Below are positions 1-64,000 of a stretch of DNA of 64,000 nucleotides, in pieces. Under the pieces are notes generated by a model. The model was not told the origin of the DNA. It made no database searches and was given only the letters and a program-made list of their open reading frames with translations. Positions within the stretch are counted from its first letter, which is position 1; each line of letters opens with the position of its first letter. This stretch comes from Lytechinus pictus (taxonomy: Eukaryota). A program made the position numbers and the translations under genes. The stretch is from positions 5,830,001-5,894,000 of the forward strand of contig NC_087250.1 of assembly GCF_037042905.1 (NCBI RefSeq), in the 5' to 3' direction.

Positions 1-20
1 TATGTGTGCGTGTTGGGGGA

Positions 21-474
21 ATAAGCCAGTTCGTAGTTCCTTTCTGCGCATGATCAAAAAGTTCTACGCATGATCAGAGGAAGGTCATTTGTACCAAAGT
101 GACATGGTGGTTTAAAATCTAATGAGATAAGCACCAACTTTGATGTCTTTATTATTCATATATTCTTTTGAAATGTGGTTTTCATTTACATCCACAAAAA
201 AAAACAATGCGTCCACGAACGACTGGCATTTAACAGTTTGCCAAGTTCATTGTGCAACATGCTATGATATGCATTCAAAGTAGGAATGCAACAAATACCT
301 TCATAAAGTGTCCATTGGTGTGCTATTCTTGTCACCTGGTCTATTCAGTTTCTTCATCCTGATATGTAAGGCAAGCTTACGTAATATCTTGCTTTGAAAT
401 CTGCCTATCATAATGAAAGAAATGAAAGGTCATTTGACCAAAATTGTCCATGAAGTAACTACGAACTGGTCTAT
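21..474. mobile_element. MITE (non-autonomous TIR element)
   Basis: Imperfect TIRs ataagccagttcgtagtt / aactacgaactggtctat. A related copy lies in the opposite orientation at 39101-39532. Confidence 0.7.
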
Positions 475-574
475 ATGCATGGCGTCGGGAGTGGCTTTTT
501 GAAACACAATTAGAATAGATGATTGCGTTCAGCACTGTGCACAATGGAAGCTTAAAAGTGCCACCCCGATGTTA

Positions 575-870
575 ATCATCTCGTCATATCTACATCTCTT
601 AGGGAAAAAGGATAAGAAATTATCAAATGGCAAGATCTTGGATCTCGTCATGTCTACATGTTGTGGGAGAGATGATCAGATGGCAAGATCTTGGATCTCG
701 TCATTTCTACATCTTGTGGGAGAGATGATCAGATGGCAAGATCTTGGATCTCGTCATGTCTACATCTTGTGGGAGAGATGATCAGATGGCAAGATCTTGG
801 ATCTCGTCATGTCTACATCTTGTGGGAGAGATGATTAGATGGCAAGATCTTGCATCTCGTCATGTCTACA
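575..870. repeat. 53-bp minisatellite, about 5 copies
   Basis: The unit start (gatgatcagatggcaagatcttggatctcg, with minor variants) recurs at 671, 724, 777 and 830. Confidence 0.95.
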
Positions 871-1189
871 ACCATATCGAAAACTTGCATACAGTGTACC
901 GGACATGTAAAAACATAGCAGACGACGTTTGCAGACCTCGCGATCATCGTATGACTAGTGGTGCAGAATGTTCCATTGCGGCTTTATGGGGGGAATAGCA
1001 TTACAGAGGGATTTAATGTATACACAAATAATACCAACCATGATATCTGTAAAGTAGGCTACCGACGTTGAGCTTGATTGAACCCATCGTCTGTAGCGAA
1101 TACACGCTAGGTCATAACAATAAAACCATCATAACAGAAAATCATTAAGATTGTACACCTGATTAAAATAATCACGGGGCTTGCATAAA

Positions 1190-1782
1190 GCTTCACAAGC
1201 TTCAGAATGCTTCAGAATGCATGCAGCTGCTCGCATTGTCATTTTTTCAAGTAAACGTTCTCACATCACTCCATCTTGAATTCGCTGCACTGGCTCCCTA
1301 TCAAAAATCGGATTATCTTTAAGATTTTGTTGCTTGCTTTTCATAGTATTCTTGGATCAGCACCACAATACAGTCTTTCACTTATCAATCACTACAGACC
1401 AAGCAGGTCTTTGCGCTCCATTGACATATCCACTGAGGATTATCTATTGTTACTGGGGGTGCTGTGACAATGCTCAGCACCCCCAGTAACGATAGAATAA
1501 TCCTCCATGGATAGGTCACTGTTGCGCTCATCCACTTCTGGCTTCCTTGTTATTCCAAAAGTTTCAAAAACTTGGGGGGACATTCGCTTTTGCATGCCCC
1601 ACTTTGTGGAATAGCCTTCCTGAAGTCATAAAGAAGTGTACCTCTGTCGAAACTTTCAAAAATCTTCTAAAAACTTTTTTTAATTTTTTTTATTTAACTC
1701 TTAGCTCTTTACGCGCCTTGAGCACTCTACAGGGTGGATTTGGCGCATATAAGTCACATTATTATAATTATTCATTATTATA
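1190..1782 (+). mobile_element. Decayed 3' end of an L2/CR1-group LINE
   Basis: LHWLPIKNRIIFKILLL..APQY..YRPSRSLRS and AFACPTLWNSLP..SVETFKNLLKT are typical ORF2 C-terminal motifs. A (tta)-rich tail follows. Confidence 0.85.
1419..1521. mobile_element. 103-bp palindromic hAT-like MITE inserted in the LINE
   Basis: Perfect 8-bp TSD ttgcgctc at 1411-1418 and 1522-1529. The whole element folds back on itself. Confidence 0.9.
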
Positions 1783-1834
1783 AAAAAAATGAAAACGAAT
1801 TGATTTTAATATCCCTTTTGTCCCTAATTTTCAG

Positions 1835-1998
1835 TTTTTTCCTGCTCACTGGATGGGTTTTCGAGAGATATTCGTACAGTACATCCCATGTAAACCCTAC
1901 ACCCTCACCGAGTTCGGTGCTCATCTTTACTCCTCTAATGGACGCCATGAGTTCAGGGCTATTGACGGGTCAGGACTGGCTAGAAAGGTTGGATTGAG
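1835..1998 (+). CDS. Exon A: FFPAHWMGFREIFVQYIPCKPYTLTEFGAHLYSSNGRHEFRAIDGSGLARKVGL(R), first half of the PDZ domain
   Basis: Acceptor ccctaattttcag, donor gtaggt. This frame is not the one in the ORF track. Ends in phase 2. Confidence 0.85.
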
Positions 1999-4699
1999 GT
2001 AGGTTTGTGCTATAATGATAATAATAATAGTCAGTTCTTGTATAGCGCATAACACATTATGAACAACGTCTCTATGCGCTTCCAAAGGACTTGGATATTA
2101 TTACCCTGGCTGTAGCTCAAGCAGCCTTTCCAGCGCTCGGCATTTCAAGGAATATGAATTCCTGCCAGGTACCCATTCACCTCATCTGGGTTGAGTTTAG
2201 CACATTGTGGATACATTTCTTGCTGAAGGAAACTACGCCATGGCTGGGATTTGAACCCACGACCCTCTGTTTCAAAGTCCGGAGACTAATCCTCTGGGCC
2301 ACAACGCTCCGCTCTGCAAGCACAGACTCAAATACAACACTAACCCACACTAATCTTTACTTTGAGACCAGCAGCTTGAATCATTCACGCATGGCATATT
2401 ACCAACAATAAATATTAAGGTCTATCCGAAACGATTTGCGCAGAAACTCACGTGTTAATCTGAATCCATTCTCACTTCAGGGATTAGAAAGAGAAACTTA
2501 ATCAATATGAAAGAAATGCCAATGAGCCAATCGTCGAATAAGCACGGTTGTCGTATCACGAACCAATCTTGTCCAATTTTTCTGCGAAACATGATTTTGA
2601 CATTAAAATTTCAAACTCACCTTGCTCATTAATGCGTGAAGTGTTTGTCGCATATTAGATTTCAAAATGTAGAGGAATAATTTGATTTTGTGATGATGTA
2701 AATGAAATATGATTGATTTACCTTAGAAGAAAAAAACTGATGGAATCCTGGTCTCCCTTTTTTCTGGGACGCCTTTGCAAGTAGCATATTATTATTGTTA
2801 TATCGCTATAGTTACTATCATCATTATCATTGAGTAGAAGAAATAACCAGTTGTCTCACGATGTAGCAAACATCGTGAGACAACTGGTTATTTCTTCTAC
2901 TCAACCCTTCACCACGATGAACCTCTTCCACATCATCATTATTATTATTATTACTATTATGACAAGGGTAGGAAATACGTAATGTGTGCAGTACAAAGCA
3001 GCCTAGTGCATGAGTGAATCTAGGCTCACTACTTCAGACTCTTCATTATGCATTATGCAAAATCCAAGGGTCTGTGCTTGCAGACTAATGCTATGCTAGT
3101 GACCCCCCCCCCCCGGATTTTCCCAGTGTGTTCAGTGTGCGTTAGTGTGGTCTAATAAGTGTGTTCACAGTACACAGGTTGTTAACTGTTTATTCAGAAT
3201 GTGTTGACCGTGTATTCACTTTGTGTTCACAGTGTGTTCACAAGATGTTCACAGTGTGTACACAATATGTTAGCAGGGTGATCAAAATGAGTTCACAGTG
3301 TATTCACAGGGGGTTCACTGTGCGTTCACCGTGTATTCACAGTGTGTTCTCAATGGTTTCACGTAGTTGAATCTATAAGCACATTGGTTTCACAGTGTGG
3401 CCATCCCCACAGTGGTGTCTACGTGTTATCATGGGGTGATAACGGTGAATTCAAATATGGCCACAACGGTCAGACTGTGCAAAAACATATTCTTTAGTAT
3501 GACAATATACATTTTCTCTGTAGTCTCCCACAATGCAAAATGCCACAGTAAACATATAATTTCTATGTGTGGGTACTTAATTGGAATATTCCATAGCGCA
3601 TTATTGTATTTTTTTAATACTGGCAGCCTTGATGAATGTGCTCCCCAGCGAATAATTTCAAAGTGTGGGAAGTACTCCACAGTCTGTCAATAGAATTTTA
3701 AAGTGTGGCGACCTTGAGGAATATACTCCAGTGTGTGTCAATATAATTTCAAAGTGTGGCTACCTTGAGGAATATACTCCACAGTGTGCGTGTGTGTCAA
3801 TATAATTTCAAAATGTGGCGACCTTGAGGAATATACTCCACAGTGTGCGTGTGTGTCAATATAATTTCCAAGTATGGCTACCTTGAGGAATATACTCCAC
3901 AGTGTGCGTGTGTGTCAGTATAATTTCAAAGTGTGGCTACCTTGAGGAATATACTCCACAGTGTGCGTGTGTATCAGTATAATTTCAAAGTGTGGCTACC
4001 TTGAGAAATATACTCCACAGTGTGCGTGTGTGTCAGTATAATTTCAAAGTGTGGCTACCTTGAGGAATATACTCCACAGTGTGCGTGTGTGTCAGTATAA
4101 TTTCAAAGTGTGGCTACCTTGAGGAATATACTCCACAGTGTGCGTGTGTGTCAGTATAATTTCAAAGTGTGGCTACCTTGAGGAATATACCCCAGGGGCC
4201 AATTTCGTTAAACATTTGCGACAGCGGCAAATCATTTTTTCAGCGGCATATCTTTGTTTCCGCAGCAAATATAAAAAAAAAAAAAAACGTCAAGTATGCG
4301 TTTCATAAAACTTTGACGGAGATCAAAGTGTGTCAATATAATTTCAAGGCGTAGCGACCTTTAAGAATATACTCCCGATCAGTGTGTGTCAATACAATTT
4401 CAAAGTGTGTTGACCTCAAGCAAGCTGTTCCAGGGTGCGCGTCATTAGAATTTCAGTTTGGCCACCTAGGAATACATTCCACACTGAACAAAATAATTTC
4501 ATTGTGGCCACTTTGTTAAAACATTACACCGTGTGCCAATTTAAGTTTAAAGAGTGGCTTGGGGAGTATACATTCCACAGTGTAAACAAATGAATTTCAT
4601 AGAGCAGCCACCGTGTTTTAATGCAGACCTAAAATTTGTATTAATAGGAAGCAAATTTATCACGTCAATAAAATACACTGATCATTTGCTCTGTACATT

Positions 4700-4730
<31 letters not shown>

Positions 4731-7700
4731 AATAACGAATTTATTTCATTCCAAAAGTTCAACAAGGTTACAAAGTAGAGCCAAATATAATATAACGTTA
4801 TGAAATGAAATAAAAACCTTCTGAAAAGCAAAGCTTGTTATTGAAGGTTTCCTTTAATAAATAAGACATATTAATGTAAAATAAAAAGTTCAATATATAT
4901 TCTGCAATTAGTCACGTAAATACCGCTATGACGAAGCAATTACTATTTCCACTTTCAGAAGACTTAAAGTTGAATTAAGAAGACGATTCCAAATATTGAG
5001 ATATTTACATTAATAGCAACCTTACAACCCCCCAAACACTAATAGGTGATTCGACCCCCCCCATTTTCTTTTTTCAAAATAGTGAATTTGAACGATTTAT
5101 CCCTACCCATTTTCCCTGAGTTCGCTCCTGCAATGCCTACCGAGACGGGTGTTCTTTGAGTGTGACGTCACCGGGGGGTATTCGGTCCCGGTGTAGTAAA
5201 CAAGGCAGTGCACTATGCACGTACTCCTTCATATGGAATAACTGCAGTTGAAGTTGTATCTGCGAGCCATAGAACTTGCAAAGAGGAAATGATTAAAATA
5301 TTTGTGGCCGTACTATTATTCCAAATATGTGAATTCCCTCAGAATGATACCATAGACCCTAAAGGAATAATTTCAAGGTGAATAATATGAAATTTGATCG
5401 AGATCTTCTCACCAGTCGATAACGTAGCAGACGTGTTATTATGACATATTTATCCGCGTGTGACGCGGCTCTTGCAAAAAAACACAGTTGGTTGTGGAAT
5501 TGCTTTGTGCCGACCGGCCGCCCGCTCCGGCGCAGCTAGCTGTCGAGCTACCGTACCGTTCTTGCTGTCTTCAACCATAGAGATGTATACTAATTACTAT
5601 ATATCTTTCTGTCTTCAACTCACTTCCGAATTGCGTTTGTATGTGTGACGGTGACCCCTAGCGTAATTAAATATAGAAAACAACTCAGAAGGCCGAGGAA
5701 GAATACTATACGTTTGGTTCAAGATTGTTCTGTGGAATGAGCTATGAGTGGAAATGATCCAGAGAATATAAAAGTGGAGTCAAAGACAAAAGAAAAGAAG
5801 AAAAAACGCCAGGGGATCGCTGCACGGCCATGAACTAAGTCGACATACCAGACCATAACAGTACACTCAATGCCTGGGTATATTGTGTGTACTAGTACAG
5901 TATTATGCGTTCAGCGCGCGCTGCGCTAGCCGCCGGAATTACTTTCCAGCTACTCACTTGATTGAACATCGTGATAAAATAAATGAGAAATAGTGAAAAT
6001 ATCATTCAATAACTCACTGTTTGCTATCTTACATCATGATTGAAGAGTTCATGGTGGTCATTCATACTGTTTTTTATACAGGGAAAGTAAAGATTTGTAC
6101 ATATCAGTCCTATTTGTTTGATTTGAGTTGCTTTGAAAAAAAATTGTAAAATATCTTTCTCTCTCTGCATAGCATTTCTGTATGACATTCAGGCACCTCT
6201 TATACTAAATTCCCCCCGGTGACGTCACACTCCGAGTGACTTTTCTGTACACTCGTCTCTCGGGCTCTGACAGGTGGCTAATTTCATAGACTTTCAAAGC
6301 AAAATATCGAGAAGGCAGAGGATTATTGTGACATGCTATGTGTTTGAACAACTTATATATACTATATATTGTATGTAGAACCTATATTTATGGAAACTCA
6401 CCCCCTTCTTAATTCAACTTTAAAAATAATTTTCACTTTCAGTGCACTTTTGTTATAATAATTTTCATTTTAGAATTTGTCAAAATCATTCAAAGCCATT
6501 CCAATACAGGATGCAGGAAGTGTAATCCAAAGTCATTAAAAAAACTCCCGAAAAATTTCACCAGCGGTATAAACTTTTCCAAGAACAAGAGAAACAAGGA
6601 AGGAAATTGAGCTATTAGTTTTTGATTACAGTATCGAAACAAAATTGAACGACATGTCTAAATGTCACGCAACCTGGTTTAATGACATGGACTTCCGATT
6701 TTTATTAGGCGACACGACATTTGCTCTGGTGACAATTGCTCCGGGCTTTATTTCGTCTGTTATATAGGGTTAAGGTTGCAATAGTTTTTTTGTTAGGTTT
6801 TAGGATTAGGATAGGTTTACATCTAGGGTTGGAGTTGATCATTCCAATAATGTGTGTAATTGGTGGCAGAGCAATTGTTACCGGGCCTAATGTCATGGAA
6901 CTTTTTATGAAAGAGAAATTTAAACAAATGTTTTAAAAGGAAACGAACATGGATGTAGCTTGTCATTTAGTGTGTGCATTAATATCTAGTCTGATAATGC
7001 AACTCAGTTTCAAATATCTATTGCTAACTATAATAATGATAATGATAATAATGATAATAACGGTATATTTACACAGGGGAGCCACTTCAGTTCCGAAATC
7101 TGTTGTCCCAGCGAGCCCTGCTATTATTATTAACTCGGCCCAAATTACACTGTTATACATTGGGTTAGATTGTAAACAGCACGTGGGTAATTATGTGTCC
7201 AACCAATTTGGGGCAGTATTTTACCCAATGCGGGAAGCATGCCCAGCAAGTTAAAAAAAAAGCAGCAATTACTTTAAAATGGGCAAAATCTTCATCACCC
7301 TTGATAAATAAAAATGCCCAATATTGGTTGGACACATAATTACCCTCGTGGAGCATTTTTTACACAATATTTTCTAGAGTGTAGCCTTTAATTTCATTTG
7401 TATATAATTATAAAGAAACTAAAATTTATCTACAGGAAAAGTACTTGGTTATATAATTAGTGCGATGTGAATTTAATGAGTAGTGAATTATAGTGTGTTA
7501 ACATTGAAGTGGGTTTATATCTATACAGTGAGATTGATGCATTATGGACTAGAAACCTGGCCAGATATGAGTAGGCCTAGTTGAGGTCTTGAGTGACTCC
7601 TGTTTTGTATTTGCTTTAAAAACATATTTTAACGGCCCATATGTTTCCTTTTTTCTTCTTCTTTCCAAATTTTGTATATAATTCCAACCTATATGTCGTT

Positions 7701-10700
7701 ATGTATTTGTCATGGCAATGGGAAACATGGATGCTGCGTGTATTATTTACCATACACTCTTAAATTAGTCGGGAACCCCCCAAAAAAAACTTTTAACCAA
7801 CCCTGGGCAACATACTGCCTACACAACTATTGGTGAAAATCTGCCCAAATTGGGTAATAAAAACTAATAATTTGGTAATAAATTTGCTCAATTGGATAAT
7901 AATTGCCCAGAATATTATATAAATAGTGTACAATCTATTGTACGATATACTGGATTATATGTACCACAAATATACAATTATCCCGAGTGCAGGTTTATTT
8001 CACCGAGGCCGAAGTCTGAGGTGAAATAAACCTGCACGAGGGATAATTATATATTTGGAGTTCATATTGTCCAGTAATATTGTATAATAGAACGTTCACT
8101 TTTTATTATAGTAAATTGTACAACACCTACTACGCGAGCAAATGGGAGGCTGAATGTCAAACATTTGTATCATTGCACACGTACCGCCGTTACACGGGTC
8201 AGTATGGAAGGCCGATAGTGCCAAAAACGTGAACTACCATACGTATGCTCAAAAAAGAGTACGTGTTCTTTGTCAAGAGTACGTGTTCTCCGTTAAGAGT
8301 ACGTGTGCTCTAATGGACCAATCAGCGAGCTCGATTTTGGTTTTATGCACGCGTATGCTTTTACCATACGTCAGCTTGTAGCATACGTATGCTCAGTCCA
8401 ATCTGAAATTCGTTCTTATCACTTTGACCAATCACATGGAGCCTTTCATTGAAGTTCGGAAGCGCGATTGCTAGTGCGCCATGCATGCATGATAATGCAT
8501 ATATGCACACATTATACTACGTTATAGAGATCTATTATTGTTAAAAGATAAAATTGCGAGGGAGCAAAGCGACCAAGCGAGGGGAGGGGTGGTCTGGGAG
8601 GAGGGTGTCCCACAGCAGGGAAAATTTTGCATTGTATCTCAAAAAACAAGATTTCTGGTGCATATTTGTGATGTGATTATGTGGTGTGTGATGTACTACT
8701 CAACAGTGGAAGTATTGATAAAAGAGAAAATTGCGAGGGAGCAAAGCGAGCGGTGGGGGAGGGGGTGTCCCACAGCAGGGAAAATTTTGCATTGTATCTC
8801 AAAAACAAGATTTCTGGTGTATATTTGTGATGTGATTATGTGGTGTGTGATGTACTATACAATAGTGGAAGTATTGTTAAAAGAGAAAATTGCGAGGGAG
8901 CAAAGCGACCCGAGCGGGGGGGGGGGGGGTGTCCCACAGCAGGGAAAATTTTGCATTGTATTTCAAAAGCAAGATTTCTGGTGCACATTTGTGATGTGAT
9001 TATGCGGTGTGTTATGTACTACTCAAGAGTGGAAATTATCTTTAAAAGAGAAAATTGCAAGGGAGCAAAGCTACCAAGCGGAGGAGTGTGTGGGAGACGG
9101 TGTCCCCATTATGCAGGGGCAGGGGAAAATAATGTTGGCGTCTCAAAAATAAACCTGTTTGAACCATGTTTGTGCTGTGATTATATTGATATGAATTATG
9201 ACATACTCTGAAAAGCGGGAATTGTTGGAAGAAAAAAAAAACGTGAGGGAGCGAAGGGACCGGGCGGGTGAGGGTCTGAGAGGAGAGGTCCCCCTCTCAG
9301 AGCAGGGGAATATTTTGTTGTCAGAAAAACATGCTTTCTGTGCATATTTTGTGTTGTAACTATGTGGTGTGTGATGTACTCCTGAAAAGAAGATATTATC
9401 GTTGAAAGAGAACATTGCCAGGGAGCAGAGCGACCGAGCGGTGGAATGTCTGGGAAGGGGTGTCCCCATCTCAGGGCAGGGAAGTTTTTGCATTTGGGGT
9501 CTCAATAAAAGTTTTCTGATGCATGTTTGTACTGCGTCTTTGTGTGCGAATGGAATACTCCAGAATAACAGAAATTTATTCCCGTTAACCAACAGCACAA
9601 GTAGTCAGTTTTATTGGGGGTATATTAGGCAAAAATCCATGCAATTTACTCAAATGTGCGAACGAGCGAAGCGAGCGAGCGGTTCGCAAAGTATAAATAT
9701 CCATGTCTAATAAGGAAATGAAATGACGATTGAGAGACAAAGAGAGTACATAATCTATAAGCCATGCAGTTTTCCGGAATGGAATATAAGTTGTGGATAT
9801 TGTAATAAAGCATTACTTTGAAGTGGTATAATAAATGATCAATTTTTAGCAGATTGAGGACTGTTAAACTGTAATGCGACCGGGGGAAGAAATGCGGGCG
9901 TTTCCCCTCCCAGGTCTGATAGGGATTCGGAGGATTTTTGGATATCAAAAGCAAGAGTTATAGGGAAAGCATGTTAATCTAAAATTATATTATGTCCTCG
10001 TGAACATTTCCTGCATATAAAGGTTAAATACAATGTCACAACTTGGAAAGAATGTACGAGTGCTAGAGAATGGAGGGAGCAAGCTTTGAAAATTGTATAT
10101 TTAAAATATTTATATATATAGTTAAGTGTTTTTCCTTTATTTCATAAACAAGAGATTAGTGTGATATGGTATTGTTTATTTTAGTTTATTTTGTCACCGA
10201 CAAAAGCGCTACCCCTTCTTGCAAAATCCCCAAAGTAGTTTTGTGTACGGTGAGTGGGTATGGGCGTACGAGCACACCTTTGTGGGGGAGGGGGGGGGGG
10301 GCGGGAGGGCTTAACAATATCAATATTGCCAGAATATCAGCCTTTCAGATTTTGTTAAGAGCAAGTAAGAAAAGTTGGTTATAAAAGCGTATGAATATTA
10401 ATACATGTGCATTCAGACATAAAATTACTCCAAATTTTTGAGGATATTTTCAGCACTTTGTTGCCGGAATATTTGCAAATGACTCCGGTTCCCCGATTAT
10501 CATCAATTTATAAAATATTTGGGGGCCAACACCCCCCGGGCTCATACGCCTATATGGGAAAGATACAGGTATACCGGTAGCAGGGGCCCGAGATGTGCGC
10601 CATACAAGAGGGCAGGTGATGTGAATCGAAGAAGGAAATCTTTTACGAAGGAAATTTTTGACACAATATCAAGTCTAAAATGAATATGATTGTTTTCGCT

Positions 10701-11444
10701 TTTTTTTTGGCATCCATCAAAATTTTTAGGGGGGCACCTGGGGGCACACGATATTTTTGGGGGCCACGTGCCCCCCCACCCTCGTAGCTACGCCCCTGCC
10801 CCCTCCCCATTTTGCCGAAAAGGTGCGTCGGTTATTGTTTTTTTCTCTGTTTCAATATAGTCAACCTCAGCAGTCTAAAACCTTTTTGCAAGAAAAATCC
10901 TTCCTAAATATTATAATTTATTATTAATAATTTCCTATTTTCTGAGATGAAAACTAGAGGTTATGAGCATTATTTGCAATCATGAATATGATTATCTCAA
11001 CAATCGACGCGTTCGCGAAGCGCGAGTTAAAAAAAATGATTTTCCGACCTCAAACTGGACACTCTATACACTATTGGCAATCTTGAAGAATAATGTGTTT
11101 CTAAGTAAACATTTCATTACAGATGATTATAAGAGATAGAGATTTTTACAAAGCAAAATTTGATAAATGCAAATGTACTTTTGATACAAAACAAATGGAA
11201 TATTTTTGGAAAGAACATAACAAATAGATAATAATAATAATAATAATGAGATATAGATTTTTACAAAGCAAAATTTGATAAATGCAAATGTACTTTTGAT
11301 ACAAAACAAATGGAATATTTTTGGAAAGAACATAAATAATAATAATAATAATAATGAGATATAGATTTTTACAAAGCAAAATTTGATAAATGCAAATGTA
11401 CTTTTGATACAAAACAAATGGAATATTTTTTGAAAGAACAAATA

Positions 11445-11501
<57 letters not shown>

Positions 11502-13085
11502 TATGAACAAAAAGTCGAAACGGGAATATTATTGTAACAAATTCAAAGATTTCGCGAAAAATGATCTAAAACAAAAATGGAAAGTAATAAAAGAACTCCT
11601 ACCAGCCATAAAGTCGGAGTCTGAAATAATTTTAAGATAGAACATGAAAGTGTGAAAATTGAAAACAATGTAAAAATTGGTAATGTATTTAATCAAATTA
11701 ATGTTTAATGGTTTCCGCAGATAAAATAAAGGGCTCCAGTACGCAAAGCCAACATGATGTACATACTGATGGCAACTATATGCAAAATGTACCAACCACA
11801 TAGGATACCTTTTCTTTTTAAGATATTAAAGAGGATTTTGTATTAAAAGAACTGAATAGTATTGATACGCGTAAAGCCTACGGTCTTGATGGCTTACATC
11901 CTACGTTGTTAAACTTTGCTGCTATTATCATTGTTAAACCACTAACATATATATATAAAACTGTTCACTTAAAACAGGTAGTGTACCCAATGATTTTAAA
12001 CTATCAAAAATAATACCCATATATAAAAGTGGCGATAAGACTCAACCGATGAATAATATAGACTCATAATTATCTATTTTGTCAATACCAAGTAAAATAT
12101 TAGAAAAACGAATTCACCAACAGTTATATGAGTATTTAAATAAGCATCCTCTATTGACTGATAACCATTAGCGTACCTACTCTGAAGAGTCACAACCCAT
12201 GCAAGGGATGTATCCCTGCCCCCCCCCCCCCACGACGAGTCACAACTGATCCCTGACGAGCCACAAGTCCTTTATTTGTGATTGAAGACCTTTTTTTTTC
12301 TTTGCATGTCAAATTTTTTGGCGGACGAATTTGCCCCCCCCCCTTGGAAAATCCTAGGTACGCCACTGCTGACAACCAATCAGGTTTTCGGCCTTTATTT
12401 CCACTCGACCATCTCTTGCCTTCTTGATATTTCAGAATATATTAAAAATATGAATAGTGGGTTTATAATTTAATAATTTAATAATATTGGTTTTAATCAT
12501 ACATCAAAGGCAGAATACAACATGTTTCAATAAATAGTACTTTAAATGATTCGTTAATAGTAAAACAGGAATCCATCAGGGTTCAACCCTTGGCCCATTG
12601 ATTTTTAGTATTTTCATGAATGATATTGCCAATATTGATTTTATACCATCTTCAAAACTCTCTTTATATGCTGATGATACGGTAATATTTTGTATAACAA
12701 AAACTGAAGAGAATTTGGAACATTATTTACAATCACAGTTTGATATGATTAATGAATGGATGGACAGAAACGAAATGTATATTAACGTCGACAAAACCAA
12801 AGTTATGGTATTTGACTCAGTACAGAAAATCAACAAATAAATGTTAAATTCAAATCATGTAAAAATCTAAAATTGGAAAACGTAGATAGATTCAAATATC
12901 TTGGAGTTACTATTGACCCACTTATGAAATGGACAAAGCATATTAACACTGTGTTTAAAAAAAGAGTTAAAGAAAGGGAAACGTTTCCGGGGGACCCCCC
13001 CAAAAAAAATTAAAAAAAATAAAAATAAAAATAAAATAAAATAAATAAATAAATAAATGAATAAATAAATAAATAAATAAATGAA

Positions 13086-13136
<51 letters not shown>

Positions 13137-13869
13137 AGAAACAAATAAATAAATAAATAAATAAATAAATAAAAAGAGAAAGAAGACAAACGGATCCGGG
13201 GTCCAGAGGAGCCATTACCCCCCCCCCCCCCGGAAAAAAGACAAACAAAAAAGGAAGATATAAGACATAAAGAAAAAGGTAAATGGGAGAGAGAATTTGA
13301 AGATAAAGAAACGGATCCAGTGAAACTGGAGGGGTATCCCCTTCGACTGCCCCTCATGAGGAAGAGAGAGAGAGAGAGATACAAAGAGGGGGATAGGAGG
13401 GGTAAGGAAAAGGGGAACGAACAGGATAAAGATGGATAACAGATCTAGGGACTAATAGGCGTCACCACCCACCCCCCCCACCCCCCAAAAAAAAAAAAAA
13501 AAAAAAAAAAAAAGTGGAACACGGAAGAGAACAAGAAGACAAAGAATAGAAAAAAAAGGGTATATATTTGGAAAAAAAATATGAAAAAATAAGAGAGAGG
13601 TGGATGACAGATAAGTCAAAGAAAAGGAAAAAAAGTGGGAAGATAAAGAGGAAATTACCTTGTACATTATGTACTTATTTCGACTCATTCCAATCGTGTA
13701 AATATGTAATTATAATGATTTATTTCAATAAAACATACAAAAAAGAGGAGAGGAAATGACATGTATAGGCTCAGTTAGAATAGAGGAAAAATTTATTTTC
13801 CCTTTTTTTTCTTATGGGGGGGGGGGGCCGGAGGGCAAGCCCTTCCAGTCCTTTGGATCTCTTCTATAC

Positions 13870-13929
<60 letters not shown>

Positions 13930-15714
13930 TTCGGGAATACTATCCTTGTAAAGATCGCACCTCACGTAGGTTGCGTGAAACTCAGAGTTGCAATTAAATT
14001 TGATGAACCTCCAGTCAACCTTGTGAACTTGTGTTTATTATATAAATATATATATTTCAGGTGAATTTGACGCCCCCTAGGTCGAACAACATAATTTTGC
14101 GTACCTAGGTGAAACATCAATTTGCCCCCCCCGCCAAGTTTAAGGTCTGTTTGGTGCCCCCGTTACATGTTAGTTTGACGCCCCCAGTGGAATATCAATT
14201 TGGCGCCCCCCCCCCCCGTTGAATATCATTTCGGTGCCCACTAGGTAGAACATCAATTTGGCGCCCTGATGATCGAACATCACTTTGGCACCCCCTCCCA
14301 AGTTTAAGGTCAGTTGTCGCCCCCTCATTACAGCTCAATTTGGCACCCCTCTCTCTCTCTTCCTTTTTGTTCGCCTTTTTTCTCTCTTTCCCCTCTCCCC
14401 CCCTCCCTTTTTCACCCCCTTCCCTCTCCTTGTTTTTCTTCTCTCTATCCTCCCCCTTTTCACTCTTTTTCTCTCCAGCCTTTTTTTTTTCTTTCCTTCC
14501 CCTTATTGCCGCCTCCTTTTCGCCTACTACCCCGGGGGCCAGGGCCTCTAAAGCCCCCATCCCACCAGAATACGCGCATGATATACCACCGTCTTCATCA
14601 TATGCAGGGTGGATCGAGCCCCTGGATCGAGCCCCAACCCATACTACAAACTGACCTAGGACTGGTGGAAGAACAACTTTCCAGTATTTTGATATAGAAA
14701 CAGACCTTAATCCTATTGAGAAACGGAGGGCTATCCTTAAATTATTAAGTACTTCCGGTATAGTTAGATTCAATCACAATTCGAGTAGTGTTGTAAAACA
14801 GCAAAAATCCGGTGAATTTTCATCCAGTATAACAGCCGAGGTATCTTCAAGAGTACTGAGGTGAATAGGGCATAAATTGTCTGCATAAAATCTTTCCTCC
14901 ACTAAGTTCCAGCCTGCAACCTACAATCTCTTTTCTTGGGGGGGGGGGGGGCATAAATTCTGACACACCCTATATATACCCCCCTACACACAAGCACACA
15001 CTATCTAGTGGTATCGCTCAGCGCACTGAACTATACCACTACGTAGAGGCAGGGAAGTCTGGTAGAGGTATATTTCAGTGGTTCAGTGGCAGACACGGAC
15101 GACCACGTGCATTCACTACAGTGAGTTTGGCACAGGATTTGCTATAACGGAATTTCTGATTGGACGGTCACAAACACTTCACCCAAAGTCTGCGCATACG
15201 TATGCTATTCGCTAAATAACCATACGTATGGTATATACCATACGTATATGCTACAAGCTGACGTATGGTAAAAGCATACGCGTGCATAAAACCAAAATCG
15301 TGCTCGCTGATTGGTCCATTAGAGCACACGTACTCTTAACGGAGAACACGTACTCTTAACAAAGAACACGTACTCTTTTTTTAGCATACGTATGGTAGTT
15401 CACGTTTTTGGCACGTTCGGCCTTCCATAGGTCAGGATAAGGTGACGTCACTATAAAAATTAAGATTCAATGCCTTGTACGCGTTTAGTTTAATTTAGTT
15501 TAATGCTGACGCGGAGGGCTTACTGGCTAAAAGCGAATTGCCATTATCCTCCCCATTCATTTAACACGGGTTTTACCCTCCAAAATTCGAAAGTTATATT
15601 GTACATAGATTATGTACAATATAACTTTTTGAAGGGAGGTCACGTGGTACCAATTTAACAATTAAACATGTTAAAGTAGCCAATCACAGCTCGTATTTTA
15701 CTACCACTATTTAC

Positions 15715-15753
<39 letters not shown>

Positions 15754-16271
15754 AAAGTTATACGTGTACAACAGCTTTGGCAACTCTTTTATTTAAATAT
15801 TGTAAAGAAATGAATGAAGAGAACAATGGTAAGCGTAGCTTAAATCAAGGTTCCCAGAGCTATCTACCCTTTGGAAAAATTGGAGATGCCGAAAAAATGT
15901 ATCCACCGGGAATCGAACCCGGGCCCCCAGCTTTGAACGCCGGTGCCTTAAACACTAGACCACAGAGACGGGTTAGTGGCTAGGGCGACCCCGATCCGAT
16001 TGACCGTCACATAGACAGATTTTTCGGCACTATACCAATTATAATTTCCTTTGTCGGGTGAAGGTGGGTTTCGAACAATGACAAGCCGCCATGCTTTCAG
16101 CTGGATCAAAGCTATTGCTTTGATACAGTACACGTATGGGAGAAAGTATACAAATGTGTAAAGTAAAGCGGAGATATTTTTTCGGCATCACCAATTTTTC
16201 CAAAGGGTAGATAGCTCCGGGGAACCTTGATTTAAGCTACGCCTACCATTGTTCTCTTCATCCATTTCTTT

Positions 16272-16312
<41 letters not shown>

Positions 16313-18324
16313 ACAAATGAAGACTTAATAGAAACGCCGTGAGGAGACATAATCTTCCAAATTTTCGGTCACAGACCTTCTTCAGGGATGAATTTATTAA
16401 ATCCAAAACAGGTTGCATCATTCGGCAGTTTGATGATGATACCAACGCGCAATAAATACAATGCGCAACAACATAACGCGACAGGTGCATTGTTAGAAGA
16501 TATTGTGACGTAATGAGTAAGGTCCAGGCAACTATTATGACGTAGAGTAAAAACGGCAAAAGAGTCTATCGTTTCATCGGTAAGAAAGAAAAGTTCACTT
16601 GGTCTCAGGCATTGGGAAGGCGCGGAAAGACACATTCATTCCGTGGGGGGCGAGGGTCCCGAGACTGTAGATCAGCTTCTCTTCTTTGAGTTTGCGATCC
16701 GTCTCCCGGTCGCAAGAGATGGCAACGCATACCTGTAGATCGTTGATGAAATGTCCAGGTTGGTTGAGATGCGTTGCAACTGGAAGCCCTGGGGTCTGTT
16801 GCAGAAAGAGTTGCGTTTAAACGCAAGTCAAAAAATCAATCGCAAGTCCCAAATGCGCACTGTTGATTGGTTGATAATCAAGTTGCGCATGATTTTTAGA
16901 GTTGCGATTGATTGCAACTCTTTCTGCAACGGGACCCAGGTGTGTTAAGTCGGATCGAACGTAGGTTTTCTGTTACTCTGTCTGCCAGACGTCGTTTGGT
17001 CTCTCTAATATAAAGCTTAGAGCAGCAGTATCTCTAGCACCAGTGTGGACTTCCTGGACATCTCCATCTCTATCAAAGATTTAGGTCTTTCAACTGATGT
17101 CTTCTACAAACCTACTTCTTCTCACTCCTACTTGAAATATGACTCCTCCCATCCAGCGGCTTGTAAGAAGGCGATCCCCTACTCCCAGATGACCAGGCTA
17201 CGTAGAATTTGCAGCGATGATGCTTGTTTTGAACAACGGGCTGCCGAGATGGGTGATTTCTTCGTGAAGAGAGGCTACCCTCAGGAGCTCATTCAACACT
17301 CCATTCAAAGATCTAGTTTGATCTCGCAGGACGAAGCTTTGACTGGGAAGATAAACAACAACAAGAGTCGTCGAGTTTCACTAGTGATGACTTATCATCC
17401 CACGTCTGCACTCATTACAAGATCTATCAAAACAACGCCAAGCTGTTCCTGTCATCTCCTTCTTGCAAGGAGATCTTTGATGACAACCCCGTACTTCTGG
17501 CATATCGGAAAGACTGTTCTCTGCGTGACCATCTCGTTCGTTCCAAATTGCCACCTAATCAACCCGCAGATGCACCTGGCACATCTAAATGCGGCAGGCC
17601 GAGATGCAATATATGTCCCTACGTCATGAGGGGAGACGTCATCCAAGGACCCAGAAGAACTTGGCGCGTCAAGGCCTCCTTCAAGTGCACCACCAGAAAC
17701 GTCGTATTTGCTATACGATGCTCTCGCTGCTCTAAGCTTTATGTTGGAGAGACAAAACGACGTCTGGCAGACAGAGTAACAGAGCACCTACGTTCGATCC
17801 GACTTAACACACCTAGCCTTCCAGTTGCAACGCATTTCAACCAACCTGGACATTTCATCAACGATCTACAGGTATGCGTTGCCATCTCTTGCGACCGTGA
17901 GACGGATCGCAAACTCAAAGAAGAGAAGCTGATCTACAGTCTCGGGACCCTCGCCCCCCACGGAATGAATGTGTCTTTCCGCGCCTTCCCAATACCTGAG
18001 ACCAAGTGAACTTTTCTTTTTTACCGATGAATCGATAGACTCTTTTGCCGTTTTTACTCTACGTCATAATAGTTGCCTGGACTTTACTCATCACGTCACA
18101 ATATCTTCTAACAATGCACCTGTCGCGTTACGTTGTTGCGCATTGTATTTATTGCGCGTTGGTATCATCACCAAAATGCCAAATGATGCAACCTGTTTTG
18201 GATTTAATAAATTCATCCCTGAAGAAGGTCTATGACCGAAAATTTGGAAGATTATGTCTCCTCACGGCGTTTCTATTAAGTCTTCATTTGTTTCTACATT
18301 ATGACGCCGACGCAGAACTCTTTG

Positions 18325-18358
<34 letters not shown>

Positions 18359-21300
18359 TATATATATGACGATATTACATTCCGCGTGTTGGACATAGAT
18401 AATATTAATGAGGCAAAGTGGTAATGCATTGTACTTAGTTCCAACAGTTTATTTTGAATTCCAAATTTTCGACGTTAAACATACGTCTTCTTCAGGGATA
18501 CAATAAAGCTCACAGTGACAAGAACTGAAATATATATATATTACCAATCTATATTACCCAACACAGGGGGCATTACTAGTATGTCGCCCAACATTTTAAT
18601 TGTGTATGTAGGCAGCACCCCTGGAAATCAGTATGCTAAATAGAAGATATTTAACCACAATCACCTTCATTTTGGAACGAAACCCCCTTTTCTTTTTCTC
18701 TATTTTTTTCCAGTGAAATTTCTCCTGAACCAAAATCCCCTTCAGGCCTTCATGTAGCGATACCTTTTTTTTTGCTTGCCAAATTTAAAGAGAAATTCCA
18801 GTATTTGCAGTAAACACTGATTTCATGAGAAAGTCTGTAAAGCAAGGCTTAATTGTCAGTATATCATCGAGGATCTAGATCTGGTACAGTTACATAAACT
18901 GAACTTTGTGAAATCTTGAAATCTACGCTGAAAAATGTTCACACTGAAGATCACCAACACAGATAGGCACACGTGGGACAGTGTATTATTATTGCTAAAA
19001 TAAAGACCCGACGGAAGTGACCGAATCCGCGCTTATTTTGCTTATTTCTCAGCAATTACACAATTTCTTCCAGAATCCTTTGGCACATATTTTTTATTCA
19101 TACAAACAGACACTTAGGTGGTCATTATATTAGATTCTGTAAAAAGTCATTTTTAGATCGTTACCAAAACTGGAATTTATCTTTAAACCAGCACCCCCTG
19201 TTAAAGAAAAAATCGTCCCAGGGCCCTGATATTGATCCACCTCATAGTATTCAAACATATATAAATTTCCAAAATTAGATGATTTAAGAGATACTTGATA
19301 ATGATAATAATGATAATAATAACAATAATGATAATAATATTATTAGTTTCAATACCATACTTTATCCGTATTATTTATTTTGTAATTATCTGTGTTATTG
19401 TTTGAATATTTTTTGTGTCTTTATTACCTTGTGAATACATCGCAATTCGGCCTTAGCCGCGATGATGTCTTGATTTTTTAATAATAAACCATTTATTTAT
19501 CTATCTATCTATCTAATAATATAGGATTTGTATAGCGCACGTATCCATCTTGCTAGGTGCTCAAGGCGCTCCTATATTACCCCGATGATAACAAGAGTCT
19601 ATCCACCGGGCTATCCACCCCGGTATCCACCCGATCTCGTAAAACTTCTAATCTTAAGGCCACCGCACACGTTACGACTGTTCGCGATCCGATTTTGGAA
19701 CAAATCGCATTTTGCTAATATTTTCTGAAAAATTGAATGGAACATATCATTTTATTTGAGGTTAAAATTGATTGAAAGAATACTAAAGCCCCTTTCACAA
19801 TTGACGTACGACCTGTTTACGACCACCTGCAACAGTTTTTTCTTGTTGTTGCACGATCGAACCCTTGGTGTCTTGCGAGCACTCGCAGTCGTTGTAGACG
19901 ATCGCACAAACTCGAGGTGGTCGGAGGTGATCGTGACTGGTCGCATCTGAACTTTGAACATGTTCAAAATCCAAACGCGATCAAATACGATTGATTCACT
20001 CGCAACAGGTCGTACCATCGGTCGGGCGATCATCGTGTGAGTGTTGTTCAACGTTGTACGACTTGATGCGAGAGGTGGCACAACTAAGTATAGTCGCATT
20101 TAGTCGACTGGAGGTCGTACAACACTTGCACATGTGCTGGAGACCTACAGAGACCAGTCTTGCGACTGGGTGCGATAATATGAGACTGTTGCAAGACCGA
20201 TCGAAATTACGGCTTACTACATTCCACTACCGTTGCATTCGCATGTATGCGACCGTTCAGCCCCTTTCACAATTGACGTCCGACCAGTTTACGACCGCCT
20301 GCAACAGTTTTTTCTTGTTGTTGCACGATCGATCTCTTGGTGTCTTGCGAGCACTCGCAGTCGTTGTAGACGGTCGCACGAACTCGAGGTGGTCGTGACT
20401 GGTCACATCTGAACTTTGAACATGTTCAAAATCCGAACGCGATCAAACACGATCGATTCACTCGCATCAGGCCGTACCCGGGGTCATACCATCGGTCGGG
20501 CGATCATCGTGCGAGTGTTGTTCAACGTTGTACGACTTGGTGCGAGAGGTGGCACAACTAAGTAGTCGCATTTACTTGACTGGAGGTCGTGCAACACTTG
20601 CACATATGCAAGCGACCTACATGTACAGAGACCTGTCTTGCGACTGGTTGTGATAATAATATGGGCCATAAGACTGTTGCAAGACCGATCGCAACGGCTT
20701 ACAACATTGCACTACCGTTTCATTCGCATGTATGCGACCGTTCCACTCGCAATCCCTCGTGCAACACTCGCATGTGATCGCACGAGTACAATAAGAGCAT
20801 ATGCGACTTACTCGTGCAACGGGGTTTACTGGTTGTTTTTGTTGTACGACAGCTGTTGCAACTGTGAAAGCCTCTGTGCGATCTTATGAGATGACTAGCG
20901 ATTGATGCCTGTTGCAGCCTGTCGCACGACCAAAAGGTCGCAAATGGTCGTACGTCAATTGTGAAAGGGGCTTTATATAACCATTTTGAAAGATTACAAG
21001 CCATTATTTCAGAGTAAAGGCCAAATTTCAAATCGTAGGCAATCGTACGACTGCTATGACGTCATTACGACTAGATATTAAATTCGCTTTTATTCTAAGA
21101 AGGATGATAGCACAGTCACAGATTTGAACACAGGTATTCGTACGATGATTTAGAACATTACACAGTAAGATATTCCAAGTCTCAATAGCATCAAATTCTA
21201 CTACATTTTATTCTGAAATCGGGTCGTAGACCAATCGTAAGGTGTGCGGTCGCCTTTACTTCTACCGTGTTCATACAGAAACCGTGACGTCCTTTTAACC

Positions 21301-24300
21301 ATCAACAATCTAACCTCAGGTTTGACCAATTCGAATCCTCTGGCGATTCTGGAGTGTCTTACGGACATTGGACCCAACATATGCTTGGTAATATTTGATT
21401 TACCTTTTAACTTCTTGAATCCTTAATCCTCAATTTCATTATTAAAAGGGTTATTTTTTAAATAAAAAAAATACATACGATCAGGCGGATCAGCTACTCC
21501 AGGCATCCAGTACATAAAAAGTTGCTATGATAGCAACTCTTTCTGGAATGTCAACTACTACCATTACAGCAATGAATATTCTGCTGCCTGACTTGCTCTC
21601 CCAATGAAAGTTGACATTCCATCAAAAGAGTTGCTATCATAGCAAATTTTTGTGAAATCGGTCCCAGGTGATATAAAGTGCAATAGATTAGAATTTACCC
21701 AGAAAAATGAAACAAAAAATCGGGCAGTTCAATATTTTATGACACGCATGGCCGTACGCGTACTCAGCAAGAACTTACATTTTTTCTGATAACTTTCACA
21801 AAATTTATCAGTGTCCACTAAATCCTATATGACAAGCTCGTACGTCTCGCTTCCTTGCTTTGAAATTCTTCAACAATTTTCACGCGTCTAATCTGAAAAA
21901 AAATCTGATCTGATCTGAAAAAAAAATCTGAGTACGGCCATTAGATCACACGACACATGCCTGTATTTAGGGAATGTTTGAAGCTACTATGAAACCATGA
22001 AAACGGAATAGAAGCTAGAATTCCCGCCACATTGCATAGTTCTATGGAGAATTAAGCTTGGTACTTGCTAACCCAGGGAGCTCCCGTCCGCGCAGCGGGC
22101 GGGAGCCCAGGGGCTTACCGTGTATTTGACCATACTCACGGGACAAGGGTGATTTATGGTCTAAATATTTCTCCAAATGAATTGTGAAAACAGAAATTAT
22201 GCACTTACCACGATTATATTGATGAAGGTCTAACGAGTGGCAGTTTCCTGACATCTGGGCACATGAATCGTAACAAAATGGCCGATCGAGACTGTGGTAA
22301 AAGGAGAGAACTTTTCATTTTTTTTGAGGTTCCAGTTTGTGCCCAGATGTCAGGAAACTGCCACTCGTTAGACATTCATCCATATAATCGTGGTAAGTGC
22401 ATAATTTCTGTTTTCACAATTCATTTGGAGAAATATTTAGACCATAAATCACCCTTGTCCCGTGAGTATGGTCAAATACACGGTAAGCCCCTGGGCTCCC
22501 GCCCGCTGTGCGGGCGGGAGCTCCCTGGGTTAGGTACTTGCATGCAAATCGTTAGAGAAATACATTTTGAAGAAAAAAATTATGTTATTCCTTTATGGAT
22601 TTCTATCAATTATTTTTCTCTAATTCATTTTTGTTTTACTAAATCTAAAACCACTATGAGGACGGGGTGAAATTTCCTTGTTATTTTGACTACACTACCC
22701 CAATTATGTTCATACAGACCTTTAGAATTTGTTTTTTTATTTCGCTAATCCTCGTGTCAATGGAGTTACTTTCATTTCATTTTGACTACAAATCCTAATA
22801 TGTTCAGACAGACCTCTAGAATTTGTTTTTTATTTCGCTAATCCTCGTGTCAATTGAGTTACTTTCATTTCATTTTGACTACATATCCTAATATGTTCAT
22901 ACAGACCTTTAGACCTTTTTTTCTATTTGGCTAATCCTTGTCCCAATGGAGTTACTTTCATTTCATTTTGACTACATATCCTAATATGTTCAGACAGACC
23001 TCTTTTTATTATTTTTTTATTTCGCTAATCCTCGTGTCAATGAAGTTACTTTCATTTCATTTTGACTACATATCCTAATATGTTCAGACAGACCTTTTTT
23101 ATTATTATTTTTTATTTCGCTAATCCTCGTGTCAATGGAGTTACTTTCATTTCATTTTGACTACATATCCTAATATGTTCATACAGACCTTTTTTAATTA
23201 TGTTTTTATTTCGCTAATCCTCGTGTCAATGGAGTTACTTTCATTTCATTTTGACTACATATCCTAGTATGTTCATACATACCTTTTTTTAAATTATTTT
23301 TATATTTCGCTAATCCTCGTGTCAATGAAGTTACTTTCATTTCATTTTGACTACATATCCTAATATGTTCAGACAGACCTTTTTTATTATTATTTTTTAT
23401 TTCGCTAATCCTCGTGTCAATGGAGTTACTTTCATTTCATTTTGACTACATATCCTAATATGTTCATACAGACCTTTTTTAATTATGTTTTTATTTCGCT
23501 AATCCTCGTGTCAATGGAGTTACTTTCATTTCATTTTGACTACATATCCTAGTATGTTCATACATACCTTTTTTAAAATTATTTTTATATTTCGCTAATC
23601 CTCGTGTCAATGGAGTTACTTTATTTCATTTTGACTACATATCCTAATATGTTCAGACAGACCTCTTTTTATTATTTTTTTATTTCGCTAATCCTCGTGT
23701 CAATGAAGTTACTTTCATTTCATTTTGACTACATATCCTAATATGTTCAGACAGACCTTTTTATTATTTTTTTTTATTTCGCTAATCCTCGTGTCAATGG
23801 AGTTACTTTATTTCATTTTGACTACATATCCTAATATGTTCAGACAGACCTTTTTTATTATTTTTTTATTTCGCTAATCCTCGTGTCAATGGAGTTACTT
23901 TCATTTCATTTTGACTACATATCCTAATATGTTCATCAGACCTTAAGACCTTTTTTCTATTTGGCTAATCCTTGTCCCAATGGGGTTACTTTCATTTCAT
24001 TTTGACTACATATCCTAATATGTTCATACAGACCTTTTTTGATTATGTTTTTATTTCGCTAATCCTCGTGTCAATGGAGTTACTTTCATTTCATTTTGAC
24101 TACATATCCTAATATGTTCATCAGACCTTTAGACCTTTTTTTCTATTTGGCTAATCCTTGTCCCAATGGGGTTACTTTCATGTCATTTTGACTCTTCTGT
24201 TTTGTTTCCTTTTACTCTTATTTTCATGGTCAGGTGGTTGAGCGGAACGGAAATGAAACGTGGCTGTTTGCTTTTCATCTAGACGAAGAAGGTACAACAT

Positions 24301-27300
24301 GACGTTACCATCGATATCAAATAGCTGGATGGGGCTCGCTGCATACGCTGCCGCACGCACGACCACGAAGCCATACGAAAAGTACTCCACTACACAATTT
24401 ACAGTACATGGGGCCATACCATCGCATAAGAAACAAAACGGACACGCCAAAGAAAAAAAAGTGTGGAACTTTGTGCTCTCTTGATCTTTTTGAAGTTCCA
24501 TGATATTTGCTCCGGCGACTATTGCTCAGCTGTAAATTCCACACACTAATCGAATGATAAACTTGGTTTAACACTATACCCTACCCTAGAACTAACATAA
24601 AACCCCATTACAACCCTAATTCTAACCTACATCATAGGCGAAATTAGGCCCGGAGTAATTGTCGCAGGAGTAAATGGCGTGTTCCCATTTTGAGTACTTT
24701 TATTAGCATTAAAGGAGCACGGTCTCCGGCACTGTTGGACGGTTTGTACTCGCCGCCATCTCCATGATTACGAAAATCATCGACGTGATTTGGATGCAGA
24801 TGTCAATCATCAGACAGTCATGCAGCACGTGTAGACATTCACAGTACACAGTATACGCTTTGCTGCTTTTTGCTACATCGGCATTGGTCCAATGATCTGC
24901 TGACGTCACGTCACACAGTAGAAGGAGGCAGAACCAACCTGCAAGGATCTTCGAACAGTAGCCGAAGCAAGCGCGAACTGAGAATCGTCAGGGCTCGGGC
25001 ATTCGGAACATGGCATCTTAATTAAAGGTCAAGTCCACCCTAGAAAAATGTTGATATGAATTAATAGAGAAAAAATCAAACTAGCAAAACGCTGAAAATT
25101 TCATCAAAATCGGATGTAAAATAAGAAAGTTATGACACTTTAAAGTTTTACTTATTTTCACAAAACAGTGATATGCACAACTCAAATCAGACGAAAGAAA
25201 TAGTGAGTGGATGACGTCATCTGTCTCCCCATTTGCATACCGACCAGGATGTGTGTATAACTGTTATGTGAAATTAGGCAAAATTTTAAGATGTCATAGC
25301 TTTTTTATTTTACATCCGATTTTGACGAAATTTTCAGTGTTATGCTTGTTGGATTGTTCTCTTTCTATTCAAATCAATTTTTTGTTAGGGTGGACTTGTC
25401 CTTTAACCATGATAACGTTGGTGTCAATGGACAGCTGGTACCGTCCGCAGTGCGTACGTATGTCAAATAGCCCCATCTGAATCCGGGGACCGTGCACCTT
25501 TAAAAAGAGCGTGTTGTGGTCTATCCAGCTTTTTGATATCGATGCAATTCACTTCTTAATATTTTCATGAACTACAGGGTGCGTTGATAGAAAAAAGTTA
25601 CGTTTATGGAAAAGTTTTAAAAGAAAATATGAAGTATTATAATTTAGATGTGCTCTAGAGGTTTTCTCTATCAGAAAAAAAAATGATTTTCTTTATCCGT
25701 GCATGGCTGATCACTGAACATCCCCTTATATCCGAAATTATAAACCGACTTATTTCCAAGTAATAATTCTCTTTATTTTGCATGATGCCTATTATCATGT
25801 TTTTCAGCTTTTATGATCTCGTGTAAATGTAGTTTTGGTGGTATTTTTTATATTAATATATAATTATATATATATATATAGTGTGATGATAAGTTTACTT
25901 CTACCAATCGCTGTTGAGTTGTGAATATTAAACATAATGAGATGAGGCGAGGCCAACTCAACAGATGACGCAGGACACCATTATTTGTCCTGCGTCATCT
26001 GTTGAGTTGGCCTCGCCTCATCTTATTATATATATACAGTGCGTCCCACAAAAAACGAAACCGAGATTTATCGATGATTTATCATAATTTAATCACAAAT
26101 ACAATAGACAAGTGACCTATCATTGTAAAGCTTAGAATCTCCTCTTTCATCTAAAATTACTTAGATTATTTCTCATTCACGCATGAGTGATCAAAAACAA
26201 TCTGAAGAGGGGATACCAAAAAGTCATTTGGCGGGCTGTATCTTGGTTTAAAAAAGAAAACCACATTTCTAAAAAGTTCAATATCTGCTCTTCAATTTGA
26301 TACCTCAATTACAGAAAATGGTCAAGAAATAAGAAAGTTCTGGTTATTTGAAATAAGGGTTGAATTTCAATAATTTCATAAAATGAAGAGGTTTAACAGG
26401 CTAGCGTTCAAACTCACTCGACACTCCGTTTTGTTGACGATCAGCCATGCATCAAGTCTTTTGTTAACCATGCGATAGCTTCTGTGGGAAACCGGTGAAA
26501 ACACGTTTATTTAATGAAATTATGGAAATACAAGCATTGTTTCGAGGGAACGTTACTTTTTTACTTCTTGACCATTTTTGGTGATTAAGGTATCAAATTA
26601 AAGAGCAGATATTGAACTTTTTAGGCATGTGATTTCCTTTTAAAAATTCAGATACCCCCCGCCAAATTAGTTTTTGGTATCCTTTCTTCAAATTGTTTGT
26701 GCTCACTCATGCGTGAATGAGGAATAATCTAAGTAATATCAGATGAAAGATGAGATTCTAAGCTTTACATTGGTAGGTCATTTGTCTATTCTACTTGTGA
26801 TTAAGTTATTATAAATCATCGCTAAATCTCGGTTTCGTTTTTTTCTGGGACGCACTGTATATATATATATATATATATATATGTGTGAATCGTGTAAATG
26901 TATTTTTAGTGGTATTTTTGTATTATATATATATATTTATGGTCAAGTCTGGAGAAGGCCGTTACTGGATAGGTTTCTATCATGCTACGCCCAGATCACT
27001 AGATTACAAGGCCCCCATCTTTAACAAGTTTTTAATTTTGTTTCTAATTTTTAGCCCGTTGTTTAAACCGTATCTATCAACTATTGTTCAAAGTTTCAAA
27101 CAAGTTGTTTCAAAATGTTTAAACCATTTCAAAGAGTTTAATCAATTGTGGACAAAATTAATTAAACAACTTGATAGAGTGTTGGGCTTTACACAACGTG
27201 CTTAGAATTCTAAACGGCGTTTTGTAGGTGAACGTAATAAAGATGATTTGTTTTTATTTTAAATTTCCAGGCAATAGACCGATCGTCAAGGAGCTCTTCA

Positions 27301-30300
27301 CCCATAAGTTCGACAAGCACATCAGGACGTTTCCTTTTCTCGTGATAATTCCTCCCGAGGCTGCGTTCGATGTTAATGCACAGTATACCTACGAGTGTTC
27401 CACCCCCGTCGAGATAATACTCAAAGAAGACGATCTATACATGAAGATCGGTACCGATATGGCGACCTTTGTGTCAGTACCGCGTAAGTTTTGAATAATT
27501 CATTTTTATATTTCACAACAAAGCATAATAACATAATACAAAAAATACATTTCAAACAGTAGATTATGACAATCATGACAATGGCAGTTGTTAAAAGTGA
27601 AATATGAAGGAACCTACAAAACAACGCGGAGCCTGTAATTGAAATAAAATGAATTTATTTTCATACTTCACAACAAAACATAATGACATAATACAAAGAA
27701 AATACATTTGATACATACAGAATAGAGAAGATGATGACAATGGCAGTTAATAAAAAGTGAAATATGAAGGAACCTGCATAAAAAACAGAGCTTGTAATGT
27801 CTGCATGTTCCTTAAATCGTGCGCGAAATGTTATTGAAATGAATTGAATTTATTTTCATACTTCACAACAAAGCATAATGACATAATACAAACAAAAATG
27901 CATTTGATACATACAGAATAGAGAAGATGATGACAATGGCAGTTAATAAAAAGTGAAATATGAAGGAACCTGCATAAAAAACAGAGCTTGTAATGTCTGC
28001 ATGTTCCTTAAATCGTGCGCGAAATGTTATTGAAATGAATTGAATTTATTTTCATACTTCACAACAAAACATATAATAACAAAATAAATATACATTTGAT
28101 ACATACAGAATACAGAAGATGATGATAATGGCAGTTAATAAAAAGTGAAATATGAAGTAACCTGCATAAAAAGCAGAGCCTGTAATGTCTGCAGGTTCCT
28201 TAAATCGCGCGCCAAATGCTATCGCTGTACAGTCACATTGTTCTCATTCACTCATGTAAGTAAGTTTTGTAATTATACATGTATAATGAAACATGTTTAA
28301 ATAATGTATGTATATGTATAATCTTTTAGATAGTCATTACGGTCTGTTTTCTTTTTCAGGCTGTGCCATTCTCTCCTCCTTCAAATTTCTCTTCTTGTAT
28401 ATATTTCCATACTTGATACATTTTTTTTTCGTTCGTTTTTTCTCTCTTTCTTTTGCACTGTAAACAACTGAGAACACACTGTGAGCACACTGAGAACACA
28501 TTGAAAACACTGTGAACACACTATGAATACTCTTTGAACACACTGTGAACACAAAAATAACACATTTTGAGCACACTATGAGCACACTGTGAACACACTG
28601 AACAGACTGTGAACACAATGTGAACACACTATGAAAACATTGTGGACACACTGTGAAGACAAAATGAACACACTCTGAACACACTGTAAACACAATCTGA
28701 ACACGCTGTTAACACACTGAAAACACACTGTGAACACACTATGAATACTCTATGAACACACTGTGAACACAACAAATAACACATTGTGAACACACTATGA
28801 GCACACTGTGAACACACTAAACAGACTGTGAACACAATATGATCACACTATGAACATAATGTGAACATTGTGAACACACTGTATTCTTTCCAGTAGTTAA
28901 ATCGACAACCCTTGACATTTTTGTTTCCAATATACATAGTGTATGTTTATTCATTTTTATCCCTAGCTTTTACAGAACGTGTATCAATGACCTATAAAAT
29001 CATTTTGTGTTTTGCATTTTTAAGAACCGTTTGTAATAAAAAATACAGAAAATATCAGAGAATTTTTTAATTGATTTCATTTCACAGACAAATATTAGAT
29101 CAAAGTGATGTCCATGTTGTATTGGGTCGCGGATAACAGTTCTTCCCCATTGGAATTTTCTTCCATTTGATTATTTTTATCTGTTTTTTTGTGTGTGTAA
29201 TAATGAGCAGAATTCAACCTGCATGAATGCCCGGTTCTTCCTAAATTCCGTGAATTTTCATTACGCTTCTGTATTATTGAAAACCGGGCCGACTACTAGG
29301 CCTGTGTATTAATGTACAGATGAGAAAGAGAACGGGGCCTCCGGACCATCTTCCATCCCCTAAATTAAATTTAACAAAGAAAATGGAGAAAGAAATAAAA
29401 AATTAAAGGGAAAGAGTGAAATATTGTATATAATAGTCTGAATATTGTGTCAAGATCTATTACATTTATATATTAAAAAGGTCGGAATTATTTTTTTTCT
29501 TTTTAGAACTAGCCCTCACAAAAATGAACTGACCAATCAATATCAATGTTACACGGGCATTTGGTTTGAAATACTGACCAGGGACCAATCAGTGCTTTTA
29601 TTCATATTTGCATTTAATCGCAAACATTTGTAATAAGGAGCCCTGGCCTACAAATGTAACAGCAACATTCTATTTTTGTCTCGCCCACCAGAGGTGAAGG
29701 CGAGACTTAGGGATCCAAATGTCGTCCGTCCGTCACAAACCTAATGACACATATCTCCACAACCGTAAGTCGCTTTTCAACCAAACTTGGATGGTAGATG
29801 GACTTGGGGAACCTGCATGTTATGCTGCAGTCGGAGGTCACATGGTAAGGTCAAAGGTCATTTTCAGGTCAACATTAAAGTTTACGTGCAAGGATCTTAT
29901 GACAAGTGTTATTCCATCCCAGTCATTTCACAGTGAAGTTTCGATACAATTCTGTTGCGTGCCCTCGCAAATCGCAATATTTCTGGTTATTTTCATAAGT
30001 GGGCGAGACACAAAATCGCTTTTGCCTTGTTTTTACATATTTTTTTTTTTTCATTGTATTAGAAACTTTAACTCTGAACCGTTACAAAAGAATCGACGAA
30101 AATAATAAGGTCGGCGACGGGCCTGACGGGGGGATCCCAGTTGCCATTTCGACATCAACGCCGCCCTCCAACGTCGAGAGGGACGCCGAGCAGGGAAGCG
30201 ACGATTACGACCCAATGTGCGTCGAAGGCAACACCGAAGGTCCTTTAGGTGTAGTTGTAAGTTCTACTTCGTGTGAGCTCACACTAGATTAGAGCAACAT

Positions 30301-33300
30301 TAAGTCATTCGGTCGCCATTTTTTTTTGGCTTTCAATACAACCACTTCCAAACTTGTTACTTATCAGGCCAGAGTACCTTACACAAAGTCAGTTCATGCT
30401 ACATAAATGTGTTAAGCCCTACAAGTCTACCCGGCATCATCCAATTTTTGGGGTCTATTTTTTACCCCCTTTTTTCATCATTTTACATAGTGAATCAAAA
30501 TAACTTATTTTTTACAATGCCAGGCGATAATTGTATTTGATGATTCAAGTTGTATTTTTGTATTTACATTGCACGATTTGTATGTTTTTTGTTTTTTTTT
30601 GGCGGGGGGGGGGGCGAATAAGTCATAATAATAAGATGTTTTGAAATTTTCCTTACTCATTTCTTCGACTTTTAACTTGGACCCATGAATCAATAACTCG
30701 TTCTTTTTTTTCACCAACTCGTTTCAGCGAAGTACTAGTTTTACAACTTAACAACTCGTTCACTCAAGTTACTTAGTTTACATAACTCTCGACTTCCTAA
30801 CTCGTTCTCTCGATTTACTTACTCGCTCTCACGACTTACCAGCACGTTTTCCCGACTTACTAACTGGCTCTCCCGATTTACAAACTTGGTCTCCCAATTT
30901 CCTAACTCATTCTCTCCACTTTCTAACTCGTTCTTTCGACTTAACAACTCGTTCTCTCCACTTACTAACTCGTTATCATGGTTATCTCGACCTATATTGA
31001 CTCGTCCTCTTCTTACTTTACTTGTTCTCTCCACTTACCTAACTTGCTCTCTCGACTTTCCAACTCATTCTCTTGACTTGTTCTCTCGATTTACTTAACT
31101 CGCTCTCTCGACTCACTAACTCGTTATCTCGACCAACTGACTCGTTCTCTTGACTTACTTAACTTGTTCTCTCAATTTCATTACTCGTTCTCTTGACTTT
31201 AATACTAACTCGTTCACTCGACTTAGTAACTCATTCTCTCCATTAACTAACCGTTCTCCAAACTTTTGACTCGATCTAGACTCACTAATTCATTTTCTCG
31301 ACTTACTGATTCGTTCTCCCGACTTACACTAAAAAAAATTATTGGGTAAAAATGCTCCATGAGCATAATGAGTGTAATTATGTGTCCAACCAACATTGGC
31401 ATTTGATTTATCCAGTGTGATGAAAATTTTTCCCATTCTAACCTTACTGGACAATATGCTTCCCGCATTGGGTAAAATACTACCCCAAATTGGTAGGGCA
31501 CATAATTACCCTCGTGCTGGTTAAAATTTTACACAATATTTTTTACAGTGTACTACACTGTAAAAAAATGAAGTGCTAATTCAGGACTTACAGTGTTTGT
31601 ATAGTGACTGCACTACGAGTGCCGATTTTCTAGTTTAAATTTGAACTAGAAAATCAGCACTCGTATAGTGCAGTCACTTTACAAGCACTGTAAGTGCTAA
31701 CTTAGCACTTCATTTTTTACAGTGTACTATTTGTTCTTACAGGATTTACTGAGTTGCTTTCTTGACTTCCTAACTCGTTCCCGTGACGTACTAGTTCGGT
31801 CTCTCGACTTGCTAACTTGATCTTTCGATGTACTTTAATATTAAAGGTTTTTCCACCCTGGATGACGGAACCGGGCGAGATCCCACAGAATAACATGTTT
31901 TTCCTCACTAGTCTTGCTCCAAGAGGTGATGCTGTGTTCGAGGCTGCAAACACTACAGAAGGTATACCGAATTTATTGATGATGATGGTGGTGGTGGTGG
32001 TCATGATGATGATGATGATAATGATGATGATGGTGATGATGATGATTTTGATGAAGGTGACGATGATGGTGGTGGTGGTGATAATCATTATGATGAGGAT
32101 GATGGTGATGATGATTATGGAAGTGGTGATGATAATGATGACGGTGGTGATGATAATGATGACGGTGGTGATGATAACGATGACGGTGGTGATGATAATG
32201 ATGATTATGGTGGTGGTGATAATGATGGCGGAAATTATGATAATGATGGTGACGATGGTGATGATGAAGGTGTTGATGCTGATGACGGCGATAATGGTGA
32301 CATTGGCCATTAACATCCAATTCGTAGCATAACATGCATGGGGATAAGAAAAAAAAAATAATGATAATGAAAGGAGAGAATCCAACTTTGAACGTATAAT
32401 CTTCAGACAATACTTTGTTGATTAAATTAGAAGAAATGGAAGAAAAATTGAATAAAATTTATGATTTTGAAACAAAGGGCTTGATTACACGTTCCAGGGT
32501 AAAATGGATTGAAGAAGGAGAGAAAAGTACAAAATATTTCTGTAATTTAGAGAATAGGGGTTGGCATAAGAAAAATATTTCAAGGCTAAAAGATCATCAT
32601 GGTAATTTCATTACTGACCCGGTTGGAATTAAAAGAGAAATTCAAAGTTTTTATAGTAAATTATACTCCATCCAGGATGATGCTCAGGGGAACATAAATG
32701 AAAAAGATATAAATGAAAATATGTTTGATAACCTCAATATTCCACAACTACCTGATGATCAAAAACAACTTTTGGATGCTGGACTATCAAAACAAGAAAT
32801 TTTTAATGTCATTAAATCCATGAAATCAAATAAAACACCTGGTTTTGATGGGATACCTGCAGAATTTTATGTTGTTTTTTGGCCAGATATAAATGAAATG
32901 TTAATTAATTCTTTGAATTTCTCACTACAAAATGGCACTTTGTCTCCATCACAAAGAAATGGCATAATCACACTTCTTCCAAAGAAAGACAAAGATCCTC
33001 TCCTTATAAAAAATTATCGTCCAATTACATTATTGACAGTTGATTATAAAATTATTGCTAAATGCTTAGCTAATCGTCTCAAACGATGTTTAGATGATCT
33101 TATCAGTACTGATCAATCCGGTTTTATGAAAGGTAGGACTATTGGTCACAATATTCGCTTGATTCTTGACATAATTGAATACACTGACATGAAAGATATT
33201 CCTGGGTCTATAGTACTGTTAGATATTGAGAAAGCATTTGATAGTGTATCTCACAACTTTTTATTTCTTACATTGGAAAAGTTTAATTTCAGCAATTTTT

Positions 33301-36152
33301 TTATTGAGGCAGTTAAAACTTTATATGCATCTCGCCATGCCTATGTTTTGAACAATGGTTTTCTAACTGAACGTGTCCTTATGGAACGAGGTATTTTTCA
33401 AGGTTGTCCGATTTCTCCATATTTGTTTTTACTTGTGATAGAGATAATGGCAATATCAGTCCGACAAAACAATGCTATTAGAGGTATCCCACTTGAAAAT
33501 GAAGATGTTAAAATATCTCTTTTTGCTGATGATTCGGTATGCTTTTTAAATGGTTCTGATAATTCTTTTTTTGAGCTTTTTGAAACCTTGCAGAAATTTG
33601 GTCGTTTTTCTGGTTGCAAAATTAATTTTAGCAAAACTGAAGCAATATGGATAGGTTCTAAGAAGGGTAATCAACATTTCCCTTACATAAACTGTGGTGT
33701 TTCTTGGAAGGCTTCACAATTTAAATGTTTAGGGGTAGTTTTATCTCTCAATGTTGCACAAATTTATGAGTTAAATTATAAAGAGAAACTAAAAAGAATG
33801 GAGCAAACTTTAAACTGCTGGCGAACTAGAAACCTTTCTCTAATTGGTAGAATCTGTGTTGTCAAAACTCTTATTTTGCCACAGTTAATCTATCTTTTTT
33901 CTGTTCTTTCTGTTAAATTACCCAGAGCCTTTTTTAAAGAATTAAATAAATTATTTTTTAAATTTATTTGGAATGGAGGCAAGGATAGAGTTCAACGTAA
34001 GATAATGTGTAATGATTATACTCAGGCTGGACTTAAAATGATTGACCCTTTTTCTTTTGCATGTGCTCAAAAAATGGTCTGGGTAAAACACCTATTGGAT
34101 GAGAATTTTGATGCTCCATGGAAAAAGATTGAAGTAGCCTTTTTAGAAAAATTTAATCATGATATTCAAATTTTGTGGAAATCTCATGCTCCTGAGAGCA
34201 TTTTAAACAGTCTTGGTAATATACAATTAGCTGAAGCATTGAGAATGTGGTATTCATTTAGGGAGGAAGCTGCTGTCGAATTTTATGGTAACAAATTTTC
34301 AGATTTGAGTGGTTGTCAACTCCTGTGGTATAACAAATTAATTCGTTCAAAATCTAAACAGTATCTTAATTATTCAATGTGGCATGAGAGAAATGTATTA
34401 ATGTTATCTGACTTATTTAATCCTCCTCTTTTAGGTCACAAACTCTTTGAAGAGCTTGTGTTAGATTTTGGAATCCCCCAAACAGACAGAAGGAAATATA
34501 ATTTTTTAATTAAGTGCATCCCGGAAGAATGGTTAGTGAGTTTTGACCCTGATATTATTGGTGTTCATGAAACAATTGTACATAAATTGTTGAGTTATAA
34601 AAAAGTCCCTAGACATTCATACATTTTATTTAGGGGATCACACACACCTGACAAAAGATACACTTATTGGGATGAACGTTTACCAATACCAGTATCTATC
34701 GATTGGGAAAAGGTACACTACACAAATTTTTTTTGTACCATTGATACTAAATTAAGATCATTCTATTTTAAGATCTTTCATAAAGCCATAGCATTAAATG
34801 ATTTTTTGTATAAGATTAAATCTAAGGATTCACCCAATTGTGTTTTCTGTGATAAAAGTGAGGAAACAATTATCCACCTGTTTTGCGAATGTGAAAGGGT
34901 AATTCCTATTTGGCAATCCCTTTTAACGAAAATTTCCCAAAATAATGTTCAAATAAATGGTTCTAATTTTGAAAAAATGTTCGGACTCTCAACTGATAAG
35001 TTCATTTCATACCTTTTTTTACTTTTGAAGTATTATATTCATACATGTAAATTTAAGAATAATCCTCCAAGTTTTGCTCTTTTTAAAACATTTGTTAAAA
35101 AACAACAAGACTTGGAATATTTGATAGCTAAGAAAAAAAACAAGTTGCCCGCTCACTTTAAGAAGTGGCGATTCACCTTATAACTTGGTTGTCAAAAATG
35201 TCAGCAGGTTACACGATAACTAACACTGTATATTTTGTATAACAGGTTTAGTGTCCAATTTTTTAATAATACTGCACTGTATTGGTTATATGGTTGTAGA
35301 CATCAGATCCCATTTTTTCATGCAACTTGTATCTCAGTCACCTTGATATACTTACTAGTATTCGTTTAAAAACCTCTATAATTATGTCGTCTTGGATAAC
35401 CAGTTGTGCTTTTTAATCCTATGAATAGTTGTTTGGAAACCACTTCATATAATCATAGCTTGTATATATTGCTTTGTCTACTTTATTTACCAAACACATT
35501 GCCACATTCCTTTTTTTTGGGGGGGGGGGGGTGGGGAAGGATAAGTGGGTAGGTTTTTTTTTAATTATTATTATGGTTGTTATTTTTTTGTGTAACTAAA
35601 TTGTGTTTATGTGATTTGCAATCACCTATTAATCATTTGTAAATTTTGTGATTTATTTCAATTTGTATAATAAAAACAGAATTATAAAAAAAAAAAAAAC
35701 TTTGAACGTATAATGATGTGTAAAAAATTAGTAAAAGAAATTGTAAAATCATGAACTTTTAGCGGAAAACCGATAATGCTGATAATCACGGACACAAACA
35801 GGTATATGTGGGACAGTATATCAATAATACTGGGAAAAAAATACCCGACATTTTATGGAATTCTGTGCTTATTTTGCTAATTTCTCAGTAATTACGCATT
35901 TATTTCCAGAGGCTTTTACACTCATTTTTTTTATTTATACATACAAACACTCTGGTGGCCATTTTATTGGATTCCGTTCGAACTTATTTTGAGGACCTTA
36001 CCACAACTGGTATTATTTTGTTCACAACCTTCCGTTTCCTCTCAACAGAACAACTATACATATCATCAGTCGATAACCAAGACCCAAGTGTGTTGATTGC
36101 TAGCCTTGAAAAATCCAGCGCCGACTTTAGAGTAATTCGGTCAGATTCGTGA
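1835..36152 (+). CDS. Spliced gene encoding a PDZ domain plus IL-1-family beta-trefoil protein (nIL-1F / ancient IL-1-like); join(1835-1998,21279-21387,24234-24291,27271-27483,30063-30256,31847-31961,36049-36152). The 5' end is uncertain.
   Basis: All six introns are GT..AG with matching phases (2,0,1,1,0,1), giving 957 nt of open frame ending in TGA. PDZ-like segment: EFGAHLYSSNGRHEFRAIDGSGLARKVGLRNRDVLLTINN...ICLVVER. IL-1-like motifs: GIPVAIS, MCVEG, MFFL, FEAANTTEEQLYISSVDNQDPSVLIASLEKSSADFRVI. An in-frame ATG lies at 1853. Confidence 0.85.
2013..2310 (-). mobile_element. tRNA-derived SINE
   Basis: Minus-strand head ggagcgttgtggcccagaggattag...gggttcaaatccc (A and B boxes), (att)n tail. 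A second copy starts at 63293. Confidence 0.9.
2830..2904. repeat. Perfect inverted repeat, 35-bp arms and 5-nt loop
   Basis: ttgagtagaagaaataaccagttgtctcacgatgt-agcaa-acatcgtgagacaactggttatttcttctactcaa. Confidence 0.95.
3120..3400. repeat. Degenerate (cacagtgtgtt)n repeat
   Basis: Visible ~11-bp motif. A complementary tract lies at 28455-28880. Confidence 0.85.
3650..4420. repeat. 59-bp minisatellite (about 9 good copies, then degenerate)
   Basis: Unit tataatttcaaagtgtggctaccttgaggaatatactccacagtgtgcgtgtgtgtcag, interrupted at about 4192-4325. Confidence 0.95.
4968..6419. mobile_element. Non-autonomous Kolobok-like DNA transposon
   Basis: TTAA on both sides and perfect 15-bp TIR agttgaattaagaag / cttcttaattcaact. 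Internal inverted repeats gagtgtgacgtcaccggggg at about 5158 and 6212. Confidence 0.8.
6710..6900. mobile_element. Short MITE with internal gggtta-like repeats
   Basis: Imperfect TIRs acgacatttgctctggtgacaattgctc / gagcaattgttaccgggcctaatgtcat. Confidence 0.6.
8535..9520. repeat. ~170-180-bp tandem repeat, about 5-6 diverging copies
   Basis: Recurring aaaattgcgagggagcaaagcgacc...gtgtcccacagcagggaaaattttgc. Confidence 0.9.
11130..11500. repeat. ~115-bp tandem repeat x3 with (aat)n spacers
   Basis: gagatatagatttttacaaagcaaaatttgataaatgc is repeated three times. Confidence 0.9.
11520..12960 (+). pseudogene. Degraded CR1/L2-group LINE reverse transcriptase
   Basis: Fragments GLDGLHP, KIIPIYKSGDK, SKILEKRIHQQLYEYL, NQSGFRP, GSTLGPLIFSIFMND, LYADDT and FKYLGVTID, with frameshifts. 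Confidence 0.9.
12166..12368 (-). mobile_element. hAT-like MITE (cagtggcgtacctagg family)
   Basis: TIRs cattagcgtaccta / taggtacgccactg. 8-bp TSD ctgataac / ctgacaac. Confidence 0.85.
13010..13175. repeat. (taaa)n microsatellite
   Basis: Seen directly. Confidence 0.95.
15797..16278. mobile_element. Element with ~100-bp inverted arms enclosing a tRNA-Glu-like sequence, located between (TA)n tracts
   Basis: 15797-15899 is the inverted copy of 16176-16278. Minus strand 15901-15971 reads gtggtctagtg...gggttcgattcccgg. Confidence 0.7.
16355..16390 (-). ncRNA. Minimal hammerhead ribozyme, inverted pLTR copy
   Basis: Reverse complement reads catccCTGAAGAaggtctgtgaccGAAAatttgga. Confidence 0.75.
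16789..16939. mobile_element. PIF/Harbinger-like MITE inserted in the inverted pLTR
   Basis: TIRs gggtctgttgcagaaagagttgc / gcaactctttctgcaacgggaccc with CWG flanks. Absent from the sense copy. Confidence 0.8.
18214..18250 (+). ncRNA. Minimal hammerhead ribozyme in the Penelope pLTR
   Basis: tcc-CTGAAGA-a-ggtc tat gacc-GAAA-attt-gga, the CUGANGA / stem II / GAAA core. Confidence 0.75.
18459..18500 (-). ncRNA. Third minimal hammerhead with a different stem II (remnant of another Penelope family)
   Basis: Reverse complement reads tatccCTGAAGAa-gacgt atgttta acgtc-GAAAatttggaa. Confidence 0.7.
18789..19182. mobile_element. Kolobok-like MITE
   Basis: ttaa|agagaaattccagt ... actggaatttatct|ttaa. 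Confidence 0.8.
19657..21255. mobile_element. PIF/Harbinger-like MITE hosting a nested element
   Basis: tta|aggccaccgcacacgttacga ... tcgtaaggtgtgcggtcgcct|tta. Confidence 0.8.
19787..20972. mobile_element. Nested PIF/Harbinger-like element with a ~470-bp internal duplication
   Basis: TIR agcccctttcacaattgacgtacgacc at both ends with taa/tta flanks. The 5' part repeats from about 20259. Confidence 0.85.
21279..21387 (+). CDS. Exon B: NRDVLLTINNLTSGLTNSNPLAILECLTDIGPNICL, second half of the PDZ domain
   Basis: Acceptor gttcatacag, donor gtaata. Phase 2 to 0. Joined to exon A it gives the PDZ motif GLRxxDxLLxIN. Confidence 0.85.
21500..21667. mobile_element. Palindromic MITE
   Basis: ttgctatgatagcaactcttt..ggaatgtcaact / agttgacattcc..aaagagttgctatcatagcaa. 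Confidence 0.65.
22069..22532. mobile_element. Foldback MITE, Mutator-like
   Basis: ~195-bp near-perfect inverted arms and a ~74-bp spacer. 9-bp TSD ggtacttgc at 22060-22068 and 22533-22541. Confidence 0.9.
22685..24192. repeat. ~94-bp minisatellite, about 16 copies
   Basis: Unit gactacatatcctaatatgttca...ttcgctaatcctcgtgtcaatggagttactttcatttcatttt. Confidence 0.95.
24234..24291 (+). CDS. Exon C: VVERNGNETWLFAFHLDEE(G), last PDZ strand plus linker
   Basis: Long polypyrimidine tract then cag. The donor gtacaa is weak. Phase 0 to 1. Completes the LVVER strand. Confidence 0.75.
24713..25499. mobile_element. Kolobok-like MITE
   Basis: ttaa|aggagcacggtctccgg ... ccggggaccgtgcacct|ttaa. Confidence 0.8.
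25026..25402. mobile_element. Kolobok-like MITE family 1, internally deleted copy
   Basis: ttaa|aggtcaagtccaccc ... gggtggacttgtcct|ttaa. Longer copies start at 42765 and 60849. Confidence 0.9.
25934..26029. repeat. Inverted repeat, 44-bp arms (1 mismatch) and 8-nt loop
   Basis: ataatgagatgaggcgaggccaactcaacagatgacgcaggaca and its complement, lying between (TA)n tracts. Confidence 0.95.
26037..26857. mobile_element. Tc1/mariner-like foldback MITE
   Basis: ta|cagtgcgtcccac...tgggacgcactg|ta, with long imperfect TIRs of about 300 bp. Confidence 0.9.
27271..27483 (+). CDS. Exon D: NRPIVKELFTHKFDKHIRTFPFLVIIPPEAAFDVNAQYTYECSTPVEIILKEDDLYMKIGTDMATFVSVP, linker and probable start of the trefoil
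   Basis: Acceptor tttccag, consensus donor gtaagt. 213 nt, phase 1 to 1. GC-richer than its flanks. Confidence 0.85.
27495..28210. repeat. ~195-bp tandem repeat, about 3.5 copies
   Basis: tcatacttcacaacaaa recurs at 27661, 27856 and 28052. Confidence 0.9.
28455..28880. repeat. (tgtgaacacac)n degenerate repeat
   Basis: Seen directly. Confidence 0.9.
29673..30031 (+). mobile_element. Non-autonomous Helentron-associated (HINE / DINE-1-like) element
   Basis: 5' subTIR ttttgtctcgccc, nearby partial IR ggcgagac, (gtcc)n microsatellite, 3' subTIR gggcgagaca, T-rich flanks. Confidence 0.65.
30063..30256 (+). CDS. Exon E: (Q)TLTLNRYKRIDENNKVGDGPDGGIPVAISTSTPPSNVERDAEQGSDDYDPMCVEGNTEGPLGVV
   Basis: Acceptor tttttcattgtattag, donor gtaagt at 30257. 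Phase 1 to 0. Contains the IL-1-like IPVAI motif. Confidence 0.85.
30690..31330. repeat. Degenerate ~21-bp repeat (ctaactcgttctctcgactta)
   Basis: Seen directly. Confidence 0.85.
31328..31724. mobile_element. Two adjacent cactgtaaaa-type MITEs with TA flanks
   Basis: About 31328-31550 (a relative lies at about 7177-7383) and the palindromic 31556-31724 (cactgtaaaaaaatgaagtgctaa / ttagcacttcattttttacagtg). Confidence 0.75.
31847..31961 (+). CDS. Exon F: VFPPWMTEPGEIPQNNMFFLTSLAPRGDAVFEAANTTE
   Basis: Acceptor attaaag is weak, donor gtatac. Phase 0 to 1. The MFFL...FEAA pattern matches IL-1 FVFN...FESA. Confidence 0.75.
31975..32300. repeat. (gat/ggt)n trinucleotide tract
   Basis: Source of the poly-M, poly-H and poly-I ORFs in the track. 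Confidence 0.95.
32401..35697 (+). mobile_element. 5'-truncated L1/Tx1-clade LINE
   Basis: 17-bp TSD aactttgaacgtataat at 32384-32400 and 35698-35714, poly(A) tail, ~500-nt 3' UTR. Confidence 0.95.
32415..35183 (+). CDS. L1/Tx1 ORF2 lacking the endonuclease: RT plus C-terminal CCHC zinc motif
   Basis: 922 uninterrupted codons. Motifs GEKSTKYF, KTPGFDG, NYRPITLL, DIEKAFD, QGCPISP, FADD and CVFC..ETIIHLFCEC. Confidence 0.97.
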   Translation: MLIKLEEMEEKLNKIYDFETKGLITRSRVKWIEEGEKSTKYFCNLENRGWHKKNISRLKDHHGNFITDPVGIKREIQSFYSKLYSIQDDAQGNINEKDINENMFDNLNIPQLPDDQKQLLDAGLSKQEIFNVIKSMKSNKTPGFDGIPAEFYVVFWPDINEMLINSLNFSLQNGTLSPSQRNGIITLLPKKDKDPLLIKNYRPITLLTVDYKIIAKCLANRLKRCLDDLISTDQSGFMKGRTIGHNIRLILDIIEYTDMKDIPGSIVLLDIEKAFDSVSHNFLFLTLEKFNFSNFFIEAVKTLYASRHAYVLNNGFLTERVLMERGIFQGCPISPYLFLLVIEIMAISVRQNNAIRGIPLENEDVKISLFADDSVCFLNGSDNSFFELFETLQKFGRFSGCKINFSKTEAIWIGSKKGNQHFPYINCGVSWKASQFKCLGVVLSLNVAQIYELNYKEKLKRMEQTLNCWRTRNLSLIGRICVVKTLILPQLIYLFSVLSVKLPRAFFKELNKLFFKFIWNGGKDRVQRKIMCNDYTQAGLKMIDPFSFACAQKMVWVKHLLDENFDAPWKKIEVAFLEKFNHDIQILWKSHAPESILNSLGNIQLAEALRMWYSFREEAAVEFYGNKFSDLSGCQLLWYNKLIRSKSKQYLNYSMWHERNVLMLSDLFNPPLLGHKLFEELVLDFGIPQTDRRKYNFLIKCIPEEWLVSFDPDIIGVHETIVHKLLSYKKVPRHSYILFRGSHTPDKRYTYWDERLPIPVSIDWEKVHYTNFFCTIDTKLRSFYFKIFHKAIALNDFLYKIKSKDSPNCVFCDKSEETIIHLFCECERVIPIWQSLLTKISQNNVQINGSNFEKMFGLSTDKFISYLFLLLKYYIHTCKFKNNPPSFALFKTFVKKQQDLEYLIAKKKNKLPAHFKKWRFTL
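36049..36152 (+). CDS. Terminal exon G: (E)QLYISSVDNQDPSVLIASLEKSSADFRVIRSDS*
   Basis: Strong acceptor ccttccgtttcctctcaacag, phase 1, TGA at 36150-36152. YIS..P.V..DF signature. Confidence 0.85.
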
Positions 36153-36494
36153 AGTCAGACGTCACTCAAGGATATTTTCTCGAGGCTTGCCGATTCGGAA
36201 AAACGACCGGAATCCTAGTAGTAATGTTTGTTGACGTTTTTGATCGATGATCAAAATAGAAATAGTTTATTATTATCGAAATTATTATAGAGAAAAGGGG
36301 AGGAAAGACGGGGAAAAATATAGTGCTGTGTGTGGAAACAATTATAGTCAATTGCAAAACAGAAGAATTTAAGAAGGAGAAAAGGAAGGAGAAGAAGAAG
36401 AAGAAGATGTATCGTGGGCCCCTCAACAAAAATGTCAGCGATTGATCATAGGACTGATTTATACGACTGATCATACACAATAATCAATGTAATC

Positions 36495-36500
36495 AATAAA
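36495..36500 (+). promoter_or_regulatory. Candidate polyadenylation signal of the PDZ-IL-1 gene
   Basis: AATAAA about 340 nt after the stop codon. The motif is common in AT-rich DNA. Confidence 0.35.
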
Positions 36501-38224
36501 AAAAATCTCCCAACGATCGATCGCTAAGCTTTTTTTCGTTATGTTTTATTAGGTGGTAAAGCCTGTCTTATATAGTTTTAGAATAGGGTCAATAGCGTAA
36601 GCTCTCGGCCCCTACTTCAGTATCATCTAATATTTCAACTTTTTCAACCGCCAAAGGTTTGAGAAAAATCCGTCAAAAACGTAGGAACAAGAGAAATATT
36701 AGAGTTTTATGTATTTGATTTGTGACGTCATATGCGAGCAATTTTTTTTACATATCCGATGGCAAATAATCAAGGAAATATAATTTCCTTAGAAAATTAA
36801 GAATGGGTTTTACTGCACCTTCAATATATCAATACACAAATAATTTCACACCTGTTTCTAAAAAGAAACAAAAATATGTCTTTAGAAATATTAAAGATTT
36901 AAATTCATACATTTAAATATTACAAAGCATTTGGGGCTGCTGCTCGTTTATGACGTCACAAATTCTTAAAAAACAGCATAATGAAACAATAAAAGATATC
37001 GATGAAAGTTTGAAAAAATAAAATTCATCAAACGTTAAGGAAAGTATTAGAATTTCAGGTTATTTATTTGTGACGTCATAATTATATTTCCCTTTAAATC
37101 TCTCTATACAAGGGTGATTGTGTGTGGGGGGGGGGGCTAACGAATAAAGACTGCCCTACTTCATTTACTGTGACGGCAGGTAGTAAGGTCAATTTCTAAA
37201 ACAAATTTACTATCAACCAATCAGACTGAAGGATTTCAGTAGCTTTTAACAGTTATTTCAAATATGCTACTAAAACAAGTTTCATGATATGGGCCCATGT
37301 GGTACAGCGCCTCGTGTACAGTTGGTATACAAGGCAGCAAAAGGGCCCTGCAATTTTGACTTCACTAGTCTTGAGTATAGACCCATTTGTAGACAAAAGT
37401 TTTCATCAGAGTCTGTACTTTGTAGACTAGGCTACCAGGGGAAATTTTTAAAGATTTTCAATCACCGGTATGGCACCATAGTATAAGTGTGAGGACCATA
37501 ATGAAGAAAAAAAGAGGCGACAATGTAACATTGAGACCAATTTCTAGAGTGTAAAATGCAATTGTGTATTTTCCTTTTAAAAAGGGGGCAATTTAAGATA
37601 ATTTTAAACAAATATCTGTAGTACATTATACGTGCAGCCAGTGGAAATTTGCCAGAAATTGCCATATATACTGTTCCATTTATACGAATCGTTGAATTTT
37701 TGGTGAATAAATCGTACTTTCTTCGGGGGAGGTATTCGGGGTTGATGTTCGCTCTATTAAAAGGCAAGTTCATGACTTCATTTGGTATAACGTGTATTTT
37801 GTGTATATTAAAGAAAATAAAAATTTTATCTTCGGTCTTGCAGAGCCTGACATATTGATTCGAAATGATTTGGAATAAATGACTTTGTGTAAATAATTTG
37901 GGTTCAGATCTAAAGTAGGGTATATAAACATAGTAGTACTATTTAAGCAATAATGTCACTTATAAATATGTATTTGGAAGATTGTTTAACTTATGTCGAG
38001 TTACAACGTAATATGATTTATTTTACAAGCTGTGGCACTGAGTTAAATGGTGGTGATTTTTTGCCTGTTTCTTTTTATGGAAACTCCCGTAGGAACTCGG
38101 CAGGTAAACGCCAAGCTAGTATATAACCAATTACCTAGGAAACATTTTACGTCTAGGTTAATCAGTCATAGTGGCTGACTTTATAGACGACAGATATTAC
38201 TCTCGGGCCTTTTTATCAAAGTGG

Positions 38225-38495
38225 AGACAATGGCAGAGTAGGGATTCGAACTCACAACCTTGCGATTATGACTCCAATGCTCTAACCACTGGACCACACG
38301 ACCCGTGGATTGCTAAGAAAGCATTAGTGCTTGTTATCAAGCAACCAGAAGACCGACGGCTTAAGGTTCTCCCCGAGGGACCTGATAATGAGGATTATTG
38401 CCTTACCAAATGCAAAGGGCACTAGTGCACCAAGTGGGAATCGAACCCCGGTCACTGAAACTCGAATCCCCTGCTCTACCGACTGAGCTATCGCT
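38225..38495 (-). mobile_element. Two tRNA-derived SINE heads or fragments
   Basis: gggattcgaac...ctaaccactggaccac (about 38240-38304) and ggaatcgaaccc...ctaccgactgagcta (about 38437-38494). Confidence 0.7.
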
Positions 38496-39100
38496 TATTA
38501 AGTAATATCAAGTAATAAGTTGGAAATATAACAAGTAATAAGTTAAACGTTTATTATACGTAACATGATATACATATTATAGTTGTTGTGTTTCCAAAAA
38601 ATAAAGAATAGAAAACTTGAAAGTGTGATATATTTATATTTTTGAGTTGTCAATGTAAAAAAAAAACCTGAATATCAAAGCGTAAACATATACCACATAA
38701 AAATTGTATTAAATCATTTGAGAGGAGATATTATTCCAGGACACAATAATTATTTATTTATTCGTTATCTATTTAATTATTCTATTATGTATTTATTCGT
38801 TTGTTTATTTATTCATTTTTTCATATAATTATTCATTTATTCATTCATTTACTTATTTATTTATGAATTTATTTATCGATTGATTGATTGATTGATTTAT
38901 TATTTATTTATTATTTATTTATTTATTTATCAATTTATTATTTTTTATTTAATAATTATAATTTTTTTTTTCATTTATTTACTTACTCACTTCCGGGGTG
39001 AGGGTTGCTGGTTCATTGCGTGTATTTTCATACCGTGAGAATAATAAACACTCTTCTATTGAATGTTGCATCCCTTCATAACATTTCTTCCATCAATGGC

Positions 39101-39532
39101 AATAGACCAGTTCGGAGTTACCTCTTAGGCAATTTTGGTCAAATGAGCTTTCATTTCTTTGATATGATAGGCAGATTTCAAAGCAAGATATTATGTAAGC
39201 ATGCCTTACATAGCAGGATGCAGAAATTGCATAGACCAGGTGACTAAAATAGCACACAATGAACACTCTATGAATGTATTTGTTGCATTTCTGCAATGAA
39301 CGCATTAGCATGTTGTTATAACAATGTACTTGGAAAATTGTGAAATACCAGTCGTAGTGAACGCATTGTTTTATGTTGATCTAATGATAAACAAAATTCA
39401 AAAGATTATGAATAATCAAGACAATCAAAGTTGGTGCTCATCTCATTGAATATTAAATCACTATATATGTCACTTTAGTACGAATTACCTTCATCTGATC
39501 ATGCGCAGAATGGAACTCCGAACTTGCTTATT
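39101..39532. mobile_element. MITE related to 21-474
   Basis: aatagaccagttcggagtt / aactccgaacttgcttatt, plus the shared tgatcatgcgcagaa. Confidence 0.7.
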
Positions 39533-39921
39533 ACAATGTACGAATTAATGAATTAAAGTTCATTATATTATAGCCCCCCCCCCCCCCCATTCTTCTCATT
39601 TCAAGACTCAATTAATTTTCGACATTTTTTTTTTACAACAGAATAAGAATAATTTTAATTGTTGAATAAGTTGACAACTGGCACTCAATAAAAGTGTGGT
39701 CTAAGATAACCCATATTTAACTAAACCATGGCTGTTATAACAACACCATTGCGGTTCCCTTGGGCCCCGTCTTACAAAGAGTTATGATTGATCCAATCAA
39801 TCGTAACTCTATGGAAATCCATCAGTGAAATTTTTTTCTACAGGAAATTTGCAAAATGTCCTTTTTAAATAGAGGAGAACACATCAAAGTGTCAAGAAAT
39901 CAATTAATTTATAGATATATA

Positions 39922-41097
39922 CAGCGCGTCCCAAAAAAATGTCCCTCTGACATAGGACTGAATTAATTCTAAAATGTGGTAGGATTCTCAAATAAATGTT
40001 GATGAGTAGACAACTCTTTCGGATGGTGACGTTAAAGGTCGGTCCCAGACGTAAATAATCATATCTGATTGATACACGTCTGACAAAACTCAAATACACA
40101 CACACACACGCTCATTTCATGATCTAACTTCTATGAAAATTTCATTAGTCGCGCTTGAGCGGTTTTGAATACACACTCTGTTACGTAAAGGTGGTGCATT
40201 TTAGCCCATTCCAAGTTTGCAGCATTGATGCATTTCTTTATTGTCTATGGCATGTTAACCCCCATTTTTACATCCAGGATCTGAGCAGGGACATTTCCCG
40301 AATCATATCCAGGCTCATCAAAACATAAACTTGTGCATGATCAGAAGAACAAGAAACATAAAAAAATACGTTTGATTGATGGTTGATAAGGGGAACCAAT
40401 GCACCAACTTGAAAGAAAATGTGAATGATGGATGAGTAAAATAAGCTGAAAAAAGGGGGAATCCACAACTTTAAGTTAATCACCCTTTGCGAAAAGGAAC
40501 TTTACCAAAGAAAAAATTGACTTTTTTTCTTTTAAATAGTTACATTGTAATTAACTTGACCTCAGTAGGTTATTAACTAAAAAAAGTAATGAAAACAAAA
40601 ATGCAGTATTGTTGGAAATATGCATGAAACAGACATGACCTGTTGTCTCAATCATTGTGCATCTCCCGTTATTGAACTGTCAAATACCGTTTTTGCCCTT
40701 CTGAACTTGCTCAAGGTTGTGATTTGATGAGCCTGGTTAGATCATGGAGATTTCCCTGGTCAGATCAGGGAATTCCTTGGTCAGAACAAGGAGATAGAGG
40801 TGATATCTCCTTGGTCAGAATGGTCAAAGGGGGTTGATACGCGAGAAAGTGCAGAAAACAAAGCAGTGCACTGGTAGCTCTATGCTGCATGCATGCAAAC
40901 TTGGAATGGGCTGAAAAGCACCACTGTTACATAATGGGCTGTGTATTCAAAACCATTGAAGCAAGACCAATGAAATTTTTATAGACGTTAGAACATGAGA
41001 TGGGCTTCCTAGTTTTATACATTTCATTGAGAATCGTTTTTATTTTTTGAAGTAATTTAGCCGCATATCAGAGGGACATTTTTGGGGGGACGCGCTG
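39922..41097. mobile_element. Tc1/mariner-like non-autonomous element
   Basis: ta|cagcgcgtccc..atgtccctctga / tcagagggacat..gggacgcgctg|ta. Confidence 0.85.
40014..40109 (+). mobile_element. 5'-truncated copy of the 7SL-headed SINE
   Basis: Matches the reverse complement of 56476-56566 and has a (ca)n tail. Confidence 0.9.
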
Positions 41098-42339
41098 TAC
41101 ATTCATATCTCGAAATTTATTTGAACAAACATGCATTTTAGATGTTGACTTTGCTGGCTTTCCTTACTTGTGATTGGTCGGATCAATCGCAACTCTGTGT
41201 AAGACGGGGCCCTGATATCTCTAATGTCGCAGTCACATTTGCTTTATATACGGTGGCCGTACGGCGAGTCGAAAACAGCCGTTTCATGCATTTTCATTCA
41301 AACCACCTAGCTGGTATACAAACAATTTTAAACGGCTGTTTTTGACTCGCCGTAGGGGACATTACTCTGCAGGTACAGGCTTTTGGTTTTGGCAATTTGC
41401 ATAGAGCATAATTCAGAGTCTGAAGCAGGGAGACTAGTTACTAAATTTGCTATGTAGGGGTGGAGGCATTCTGCGGCTGCGTCGACAAAGACATAATTAT
41501 CATCTATCATTTTCTGAGCAATAGTTCTATCCCTCGCCTTGACTATACAAGGTGAAATAATGCAGTTGCAGAGAACAATTATTTCATGAGGAGGCTTTAA
41601 AGTCAAAGATTGTCACCATATAATCATAGATCTAGAACTTATCTTGTGAAATCATGAGACCTTATAGCTGAAAACTGACGAGATTTATGATCACTTACAC
41701 AAAAAGGCATATGTGGGACAGAGTAAATATTGCTTGGAAAAATATCCGACATTTGAACGAATCCTTGTTTCTTTGCTCATTCCTCAGCAATTAGGCCTAC
41801 ATGTTTTCTTCCTTAGCAATATGTCACATATTATATATTATAACATATAAACACTTGGGTGGTCTTTTCATTGGATTCTCCATTTTGCCCCAGCACTGGC
41901 ATAGTCTGCTATGCAGACTCTGAATGGCTCGTAAGGTGGGATCTCAGCGCACTAAGCGCGCTGCTGCTGGTTTGCGAAACCAGTCTAAAAGGGCGAGCGA
42001 AGCGAGCTATTTCAGCCACAGTAGACTTAGTCTGCTATGCAGACTCGTTGAATCAGCTGTGGTACACACTGCAGATGTGGGTCTACATTTGTAGACTAGC
42101 ACTAGGCTGGAGATATTTATATTTCAATAAATAGAGTAAAATTCACAACGCAAAATCAGGTGGGCTGATGATGTCACATCCCCCTTTCCTTTTTCTTATG
42201 CTATTACATGAAATCATAAATGTTTTATTATTTCACATTATTATGATGAAATAAGCTGCGGCAATAAAATCCATATAGTTATTGTTCGAAATGGACATGA
42301 AATGTAATACTCCGAAAATTTGCTTTGCCCAATTGATCG

Positions 42340-42458
42340 TGGGCCCGGCAGCCGCAACTTCCATCTTTTAACGTCTTTTGGTCTGACGCGGCGGGGGTTT
42401 GAAACCCCGACCTCCCAGTTGTGAGACGGACGCTCTACCAACTGAGCCAACACACCGG
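42340..42458 (-). mobile_element. tRNA-derived SINE 5' fragment
   Basis: Minus strand reads ggtgtgttggctcagttggtagagcgtccgtctcacaactgggaggtcggggtttcaaacccc. Confidence 0.75.
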
Positions 42459-42764
42459 TTGATAAAAAAACTAACGCACTTAATCAGTTTTCAATCCAAT
42501 TGTTTTATTTCATGGTAGAAACATTTTGAATAAATTTTGTATATGATAAAATACAAAAGAACAAGTAGGGATATGACATCATCAGCCCACCTAATGAATA
42601 TTCATGAAGACATACATAGAACCATACGGTTACACCGGAACAATGCACATTTTTAGAATTCAATAACTTCGTTGTTATCCGAATTTTACAAATTTGTCGG
42701 CTTATTGATTATAAAATTTACTTTGTCGCCTTAAATGGTGCCAGCCTGCCTGGTAGTTACTTAA

Positions 42765-43349
42765 AGGACAAGTCCACCCCATCAAAAAAGTTGAATTGAA
42801 CAAAAAGAGAAAAATCCAACAAGCATAACACTGAAAATTTCATCAAAATCGGATGTAAAATAAGAAAGTTATGACATTTTAAAGTTTCGCTTAATTTCAC
42901 AAAACAGTTATATGCACATCCAGGTCAGATGCAAATGAGGAGACTGATGACATCATCCACTCACTATTTCTTTTGTATTTTATTACATGAAATATTCTAA
43001 TTTTCTTCTCATTGTCAAGTTTAACAACGATTAATTCCTATTTGAACATGTGGAATGAGCATTGTTTAATACTATATTGTTCAGTCAAGTTGTTCATTAT
43101 TGTCAAATATGTAAAAAATGAAATATTGTATAATTCAAACAATAAAAAACAAAAGGAATAGTGAGTGATGGACATCATCGACTGACTCATTTGTATTTCA
43201 CTGAGTTGTGCATATCACTATTTTGTGAAAAATAAGCGAAACTTTAAAATGCCATAAGTTTCTTATTTTACATCCGATTTTCAGCATTAAGCTAGTTTGA
43301 TTTTTCTCTATTTAATCAAATCAACATTTTTCTGGGGTAGACTTGACCC
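42765..43349. mobile_element. Kolobok-like MITE family 1
   Basis: TTAA flanks, aggacaagtccacccc TIR. Confidence 0.9.
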
Positions 43350-43947
43350 TTAAATTAACGTTATTTTGAAAGGAGGATCAAAGCACTCCTTTCGACAAAA
43401 TTTTTATACAATCTTTTGTTATTTTTTTAGTGCGGGGTGAAAATGACCGATGTTAAGCCCTATTGCTTGTATAAATTTACTTTTAATTTTTATTTAGTGG
43501 TCTAAAATTAAAGTTTGATTGAAAGTATAATAAAATGCAACTTGACAATTTTTGATTTACAGAAATCATTTTTTACAATAAATGTTTTCTTTCAAATTCA
43601 AAATGAGAAAAAAATTTGGGTTTTATTTTAAAATGTGAACATTTCTAATAATCCACAAATTAGAAATTTTGCAGTTATTAAAATCGATTACAAATCGGGA
43701 CCAGTCGGATTGAGCCAATACTCTCTGTGGATTGAGCAAAGAGGTAGTCTACGTGCAGTCCTTGGGTTTGCAGGGTCTGAAATAATGAGACTAGATTCAC
43801 TATGAACTGTGGCTGCCAGATCGATGGTTTGGAGCCTAGTCCTTACTCTAGACGTAATAATAATAATAGTAATAATAATATTAATAATAGTAATAATAAT
43901 AATAATAATGACAGTAATAATAACAATAATAATAATGATAATAATAA

Positions 43948-44226
43948 CGAGAGGATGTGGAACGTGAAAGCAGAGGTCACACCAGTCATCATTGGTCACT
44001 CAGGAATGGTGAAGAAGGGAATGGAAGCCTGCATAACCAAGATCTCTCCTCACCTTCGGATGTACGACATTCAGAAGGCAGCTATCTTGGGTACAACCAG
44101 ATTGATAAGAAAGACTCTCGGACATTAGTAGTGTAAAGTTCCTAGTTGCACTTGAAATTACTTGGTGCTTTTTGTTAGAGCAAAGTTATTCAAGAAAAAA
44201 AATACGGACTTGATCCTGTTTAGAGG
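43948..44226 (+). mobile_element. 3' fragment of an R4/Dong-like (restriction-like endonuclease) LINE in an (aat)n tract
   Basis: ERMWNVKAEVTPVIIGHSGMVKKG...IQKAAILGTTRLIRKTL resembles the R4-clade C-terminus. (aat)n on both sides. Confidence 0.75.
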
Positions 44227-44988
44227 AATAGTAATAATAATATTAATAATATTAATAATAGTAACAATAATAATAATGATAGTAATAATAATAATAATAA
44301 TATTCATTATATAGTATTTATAAAGCGCCAAATCCACATTGATAGTGTGCTCAAGGTGCTGCAAAAAGGAAGTGATAGAAAAATAAGTTTAAAGAATGCA
44401 TAATTTTCAAGTTTTGAATGGTTCGTGATCAATGATTTGTGTTATAGGAACGGGTGTAAAATGATATGCTTTTTTCATATCCTAAATGCATAGTAATAAA
44501 CATTTTTAATTCTCTGGGAAAATGAAAATGACATTTTCGTTGAACTTTTGCCATTCGATATGTAGGAAAGCTGCTAAAAAAAAAAAAAAACCATAACAAA
44601 TCGTTCGTAATAATCGATTACAACTTCATGTTATAATCGATTAGTCCGAGATCATTAGTTTCCCTATTCTGGTAGCAAGGATCAATGTCATACATAACAA
44701 TACAAATTAATTCGTTTAATAATCAAATTTAAGATAATACTTTATTATTGAACAGTGACAATACAATTAAGAAATATTTATTTGTTATTAACTTTCTTCC
44801 TTATCTTAGTTATTTAAACTGATTTTAACTGTTAATAAAAAAAAAAAAAATTGATATATATAATTATATATAACACAGGAAGAATCACAACACTGACAAG
44901 GTGTTACGACTCTTAATTTTGGTTGAGGAAATTTCTTTTCTGTGTAGATTTCCTCTAATACACATACGTCCTTTCATCAGGGATTAAA

Positions 44989-45564
44989 AGGGGAATCCAG
45001 CCTTGGCCATAAATTGTCGCGTTGGGAATTAAGGAGAAAAATAAATAAATCAGAATGGTGAAAGTTTGAAAGAAATCAGACAAGCAATAAGAAAGTTATA
45101 GCTGCTTTAAAATTGAGATCACTAATACTATGTAGATTTCAAATTGGCAACTGGGTAATAAATTATGACAAGGGGCAAGGACAACTTTCCCATAGGCCAT
45201 GTACTTTATTACAAGTACCCATTCCCCTGGGGCAGTAATCTAAATATAACCCAGGTAGTACATTGTTTTATGTCCTCATGAAAGAAAAATATAATTTGAA
45301 ATAAAACTTTTGGGAAAAATGACATTTTAGCCATAATATGTATTAGAGTACATGGAAGAGTAGTCCTTGCCTTACATCACTATGACATCCCATATGCGGC
45401 CAATTTGAAGTCTCCATGGGTATAGTGATTACCAATATTTACAACTTTTAAAAATTCATAACTTTCTTGTTGTTTGTCAAATATTGTTCAAACTTTCACC
45501 TATCAACTTGTCTGATTTTTCTTTTCCTTATAAAAACAAGTTTTTATTTGGGTTGGATTCCCCT
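44989..45564. mobile_element. Kolobok-like MITE family 2
   Basis: aggggaatccagcc ... ggttggattcccct|ttaa. Confidence 0.9.
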
Positions 45565-47610
45565 TTAAGATTTGGAGGTGTCTCACGTTTTCATTTTTCG
45601 AAATTCGGGAGAAAGTTCGATTTTTTTCAGGAAAAGTCCGAAGTGGTAAAATTCCACGAATTTTTCGGGGGAATCGGAAAATCACCTAGGGGATGGATGT
45701 GTTGGCAGGAAGTGAATAGACCGAGCCATCCTCCTTGGCATACTTATGAAGATTGATGAAGAGAAGCAGTGCTTCGACTTTTGGACAGTGACTCTCGAGG
45801 GGTGAGCTGCTGCAATATTAAAAGCGTGTCAAACCGACATTGGCGACCAAGGAGGGGAGGAGGGGGGAGGGAGACTTCCAGACAACTCAAGAGGTGGTTT
45901 CAGGAAGAAGTGGCGATAGTGGCGGAGTGCTTTCCGCTGTAACCTAACAATATAATAGCAATATAATAGACGGGTCTTCTTTCCTTCTTTCATGTTTTGC
46001 TTTGTGTTCCTTGTCTTGTCTAGTAACCTGTGTGTCCCTGTTCTTTGTAACGTTCTCTGTTTTCGTCCTTGTCCAGTTCTGTTACCTTCTCCGAGCTCAG
46101 CTCTATTTTTTCTGTATCTATTATTAGCTATCAATGATTACACATTAATTATTTGTTAAGGGCCTATCCACAACAAGCTTTTGCTTTACTTAAGGTCCAT
46201 CCACTTGAATCTGCATTTATATTGTAATTATGCATACTATTTCGGAATGAGTTATATGCTTTTTGTAATTTGATTGATTTGTGGAAAATTAAATGAAATG
46301 AATGAATAAACAAGAAGTTCAAATACACTGGTACCAGCTCCAGCCCAAATCGAACATGGATACTATATTAGGGGCTAATAGAAGGTTTGAAGTTTGTGAA
46401 TCTTGCCTTGAATGGAAGGAGCCCTCTCGAGCAGCCAAGCATGTCTAACCTTTTCGCAACATTTTTGGTAAGGCATGTTACGTAGGTCAAAGTGTTGGTG
46501 ATGGTGACGCTAAGATACGCTTTGTTGGTTTTAAGGCTGAGTTCATGAAGTTGAGAGGAGAAAGATGGGTCTGATACTGGAATGAAAATTGCTTTCATTC
46601 TGACCCGCTTTTTTATCGATTTTATTGCGATCAGTAAGCTTTATTGCGCGCAGTAACCTCGATCCGTCTTTTGTGTAATCGATTCAAATATTTTCAATTC
46701 TTTACGTCTTGCGTTTCTTCTCTTTTTTGTCTTTAAAACTGTGTTACGGATACCAAATTTACGTCATTATTCATTTAAAAATAATGTCTATTATATTGAT
46801 TATATTTATCATATTCACATGATATTATCGTCACACGATCTAGTTATTTGTTACTTTTGTTTCAAGTACGCTATATATTAAAGGGATGCATGGTCCGAAA
46901 TGAAAATATTTACATCGAAATAAAAAGAGTAAATTTCACATCGAAATAAAAAGAGCAAATTTCACTTAGCAAAATATCTTACATGTACTAGTTTCCAAAG
47001 ACTAAATAGTGGACGAAACATTTTAATAAGACCTAAACCAACTGGTCCACAACGATTGATTGCAACAATATGTCACTTCTTTCTAATCGATTAAAGTTCA
47101 ATTCGATAGTGCTACCTATTTTTATAGTAGGAAGGGTCGATATCATTAATAACAATACAAATAGCTTCTTTTAATTGTTGTTTTTGTAACACGTTTATTA
47201 TTATTCAATTGTGACAACACAATTTAGAAAAAAAATTAAATTAATTTTAAATACTTATTTGAATTCATCACAACTGTTAATTTTTATTATTTTAATTGTT
47301 ATAATATATGATGCTTCCAATCATTTTCATATTCCTATTTCTAATTTAAATTTTAATTTTGGAGGAGGGATTATCTATTGTGTATAGATTTCCTTCATAT
47401 ATAATACTCTCGTCCTTTCAACAGTAATTATCAATTTTTAGGCGGCAGTGTTTGCTCCCAGACAATTTGGGAAACTAGACTTTTTTCAGGAAAAGTTAGA
47501 ATCGCCAAAATTCCAGGAAATTTCGGGGAATCCGAAAATTACAAAGGGGATGTATGTGCTGGCAGGAAGTGAATTCTACAGCCTTGTCGTCCTCCTTGGT
47601 ATATGATTAA

Positions 47611-48205
47611 AGGGGAATCCAGCCTTGGCCATAAAATGTTGTGTTGGGAAGGAGAAAAATAAATTAAACAGAATGGTGAAAGTTTGAAAGAAATCGGACA
47701 ACCAACAAGAAAGTTATAGCTGCTTTAAAATTGAGATCACTAGTACTTTGTAGATTTCAAATTGGCAACTGGGTAAGTAAATTATGACAAGGGGCAAGGA
47801 CAACTTTCCCATAGGCCATGTACTTTATTATCAGGGATTTGTGGTTTTCTCCTAAGTACCCATTCCCCTGGGGCAGTAATCTAAATATAACCCAAGTAGT
47901 ATATTGTTTTATGTCCTCATGAAAGAAAAATATAATTTGATATAAAACTTTTGGGAAAAATGACATTTTAGCCACATTATGTATTGGAGTACATGGAAGA
48001 GTAGTCCTTGCCTTACATCACTATGACATCCCATATGCGGCCAATTTGAAGTCTCCATGGGTATAGTGATTACCAATATTTACAACTTTTAAAAATTCAT
48101 AACTTTCTTGTTGTTTGTCCAATATTGTTCAAACTTTCACCTATCAGCTTGTCTGATTTTTCTTTTCCTTATAAAAACAAGTTTTTATATGGGTTGGATT
48201 CCCCT
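47611..48205. mobile_element. Kolobok-like MITE family 2
   Basis: TTAA duplication confirmed by the empty site atatgattaaggaaaag in sister repeat units. Confidence 0.95.
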
Positions 48206-51200
48206 TTAAGGAAAAGAAGAAATGTTCGACTTTTGGAAAGTGTCTCTGTACGGGTGGGAAGCTGCAGCAGAGCGTGTCAAACGGACTTTGGGGGGGGGGG
48301 GATTCCAGACAACTCAAGAGATGGTTTCAGGAAGAAGTGGCGATAGAAGGTACTGAGAGATGCATCATTAAGGTGCTTGAGTGGAGAAAGCCTAACCTTG
48401 AAAGGGTCTTCAATTCTCAGGAGGCGGATTGCTTTCCGCTGTAACCTAACAAGGCGTTCAAATACACTGGTACCAGCTCCAGCCCAAATCGAACATGGGT
48501 ACTATATTAGGGGGCTAATAGAAGCTTTGAAGATTGTGAATCTTGCCTTGAATAGAAGGAACCCTCTCGAGCAGCAGAGCATATCTTACCTTTTCGCAAC
48601 ATTTTTGGTAAGGCATGTTACGTAGGTCAAAGTGTTGGCGATGGTGACGCTAAGTAGGGTGATACGCTTTGTTGGTTTTAAGGCTGAGTTCATGAAGTTG
48701 AGAGGAGGAAGATGGGTCTGATACTGAATGATAATTGCTTTCATTCTGACCCGCTTTTTTATCGATTTTATTGCGATCAGTAAGCTTTATTGCGCGCAGT
48801 AACCTCGATCCGTCTTTTTTGTAATCGATTCAAATATTTTCAATTCTTTACGTCTTGCGTTTCTTCTCTTTTTTGTCTTTAAAACTGTGTTACGGATACC
48901 AAATTTACGTCATTATTCATTTAAAAATAATGTCTATTATATTGATTATATTTATCATATTCACATGATATTATCGTCACACGAACTAGTTATTTGTTAC
49001 TTTTGTTTCAAGTACGCTATATATTAAAGGGATGCATGGTCCGAAATTAAAATATTTACATCGAAATAAAAAGAGTAAATTACACATCGAAATAAAAAGA
49101 GCAAATTTCACTTAGCAAAAGATCTTACATGTACTAGTTTCCAAAGACTAAATAGTAGACGAAACATTTTAATAAGACCTAAACCAACTGGTCCACAACG
49201 ATTGATTGCAACAATATGTCACTTCTTTCTAATCGATTGAAAGTTCAATTCGATAGTGCTCCCTATTTCCATAGTAGGAAGGGTCGATATCATTAATAAC
49301 AATACAAATAGCTTCTTTTAATAGTTGTTTTTGTAACAAGTCCATTATTATTCAATTTTGACAACACAATTTAGAAAAAAAATTAAATTAATTTTAAATA
49401 CTTATTTGAATTCATCACAACTGTTATTTCTATTATTTTAATTGTAATAATTTTTGATGCTTCACAATATTTTTCATAAATTTAGTTTACTTTAAATTTT
49501 AATTTTAGAGGAGGGATTATCCATTGTGTATAGTTTTCCTTCATATATAATACTCTCGTCCTTTCATCAGTAATTATCAATTTTCAGGCGGCAGTGTTTG
49601 CTTCCAGACAATTTGGGAAACTAGACTTATTCAGGAAAAGTTAGAATTGCCAAAATTCCAGGAAATTTCGGGGAATCCGAAAATTACAAAGGGGATTGAT
49701 GTGCTGGCAGGAAGTGAATTCTACAGCCTTGCCGTCCTCCTTGGTATATGATTAAGGAAAAGAAGAAATGTTCGACTTTTGGACAGTGACTCTGTACGGG
49801 TGGGAAGCTGCAGCAGAGCGTGTCAAACGGACTTTGGGGGGCCAAGGAGGGGGGGGGGATTCCAGACAACTCAAGAGATGGTTTCAGGAAGAAGTGGCGA
49901 TAGAAGGTACTGAGAGATGCATCATTAAGGTGCTTGAGTGGAGAAAGCCTAACCTTGGAAGGATCTTCAATTCTCAGGAGGCGGAGTGCTTTCCCCTGTA
50001 ACCTAACAAGAAGTTCAAATACACTGGTACCAGCTCCAGCCCAAATCGAACATGGGTACTATATTAGGGGCGAATAGAAGCTTTGAAGATTGTGAATCTT
50101 GCCTTCAATGGAAGGAGCCCTCTCGAGCAGCCAAGCATGTCTAACCTTTTCGCAACATTTTTGGTAAGCCATGTTACGTAGGTCAAAGTGTTAGCAATGG
50201 TGACGCTCAGTAGGGTGATACGCTTTGTTGGTTTTAGGCTGAGTTCATGAAGTTGAGAGGAGGAAGATGGGTCTGATACTGGAATGAAAATTGCTTTCAT
50301 TCTGACCCGCTTTTTTATCGATTTTATTGCGATCAGTAAGCTTTATATTGCGCGCAGTAACCTCGATCCGTCTTTTGTGTAATCGTTTCCAATATTTTCA
50401 ATTCTTTACGTCTTGCGTTTCTTCTCTTTTTTGTCTTTAAAACTGTGTTACGGATACCAAATTTACGTCATTATTCATTTAAAAATAATGTATATTATAT
50501 TGATTATATTTATCATATTCACATGATATTATCGTCACACGAACTAGTTATTTGTTACTTTTGTTTCAAGTACGCTATATATTAAAGGGATGCATGGTCC
50601 GAAATGAAAATATTTACATCGAAATAAAAAGAGTAAATTTCACATCGAAATAAAAAGAGCAAATTTCACTTAGCAAAAGATCTTACATGTACAAGTTTCC
50701 AAAGACTAAATAGTAGACGAAACATTTTAATAAGACCTAAACCAACCGGTTCACAACGATTGATTGCAACAATATGTCACTTCTTTCTAATCGATTAAAG
50801 TTCAAATCGATAGTGCTCCCTATATTCATGGTAGGAAGGGTCGATATCATTAATAACAATACAAATAGCTTCTTTTGATAGTTGTTTTTGTAACAAGTCC
50901 ATTATTATTCAATTGTGACAACACAACTTAGAAAAAAAAAAAATTAATTTTTGTTACTTATTTGAATTTATCACAACTGTTAATTTTTATTATTTTATTG
51001 TTATAATATATGATGCTTCCAATTAATTTGATAATCTATTTACAACTTTATATTTTAATTTTGGAGGAGGAATTATCTATTGTGTATAGTTTTCCTTCAT
51101 ATATAATACTCTCGTCCTTTCAACAGTAATTATCAATTTTTAGGTGGCAGTGTTTGCTTCCAGACAATTTGGGAAACTAGACTCTTTCAGGAAAAGTTAG

Positions 51201-51309
51201 AATTGCCAAAATTCCAGGAAATTTCGGGGAATCCGAAAATTACAAAGGGGATGTATGTGCTGGCAGGAAGTGAATTCTACAGCCTTGCCGTCCGCCTTGG
51301 TATATGATT

Positions 51310-52573
51310 CCCGACCTTTCGTTTGAGGACGCGCACGCTTATTTACGACGGTAGTTGATTTTAAAAGAGACTTTTTGGGCCCGTCATCATGGTCGTAAAA
51401 TTCTGTCCTGCAATGCAAATTGTGTGACATGATATTTTTTTTTCGTTTCGCATCTGCGACGGAAACATTCAATATGCGTTTCGTGTGCAAAATTCTGGTT
51501 GCTACTATGGTAACAGCGATTTATCCGATTTAGGACGACTTTCCAAATCCACTTTTGGTTCCTCCCAGAGCTCGAGAAGCCGCCCGGGGGGCCCACTCCC
51601 ATTGAATAGTGGATACCAGGCGCGACCATACGTAAAAAGGGAAATAGTGGGTAAGTACGTTACGTATAGGCATATGTTGCATTATAAGTGTGTCAAAAAC
51701 GATGATTAAAATACTGAAAAACGGGATATATTTCCAATACTTGTAGGGTGTAACAACCCAAATACTTAAGAGATGCATTTTCATAATCTGGAAAAGACTT
51801 TCTTCCATTGTTTAGGGTGCTTTTCAAAACCCCATGGTCGCGCCTGGTATCCACTCATCAACGGAAGTGTACCCCCCGGGAAATCCCCCATTTCTGCGGA
51901 AAGTAAAACATACTGCCCATTACATTGTGTGCTAGAGGCATATCGTTTGTGTATAAGAGCAGGCAAATGAAGAAAACCCCGCAAATTTAGATGTTTTTCC
52001 AGACGGTTTATGGCCTATTGCATGATGTGTATATGTCAACGCATGCGAAAATGGTTCCGGCTGGAGAGGTGATCTGACTCATGGAATCAATTGCCAGTGA
52101 TCCACCAATAATGTACATTAAATGCAATATCGATTCGATGGACTGTAATGATCTATATCTAAGCCTTAATTCGGTAAGTTTTTCCTTACTCAATATGTAC
52201 TCGATTTGTCTGAAAAACCACTTTCTTATCCATGTCATAATCTACATTTCGCATGTCTCCAGCCAGCTGGAGTCATAGCCATGATACAGGTACAGTCCCG
52301 CCGCGAGCTCAGCCAGGCAAATGGCATGGCATGCTGGTATCATAGAGCTATTATAGCTCCATGCTAGTATCGTATGAAAGAGCTTTGCACACGAAAAGCA
52401 AGATCTATAGGGCCTGTAACACACAGCTCAGCAATGATTGTAGAACAGTTTTCTACGTTTGATTGTATTGACTGTAACGTACAATCAATCTGAAAATCGA
52501 GTCCATGATTAATTGTTAACTTTTGAGTTACCCGACTCTAATCTCGCGTTGTAGAGGATTGCGAAAGGTGCCT
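51310..52573. mobile_element. 1264-bp non-coding insertion in an array unit (copy 1)
   Basis: Absent from most units. Short subterminal IR acctttcg / cgaaaggt, att on both flanks, internal MITE at about 51582-51880. Confidence 0.75.
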
Positions 52574-54132
52574 ATTAAGGAAAAGAAGAAGTGTTCGACT
52601 TTTGAACAGTGACTCTGTACGGGTGGGAAGCTGCAGCAGAGCGTGTCAAACGGACTTTGGGGGGCCAAGGGGGGGGGGGGGGGTTCCAGACAACTCAAGA
52701 GATGGTTTCAGGAAGAAGTGGCGATAGAAGGTACTGAGAGATGCATCATTAATGTGCTTGAGTGGAGAAAGCCTAACCTTGGAAGGGTCTTCAATTCTCA
52801 GGAGGCGGAGTGCTTTCCGCTGTAACCTATTAAGAAGTATGAGTACACCGGTACCAGCTCCAGCCCAAAGCGAACATGGGTACTATATTAGGGGCTAATA
52901 GAAGGTTTGAAGATTGTGAATCTTGCCTTGAATAGAAGGAGCCCTCTCGAGCAGCCAAGCATGTCTAACCTTTTCGCAACATTTTTGGTAAGGCATGTTA
53001 CGTAGGTCAAAGTGTTAGCGATGGTGACGCTATAGGTTGATACGCTTTGTTGGTTTTAAGGCTGAGTTCATGAAGTTGAGAGGAGGAAGATGGGTCTGAT
53101 ACTGGAATGAACATTGCTTTCATTTTGACCCGCTTTTTTATCGATTTTATTGCGATCAGTAAGCTTTATTGCGCGCAGTAACCTCGATCCGTCTTTTGTG
53201 TAATCGATTCAAATATTTTCAATTCTTTATGTCTTGCGTTTCTTCTCTTTTTTGTCTTTAAAACTGTGTCACGGATACCAAATTTACGTCATTATTCATT
53301 TAAAAATAATGTCTATTATATTGATTATATTTATCATATTCACATGATATTATCGTCACACGAACTAGTTATTTGTTACTTTTGTTTCAAGTACGCTATA
53401 TATTAAAGGGATGCATGGTCCGAAATGAAAATATTTACATCGAAATAAAAAGAGTAAATTTCACATCGAAATAAAAAGAGCAAATTGCACTTAGCAAAAG
53501 ATCTTACATGTACTAGTTTCCAAAGACTAAATAGTAGACAAAACATTTTAATAAGACCTAAACCAACTGGTCCACAACGATTGATTACAACAATATGTCA
53601 CTTTTTTCTAATCGATTAAAGTTCAAATCGATAGTGCTCCCTATATTCATGGTAGGAAGGGTCGATATCATTAATAACAATACAAATAGCTTCTTTTGAT
53701 AGTTGTTTTTGTAACAAGTCCATTATTATTCAATTGTGACAACACAACTTAGAAAAAAAAAAAAAAATAATTTTTGTTACTTATTTGAATTTATCACAAC
53801 TGTTAATTTTTATTATTTTATTGTTATAATATATGATGCTTCCAATGAATTTGATAATCTATTTACAACTTTATATTTTAATTTTGGAGGAGGAATTATC
53901 TATTGTGTATAGTTTTCCTTCATATATAATACTCTCGTCCTTTCAACAGTAATTATCAATTTTTAGGTGGCAGTGTTTGCTTCCAGACAATTTGGGAAAC
54001 TAGACTCTTTCAGGAAAAGTTAGAATTGCCAAAATTCCAGGAAATTTCGGGGAATCCGAAAATTACAAAGGGGATGTATGTGCTGGCAGGAAGTGAATTC
54101 TACAGCCTTGCCGTCCGCCTTGGTATATGATT

Positions 54133-55396
54133 CCCGACCTTTCGTTTGAGGACGCGCACGCTTATTTACGACGGTAGTTGATTTTAAAAGAGACTTTTTG
54201 GGCCCGTCATCATGGTCGTAAAATTCTGTCCTGCAATGCAAATTGTGTGACATGATATTTTTTTTTCGTTTCGCATCTGCGACGGAAACATTCAATATGC
54301 GTTTCGTGTGCAAAATTCTGGTTGCTACTATGGTAACATCGATTTATCCGATTTAGGACGACTTTCCAAATCCACTTTTGGTTCCTCCCAGAGCTCGAGA
54401 AGCCGCCCGGGGGGCCCACTCCCATTGAATAGTGGATACCAGGCGCGACCATACGTAAAAAGGGAAATAGTGGGTAAGTACGTTACGTATAGGCATATGT
54501 TGCATTATAAGTGTGTCAAAAACGATGATTAAAATACTGAAAAACGGGATATATTTCCAATACTTGTAGGGTGTAACAACCCAAATACTTAAGAGATGCA
54601 TTTTCATAATCTGGAAAAGACTTTCTTCCATTGTTTAGGGTGCTTTTCAAAACCCCATGGTCGCGCCTGGTATCCACTCATCAACGGAAGTGTACCCCCC
54701 GGGAAATCCCCCATTTCTGCGGAAAGTAAAACATACTGCCCATTACATTGTGTGCTAGAGGCATATCGTTTGTGTATAAGAGCAGGCAAATGAAGAAAAC
54801 CCCGCAAATTTAGATGTTTTTCCAGACGGTTTATGGCCTATTGCATGATGTGTATATGTCAACGCATGCGAAAATGGTTCCGGCTGGAGAGGTGATCTGA
54901 CTCATGGAATCAATTGCCAGTGATCCACCAATAATGTACATTAAATGCAATATCGATTCGATGGACTGTAATGATCTATATCTAAGCCTTAATTCGGTAA
55001 GTTTTTCCTTACTCAATATGTACTCGATTTGTCTGAAAAACCACTTTCTTATCCATGTCATAATCTACATTTCGCATGTCTCCAGCCAGCTGGAGTCATA
55101 GCCATGATACAGGTACAGTCCCGCCGCGAGCTCAGCCAGGCAAATGGCATGGCATGCTGGTATCATAGAGCTATTATAGCTCCATGCTAGTATCGTATGA
55201 AAGAGCTTTGCACACGAAAAGCAAGATCTATAGGGCCTGTAACACACAGCTCAGCAATGATTGTAGAACAGTTTTCTACGTTTGATTGTATTGACTGTAA
55301 CGTACAATCAATCTGAAAATCGAGTCCATGATTAATTGTTAACTTTTGAGTTACCCGACTCTAATCTCGCGTTGTAGAGGATTGCGAAAGGTGCCT
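54133..55396. mobile_element. 1264-bp insertion (copy 2, duplicated together with its unit)
   Basis: Nearly identical to copy 1 at an offset of 2823 bp. Confidence 0.75.
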
Positions 55397-56475
55397 ATTA
55401 AGGAAAAGAAGAAGTGTTCGACTTTTGAACAGTGACTCTGTACGGGTGGGAAGCTGCAGCAGAGCGTGTCAAACGGACTTTGGGGGGCCAAGGGGGGGGG
55501 GGGGTTCCAGACAACTCAAGAGATGGTTTCAGGAAGAAGTGGCGATAGAAGGTACTGAGAGATGCATCATTAATGTGCTTGAGTGGAGAAAGCCTAACCT
55601 TGGAAGGGTCTTCAATTCTCAGGAGGCGGAGTGCTTTCCGCTGTAACCTATTAAGAAGTATGAGTACACCGGTACCAGCTCCAGCCCAAAGCGAACATGG
55701 GTACTATATTAGGGGCTAATAGAAGGTTTGAAGATTGTGAATCTTGCCTTGAATAGAAGGAGCCCTCTCGAGCAGCCAAGCATGTCTAACCTTTTCGCAA
55801 CATTTTTGGTAAGGCATGTTACGTAGGTCAAAGTGTTAGCGATGGTGACGCTATAGGTTGATACGCTTTGTTGGTTTTAAGGCTGAGTTCATGAAGTTGA
55901 GAGGAGGAAGATGGGTCTGATACTGGAATGAAAATTGCTTTCATTTTGACCCGCTTTTTTATCGATTTTATTGCGATCAGTAAGCTTTATTGCGCGCAGT
56001 AACCTCGATCCGTCTTTTGTGTAATCGATTCAAATATTTTCAATTCTTTATGTCTTGCGTTTCTTCTCTTTTTTGTCTTTAAAACTGTGTCACGGATACC
56101 AAATTTACGTCATTATTCATTTAAAAATAATGTCTATTATATTGATTATATTTATCATATTCACATGATATTATCGTCACACGAACTAGTTATTTGTTAC
56201 TTTTGTTTCAAGTACGCTATATATTAAAGGGATGCATGGTCCGAAATGAAAATATTTACATCGAAATAAAAAGAGTAAATTTCACATCGAAATAAAAAGA
56301 GCAAATTGCACTTAGCAAAAGATCTTACATGTACTAGTTTCCAAAGACTAAATAGTAGACAAAACATTTTAATAAGACCTAAACCAACTGGTCCACAACG
56401 ATTGATTACAACAATATGTCACTTTTTTCTAATCGATTAAAGTTCAATTCGATAGTGCTCCCTATTTCCAGAGTA

Positions 56476-56646
56476 TGTGTGTGTATTTGAGTTTTGTCAG
56501 ACGTGTATCAATCAGATATGATTATTTACGTCTGGGACCGACCTTTAACGTCACCATCCGAAAGACGTGACCAGGGCTCGAACCTCTGCATCAAATTGTA
56601 ACTTCCCCGCATAGCTTGGATTACAGGCGCACGCCACAACGCCCAG
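56476..56646 (-). mobile_element. SINE with a 7SL-RNA (Alu-domain)-like head and (ca)n tail
   Basis: Minus strand reads ctgggcgttgtggcgtgcgcctgtaatccaagctatgcgggga, then ggttcgagccc. Sister units show the empty site. Confidence 0.85.
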
Positions 56647-59509
56647 TAGGAAGGGTCGATATCATTAATAACAATACAAATAGCTTCTTTTAATAGTTGT
56701 ATTTGTAACAAGTCCATTATTATTCAATTGTGACAACACAACTTAGAAAAAAAAATTAAATTAATTTTCGTTACTTATTTGAATTTATCACAACTGTTAA
56801 TTTTTATTATTTTAATTGTTATAAATCATGATGCTTCACAATATTTTTCATAAATCTTGTTTACTTTAAATTTTAATTTAGGAGGAGAAATTATCTATTG
56901 TGCATAGTTTTCCTTCATATACAATACTCTCGTCCTTTCATGCAGTAATTATCAATTTTCAGGTGGCAGTGTTTGCTTCCAGACAATTTGGGAAAGTAGA
57001 CTTATTCAGGAAAAGTTAGAATTGCCAAAATTCCAGGAAATTTCGGGGAATCCGAAAATTACAAAGGGGATGTATGTGCTGGCAGGAAGTGAATTCTACA
57101 GCCTTGTCGTCCTCCTTGGGATATGATTAAGGAAAAGAAGAAATGTTCGACTTTTGGACAGTGTCTCTGTACGGGTGGGAAGCTGCAGCAGAGCGTGTCA
57201 AACGGACTTTGGGGGGGGGGGATTCCAGACAACTCAAGAGATGGTTTCAGGAAGAAGTGGCGATAGAAGGTACTGATATGAGAGATGCATCATTAAGGTG
57301 CTTGAGTGGAGAAAGCCTAACCTTGGAAGGGTCTTCATTTCTCAGGAGGCGGATTGCTTTCCGCTGTAACCTAACAAGGCGTTCAAATACACTGGTACCA
57401 GCTCCAGCCCAAAGCGAACATGGGTACTATATTAGGGGCTAATAGAAGCTTTGAAGATTGTGAATCTTGCCTTGAATAGAAGGAACCCTCTCGAGCAGCA
57501 GAGCATATCTTACCTTTTCGCAACATTTTTGGTAAGGCATGTTACGTAGGTCAAAGTGTTGGCGATGGTGACGCTAAGTAGGGTGATACGCTTTGTTGGT
57601 TTTAAGGCTGAGTTCATGAAGTTGAGAGGAGGAAGATGGGTCTGATACTGGAATGATAATTGCTTTCATTCTGACCCGCTTTTTTATCGATTTTATTGCG
57701 ATCAGTAAGCTTTATTGCGCGCAGTAACCTCGATCCGTCTTTTGTGTAATCGATTCAAATATTTTCAATTCTTTACGTCTTGCGTTTCTTCTCTTTTTTG
57801 TCTTTAAAACTGTGTTACGGATACCAAATTTACGTCATTATTCATTTAAAAATAATGTCTATTATATTGATTATATTTATCATATTCACATGATATTATC
57901 GTCACACGAACTAGTTATTTGTTACTTTTGTTTCAAGTACGCTATATATTAAAGGGATGCATGGTCCGAAATTAAAATATTTACATCGAAATAAAAAGAG
58001 TAAATTACACATCGAAATAAAAAGAGCAAATTTCACTTAGCAAAAGATCTTACATGTACTAGTTTCCAAAGACTAAATAGTAGACGAAACATTTTAATAA
58101 GACCTAAACCAACTGGTCCACAACGATTGATTGCAACAATATGTCACTTCTTTCTAATCGATTGAAAGTTCTATTCGATAGTGCTCCCTATTTCCATAGC
58201 AGGAAGGGTCGATATCATTAATAACAATACAAATAGCTTCTTTTAATAGTTGTTTTTGTAACAAGTCCATTATTATTCAATTTTGACAACACAATTTAGA
58301 AAAAAATTAAATTAATTTTAAATACTTATTTGAATTCATCACAACTGTTATTTTCTATTATTTTAATTGTAATAATTTTTGATGCTTCACAATATTTTTC
58401 ATAAATTTAGTTTACTTTAAATTTTAATTTTAGAGGAGGGATTATCCATTGTGTATAGTTTTCCTTCATATATAATACTCTCGTCCTTTCATCAGTAATT
58501 ATCAATTTTCAGGCGGCAGTGTTTGCTTCCAGACAATTTGGGAAACTAGACTTATTCAGGAAAAGTTAGAATTGCCAAAATTCCAGGAAATTTCGGGGAA
58601 TCCGAAAATTACAAAGGGGATTGATGTGCTGGCAGGAAGTGAATTCTACAGCCTTGCCGTCCTCCTTGGTATATGATTAAGGAAAAGAAGAAATGTTCGA
58701 CTTTTGGACAGTGACTCTGTACGGGTGGGAAGCTGCAGCAGAGCGTGTCAAACGGACTTTGGGGGGCCAAGGAGGGGGGGGGGGGATTCCAGACAACTCA
58801 AGAGATGGTTTCAGGAAGAAGTGGCGATAGAAGGTACTGAGAGATGCATCATTAAGGTGCTTGAGTGGAGAAAGCCTAACCTTGGAAGGATCTTCAATTC
58901 TCAGGAGGCGGAGTGCTTTCCCCTGTAACCTAACAAGAAGTTCAAATACACTGGTACCAGCTCCAGCCCAAATCGAACATGGGTACTATATTAGGGGCGA
59001 ATAGAAGCTTTGAAGATTGTGAATCTTGCCTTCAATGGAAGGAACCCTCTCGAGCAGCCAAGCATGTCTAACCTTTTCGCAACATTTTTGGTAAGGCATG
59101 TTACGTAGGTCAAAGTGTTGGCGATGGTGACGCTAAGTAGGGTGATACGCTTTGTTGGTTTTAAGGCTGAGTTTATGAAGTTGAGAGGAGGAAGATGGGT
59201 CTGATACTGGAATGAAAATTGTTTTCATTCTGACCCGCTTAGTAACGATTTTATTGCGATCAGTAAGATGTGTAATCGATTCAAATATTTCTAACGCATA
59301 AGACAGTGTAAAGAAAAGAAACACATTCTTTTATTTCTTTTGTTTTAAACACTGTGTTATGCATACAAAATTAACGTCATTATTTATCTAAAAATAGTTT
59401 CTATTATATTTATCATGTTCACATGGAATTATCGTCACACATACTAGTTATTTGTTACTTTTGTTTTAAGTATGCTATATATTAAGGGGATGGTCCGAAA
59501 TGAAAATAT

Positions 59510-60125
59510 GTATGTATGTGTGTGTATGTATGCGTGTGTACGGGTGTATTTGTATGTGTATATATGGGTGTATGGGTGTGTGTGTGTATGCATGTACGTA
59601 TATGCATACATATGTATATATGTGTTTGTATGTATGTGTAGACATAATATATATGCAGCAGATTAGCTTTGCATCCCTCTCCCTATCTCTATTTTTCTTT
59701 CTATATTCTAGGCAGTTGTCATCGTACTATTGTCCACCTCATGTTCTTGTGTTGTGTTGTGTCGTGTTATTGTCTTTGTCTCTGAATTTCGCAATCCTGT
59801 ATATAAGATTTGTTTTGCCCTTTTCGTTATCCTCATGTATTCCTTTACGTATATTTCAATATTCTTTGTATCTACAAGCTTTGCTTTTAAGTGGACCCCT
59901 CCATTCTTCTCATGATATATAATTATATTGATTTAATTATATCTAATTATATTGATTATATTAATTTAAACTTGACATGCATGTTAATTTATATTTGAAT
60001 CACGTATTGAATATGTATACCATTTATTCAATGTTGAATCTTGTTCATACTTTCGTTTAAATTGAATCAATTTATTTTGTACTTATTTGTGTTATGTTGA
60101 AGAATAAAAAATAAATTTAATTGAA
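59510..60125 (+). mobile_element. Probable retroelement 3' tail inserted in an array unit
   Basis: Flanked by the direct repeat tgaaaatat, ends in aataaa and (aattg)n, absent from other units. Confidence 0.6.
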
Positions 60126-60848
60126 TTGAAAATATTTACATCTAAATAAAAAGAGTAAAATTCACGGAGCAAAATATGTTACCTGTACTTGTATCCAAAT
60201 ACTAAATGATAAACCAAACATTTTAATAAAATCTAAACTAACTGGTCCGCCACAACTGATTGCAACAATTCATCACTTCGTTGTAATCGATCAAAGCATA
60301 AAGAAATAGTGCTCCCCATATTTCTGAAAATAAGGGTCAATATCATACATAACAATACAAAAAGCTTTTTTCAATATTTAAATTTTAAAAAGTTTCTTAT
60401 TATTCAATTGTGATGACACAATGTAGAATCATTTTTTATTTTTATTTTTTACTCATTTAGATTTATTACAACTGTTTATTTTTACTTTTCTTTTATTTTA
60501 TCAATAAAATAAATGCATGATAAAAAACACACGACACATCGAAATTATACTGGGATTTTACCCATTAATTTTGGAGGAGGAATTATCTACTTCGTATGGT
60601 TTCCTCTGTATAATATGCCCTCGCCCTTGCAACAGGGAATACCATTTTGAAGGGGTCTGTACTGATTCCCGGAAATTTGGGATTATTAGACTTTTTCCAG
60701 GAAAATTTTTGGGCAGTTACTCTAGAGGGTTGAGCAGCTGCAGTAGAGCGTGTCAAACGGATATTGGGGGCCAGGGGGGGGGGGGGGGGATTCCAGACAA
60801 CTCAAGAGAAGAAGTGGCGATAGAAGGTACTGAGAGATGCATCATTAA

Positions 60849-61440
60849 AGGTCAAGTCCACCCCAGGAAAATGCTGACTTGAATAAATAGAGAAAAATCA
60901 AACTAGCATAGGACTGAAAATTTCATCAAAATTTGATGTAAAATAAGAAAGTTATGACATTTTAAAGTTTCGCTTATTTTTCACAAAACAGTGATATGCA
61001 CAACTAGGTGAGTCAGTAGATGATGTCCATCACTCACTATTTCTTTTGTTTTTTATTGTTTGAAATATACAATATTTCATTTTTTATAGATTTGACAATA
61101 AGGACCAACTTGACTGAACCATATAGTATTAAACTACGCTAATTCCACATGTTCAGGGAGGAATTAATTGTTGTATCACTTGACAATGAGGAGAAAATTA
61201 GAATATTTCATATTTCCTATAATAAAATACAAAAGAAATAGTGAGTGGATGACGTCATCAGTCTCCTCATTTGCATACAGACCAGGATGTGCATATAACT
61301 GTTTTGTGAAATTAAGCGAAACTTTAAAATGTCATAACTTTCTTATTTTACATCCGATTTTGATGAAATTTTCAGTGTTATGCTTGTTGGATTTTTCTCT
61401 TTTTATTCAAATCAACTTTTTGTTGGGGTGGACTTGTCCT
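60849..61440. mobile_element. Kolobok-like MITE family 1
   Basis: TTAA duplication. Other units show the empty site catcattaaggtgc. Confidence 0.95.
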
Positions 61441-61584
61441 TTAAGGGCTTGAGTGGATAAAGCCTAACCTTGGAAGGATCTTCAATTCTCAGGAGGCGGA
61501 GTGCTTTCCGCTGTAACCTATCAAGAAGTATGAGTACAATGCGGTGCCAGCTCCAGTCCAAATCGGACATGCGTACTCCATTAA

Positions 61585-62180
61585 AGGGGAATCCAACCCA
61601 AATAAAAACTTGTTTTTATAAGGAAAAGAAAAATCAGACAAGTTGATAGGTGAAAGTTTGAACAATATTGGACTAACAACAAGAAAGTTATGATTTTTTA
61701 AAAGTTGTAAATATTGGTAATCACTATACCCATGGAGACTTCAAATTGGCCGCATATGGGGTGTCATAGTGATGTAAGGCAAGGACTACTCTTCCATATA
61801 CTCCAATACATATTTTGGCTAAAATGTAATTTTTTCCAAAAGTTTTATTTCATATTATATTTTTCTTTCATGAGGACATAAAAACAATATTCTACCTGGG
61901 TTATATTTAGATTACTTCCCCGGGGGAATGGGTACTTAAGAGAAAACCACAAATCCCTGATAATAAAGTACATGGCCTATGGGAAAGTTGTCCTTGCCCC
62001 TTGTCATAATTTACTTATCCAGTTGCCAATTTGAAATCTACATAGTATTAGTGATCTCAATTTTAAAGCAGCTATAACTTTTTGATTGCTTGTCTGATTT
62101 CTTTCAAACTTTCACCATTCTGTTAAATTTATTTTTCTCCTTCCCAACACAACATTTTATGGCAAAGGCTGGATTCCCCT
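61585..62180. mobile_element. Kolobok-like MITE family 2, opposite orientation
   Basis: ttaa|aggggaatccaacc ... ggctggattcccct|ttaa. Confidence 0.9.
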
Positions 62181-62202
62181 TTAAGGGCCTTATGTGAGCC
62201 CC

Positions 62203-62491
62203 GGGCCCCGTCTTACAAAGAGTTACGATTGATCCAATCAATATCATTGTAACTGTATGGAAATCCATCAGTGTCATATTTTTTTCTGCAGGAAATGTGC
62301 ACAATGTCAATGCCCTTTGTAAACAAAGAAAAGCACAGTGAATTTTCAAGACAACAATAAATGCATGAACACATACATCTTAGCTAGAAAATATTTTGAA
62401 CAAGCATGCATAATAGATGTTGACATTGCTGGCCGTCCATAGTTACGATCGATCGATCGGATCAGTCGCAACTCTTTGTGAGACGGGGCCC
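62203..62491. mobile_element. Harbinger-like MITE
   Basis: gggccccgtcttacaaagagtt / aactctttgtgagacggggccc. Confidence 0.85.
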
Positions 62492-62852
62492 TGAGGTTTG
62501 TGACTATCGCATACTGGAATGGAAGGAGATATGACTGGTCAGAAACCATAAACAGTAGCGACTGATTCATGCCAGACCAGCCCTGAATAGGCAACCTAAA
62601 TAGGCATTTGTTCACCAGTAGGTACGAGCTTTAAAGACAGACATTTTTCCCTACTTGTAATGTGCCTCATTTTCCTGTTCTTCTTTCTATAAATTTTGTT
62701 TTTGTTTTCTAAGCGCCTTGAGCATCTAATCATACTGAAAATCATGGTAATCTTTTAAAGGCTTAATCGTCATGGCCGTGGGTAGATGTGTGTGTGTGTG
62801 TTTGAGTTTTGTCAGACGTGTATCAATCAGTGTTATAACCCTTAGGCAGCAC

Positions 62853-63107
62853 CAGTGGCGTACCTAGGATTTTCCACAGGGGGGGGGGGCAAACAAAATC
62901 GGCCGCCAAAAAAATTGACAAGCAAAAAAAAAAAAAAAAAAAAAGGTCTTCAAGTTCGTCAGGGGGGGGGGGGGGGGGGCAATAAAGGTCTTAAAGCTCG
63001 TCAGGGGGGGGGGGCAAAAAAGGTATTTCAAGCTCGTCAGGGGGGGCAGGGATATGTTTTTGGTATGGGTTGTGGCTACCCCCCCCCCCCCCGTAGGTAC
63101 GCCAGTG
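62853..63107 (+). mobile_element. hAT-like MITE (cagtggcgtacctagg family)
   Basis: Perfect 8-bp TSD ggcagcac at 62845-62852 and 63108-63115. Confidence 0.9.
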
Positions 63108-63292
63108 GGCAGCACCCCCTGGAAACGTGTAGTGACATGCTGAATAGCAATAATACAACAAAAATCATCTTAATTTTTTCACGATTTTTTTATGCTTGTC
63201 ATTTTTTGATAATTTCATAATTGAACTCAGCGCACCCCCTGTTAAAAAAAAAAAAATCGTTTCCAGGGTACTGTTCTATGAATTACTTATGT

Positions 63293-63810
63293 GGAGTGTT
63301 GTGGCCCAGTGGATTAGTCTCCGGACTTTGAAACAGAGGGTCGTGGGTTCGTATCCAAGCCATGGCGTAATTTCCTTCAACAAGAAATTTATCCACACTG
63401 TGCTGCACTCAACCCAGGTGAGGTGAATGCAGTAGCGTACCTAGGATTTTCCACAGGGGCGGCAAAATCGTCCGCCAAAAAATTTGACAAGCACAAAAAA
63501 GGTCTTCAACCACAAATAAATGATTTCGTACCAGAAAAAAAATTGACAAGCCAAAAAAAATAAAAATAAAAAAGGTCCTCAACAGGATATAAAGGACATT
63601 TCGCACCAGAAAAAAAAAATTCAAAGGAAGGGGCCACTGGTGGCTCGTAAGGAGGGGGGGGGGGCAGGGATACGTCATTTGCATGGGTTGTGACTCGTCG
63701 GGGGGGCAGTCTGCCCCCCTGCGTGAATGGATACCTGGCAGGAATTTATTCCTTGAAATGCAATAAGAGCTGGAAGGCTGTTCGAGCTACAGCTGGGGTA
63801 ATAATATCAA
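63293..63810 (+). mobile_element. tRNA-derived SINE (same family as 2013-2310) interrupted by a hAT-like MITE at 63430-63721
   Basis: Head ggagtgttgtggcccagtggattag...gggttcgtatcc. gtgaatg is duplicated around the MITE. Confidence 0.9.
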
Positions 63811-64000
63811 GAAGATTCTATGACTGGAGTTCCAACAGGCAATAAATTTGTTCAAGCAGCTGTTCATTTCTAAAGAAGCACAAAAGGAAGAACGGCAATA
63901 AGGACCCTTTTAATGTCCACCTTCGAAGCCGCCAGTTTCAGTGAAGAAATCCGATGGGTGAAATTTTACGAATATTCATTTGTATCAATTTTCCATCTTT

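What the first reader, a model, noticed from the sequence alone, without database searches (positions are those of the whole stretch)
1835..36152. Hidden 7-exon gene for an invertebrate interleukin-1-family protein with an N-terminal PDZ domain
Seen in sequence: seven short exons over 34 kb splice in frame with canonical GT-AG introns to about 318 aa. The first ~95 aa have PDZ hallmarks (FG-x-L loop, A-x-x-x-GL-R-x-x-D-x-LL-x-IN, terminal LVVER). The last ~170 aa align by eye, in order, with human IL-1beta motifs: GIPVAIS vs KIPVALG; MCVEG vs LSCVLK; NMFFL...VFEAA vs RFVFN...EFESA; LYISSVDNQDPSVLI...SADFRV vs WYISTSQAENMPVFL...ITDFTM. No signal peptide is visible, as in leaderless IL-1s. Established knowledge: IL-1 ligands were long known only from vertebrates, and fish nIL-1F carries PDZ plus IL-1. 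I recall recent reports of PDZ-IL-1 'ancient IL-1' genes in invertebrates, so the family may be described even if this locus is not. Inference: this is an echinoderm-type IL-1 cytokine precursor, implying an IL-1-like ligand system outside vertebrates.
Basis: partly seen in the sequence, partly recalled or inferred. Interest (0 to 1): 0.95.

Follow-up and report, generated by a model that had tools for sequence, protein, structure and literature searches.

The report
Unlisted sea urchin IL-1-like gene
The seven exons are real and belong to a sea urchin gene for a PDZ-plus-interleukin-1-like protein, a family published in 2026, but this copy and its closest relatives are missing from that paper's gene list and are wrongly modelled in the public annotation.

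Summary
Confirmed. Seven + strand exons (1835-36152) join through six GT-AG introns into 957 nt, or 318 codons plus a stop. Exons 2-7 equal residues 128-390 of NCBI LOC129263511 (Lytechinus pictus). That model's first 127 residues come from a dispersed GIY-YIG repeat in intron 1.

The gene is larger than the finding says. A 95-codon first coding exon (MGAKGSKK...) lies 9.2 kb upstream of the window, giving 413 aa.

A family profile hits solved PDZ domains at E 6.8e-10. The AlphaFold C-terminal domain is a beta-trefoil. Its best matches are IL-18 and IL-1alpha in Foldseek (E 1.3e-5) and IL-1alpha in VIA (Z 16.0), though other trefoils follow closely.

A profile without any published member hits LpicIL-1.4 (E 3.3e-21) and PminIL-1.3 (E 2.8e-13) of Fontenla-Iglesias et al. 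2026. All six intron phases match LpicIL-1.4.

So this is a member of the published IL-1anc family. Neither it nor the 11 relatives' ids I searched are in that paper's tables, apart from PminIL-1.3.

No transcript evidence was obtained. Cytokine function is inferred.

The parts
1835..1998 (+). It encodes FFPAHWMGFREIF...GLARKVGL(R), the first half of the PDZ domain including the EFGA carboxylate-loop equivalent. It ends in phase 2.
   Evidence: Acceptor ttttcag| and donor |gtaggt. Aligns to L. variegatus LOC121417411 residues 102-178. The ATG at 1853 is internal, since relatives read HWIGFRE.
21279..21387 (+). Coding exon 3. It encodes (R)NRDVLLTINN...GPNICL, the second part of the PDZ domain. 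It ends in phase 0.
   Evidence: Identical to P0001 from residue 128 on. The intron position and phase match LpicIL-1.4.
24234..24291 (+). Coding exon 4. It encodes VVERNGNETWLFAFHLDEE(G), the last PDZ strand and the first strand of a beta-hairpin linker. It ends in phase 1.
   Evidence: strands 192-199 and 203-214 in the model of the L. variegatus relative.
27271..27483 (+). Coding exon 5. It encodes (G)NRPIVKELF...ATFVSVP(Q), the second hairpin strand and the first strands of the trefoil. It ends in phase 1.
   Evidence: Structural matches to IL-1 family chains begin at P0001 residue 218-228, which lies in this exon.
30063..30256 (+). Coding exon 6. It encodes trefoil strands with GIPVAIS and MCVEG, separated by an acidic loop of lower confidence. 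It ends in phase 0.
   Evidence: 100% identity to P0001; mean pLDDT 62-78 over residues 261-300 of the model.
31847..31961 (+). Coding exon 7. It encodes VFPPWMTEPGEIPQNNMFFL...AVFEAANTTE, carrying FEA where the family has its F/LES motif. It ends in phase 1.
   Evidence: alignment with PminIL-1.3, which reads FES there.
36049..36152 (+). Last coding exon. It encodes (E)QLYISSVDNQDPSVLIASLEKSSADFRVIRSDS, followed by TGA at 36150-36152.
36153..36215 (+). Twenty-one in-frame codons after the TGA (SQTSLKDIFSRLADSEKRPES, then three stops). They match the C-terminal tail that the paralog and the L. variegatus protein still translate. The TGA stands where they read Gly.
17626..18006 (+). Repeat-derived open frame in intron 2 that NCBI's model LOC129263511 uses as its first 127 residues. 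Not part of the gene as read here.
   Evidence: P0001 residues 1-127 match here at 100%, and partial copies lie inverted at 16598-17024. There is a weak GIY-YIG Pfam hit. At least 27 matches were found in the genome.
32400..35183 (+). Open frame of 927 codons without a stop, for a reverse transcriptase, inside the last intron. It is a retrotransposon insertion, not part of the gene.
   Evidence: RVT_1 at E 2.5e-36 and zf-RVT at E 1.6e-8.

Best explanation
The seven exons are coding exons 2-8 of an eight-coding-exon Lytechinus pictus gene (NCBI LOC129263511). It encodes a 413-aa leaderless protein with four parts. First, a disordered region of about 100 residues that starts MGAKGSKK. Second, a PDZ domain. 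Third, a beta-hairpin linker. Fourth, a C-terminal IL-1-like beta-trefoil. The gene belongs to the published IL-1anc family, in a sea-urchin-expanded branch whose nearest listed relatives are LpicIL-1.3/1.4 and PminIL-1.3. It is the faster-evolving copy of a tandem pair. The mechanism below is inferred by analogy with the characterised S. purpuratus and lamprey IL-1anc proteins and with IL-1beta; it was not tested here. The protein would be made in the cytosol as a pro-form and possibly held at membranes by N-myristoylation of Gly2. It would be cut between the PDZ domain and the trefoil on an immune signal and released without a signal peptide. The trefoil would then act as ligand for an Ig-TIR receptor. 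What is shown here: the gene structure, the two folds, homology to listed family members, and the shared intron phases. What is inferred: expression, lipidation, processing, secretion and receptor binding.
For: Gene structure: six GT-AG introns and 318 codons. E2-E7 are identical to P0001 residues 128-390. Exon 0 has an ATG and a GCG|gtaggt donor, and is 74.5% identical by tblastn to residues 1-102 of L. variegatus LOC121417411. A six-frame search of the genome with that protein gave 23 matches, all on contig C6. They form two tandem sets of 8 exons each (5.785-5.812 Mb and 5.821-5.866 Mb), plus 7 matches at 4.69-4.74 Mb.

PDZ: the profile of alignment A5 hits solved PDZ domains (PSD-95 at E 6.8e-10, Shank3 at E 7e-9; all 60 rows shown are PDZ-containing chains). 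The AlphaFold model of the L. variegatus relative has strand-strand-strand-helix-strand-helix-strand order at residues 107-199, with pLDDT 88-97.

Trefoil: the model of P0001 has pLDDT 84-96 over most of residues 130-390. In Foldseek against the PDB, all 16 rows listed to rank 18 are IL-18 entries or complexes, or IL-1alpha (best E 1.3e-5, TM by target 0.68-0.78). The first other protein is lysenin at rank 19. The second model gives the same picture. VIA against 48,161 chains puts IL-1alpha first (Z 16.0, rmsd 2.5, 137 aligned), IL-33 second (14.5), IL-37 fourth (14.0) and IL-36gamma sixth (13.6).

Family link: profile A2 (6 sequences, none listed in the paper) was run against 1.84 billion representatives and gave 22 hits at E <= 0.001. 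They include LOC129260728, which is LpicIL-1.4 (E 3.3e-21, profile positions 50-335), and Patiria LOC119723835, which is PminIL-1.3 (E 2.8e-13).

Introns: LpicIL-1.4 on contig C20 has intron phases 2,0,1,1,0,1 at homologous places, so 6 of 6 match the window gene.

No leader: the longest hydrophobic run in the first 95 residues is 2.

Constraint: dN/dS against the tandem paralog is 0.17 in the PDZ region.
Against: Pfam gives no IL1 (PF00340) hit at E <= 1 on P0001, P0003 or P0004. Its only PDZ hit is below threshold (PDZ_6, 16.3 bits against a cut-off of 27, on P0004 alone).

In VIA other trefoils follow closely. A bacterial lacto-N-biosidase module scores Z 14.3, FGF12 13.3 and fascin 12.9, while IL-1beta scores only 12.7 and IL-1Ra 12.7. 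The fold alone therefore does not settle the superfamily.

The family's F/LES motif reads FEA here.

No transcript evidence was obtained, and NCBI's model joins E2 to a different upstream exon.

There are signs of relaxed constraint. Trefoil dN/dS is 0.76. There are 40 residues unique to this copy against 18 for the paralog (p = 0.005). A TGA stands where relatives read Gly and cuts off a conserved 22-residue tail.

No conserved caspase-type Asp was found between the PDZ domain and the trefoil. The D of FHLD is N or Y in S. purpuratus relatives.
Confidence: 0.85

Rival explanations
1. The gene is a real IL-1anc-type duplicate but is on its way to becoming a pseudogene. It would be a redundant tandem copy under relaxed selection that has already lost its C-terminal tail to a nonsense change and may be poorly expressed or silent.
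For: The TGA at 36150 stands where the paralog and L. variegatus read Gly, and the 21 codons behind it are still intact. There are 40 copy-specific residue changes against 18 in the paralog (binomial p = 0.005). The terminal branch is about twice as long (0.13 against 0.064). dN/dS in the trefoil is 0.76. Introns are swollen by repeats: exon 0 to E1 is 10.7 kb against about 0.55 kb in the paralog, and E1 to E2 is 19.3 kb against about 11.3 kb.
Against: All eight exons are open, and all seven donor-acceptor pairs are canonical. PDZ dN/dS is 0.17. The stop leaves the last trefoil strand in place, since structural alignments run to residue 388-390. High dN/dS is expected for cytokine domains, and the source paper has a section on rapid evolution of IL-1s (seen as a heading in the outline only).
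Confidence: 0.2
2. The C-terminal domain is a beta-trefoil of another lineage (lectin-like, FGF-like or fascin-like) fused to a PDZ domain. Its likeness to IL-1 would then be only the shared fold, and the protein would not be an IL-1 homologue.
For: No Pfam IL1 hit. VIA found 145 chains with Z of 8 or more, with many non-IL-1 trefoils within 2-3 Z units of the top. The ESM Atlas feature search names fascin, ricin-type and protease-inhibitor trefoils at low scores of 0.82-0.83. Sequence identity to IL-1 family chains is 9-15%.
Against: IL-1 family chains are first in two independent aligners and on two models, and they have the longest aligned lengths (137-139 against 107-132). The ESM Atlas structure search lists two IL-1 clusters first (TM 0.52 and 0.54). 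The PDZ-plus-trefoil architecture, the FE(S/A) motif followed by an aromatic-YIS strand, and six shared intron phases tie it to proteins that the 2026 paper supports as IL-1 homologues by synteny, induction and caspase cleavage.
Confidence: 0.07
3. NCBI's model is right. On this reading E2 is spliced to the repeat-derived exon at 17626-18006, and E1 and exon 0 belong to another transcript or to none.
For: This is the deposited model (P0001). No reads could be laid to test it.
Against: That exon lies in a dispersed repeat with at least 27 matches in the genome and a GIY-YIG endonuclease signature. Using it leaves half a PDZ domain. E1 and exon 0 are conserved in order, phase and sequence with the tandem paralog, with L. 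variegatus LOC121417411 and with S. purpuratus proteins. The E1/E2 junction splits the same Arg codon in phase 2 as in LpicIL-1.4.
Confidence: 0.05

Closest known systems
LpicIL-1.4 / LpicIL-1.3 (LOC129260728 / LOC129260727) and PminIL-1.3 (Patiria miniata LOC119723835), listed as IL-1anc in Table S2 of PMC13736523
   Same: PDZ followed by a trefoil with no leader. They were hit by a profile built only from the window gene's close relatives (E 3.3e-21 and 2.8e-13, across both domains). LpicIL-1.4 shares 6 of 6 intron positions and phases. All are echinoderm genes.
   Different: LpicIL-1.4 and PminIL-1.3 are only 21% and 23% identical to the L. variegatus relative of the window gene. They lie on another contig (C20) and in a separate clade of the tree. 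They lack the exon that encodes the MGxKxSKK N-terminal region, since LpicIL-1.4 starts MANSFRG.
SpurIL-1.1 to SpurIL-1.5 of Strongylocentrotus purpuratus (the experimentally studied sea urchin IL-1anc proteins, PMC13736523)
   Same: The same domain architecture, as described in the paper (section 7 and Table S2 rows read). They are the source of the inferred mechanism: immune induction, cytoplasmic or nuclear pro-forms, and caspase cleavage of SpurIL-1.3 (passages read).
   Different: None of the hits whose source I looked up carries one of their LOC numbers, so they are more distant. Of the 22 hits, P0018, P0019, P0023, P0026 and P0027 were never looked up, and P0013 and P0016 carry no name. 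The S. purpuratus relatives of the window gene (LOC100889353, LOC105445920, LOC100893893, LOC105437773, LOC105442755 and LOC100892317) are different genes and are absent from the paper's tables.
Vertebrate IL-1 family (IL-18, IL-1alpha, IL-33, IL-37, IL-36gamma, IL-1beta, IL-1Ra; Pfam PF00340)
   Same: The beta-trefoil fold, and these are the best structural matches. No signal peptide, as in IL-1alpha, IL-1beta and IL-18 (established knowledge).
   Different: 9-15% identity and no Pfam IL1 hit. Mammalian members have no PDZ domain. Receptor binding and caspase-1 processing are untested here.
PDZ-containing vertebrate IL-1s: lumpfish nIL-1F and lamprey PmarIL-1.2/1.3 (as described in PMC13736523, passage read; PMC7144542 seen in the search listing only)
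   Same: An N-terminal PDZ domain plus a C-terminal IL-1 trefoil, and leaderless.
   Different: No sequence comparison was made here, and none appeared among the 22 profile hits.
Pro-IL-16 (a PDZ-containing cytokine precursor; PMC8326423 seen in the search listing and abstract only)
   Same: A PDZ domain in a leaderless cytokine precursor.
   Different: IL-16 has no trefoil, and its active part is itself a PDZ domain (established knowledge). The window protein's C-terminal domain is a trefoil.

Membership tests
IL-1anc (PDZ + IL-1 trefoil; Fontenla-Iglesias et al. 2026) | PDZ domain N-terminal to the trefoil | tested here: met
   The family profile hits solved PDZ domains at E 6.8e-10 to 2e-4, and all 60 rows shown are PDZ-containing chains. 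The model has PDZ strand and helix order at pLDDT 88-97. Pfam alone is below threshold (PDZ_6, 16.3 bits against 27).
IL-1anc (PDZ + IL-1 trefoil; Fontenla-Iglesias et al. 2026) | C-terminal beta-trefoil whose nearest solved structures are IL-1 family cytokines | tested here: met
   Foldseek: IL-18 and IL-1alpha fill all rows listed to rank 18 (E from 1.3e-5, TM by target 0.68-0.78). The second model gives the same result. VIA: IL-1alpha Z 16.0, IL-33 14.5, IL-37 14.0. The best other trefoil scores 14.3, so the margin is modest.
IL-1anc (PDZ + IL-1 trefoil; Fontenla-Iglesias et al. 2026) | Significant sequence similarity to listed members | tested here: met
   A profile without any listed member hits LpicIL-1.4 at E 3.3e-21 and PminIL-1.3 at E 2.8e-13. 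Their identities were checked.
IL-1anc (PDZ + IL-1 trefoil; Fontenla-Iglesias et al. 2026) | Conserved intron phasing in the PDZ and trefoil domains | tested here: met
   Phases are 2,0,1,1,0,1 in the window gene and in LpicIL-1.4, at homologous residues. The comparison with human IL-1 genes was not possible, because the paper's Extended Data Fig. 7 is not held as text.
IL-1anc (PDZ + IL-1 trefoil; Fontenla-Iglesias et al. 2026) | F/LES motif in beta-strand 9 | tested here: inconclusive
   The window reads FEA (AVFEAAN), S. purpuratus relatives read FKA, and PminIL-1.3 reads FES in the same alignment columns. The paper allows 'FES motif (or related sequence)' (legend read).
IL-1anc (PDZ + IL-1 trefoil; Fontenla-Iglesias et al. 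2026) | No signal peptide | tested here: met
   The true N-terminal exon is hydrophilic. The longest hydrophobic run in the first 95 residues is 2, and the maximum 9-residue Kyte-Doolittle mean is 0.61. No dedicated predictor was available.
IL-1anc (PDZ + IL-1 trefoil; Fontenla-Iglesias et al. 2026) | Immune-induced expression, proteolytic maturation, extracellular signalling through an IL-1R-like receptor | not testable with these tools
   No reads could be laid. There was no assay.
Interleukin-1 family as defined by Pfam PF00340 (IL1) | Match to the IL1 profile at or above its gathering score | tested here: not met
   No IL1 hit at E <= 1 on P0001, P0003 or P0004. The six-frame genome search with PF00340 found nothing, but its controls rang nowhere, so it says little. 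The paper reports the same failure of sequence methods for the whole IL-1anc family (section 7).
N-myristoylated proteins (NMT substrates) | N-terminal M-G-{EDRKHPFYW}-x-x-[STAGCN]-{P} (a pattern recalled from PROSITE, not from a call) | tested here: met
   Window exon 0 reads MGAKGSKK. 15 of the 40 stored proteins fit the pattern, from Lytechinus, Strongylocentrotus and Diadema gene models. The modification itself is untested.

The most novel reading that the evidence does not exclude
The window gene would represent a distinct branch of IL-1anc cytokines, expanded in sea urchins and absent from the published catalogue. L. pictus has at least four such loci on contig C6, and S. purpuratus has at least six gene models. 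Its members would be N-myristoylated at a conserved MGxKxSKK start and therefore held at membranes as pro-forms. That would be a way of staging a leaderless IL-1 before release that has not been described for the family. It would also mean that sea urchin IL-1 repertoires are about twice the five genes per species reported.
Probability: 0.35. Interest if true: 0.65.

Novelty: new member of a known kind. Interest (0 to 1): 0.5.

Why it matters
IL-1 ligands outside vertebrates were established only in 2025-2026. That paper's catalogue lists five genes each for L. pictus, L. variegatus and S. purpuratus.

This locus shows that the catalogue is incomplete for sea urchins. A whole branch escaped, most likely for two reasons: its PDZ domain falls below Pfam thresholds, and its FES motif reads FEA or FKA. 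The L. pictus gene models at this locus are also broken. One borrows a transposon exon, and one runs from the paralog into this gene's first exon.

Correct models are needed before expression, knock-down or receptor-pairing work in this genetically tractable urchin.

The conserved myristoylation-type start is a concrete, cheap-to-test lead on how a leaderless IL-1 is positioned before release.

The tandem pair offers a natural case of cytokine duplication and divergence, with a conserved PDZ domain, a fast-evolving trefoil and a fresh nonsense change.

Tried and rejected
No junction is therefore tested against reads.

2. PF00340 against the whole genome in six frames gave no match, but the controls rang nowhere, so this is uninformative.

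3. Pfam on P0001, P0003, P0004, P0006, P0007 and P0008 gave no IL1 hit and only one sub-threshold PDZ hit.

4. The family profile against PDB sequences showed no IL-1 chain among the 60 rows shown of 265, because PDZ hits fill the list. A trefoil-only profile was not built.

5. The ESM Atlas feature search gave only low scores (0.82-0.83) to mixed trefoil families. These are leads only.

6. A caspase site between the PDZ domain and the trefoil: FHLD|E was considered by eye and dropped, because S. purpuratus relatives read N or Y at the D, and the model puts it inside a strand.

7. Synteny with ESD, which the paper reports for sea urchin IL-1 loci: the only two Esterase (PF00756) matches are on contig C16, not C6.

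8. A second gene copy in the window: tblastn with four relatives finds one set of exons only.

9. Other genes in the flanks: Pfam on 57 open frames of 75 or more codons outside the gene gave one weak COR-A hit (E 5.9e-4, below cut-off) and nothing else.

10. Earlier notes of this scan: nothing to show.

11. Literature by gene id: 0 papers for six LOC numbers of this clade.
Full report
OBSERVATION. The window is G000:C6:5830001-5894000 of an 811.7-Mb assembly. Protein hits name the organism as Lytechinus pictus.

Reading the sequence at the places the finding implies and checking by script gives seven + strand exons:
- E1 1835-1998
- E2 21279-21387
- E3 24234-24291
- E4 27271-27483
- E5 30063-30256
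- E6 31847-31961
- E7 36049-36152

All six introns begin GT and end AG. The exons total 957 nt, which is 318 codons plus TGA. The end phases are 2,0,1,1,0,1.

IT IS AN ANNOTATED BUT MIS-MODELLED GENE. A search with E5 alone among longer proteins returned 4 proteins at E <= 0.01 out of 25 candidates. The best was NCBI 'uncharacterized protein LOC129263511 [Lytechinus pictus]' (P0001, 390 aa, 100% identity). Residues 128-390 of P0001 equal the translation of E2-E7 exactly (263 of 263).

Its first 127 residues map instead to 17626-18006 in the long intron. That stretch has a weak GIY-YIG hit. It has partial inverted copies at 16598-17024 and at least 27 matches across the genome at 77-100% identity. 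It is therefore a dispersed repeat, and using it leaves only half a PDZ domain.

E1 aligns to residues 102-178 of L. variegatus LOC121417411 (P0004, 442 aa). That protein has about 100 further residues upstream.

A six-frame search of the genome with P0004 gave 23 matches, all on contig C6:
- eight for an upstream tandem paralog (5,784,729-5,811,745)
- eight for the window gene, the first at 5,820,803-5,821,099
- seven at 4.69-4.74 Mb on the minus strand, which sort into two further paralogs

The fetched upstream DNA shows ATG...GCG|gtaggt at L024 803-1087. This is 95 codons reading MGAKGSKKSNRATVDN..., ending in phase 0 to meet E1. The gene thus has eight coding exons and encodes 413 aa. The ATG at 1853 is an internal Met.

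Two more NCBI models at the locus are also broken. LOC129263514 (P0005) runs from the paralog's exons into the window gene's first exon. LOC129263515 (P0003) holds only the paralog's 3' half.

DOMAINS. Pfam is nearly blind here. There is no IL1 hit at E <= 1. The only PDZ hit is PDZ_6 at 16.3 bits (cut-off 27), on P0004. The S. purpuratus relatives P0006 and P0007 have no hit at all.

A profile of 27 family sequences, however, hits solved PDZ domains: PSD-95 at E 6.8e-10 and Shank3 at E 7e-9. All 60 rows shown are PDZ-containing chains.

AlphaFold2 with that alignment gave two models:
- For P0001: mean pLDDT 69, with residues 130-390 mostly 84-96.
- For P0004: mean pLDDT 76, with residues 1-104 under 50 and most of 111-430 above 85. 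Dips are residues 231-240 (65) and 301-330 (66-83), and the tail from 421 falls to 78 and lower.

The P0004 model shows a PDZ-order domain (107-199), a beta-hairpin (203-228) and a multi-stranded C-terminal domain.

Foldseek against the PDB with the P0001 model lists IL-18 entries or complexes in 15 rows and IL-1alpha (2ila) in one. These fill every listed row to rank 18 (E 1.3e-5 to 3.4e-4, TM by target 0.68-0.78). One of these, 4hjj_A, is titled only as an antibody complex. Lysenin follows at rank 19, and IL-1beta, IL-37 and designed Symfoil proteins at E 2-5e-3. The P0004 model gives the same order.

VIA-align against 48,161 representative chains, which does not depend on Foldseek, gives these scores:
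- IL-1alpha: Z 16.0, rmsd 2.5, 137 aligned (rank 1)
- IL-33: 14.5
- a bacterial lacto-N-biosidase trefoil module: 14.3
- IL-37: 14.0
- IL-36gamma: 13.6
- FGF12: 13.3
- fascin: 12.9
- IL-1Ra: 12.7
- IL-1beta: 12.7

Six of the 50 rows shown are IL-1 family chains, and 145 chains have Z of 8 or more.

The fold is a beta-trefoil beyond doubt. IL-1 cytokines are the best matches by two methods and have the longest alignments. The margin over other trefoils is modest, so structure alone does not prove homology. The ESM Atlas agrees as a lead: by structure its first two clusters are IL-1 (TM 0.52 and 0.54).

LINK TO THE PUBLISHED FAMILY. [quoted passage not shown] I read its abstract, sections 7 and 20, passages, and rows of Supplementary Tables 1 and 2. 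It defines IL-1anc proteins as an N-terminal PDZ domain plus a C-terminal IL-1 trefoil. These are leaderless, occur across Eumetazoa, and number five genes in S. purpuratus. The paper reports immune induction, cytoplasmic or nuclear pro-forms, and caspase cleavage of SpurIL-1.3.

L. pictus (Lp3.0) was among its genomes. Table S2 lists LpicIL-1.1 to 1.5 as LOC129278821, LOC129278820, LOC129260727, LOC129260728 and LOC129279149.

None of the following occurs in the seven supplementary files held: LOC129263511, LOC129263514, LOC129263515, L. variegatus LOC121417411, LOC121416645 or LOC121417426, or S. purpuratus LOC100889353, LOC105445920, LOC100893893, LOC105437773, LOC105442755 or LOC100892317. 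The four of them that I also searched in the main text (LOC100889353, LOC105445920, LOC100893893, LOC105437773) are absent there too. No paper in the searchable library mentions any of the six ids of this clade that I searched.

The gene nevertheless belongs to that family. A profile of six close relatives, none of them listed, was run against 1.84 billion representatives and gave 22 hits at E <= 0.001. Every hit that a source names is an echinoderm protein. P0013 and P0016 come from unnamed assemblies. One hit, P0024, is a 954-residue repeat protein of no named source, which I take as spurious. P0018, P0019, P0023, P0026 and P0027 were not looked up.

The hits include LOC129260728, which is LpicIL-1.4 (E 3.3e-21 over profile positions 50-335, so both domains), and Patiria miniata LOC119723835, which is PminIL-1.3 (E 2.8e-13).

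I then located LpicIL-1.4 on contig C20 and solved its splice junctions against its protein. Its intron phases are 2,0,1,1,0,1, at the residues that align with the window gene's junctions. For example, both split the Arg of G(L/F)R|N in phase 2, both cut before (V/L)V(E/R)R in phase 0, and both cut between the FES-equivalent exon and the (L)Y(I/V)S exon in phase 1. Six of six agree.

Why the paper missed this branch is plausible from its methods. It screened with the Pfam profiles PF17817 and PF13180 and then for an F/LES motif. This branch fails Pfam PDZ thresholds and reads FEA or FKA.

PLACE IN THE FAMILY AND STATE OF THE GENE. In a maximum-likelihood tree of 15 proteins, the window gene, its tandem paralog and L. 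variegatus LOC121417411 form one group (support 100/99), unresolved inside. The tree left out fragments, chimeric models and P0024, and was rooted at the midpoint only. S. purpuratus LOC100889353 is sister to that group (92/90). LpicIL-1.4, LvarIL-1.4 and S. purpuratus LOC105445138 form a separate long-branched group.

The paralog is intact in this assembly, with eight exons and canonical sites. Between the two copies, amino-acid identity is 340 of 407 aligned codons and dS is 0.176. dN/dS is 0.56 overall, 0.50 in the N-terminal region, 0.17 in the PDZ region and 0.76 in the trefoil.

Against L. variegatus, the window copy has 40 private residues and the paralog 18 (binomial p = 0.005). This would also be expected if the L. 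variegatus gene is the paralog's strict orthologue.

The TGA at 36150-36152 stands where the paralog and L. variegatus read Gly. The next 21 codons (SQTSLKDIFSRLADSEKRPES) are intact and end at the same stop as in the relatives. This looks like a recent nonsense change, or an allele or error. It removes a 22-residue tail but leaves the last trefoil strand.

The window copy is therefore the faster-evolving, intron-swollen copy of a tandem pair. It is open in all exons, with a constrained PDZ domain and a fast trefoil.

A CONSERVED START. Exon 0 begins MGAKGSKK. The same kind of start occurs in these gene models:
- MGAKGSKK in L. variegatus LOC121417411 and L. pictus LOC129263514
- MGGKASKK in S. 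purpuratus LOC105445920, LOC105437773 and LOC100892317
- MGIHASKG in L. variegatus LOC121416645 and LOC121417426
- MGSKASKH in Diadema
- MGGNICCC in S. purpuratus LOC105439374

Fifteen of the 40 stored proteins fit the N-myristoylation consensus, a pattern I recalled from PROSITE. Most of the others are fragments, truncated models or the IL-1.3/1.4 clade. The region behind the start is hydrophilic and modelled as disordered. The word 'myristoyl' does not occur in the paper's main text. I did not search its supplements for it. This is a motif-level inference only.

HOW IT MOST LIKELY WORKS. Shown here: the gene structure, the two folds, homology to listed IL-1anc members and the absence of a leader. 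The rest is inferred from the family and from IL-1beta: a cytosolic pro-form, perhaps membrane-tethered through Gly2 myristate and the adjacent lysines; cleavage somewhere between the PDZ domain and the trefoil on an immune signal; release without the secretory pathway; and action of the trefoil on an Ig-TIR receptor. No conserved cleavage site was found, and no expression data could be obtained.

VERDICT. It is a new member, representing an unlisted sea urchin branch, of a kind published in 2025-2026.

It is of moderate interest on three counts. It corrects three public gene models. It shows that the published sea urchin IL-1 catalogue is incomplete. It also brings a testable lead on lipid anchoring. 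What stays open is whether this particular copy is expressed and functional.

Noticed in passing
window 36150-36215: The gene's TGA stop stands where the tandem paralog and the L. variegatus protein read Gly. The 21 codons after it are intact (SQTSLKDIFSRLADSEKRPES, then stops), so this looks like a recent nonsense change, an allele or an assembly error.
   Followed up: partly
window 32400-35183 (+): There is an uninterrupted 927-codon reverse-transcriptase frame (RVT_1 at E 2.5e-36, zf-RVT at E 1.6e-8) inside the gene's last intron, in the same orientation as the gene. It may be a young non-LTR retrotransposon.
   Followed up: partly
window 16598-18009: Inverted partial copies of a dispersed repeat with a weak GIY-YIG endonuclease signature (at least 27 genome matches). 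NCBI's model of LOC129263511 takes its first exon from it. The element class was not established.
   Followed up: partly
G000:C6:5784729-5811745 (upstream of the window; loci L001, L002, L005, L006, L010, L011, L013, L021): An intact tandem paralog with eight exons. NCBI splits it into LOC129263514 and LOC129263515. The former model runs on into the window gene's first coding exon.
   Followed up: yes
G000:C6:4692636-4738578, minus strand (loci L015-L020, L023): Two more paralogs of the same branch, 36-63% identical to the window protein exon by exon. They correspond by sequence to L. variegatus LOC121416645 and LOC121417426. They are not in the published IL-1anc list either.
   Followed up: partly
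window 31962-32330: Directly after the E6 donor, a long simple repeat reads as runs of M, V and I in one frame and of D, G and H in others. This gives deceptively long open frames on both strands (181, 234 and 161 codons).
   Followed up: no
window 22650-24110: Open frames of about 47-56 codons recur with near-identical text (...SLILVSMELLSFHFDYIS) at irregular spacing. This is a tandem or clustered repeat inside intron 3.
   Followed up: no
window 8496-9604: Repeated units encode ...KIAREQSD...GKFCIV.QKTRFLVHICDVIMWCVMYY... on the + strand, in a G-rich stretch (GC skew +0.27). They look like tandem copies of an unidentified element in intron 2.
   Followed up: no
window 12550-12840 (+): A reverse-transcriptase fragment (RVT_1 at E 7.2e-15) in intron 2, flanked by low-complexity sequence.
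   Followed up: no
P0013, P0016, P0038-P0040 (Logan assemblies, unnamed): Members of the same protein branch occur on short contigs of unnamed public assemblies (contigs of 913-1508 bases). At that length the contigs could be transcripts, but their kind was not checked.
   Followed up: no

What the first reader, a model, noticed from the sequence alone, without database searches (positions are those of the whole stretch)
56476..56646. SINE with a 7SL/Alu-like head in an invertebrate genome
The minus-strand 5' end (ctgggcgttgtggcgtgcgcctgtaatccaagctatgcgggga) closely resembles the 5' Alu domain of 7SL RNA (GCCGGGCGCGGTGGCGCGTGCCTGTAGTCCCAGCTACTCGGGAG). It is followed by a B-box-like ggttcgagccc, a body segment gtctttcggatggtgacgttaaa that from memory resembles the Deu/Nin SINE domain, and a (ca)n tail. 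Sister array units show the empty site (possible TSD agta). 5'-truncated copies at 40014-40109 and about 62786-62830 indicate an abundant retroposed family. 7SL-derived SINEs are rare and best known from primates and rodents, with a few reports in hagfish and lancelet.
Basis: partly seen in the sequence, partly recalled or inferred. Interest (0 to 1): 0.7.

Follow-up and report, generated by a model that had tools for sequence, protein, structure and literature searches.

The report
Sea-urchin SINE with minimal 7SL head
This is a short, young jumping element, probably in a sea urchin, whose first ~48 bases look copied from signal-recognition-particle (7SL) RNA and are grafted onto an ordinary tRNA-type element, an origin otherwise reported only for Alu-like elements of a few vertebrates.

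Summary
Observation confirmed. A ~170-bp insertion (minus strand, 56476-56647) sits in one of six close units of a tandem array; the five sisters show the empty site. Its first 48 nt match the 5' end of Rfam Metazoa_SRP (31.7 bits, E 1.7e-6, below the gathering score; 36 of 45 positions identical, closing helix kept through two double changes). No tRNA model fits there. The 3' strand of the Alu domain is absent. The B box comes from a tRNA-type head: two metagenome relatives share body and tail, carry a B box exactly 18 nt before the body as here, and have no 7SL match. Then follow the start of the Deu/Nin domain, a conserved stem-loop and (CA)n. Best reading: an independent 7SL-headed SINE cut down to about the 46-nt domain shown to suffice for Alu mobility. 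Not tested here: host 7SL gene, genome-wide copy number, partner LINE, Repbase/Dfam. The two other copies in the window lack the head, so they do not prove a 7SL-headed family. This scan noted the same family many times elsewhere in this genome (unchecked notes: several hundred to 1,500 copies). Ten literature searches found no invertebrate case.

The parts
56600..56647 (-). 7SL-like 5' Alu-domain head (48 nt), containing an A-box-like decamer at 56634-56643; the first three bases may belong to the target site
   Evidence: Rfam Metazoa_SRP model positions 1-45, 36 of 45 identical, counted by eye; A box 8 of 10 identical to the human 7SL A box printed in PMC7245038
56585..56599 (-). 15-nt linker of unclear origin
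   Evidence: no identity to the SRP consensus; about 10 of 15 identical to part of the L002 head in one alignment, weak
56567..56584 (-). tRNA-type B box (56574-56584) and 7 following bases: 3' remnant of a tRNA-like head
   Evidence: B box starts 18 nt before the body in the window, in L001 (483/501) and in L002 (251/269); L001 aligns from the B box to the tail at 99 of 109
56535..56571 (-). start of the Deu/Nin central domain (overlaps the head remnant by 5 nt)
   Evidence: 23 of 28 columns identical, by eye, to the first line of the AmnSINE1 Deu domain in Fig. S4 of PMC7245038, plus a shared GGTCC
56498..56534 (-). 13-pair 3' stem-loop, probable LINE-recognition element
   Evidence: z -4.9, 0 of 200 shuffles as stable; same fold in L001 (z -4.1) and L002 (z -2.8); 52 of 52 cells paired, no covariation
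56476..56497 (-). A/C-rich spacer and (CA)n microsatellite tail (56476-56484)
   Evidence: (CA)n in L001, (AACC)n in L002
56645..56648 (-). 5' copy of the apparent 4-bp direct repeat
   Evidence: filled versus empty sites
56472..56475 (-). 3' copy of the apparent 4-bp direct repeat
   Evidence: filled versus empty sites
40015..40109 (+). 5'-truncated copy: body, stem-loop and tail only
   Evidence: 92 of 93 identical; no direct repeat seen in its flanks
62787..62830 (-). 5'-truncated copy: 3' half of the stem-loop and tail only
   Evidence: 41 of 43 identical
46309..59512 (.). tandem array of ~1.55-kb units that hosts the insertion; empty sites near 47126, 49273, 50831, 53652, 58198
   Evidence: self-BLAST and flank alignments

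Best explanation
A young non-autonomous retroposon (SINE) with a hybrid head. An ancestral tRNA-headed SINE with a short Deu/Nin body and a stem-loop + (CA)n tail lost its 5' tRNA half and gained the first ~45-48 nt of 7SL RNA, most likely by a template switch of reverse transcriptase (inferred). The 7SL piece supplies the A box and the tRNA remnant the B box, 49 nt apart, so RNA polymerase III can still transcribe it (inferred; no run of four T inside the element, first one ~110 nt downstream). The 3' stem-loop and microsatellite are recognised by a LINE of the stringent CR1/L2 kind, which copies it into new sites with little or no target duplication and frequent 5' truncation (inferred). The 7SL piece folds as the 5' Alu domain and probably binds SRP9/14, helping the RNA reach ribosomes making the LINE protein (inferred from Alu; least certain step). 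Shown here: the anatomy, the insertion, the shared body with differently headed relatives. Not shown: transcription, SRP9/14 binding, partner LINE, copy number of the 7SL-headed form.
For: SRP match begins at model position 1 at the insertion boundary; closing 3-bp helix kept by two changes on both sides relative to the Rfam consensus; 13 of the 14 pairs of the three 5' helices carry no non-standard mark. No tRNA fit. Empty sites in 5 of 5 close sisters. Relatives L001 and L002 share body/tail at 88-91%, have the B box at the same 18-nt offset and no SRP match. Stem-loop conserved, with all 3 differences among the three elements in unpaired positions. In-window copies 95-99% identical. 14 of 24 listed runs, one organism, 6 studies, hold 9-12 of 14 sampled words of the element, so it is not a private assembly artefact. 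Named homologs of a neighbouring LINE protein are sea urchins at 52-57% identity, next named Ciona at 35%. A 46-nt 5' Alu domain binds SRP9/14 and suffices for retrotransposition in HeLa cells (PMC11760393, passages). Sea-urchin tRNA SINEs are listed with CR1/L2 partners (PMC3747384 table passage).
Against: Only one copy with the head was seen; the two others lack it. The SRP score is below Rfam's gathering score and the host 7SL gene was not available. One pair of the first helix is a U-U mismatch and loop 2 has three extra bases, which could weaken SRP9/14 binding in this copy. The heads of L001 and L002 are called tRNA-like from A/B-box motifs by eye only: neither Rfam nor relaxed ARAGORN scored them as tRNA. 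The stem-loop shows no covariation. No LINE with this tail was found. The first three letters of the SRP alignment coincide with target-site letters, so half of each compensatory change may be target-derived.
Confidence: 0.8

Rival explanations
1. One-off chimeric retrocopy: during this single insertion the reverse transcriptase jumped from a tRNA-headed SINE RNA to 7SL RNA (as in U6-L1 chimeras), so no 7SL-headed family exists.
For: Both other copies in the window lack the head; both relatives fetched have other heads; template-switch chimeras of small RNAs are known (PMC4494074 passages). Runs holding most words could carry this same locus.
Against: The 15-nt linker matches neither the SRP consensus nor closely the relatives' heads, as expected of an older, evolved junction. 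Body, tail and B box give about half of the 31-mers, yet holders from 6 studies have 9-12 of 14 words (suggestive only). Earlier scan notes report the same design at many other places of this genome (unchecked, not counted as proof).
Confidence: 0.1
2. Real 7SL-headed family, but the 7SL piece works only as a new 5' end and A box; SRP9/14 binding plays no part, mobility rests on the 3' stem-loop alone. (A rival to the last step of the best explanation, not to the origin.)
For: Relatives with tRNA-like heads use the same tail without any 7SL piece. A U-U mismatch and a longer loop 2 in this copy. The 3' Alu strand, kept in all described SINE1, is missing.
Against: The piece ends where the 5' Alu domain closes, 45-48 nt, the size found sufficient for SRP9/14 binding (PMC11760393); an A box alone would need about 15 nt.
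Confidence: 0.35
3. The head is a drifted tRNA half or random GC-rich sequence that resembles 7SL by chance.
For: Score below gathering; sub-threshold matches of similar E-value arise by chance for hairpin families in this window; a tRNA-type B box follows.
Against: 36 of 45 identities in primary sequence from model position 1, at the insertion edge; no SRP match in 56,470 other bases; no tRNA fit, while two tRNA-like heads elsewhere in the window score 37 and 47 bits.
Confidence: 0.04
4. Vertebrate (human Alu) contamination or mis-assembly.
For: The head resembles the Alu 5' end.
Against: Similarity stops after 48 nt and runs into a non-Alu body shared with two other copies in the window and two marine metagenome contigs; clean empty sites; runs of 6 studies of one organism hold most words.
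Confidence: 0.01

Closest known systems
SINE1-1_EBu of the hagfish Eptatretus burgeri (PMC7245038; main text parts 1-3 of 4 and half of supplement 1 read)
   Same: Independent 7SL head put onto the 3' part of an older tRNA-headed SINE; non-L1 partner; microsatellite tail; young.
   Different: Hagfish element keeps 96 nt of the 5' and 44 nt of the 3' 7SL, forming the full Alu domain with 7SL's own B box, has RTE-derived tail and ~17-bp TSDs. Here only the 5' ~48 nt, a tRNA-type B box, a Deu/Nin body, and at most a 4-bp repeat; invertebrate host.
Alu/FLAM/B1 and shrew-mole Urop (PMC13023118, passages)
   Same: 5' end from the 7SL Alu domain, A box inside it.
   Different: They are 7SL with a central deletion, poly(A) tail, L1-driven. 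This one lacks the 3' 7SL segment and poly(A) and carries body and tail modules.
Tree-shrew Tu types II/III, whose leftmost unit is said to have a dual 7SL and tRNA origin (one sentence in PMC13023118)
   Same: A hybrid 7SL/tRNA head unit.
   Different: Multimeric, within the Euarchontoglires lineage; junction details not seen, so the likeness is untested.
DeuSINEs / Nin-DC SINEs, e.g. AmnSINE1, sea-urchin SINE2-3_SP, Nve-Nin-DC-SINE (PMC4824008, PMC4758252, PMC3747384, passages)
   Same: Start of the Deu/Nin domain; head replacement by another Pol III RNA with loss of part of the tRNA is described for 5S-headed Deu SINEs.
   Different: Only about 40-50 nt of the domain against 70-120 (Nin) or 330 (vertebrate Deu); listed heads are tRNA or 5S, not 7SL. 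SINE2-3_SP sequence not seen.
Engineered minimal Alu SA46/AY46 (PMC11760393, passages)
   Same: A ~46-nt 5' Alu domain without the 3' strand.
   Different: A laboratory construct with a Pol II promoter, poly(A) and L1 ORF2p; this would be a natural counterpart with another LINE.

Membership tests
SINE (SINEBase definition, PMC3531059) | short (<1 kb), interspersed, non-tandem | tested here: met
   ~170 bp; three copies at 40.0, 56.5 and 62.8 kb in both orientations with unrelated flanks; empty sites
SINE (SINEBase definition, PMC3531059) | [quoted passage not shown] | not testable with these tools
   no genome held; earlier notes claim several hundred to 1,500 copies, unchecked
SINE (SINEBase definition, PMC3531059) | at least 60% identity to tRNA, 5S or 7SL over at least 60 nt | tested here: inconclusive
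   80% over 45 model positions (48 nt) against the Rfam consensus, short of 60 nt; host 7SL and tRNAs not available; the hybrid head spans ~80 nt
SINE1 (5' part from 7SL RNA, PMC7245038) | 5' end derived from 7SL RNA | tested here: met
   Metazoa_SRP positions 1-45, E 1.7e-6, no tRNA fit; tested against the Rfam model, not the host gene
SINE1 (5' part from 7SL RNA, PMC7245038) | uniform chimeric structure among copies (not a set of retrocopies) | not testable with these tools
   only one headed copy in hand
SINE1 (5' part from 7SL RNA, PMC7245038) | internal Pol III promoter, A and B boxes | tested here: met
   A-box-like 8 of 10 to the human 7SL box; full match to GGTTCRANNCY; 49 nt apart; activity not tested
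Alu / B1 / Urop / SINE1-1_EBu type | 5' and 3' 7SL segments joined after a central deletion (complete Alu domain) | tested here: not met
   the stretch forced onto the model's 3' end has 4 of 14 pairs non-standard and is the B-box/body junction shared with L001 and L002
Alu / B1 / Urop | poly(A) tail and L1-type long TSD | tested here: not met
   (CA)n tail, at most a 4-bp repeat
SINE2 (tRNA head) | 5' end derived from a tRNA | tested here: not met
   no tRNA match by Rfam (E up to 10) or ARAGORN; only a B-box remnant. Note the same tools also miss the worn heads of L001/L002
DeuSINE / Nin-DC superfamily | central Deu/Nin domain (70-120 bp in invertebrates) | tested here: inconclusive
   23 of 28 columns match the start of the AmnSINE1 domain by eye, but likeness spans only ~40-50 nt; Nin consensus not seen
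stringent LINE-SINE pair (CR1/L2) | 3' tail shared with a LINE 3' end | tested here: inconclusive
   no match to LINEs in the window or in two collections that hold little animal DNA; stem-loop present

The most novel reading that the evidence does not exclude
The first 7SL-headed SINE family of an invertebrate, and a natural element pared down to the minimal ~46-nt SRP9/14-binding domain: it would show that the Alu ribosome-docking trick arose again outside vertebrates, needs no 3' Alu strand, and helps an RNA that is already recognised by a stringent CR1/L2-type LINE, with a tRNA-headed sister of the same body as a built-in control.
Probability: 0.4. Interest if true: 0.82.

Novelty: new variant of a known kind. 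Interest (0 to 1): 0.66.

Why it matters
A 2026 paper states that 7SL-derived SINEs are known only from supraprimates, hagfish and one shrew mole, and that all arose by a central deletion keeping both strands of the Alu domain (PMC13023118, passages). This element would add an invertebrate origin with another design: only the 5' domain, on a borrowed tRNA B box. Its size matches the 46-nt unit found sufficient in cell assays (PMC11760393). Because relatives carry the same body and tail under tRNA-like heads, it makes a standing question testable: does a 7SL head help a SINE through SRP9/14 and ribosome docking, or only as a promoter? Sea urchin embryos are easy to inject.

Tried and rejected
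No whole genome was held, so host 7SL and copy counts stayed open; read-level support for the locus and for other full-length copies was not obtained. Body motif: 2 hits in metagenome contigs, 0 in viral contigs, 0 in prokaryote genomes. Tail motif, to find the partner LINE: 0 in prokaryote genomes, 1 in viral contigs, rejected as a chance match in phage-like DNA. Rfam on the heads of L001 and L002: no tRNA match; a tRNA-like mascRNA model at E 1.5 for L001, nothing for L002; relaxed ARAGORN 0 of 2. Dating by the array failed: the flank on one side is 465 of 466 identical to an empty sister, the other only 92-94% to all five, so the unit is a mosaic. Covariation test of the stem-loop: no pair varies, uninformative. 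Look-alike stretches in other genomes of this scan: none. A recalled paper calling a lancelet SINE an Alu element was not held. SINEBase supplements, which hold the domain consensus sequences and sea-urchin SINEs, could not be read; they, Repbase and Dfam may bear on novelty.

Full report
Observation. The minus strand at 56476-56647 holds a ~170-bp insertion in one unit of a tandem array of ~1.55-kb units. Five of five close sister units, and two diverged ones, run straight across the site. A 4-bp direct repeat flanks the insertion, but the base after its 3' copy differs from all five sisters and its 5' copy overlaps the first three letters of the SRP alignment, so it is weak evidence of a target-site duplication. 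Two further copies, at 40015-40109 (92 of 93 identical) and 62787-62830 (41 of 43), are 5'-truncated and start downstream of the head. Fourteen of 24 listed sequencing runs, all of one organism and from 6 studies, hold 9-12 of the 14 sampled words; one may be the window's source.

The head. Rfam at gathering score finds nothing here. With E-values, Metazoa_SRP matches at 31.7 bits, E 1.7e-6 for 601 bases, from model position 1. By eye, 36 of the first 45 model positions are identical over 48 nt. The helix that closes the 5' Alu domain is kept through two changes on both sides relative to the consensus; one pair of the first helix is a mismatch and loop 2 has three extra bases. Identity stops after position 45. 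No tRNA model fits, whereas two tRNA-like heads elsewhere in the window score 47 and 37 bits. As a control, 56,470 other bases gave no SRP match among 15 matches with E up to 1, though 4 hairpin-family matches had E of 3e-6 to 2e-4; the case therefore rests on primary identity and on model start and insertion edge coinciding. The host 7SL gene could not be compared.

The rest. A scan of metagenome contigs with a body motif gave 2 loci. L001 aligns from the B box to the tail at 99 of 109, L002 at 83 of 94 with a 9-nt insertion. In all three the B box starts 18 nt before the body. Upstream, L001 and L002 have A-box-like motifs and no SRP match; I call these heads tRNA-like from motifs alone, since Rfam and relaxed ARAGORN did not score them. 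So the B box here is the remnant of the older head, and the stretch Rfam forces onto the 3' end of 7SL (4 of 14 pairs non-standard) is the B-box/body junction, not 7SL. The body start matches the first line of the AmnSINE1 Deu domain in 23 of 28 columns by eye (PMC7245038 Fig. S4), over only ~40-50 nt. A 13-pair stem-loop follows (z -4.9; -4.1 and -2.8 in the relatives); the three differences among the elements all lie in loops, but no pair covaries. The tail is (CA)n, (AACC)n in L002.

Host. The 927-aa LINE ORF at 32400-35183 has 419 homologs among 8000 candidates scored; of 120 listed, four name an organism: Strongylocentrotus purpuratus 57%, Diadema setosum 56%, D. antillarum 52%, Ciona 35%. 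A sea urchin is likely; a transposon protein is an imperfect marker.

How it works. Shown: anatomy, insertion, module sharing. Inferred: the 7SL piece replaced the 5' half of a tRNA head by template switching; A box (8 of 10 to the human 7SL box) and B box, 49 nt apart, form a Pol III promoter, with no four-T run inside the element; a stringent CR1/L2-type LINE reads the stem-loop and microsatellite, as listed for other sea-urchin SINEs (PMC3747384 table passage); the 5' Alu domain binds SRP9/14 and docks the RNA on ribosomes. The last step rests on PMC11760393 (passages), where a 46-nt 5' domain bound SRP9/14 and retrotransposed. I put the origin and family reading at 0.8, a promoter-only role of the head at about 0.35 within it, a one-off chimera at 0.1, chance or tRNA origin at 0.04, contamination at 0.01.

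Against. Only one headed copy was seen, so my own calls do not exclude a one-off chimera; about half of the 31-mers of the query lie in parts shared with tRNA-headed relatives, and the higher shares are suggestive only. No partner LINE was found. The age could not be bounded from the array.

Earlier notes. Before looking I gave 60% to a family and 30% to a one-off. The scan's notes show the same design at many other places in this genome (66 of 323 notes fit the first look-up, 8 shown) and claim several hundred to 1,500 copies and a match to the host 7SL gene. They are unchecked and I could not test them; they moved my odds and are listed as such. None came from another genome.

Comparison and novelty. 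It works like hagfish SINE1-1_EBu (7SL head on an older tRNA SINE, non-L1 partner; PMC7245038, parts 1-3 of 4 and part of supplement 1 read) and meets that paper's definition of SINE1 as far as testable, but is not of the Alu/B1/Urop/EBu design: the 3' 7SL segment is absent. PMC13023118 (2026, passages) knows 7SL SINEs only from supraprimates, hagfish and shrew mole, and mentions a dual 7SL/tRNA unit in tree-shrew Tu. Ten searches (listings and abstract starts, passages of PMC3531059, PMC4758252, PMC4824008, PMC4494074, PMC3899998, PMC2632668, PMC3747384) showed no invertebrate 7SL SINE. A lancelet claim is recalled and was not held; Repbase, Dfam, SINEBase supplements and most subscription papers were out of reach, so an existing database entry is possible.

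Verdict. Real; new variant of a known kind; interest 0.66.

Noticed in passing
window 42340-42456 (-): tRNA-like head (Rfam tRNA 37 bits) followed by ~30 nt resembling the Meta-domain consensus printed in PMC7245038 Fig. S4 (by eye): a truncated MetaSINE-like copy.
   Followed up: partly
window 15898-15969 (-): tRNA-like sequence (47 bits; ARAGORN labels it tRNA-SeC) followed by a run of T and, further on, (CA)n/(TA)n; probably a tRNA-derived repeat or pseudogene.
   Followed up: no
window 32400-35183 (+): 927-aa open frame of an L1/Tx1-like LINE ORF2; homologs carry PF00078, PF13966 and an endonuclease domain missing from this frame. No similarity to the SINE tail.
   Followed up: partly
window 16305-18299: Two overlapping frames (17021-18009, +) that look like the end of a Penelope-type RT/GIY-YIG protein (recalled motif, untested), between 482-bp inverted repeats 97% identical.
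   Followed up: no
window 46309-59512: The ~1.55-kb array unit contains what looks like a decayed LINE ORF2 3' end (frame 49684-50058, recalled motif); a 2.8-kb higher-order duplication is 98.7% identical; the SINE-bearing unit switches sister type within ~40 bp of the insertion.
   Followed up: partly
L001 86-445: A ~360-bp element with 17-bp terminal inverted repeats (16 of 17 matching) sits inside or against the 5' end of the relative's tRNA-like head.
   Followed up: partly
window 31577-31704, 25939-26026, 41236-41377: Palindromic hairpins that give sub-threshold Rfam matches; likely small inverted-repeat transposons.
   Followed up: no
window 22683-24193, 3731-4194, 27634-28222: Minisatellite arrays of 94, 59 and 196 bp.
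   Followed up: no
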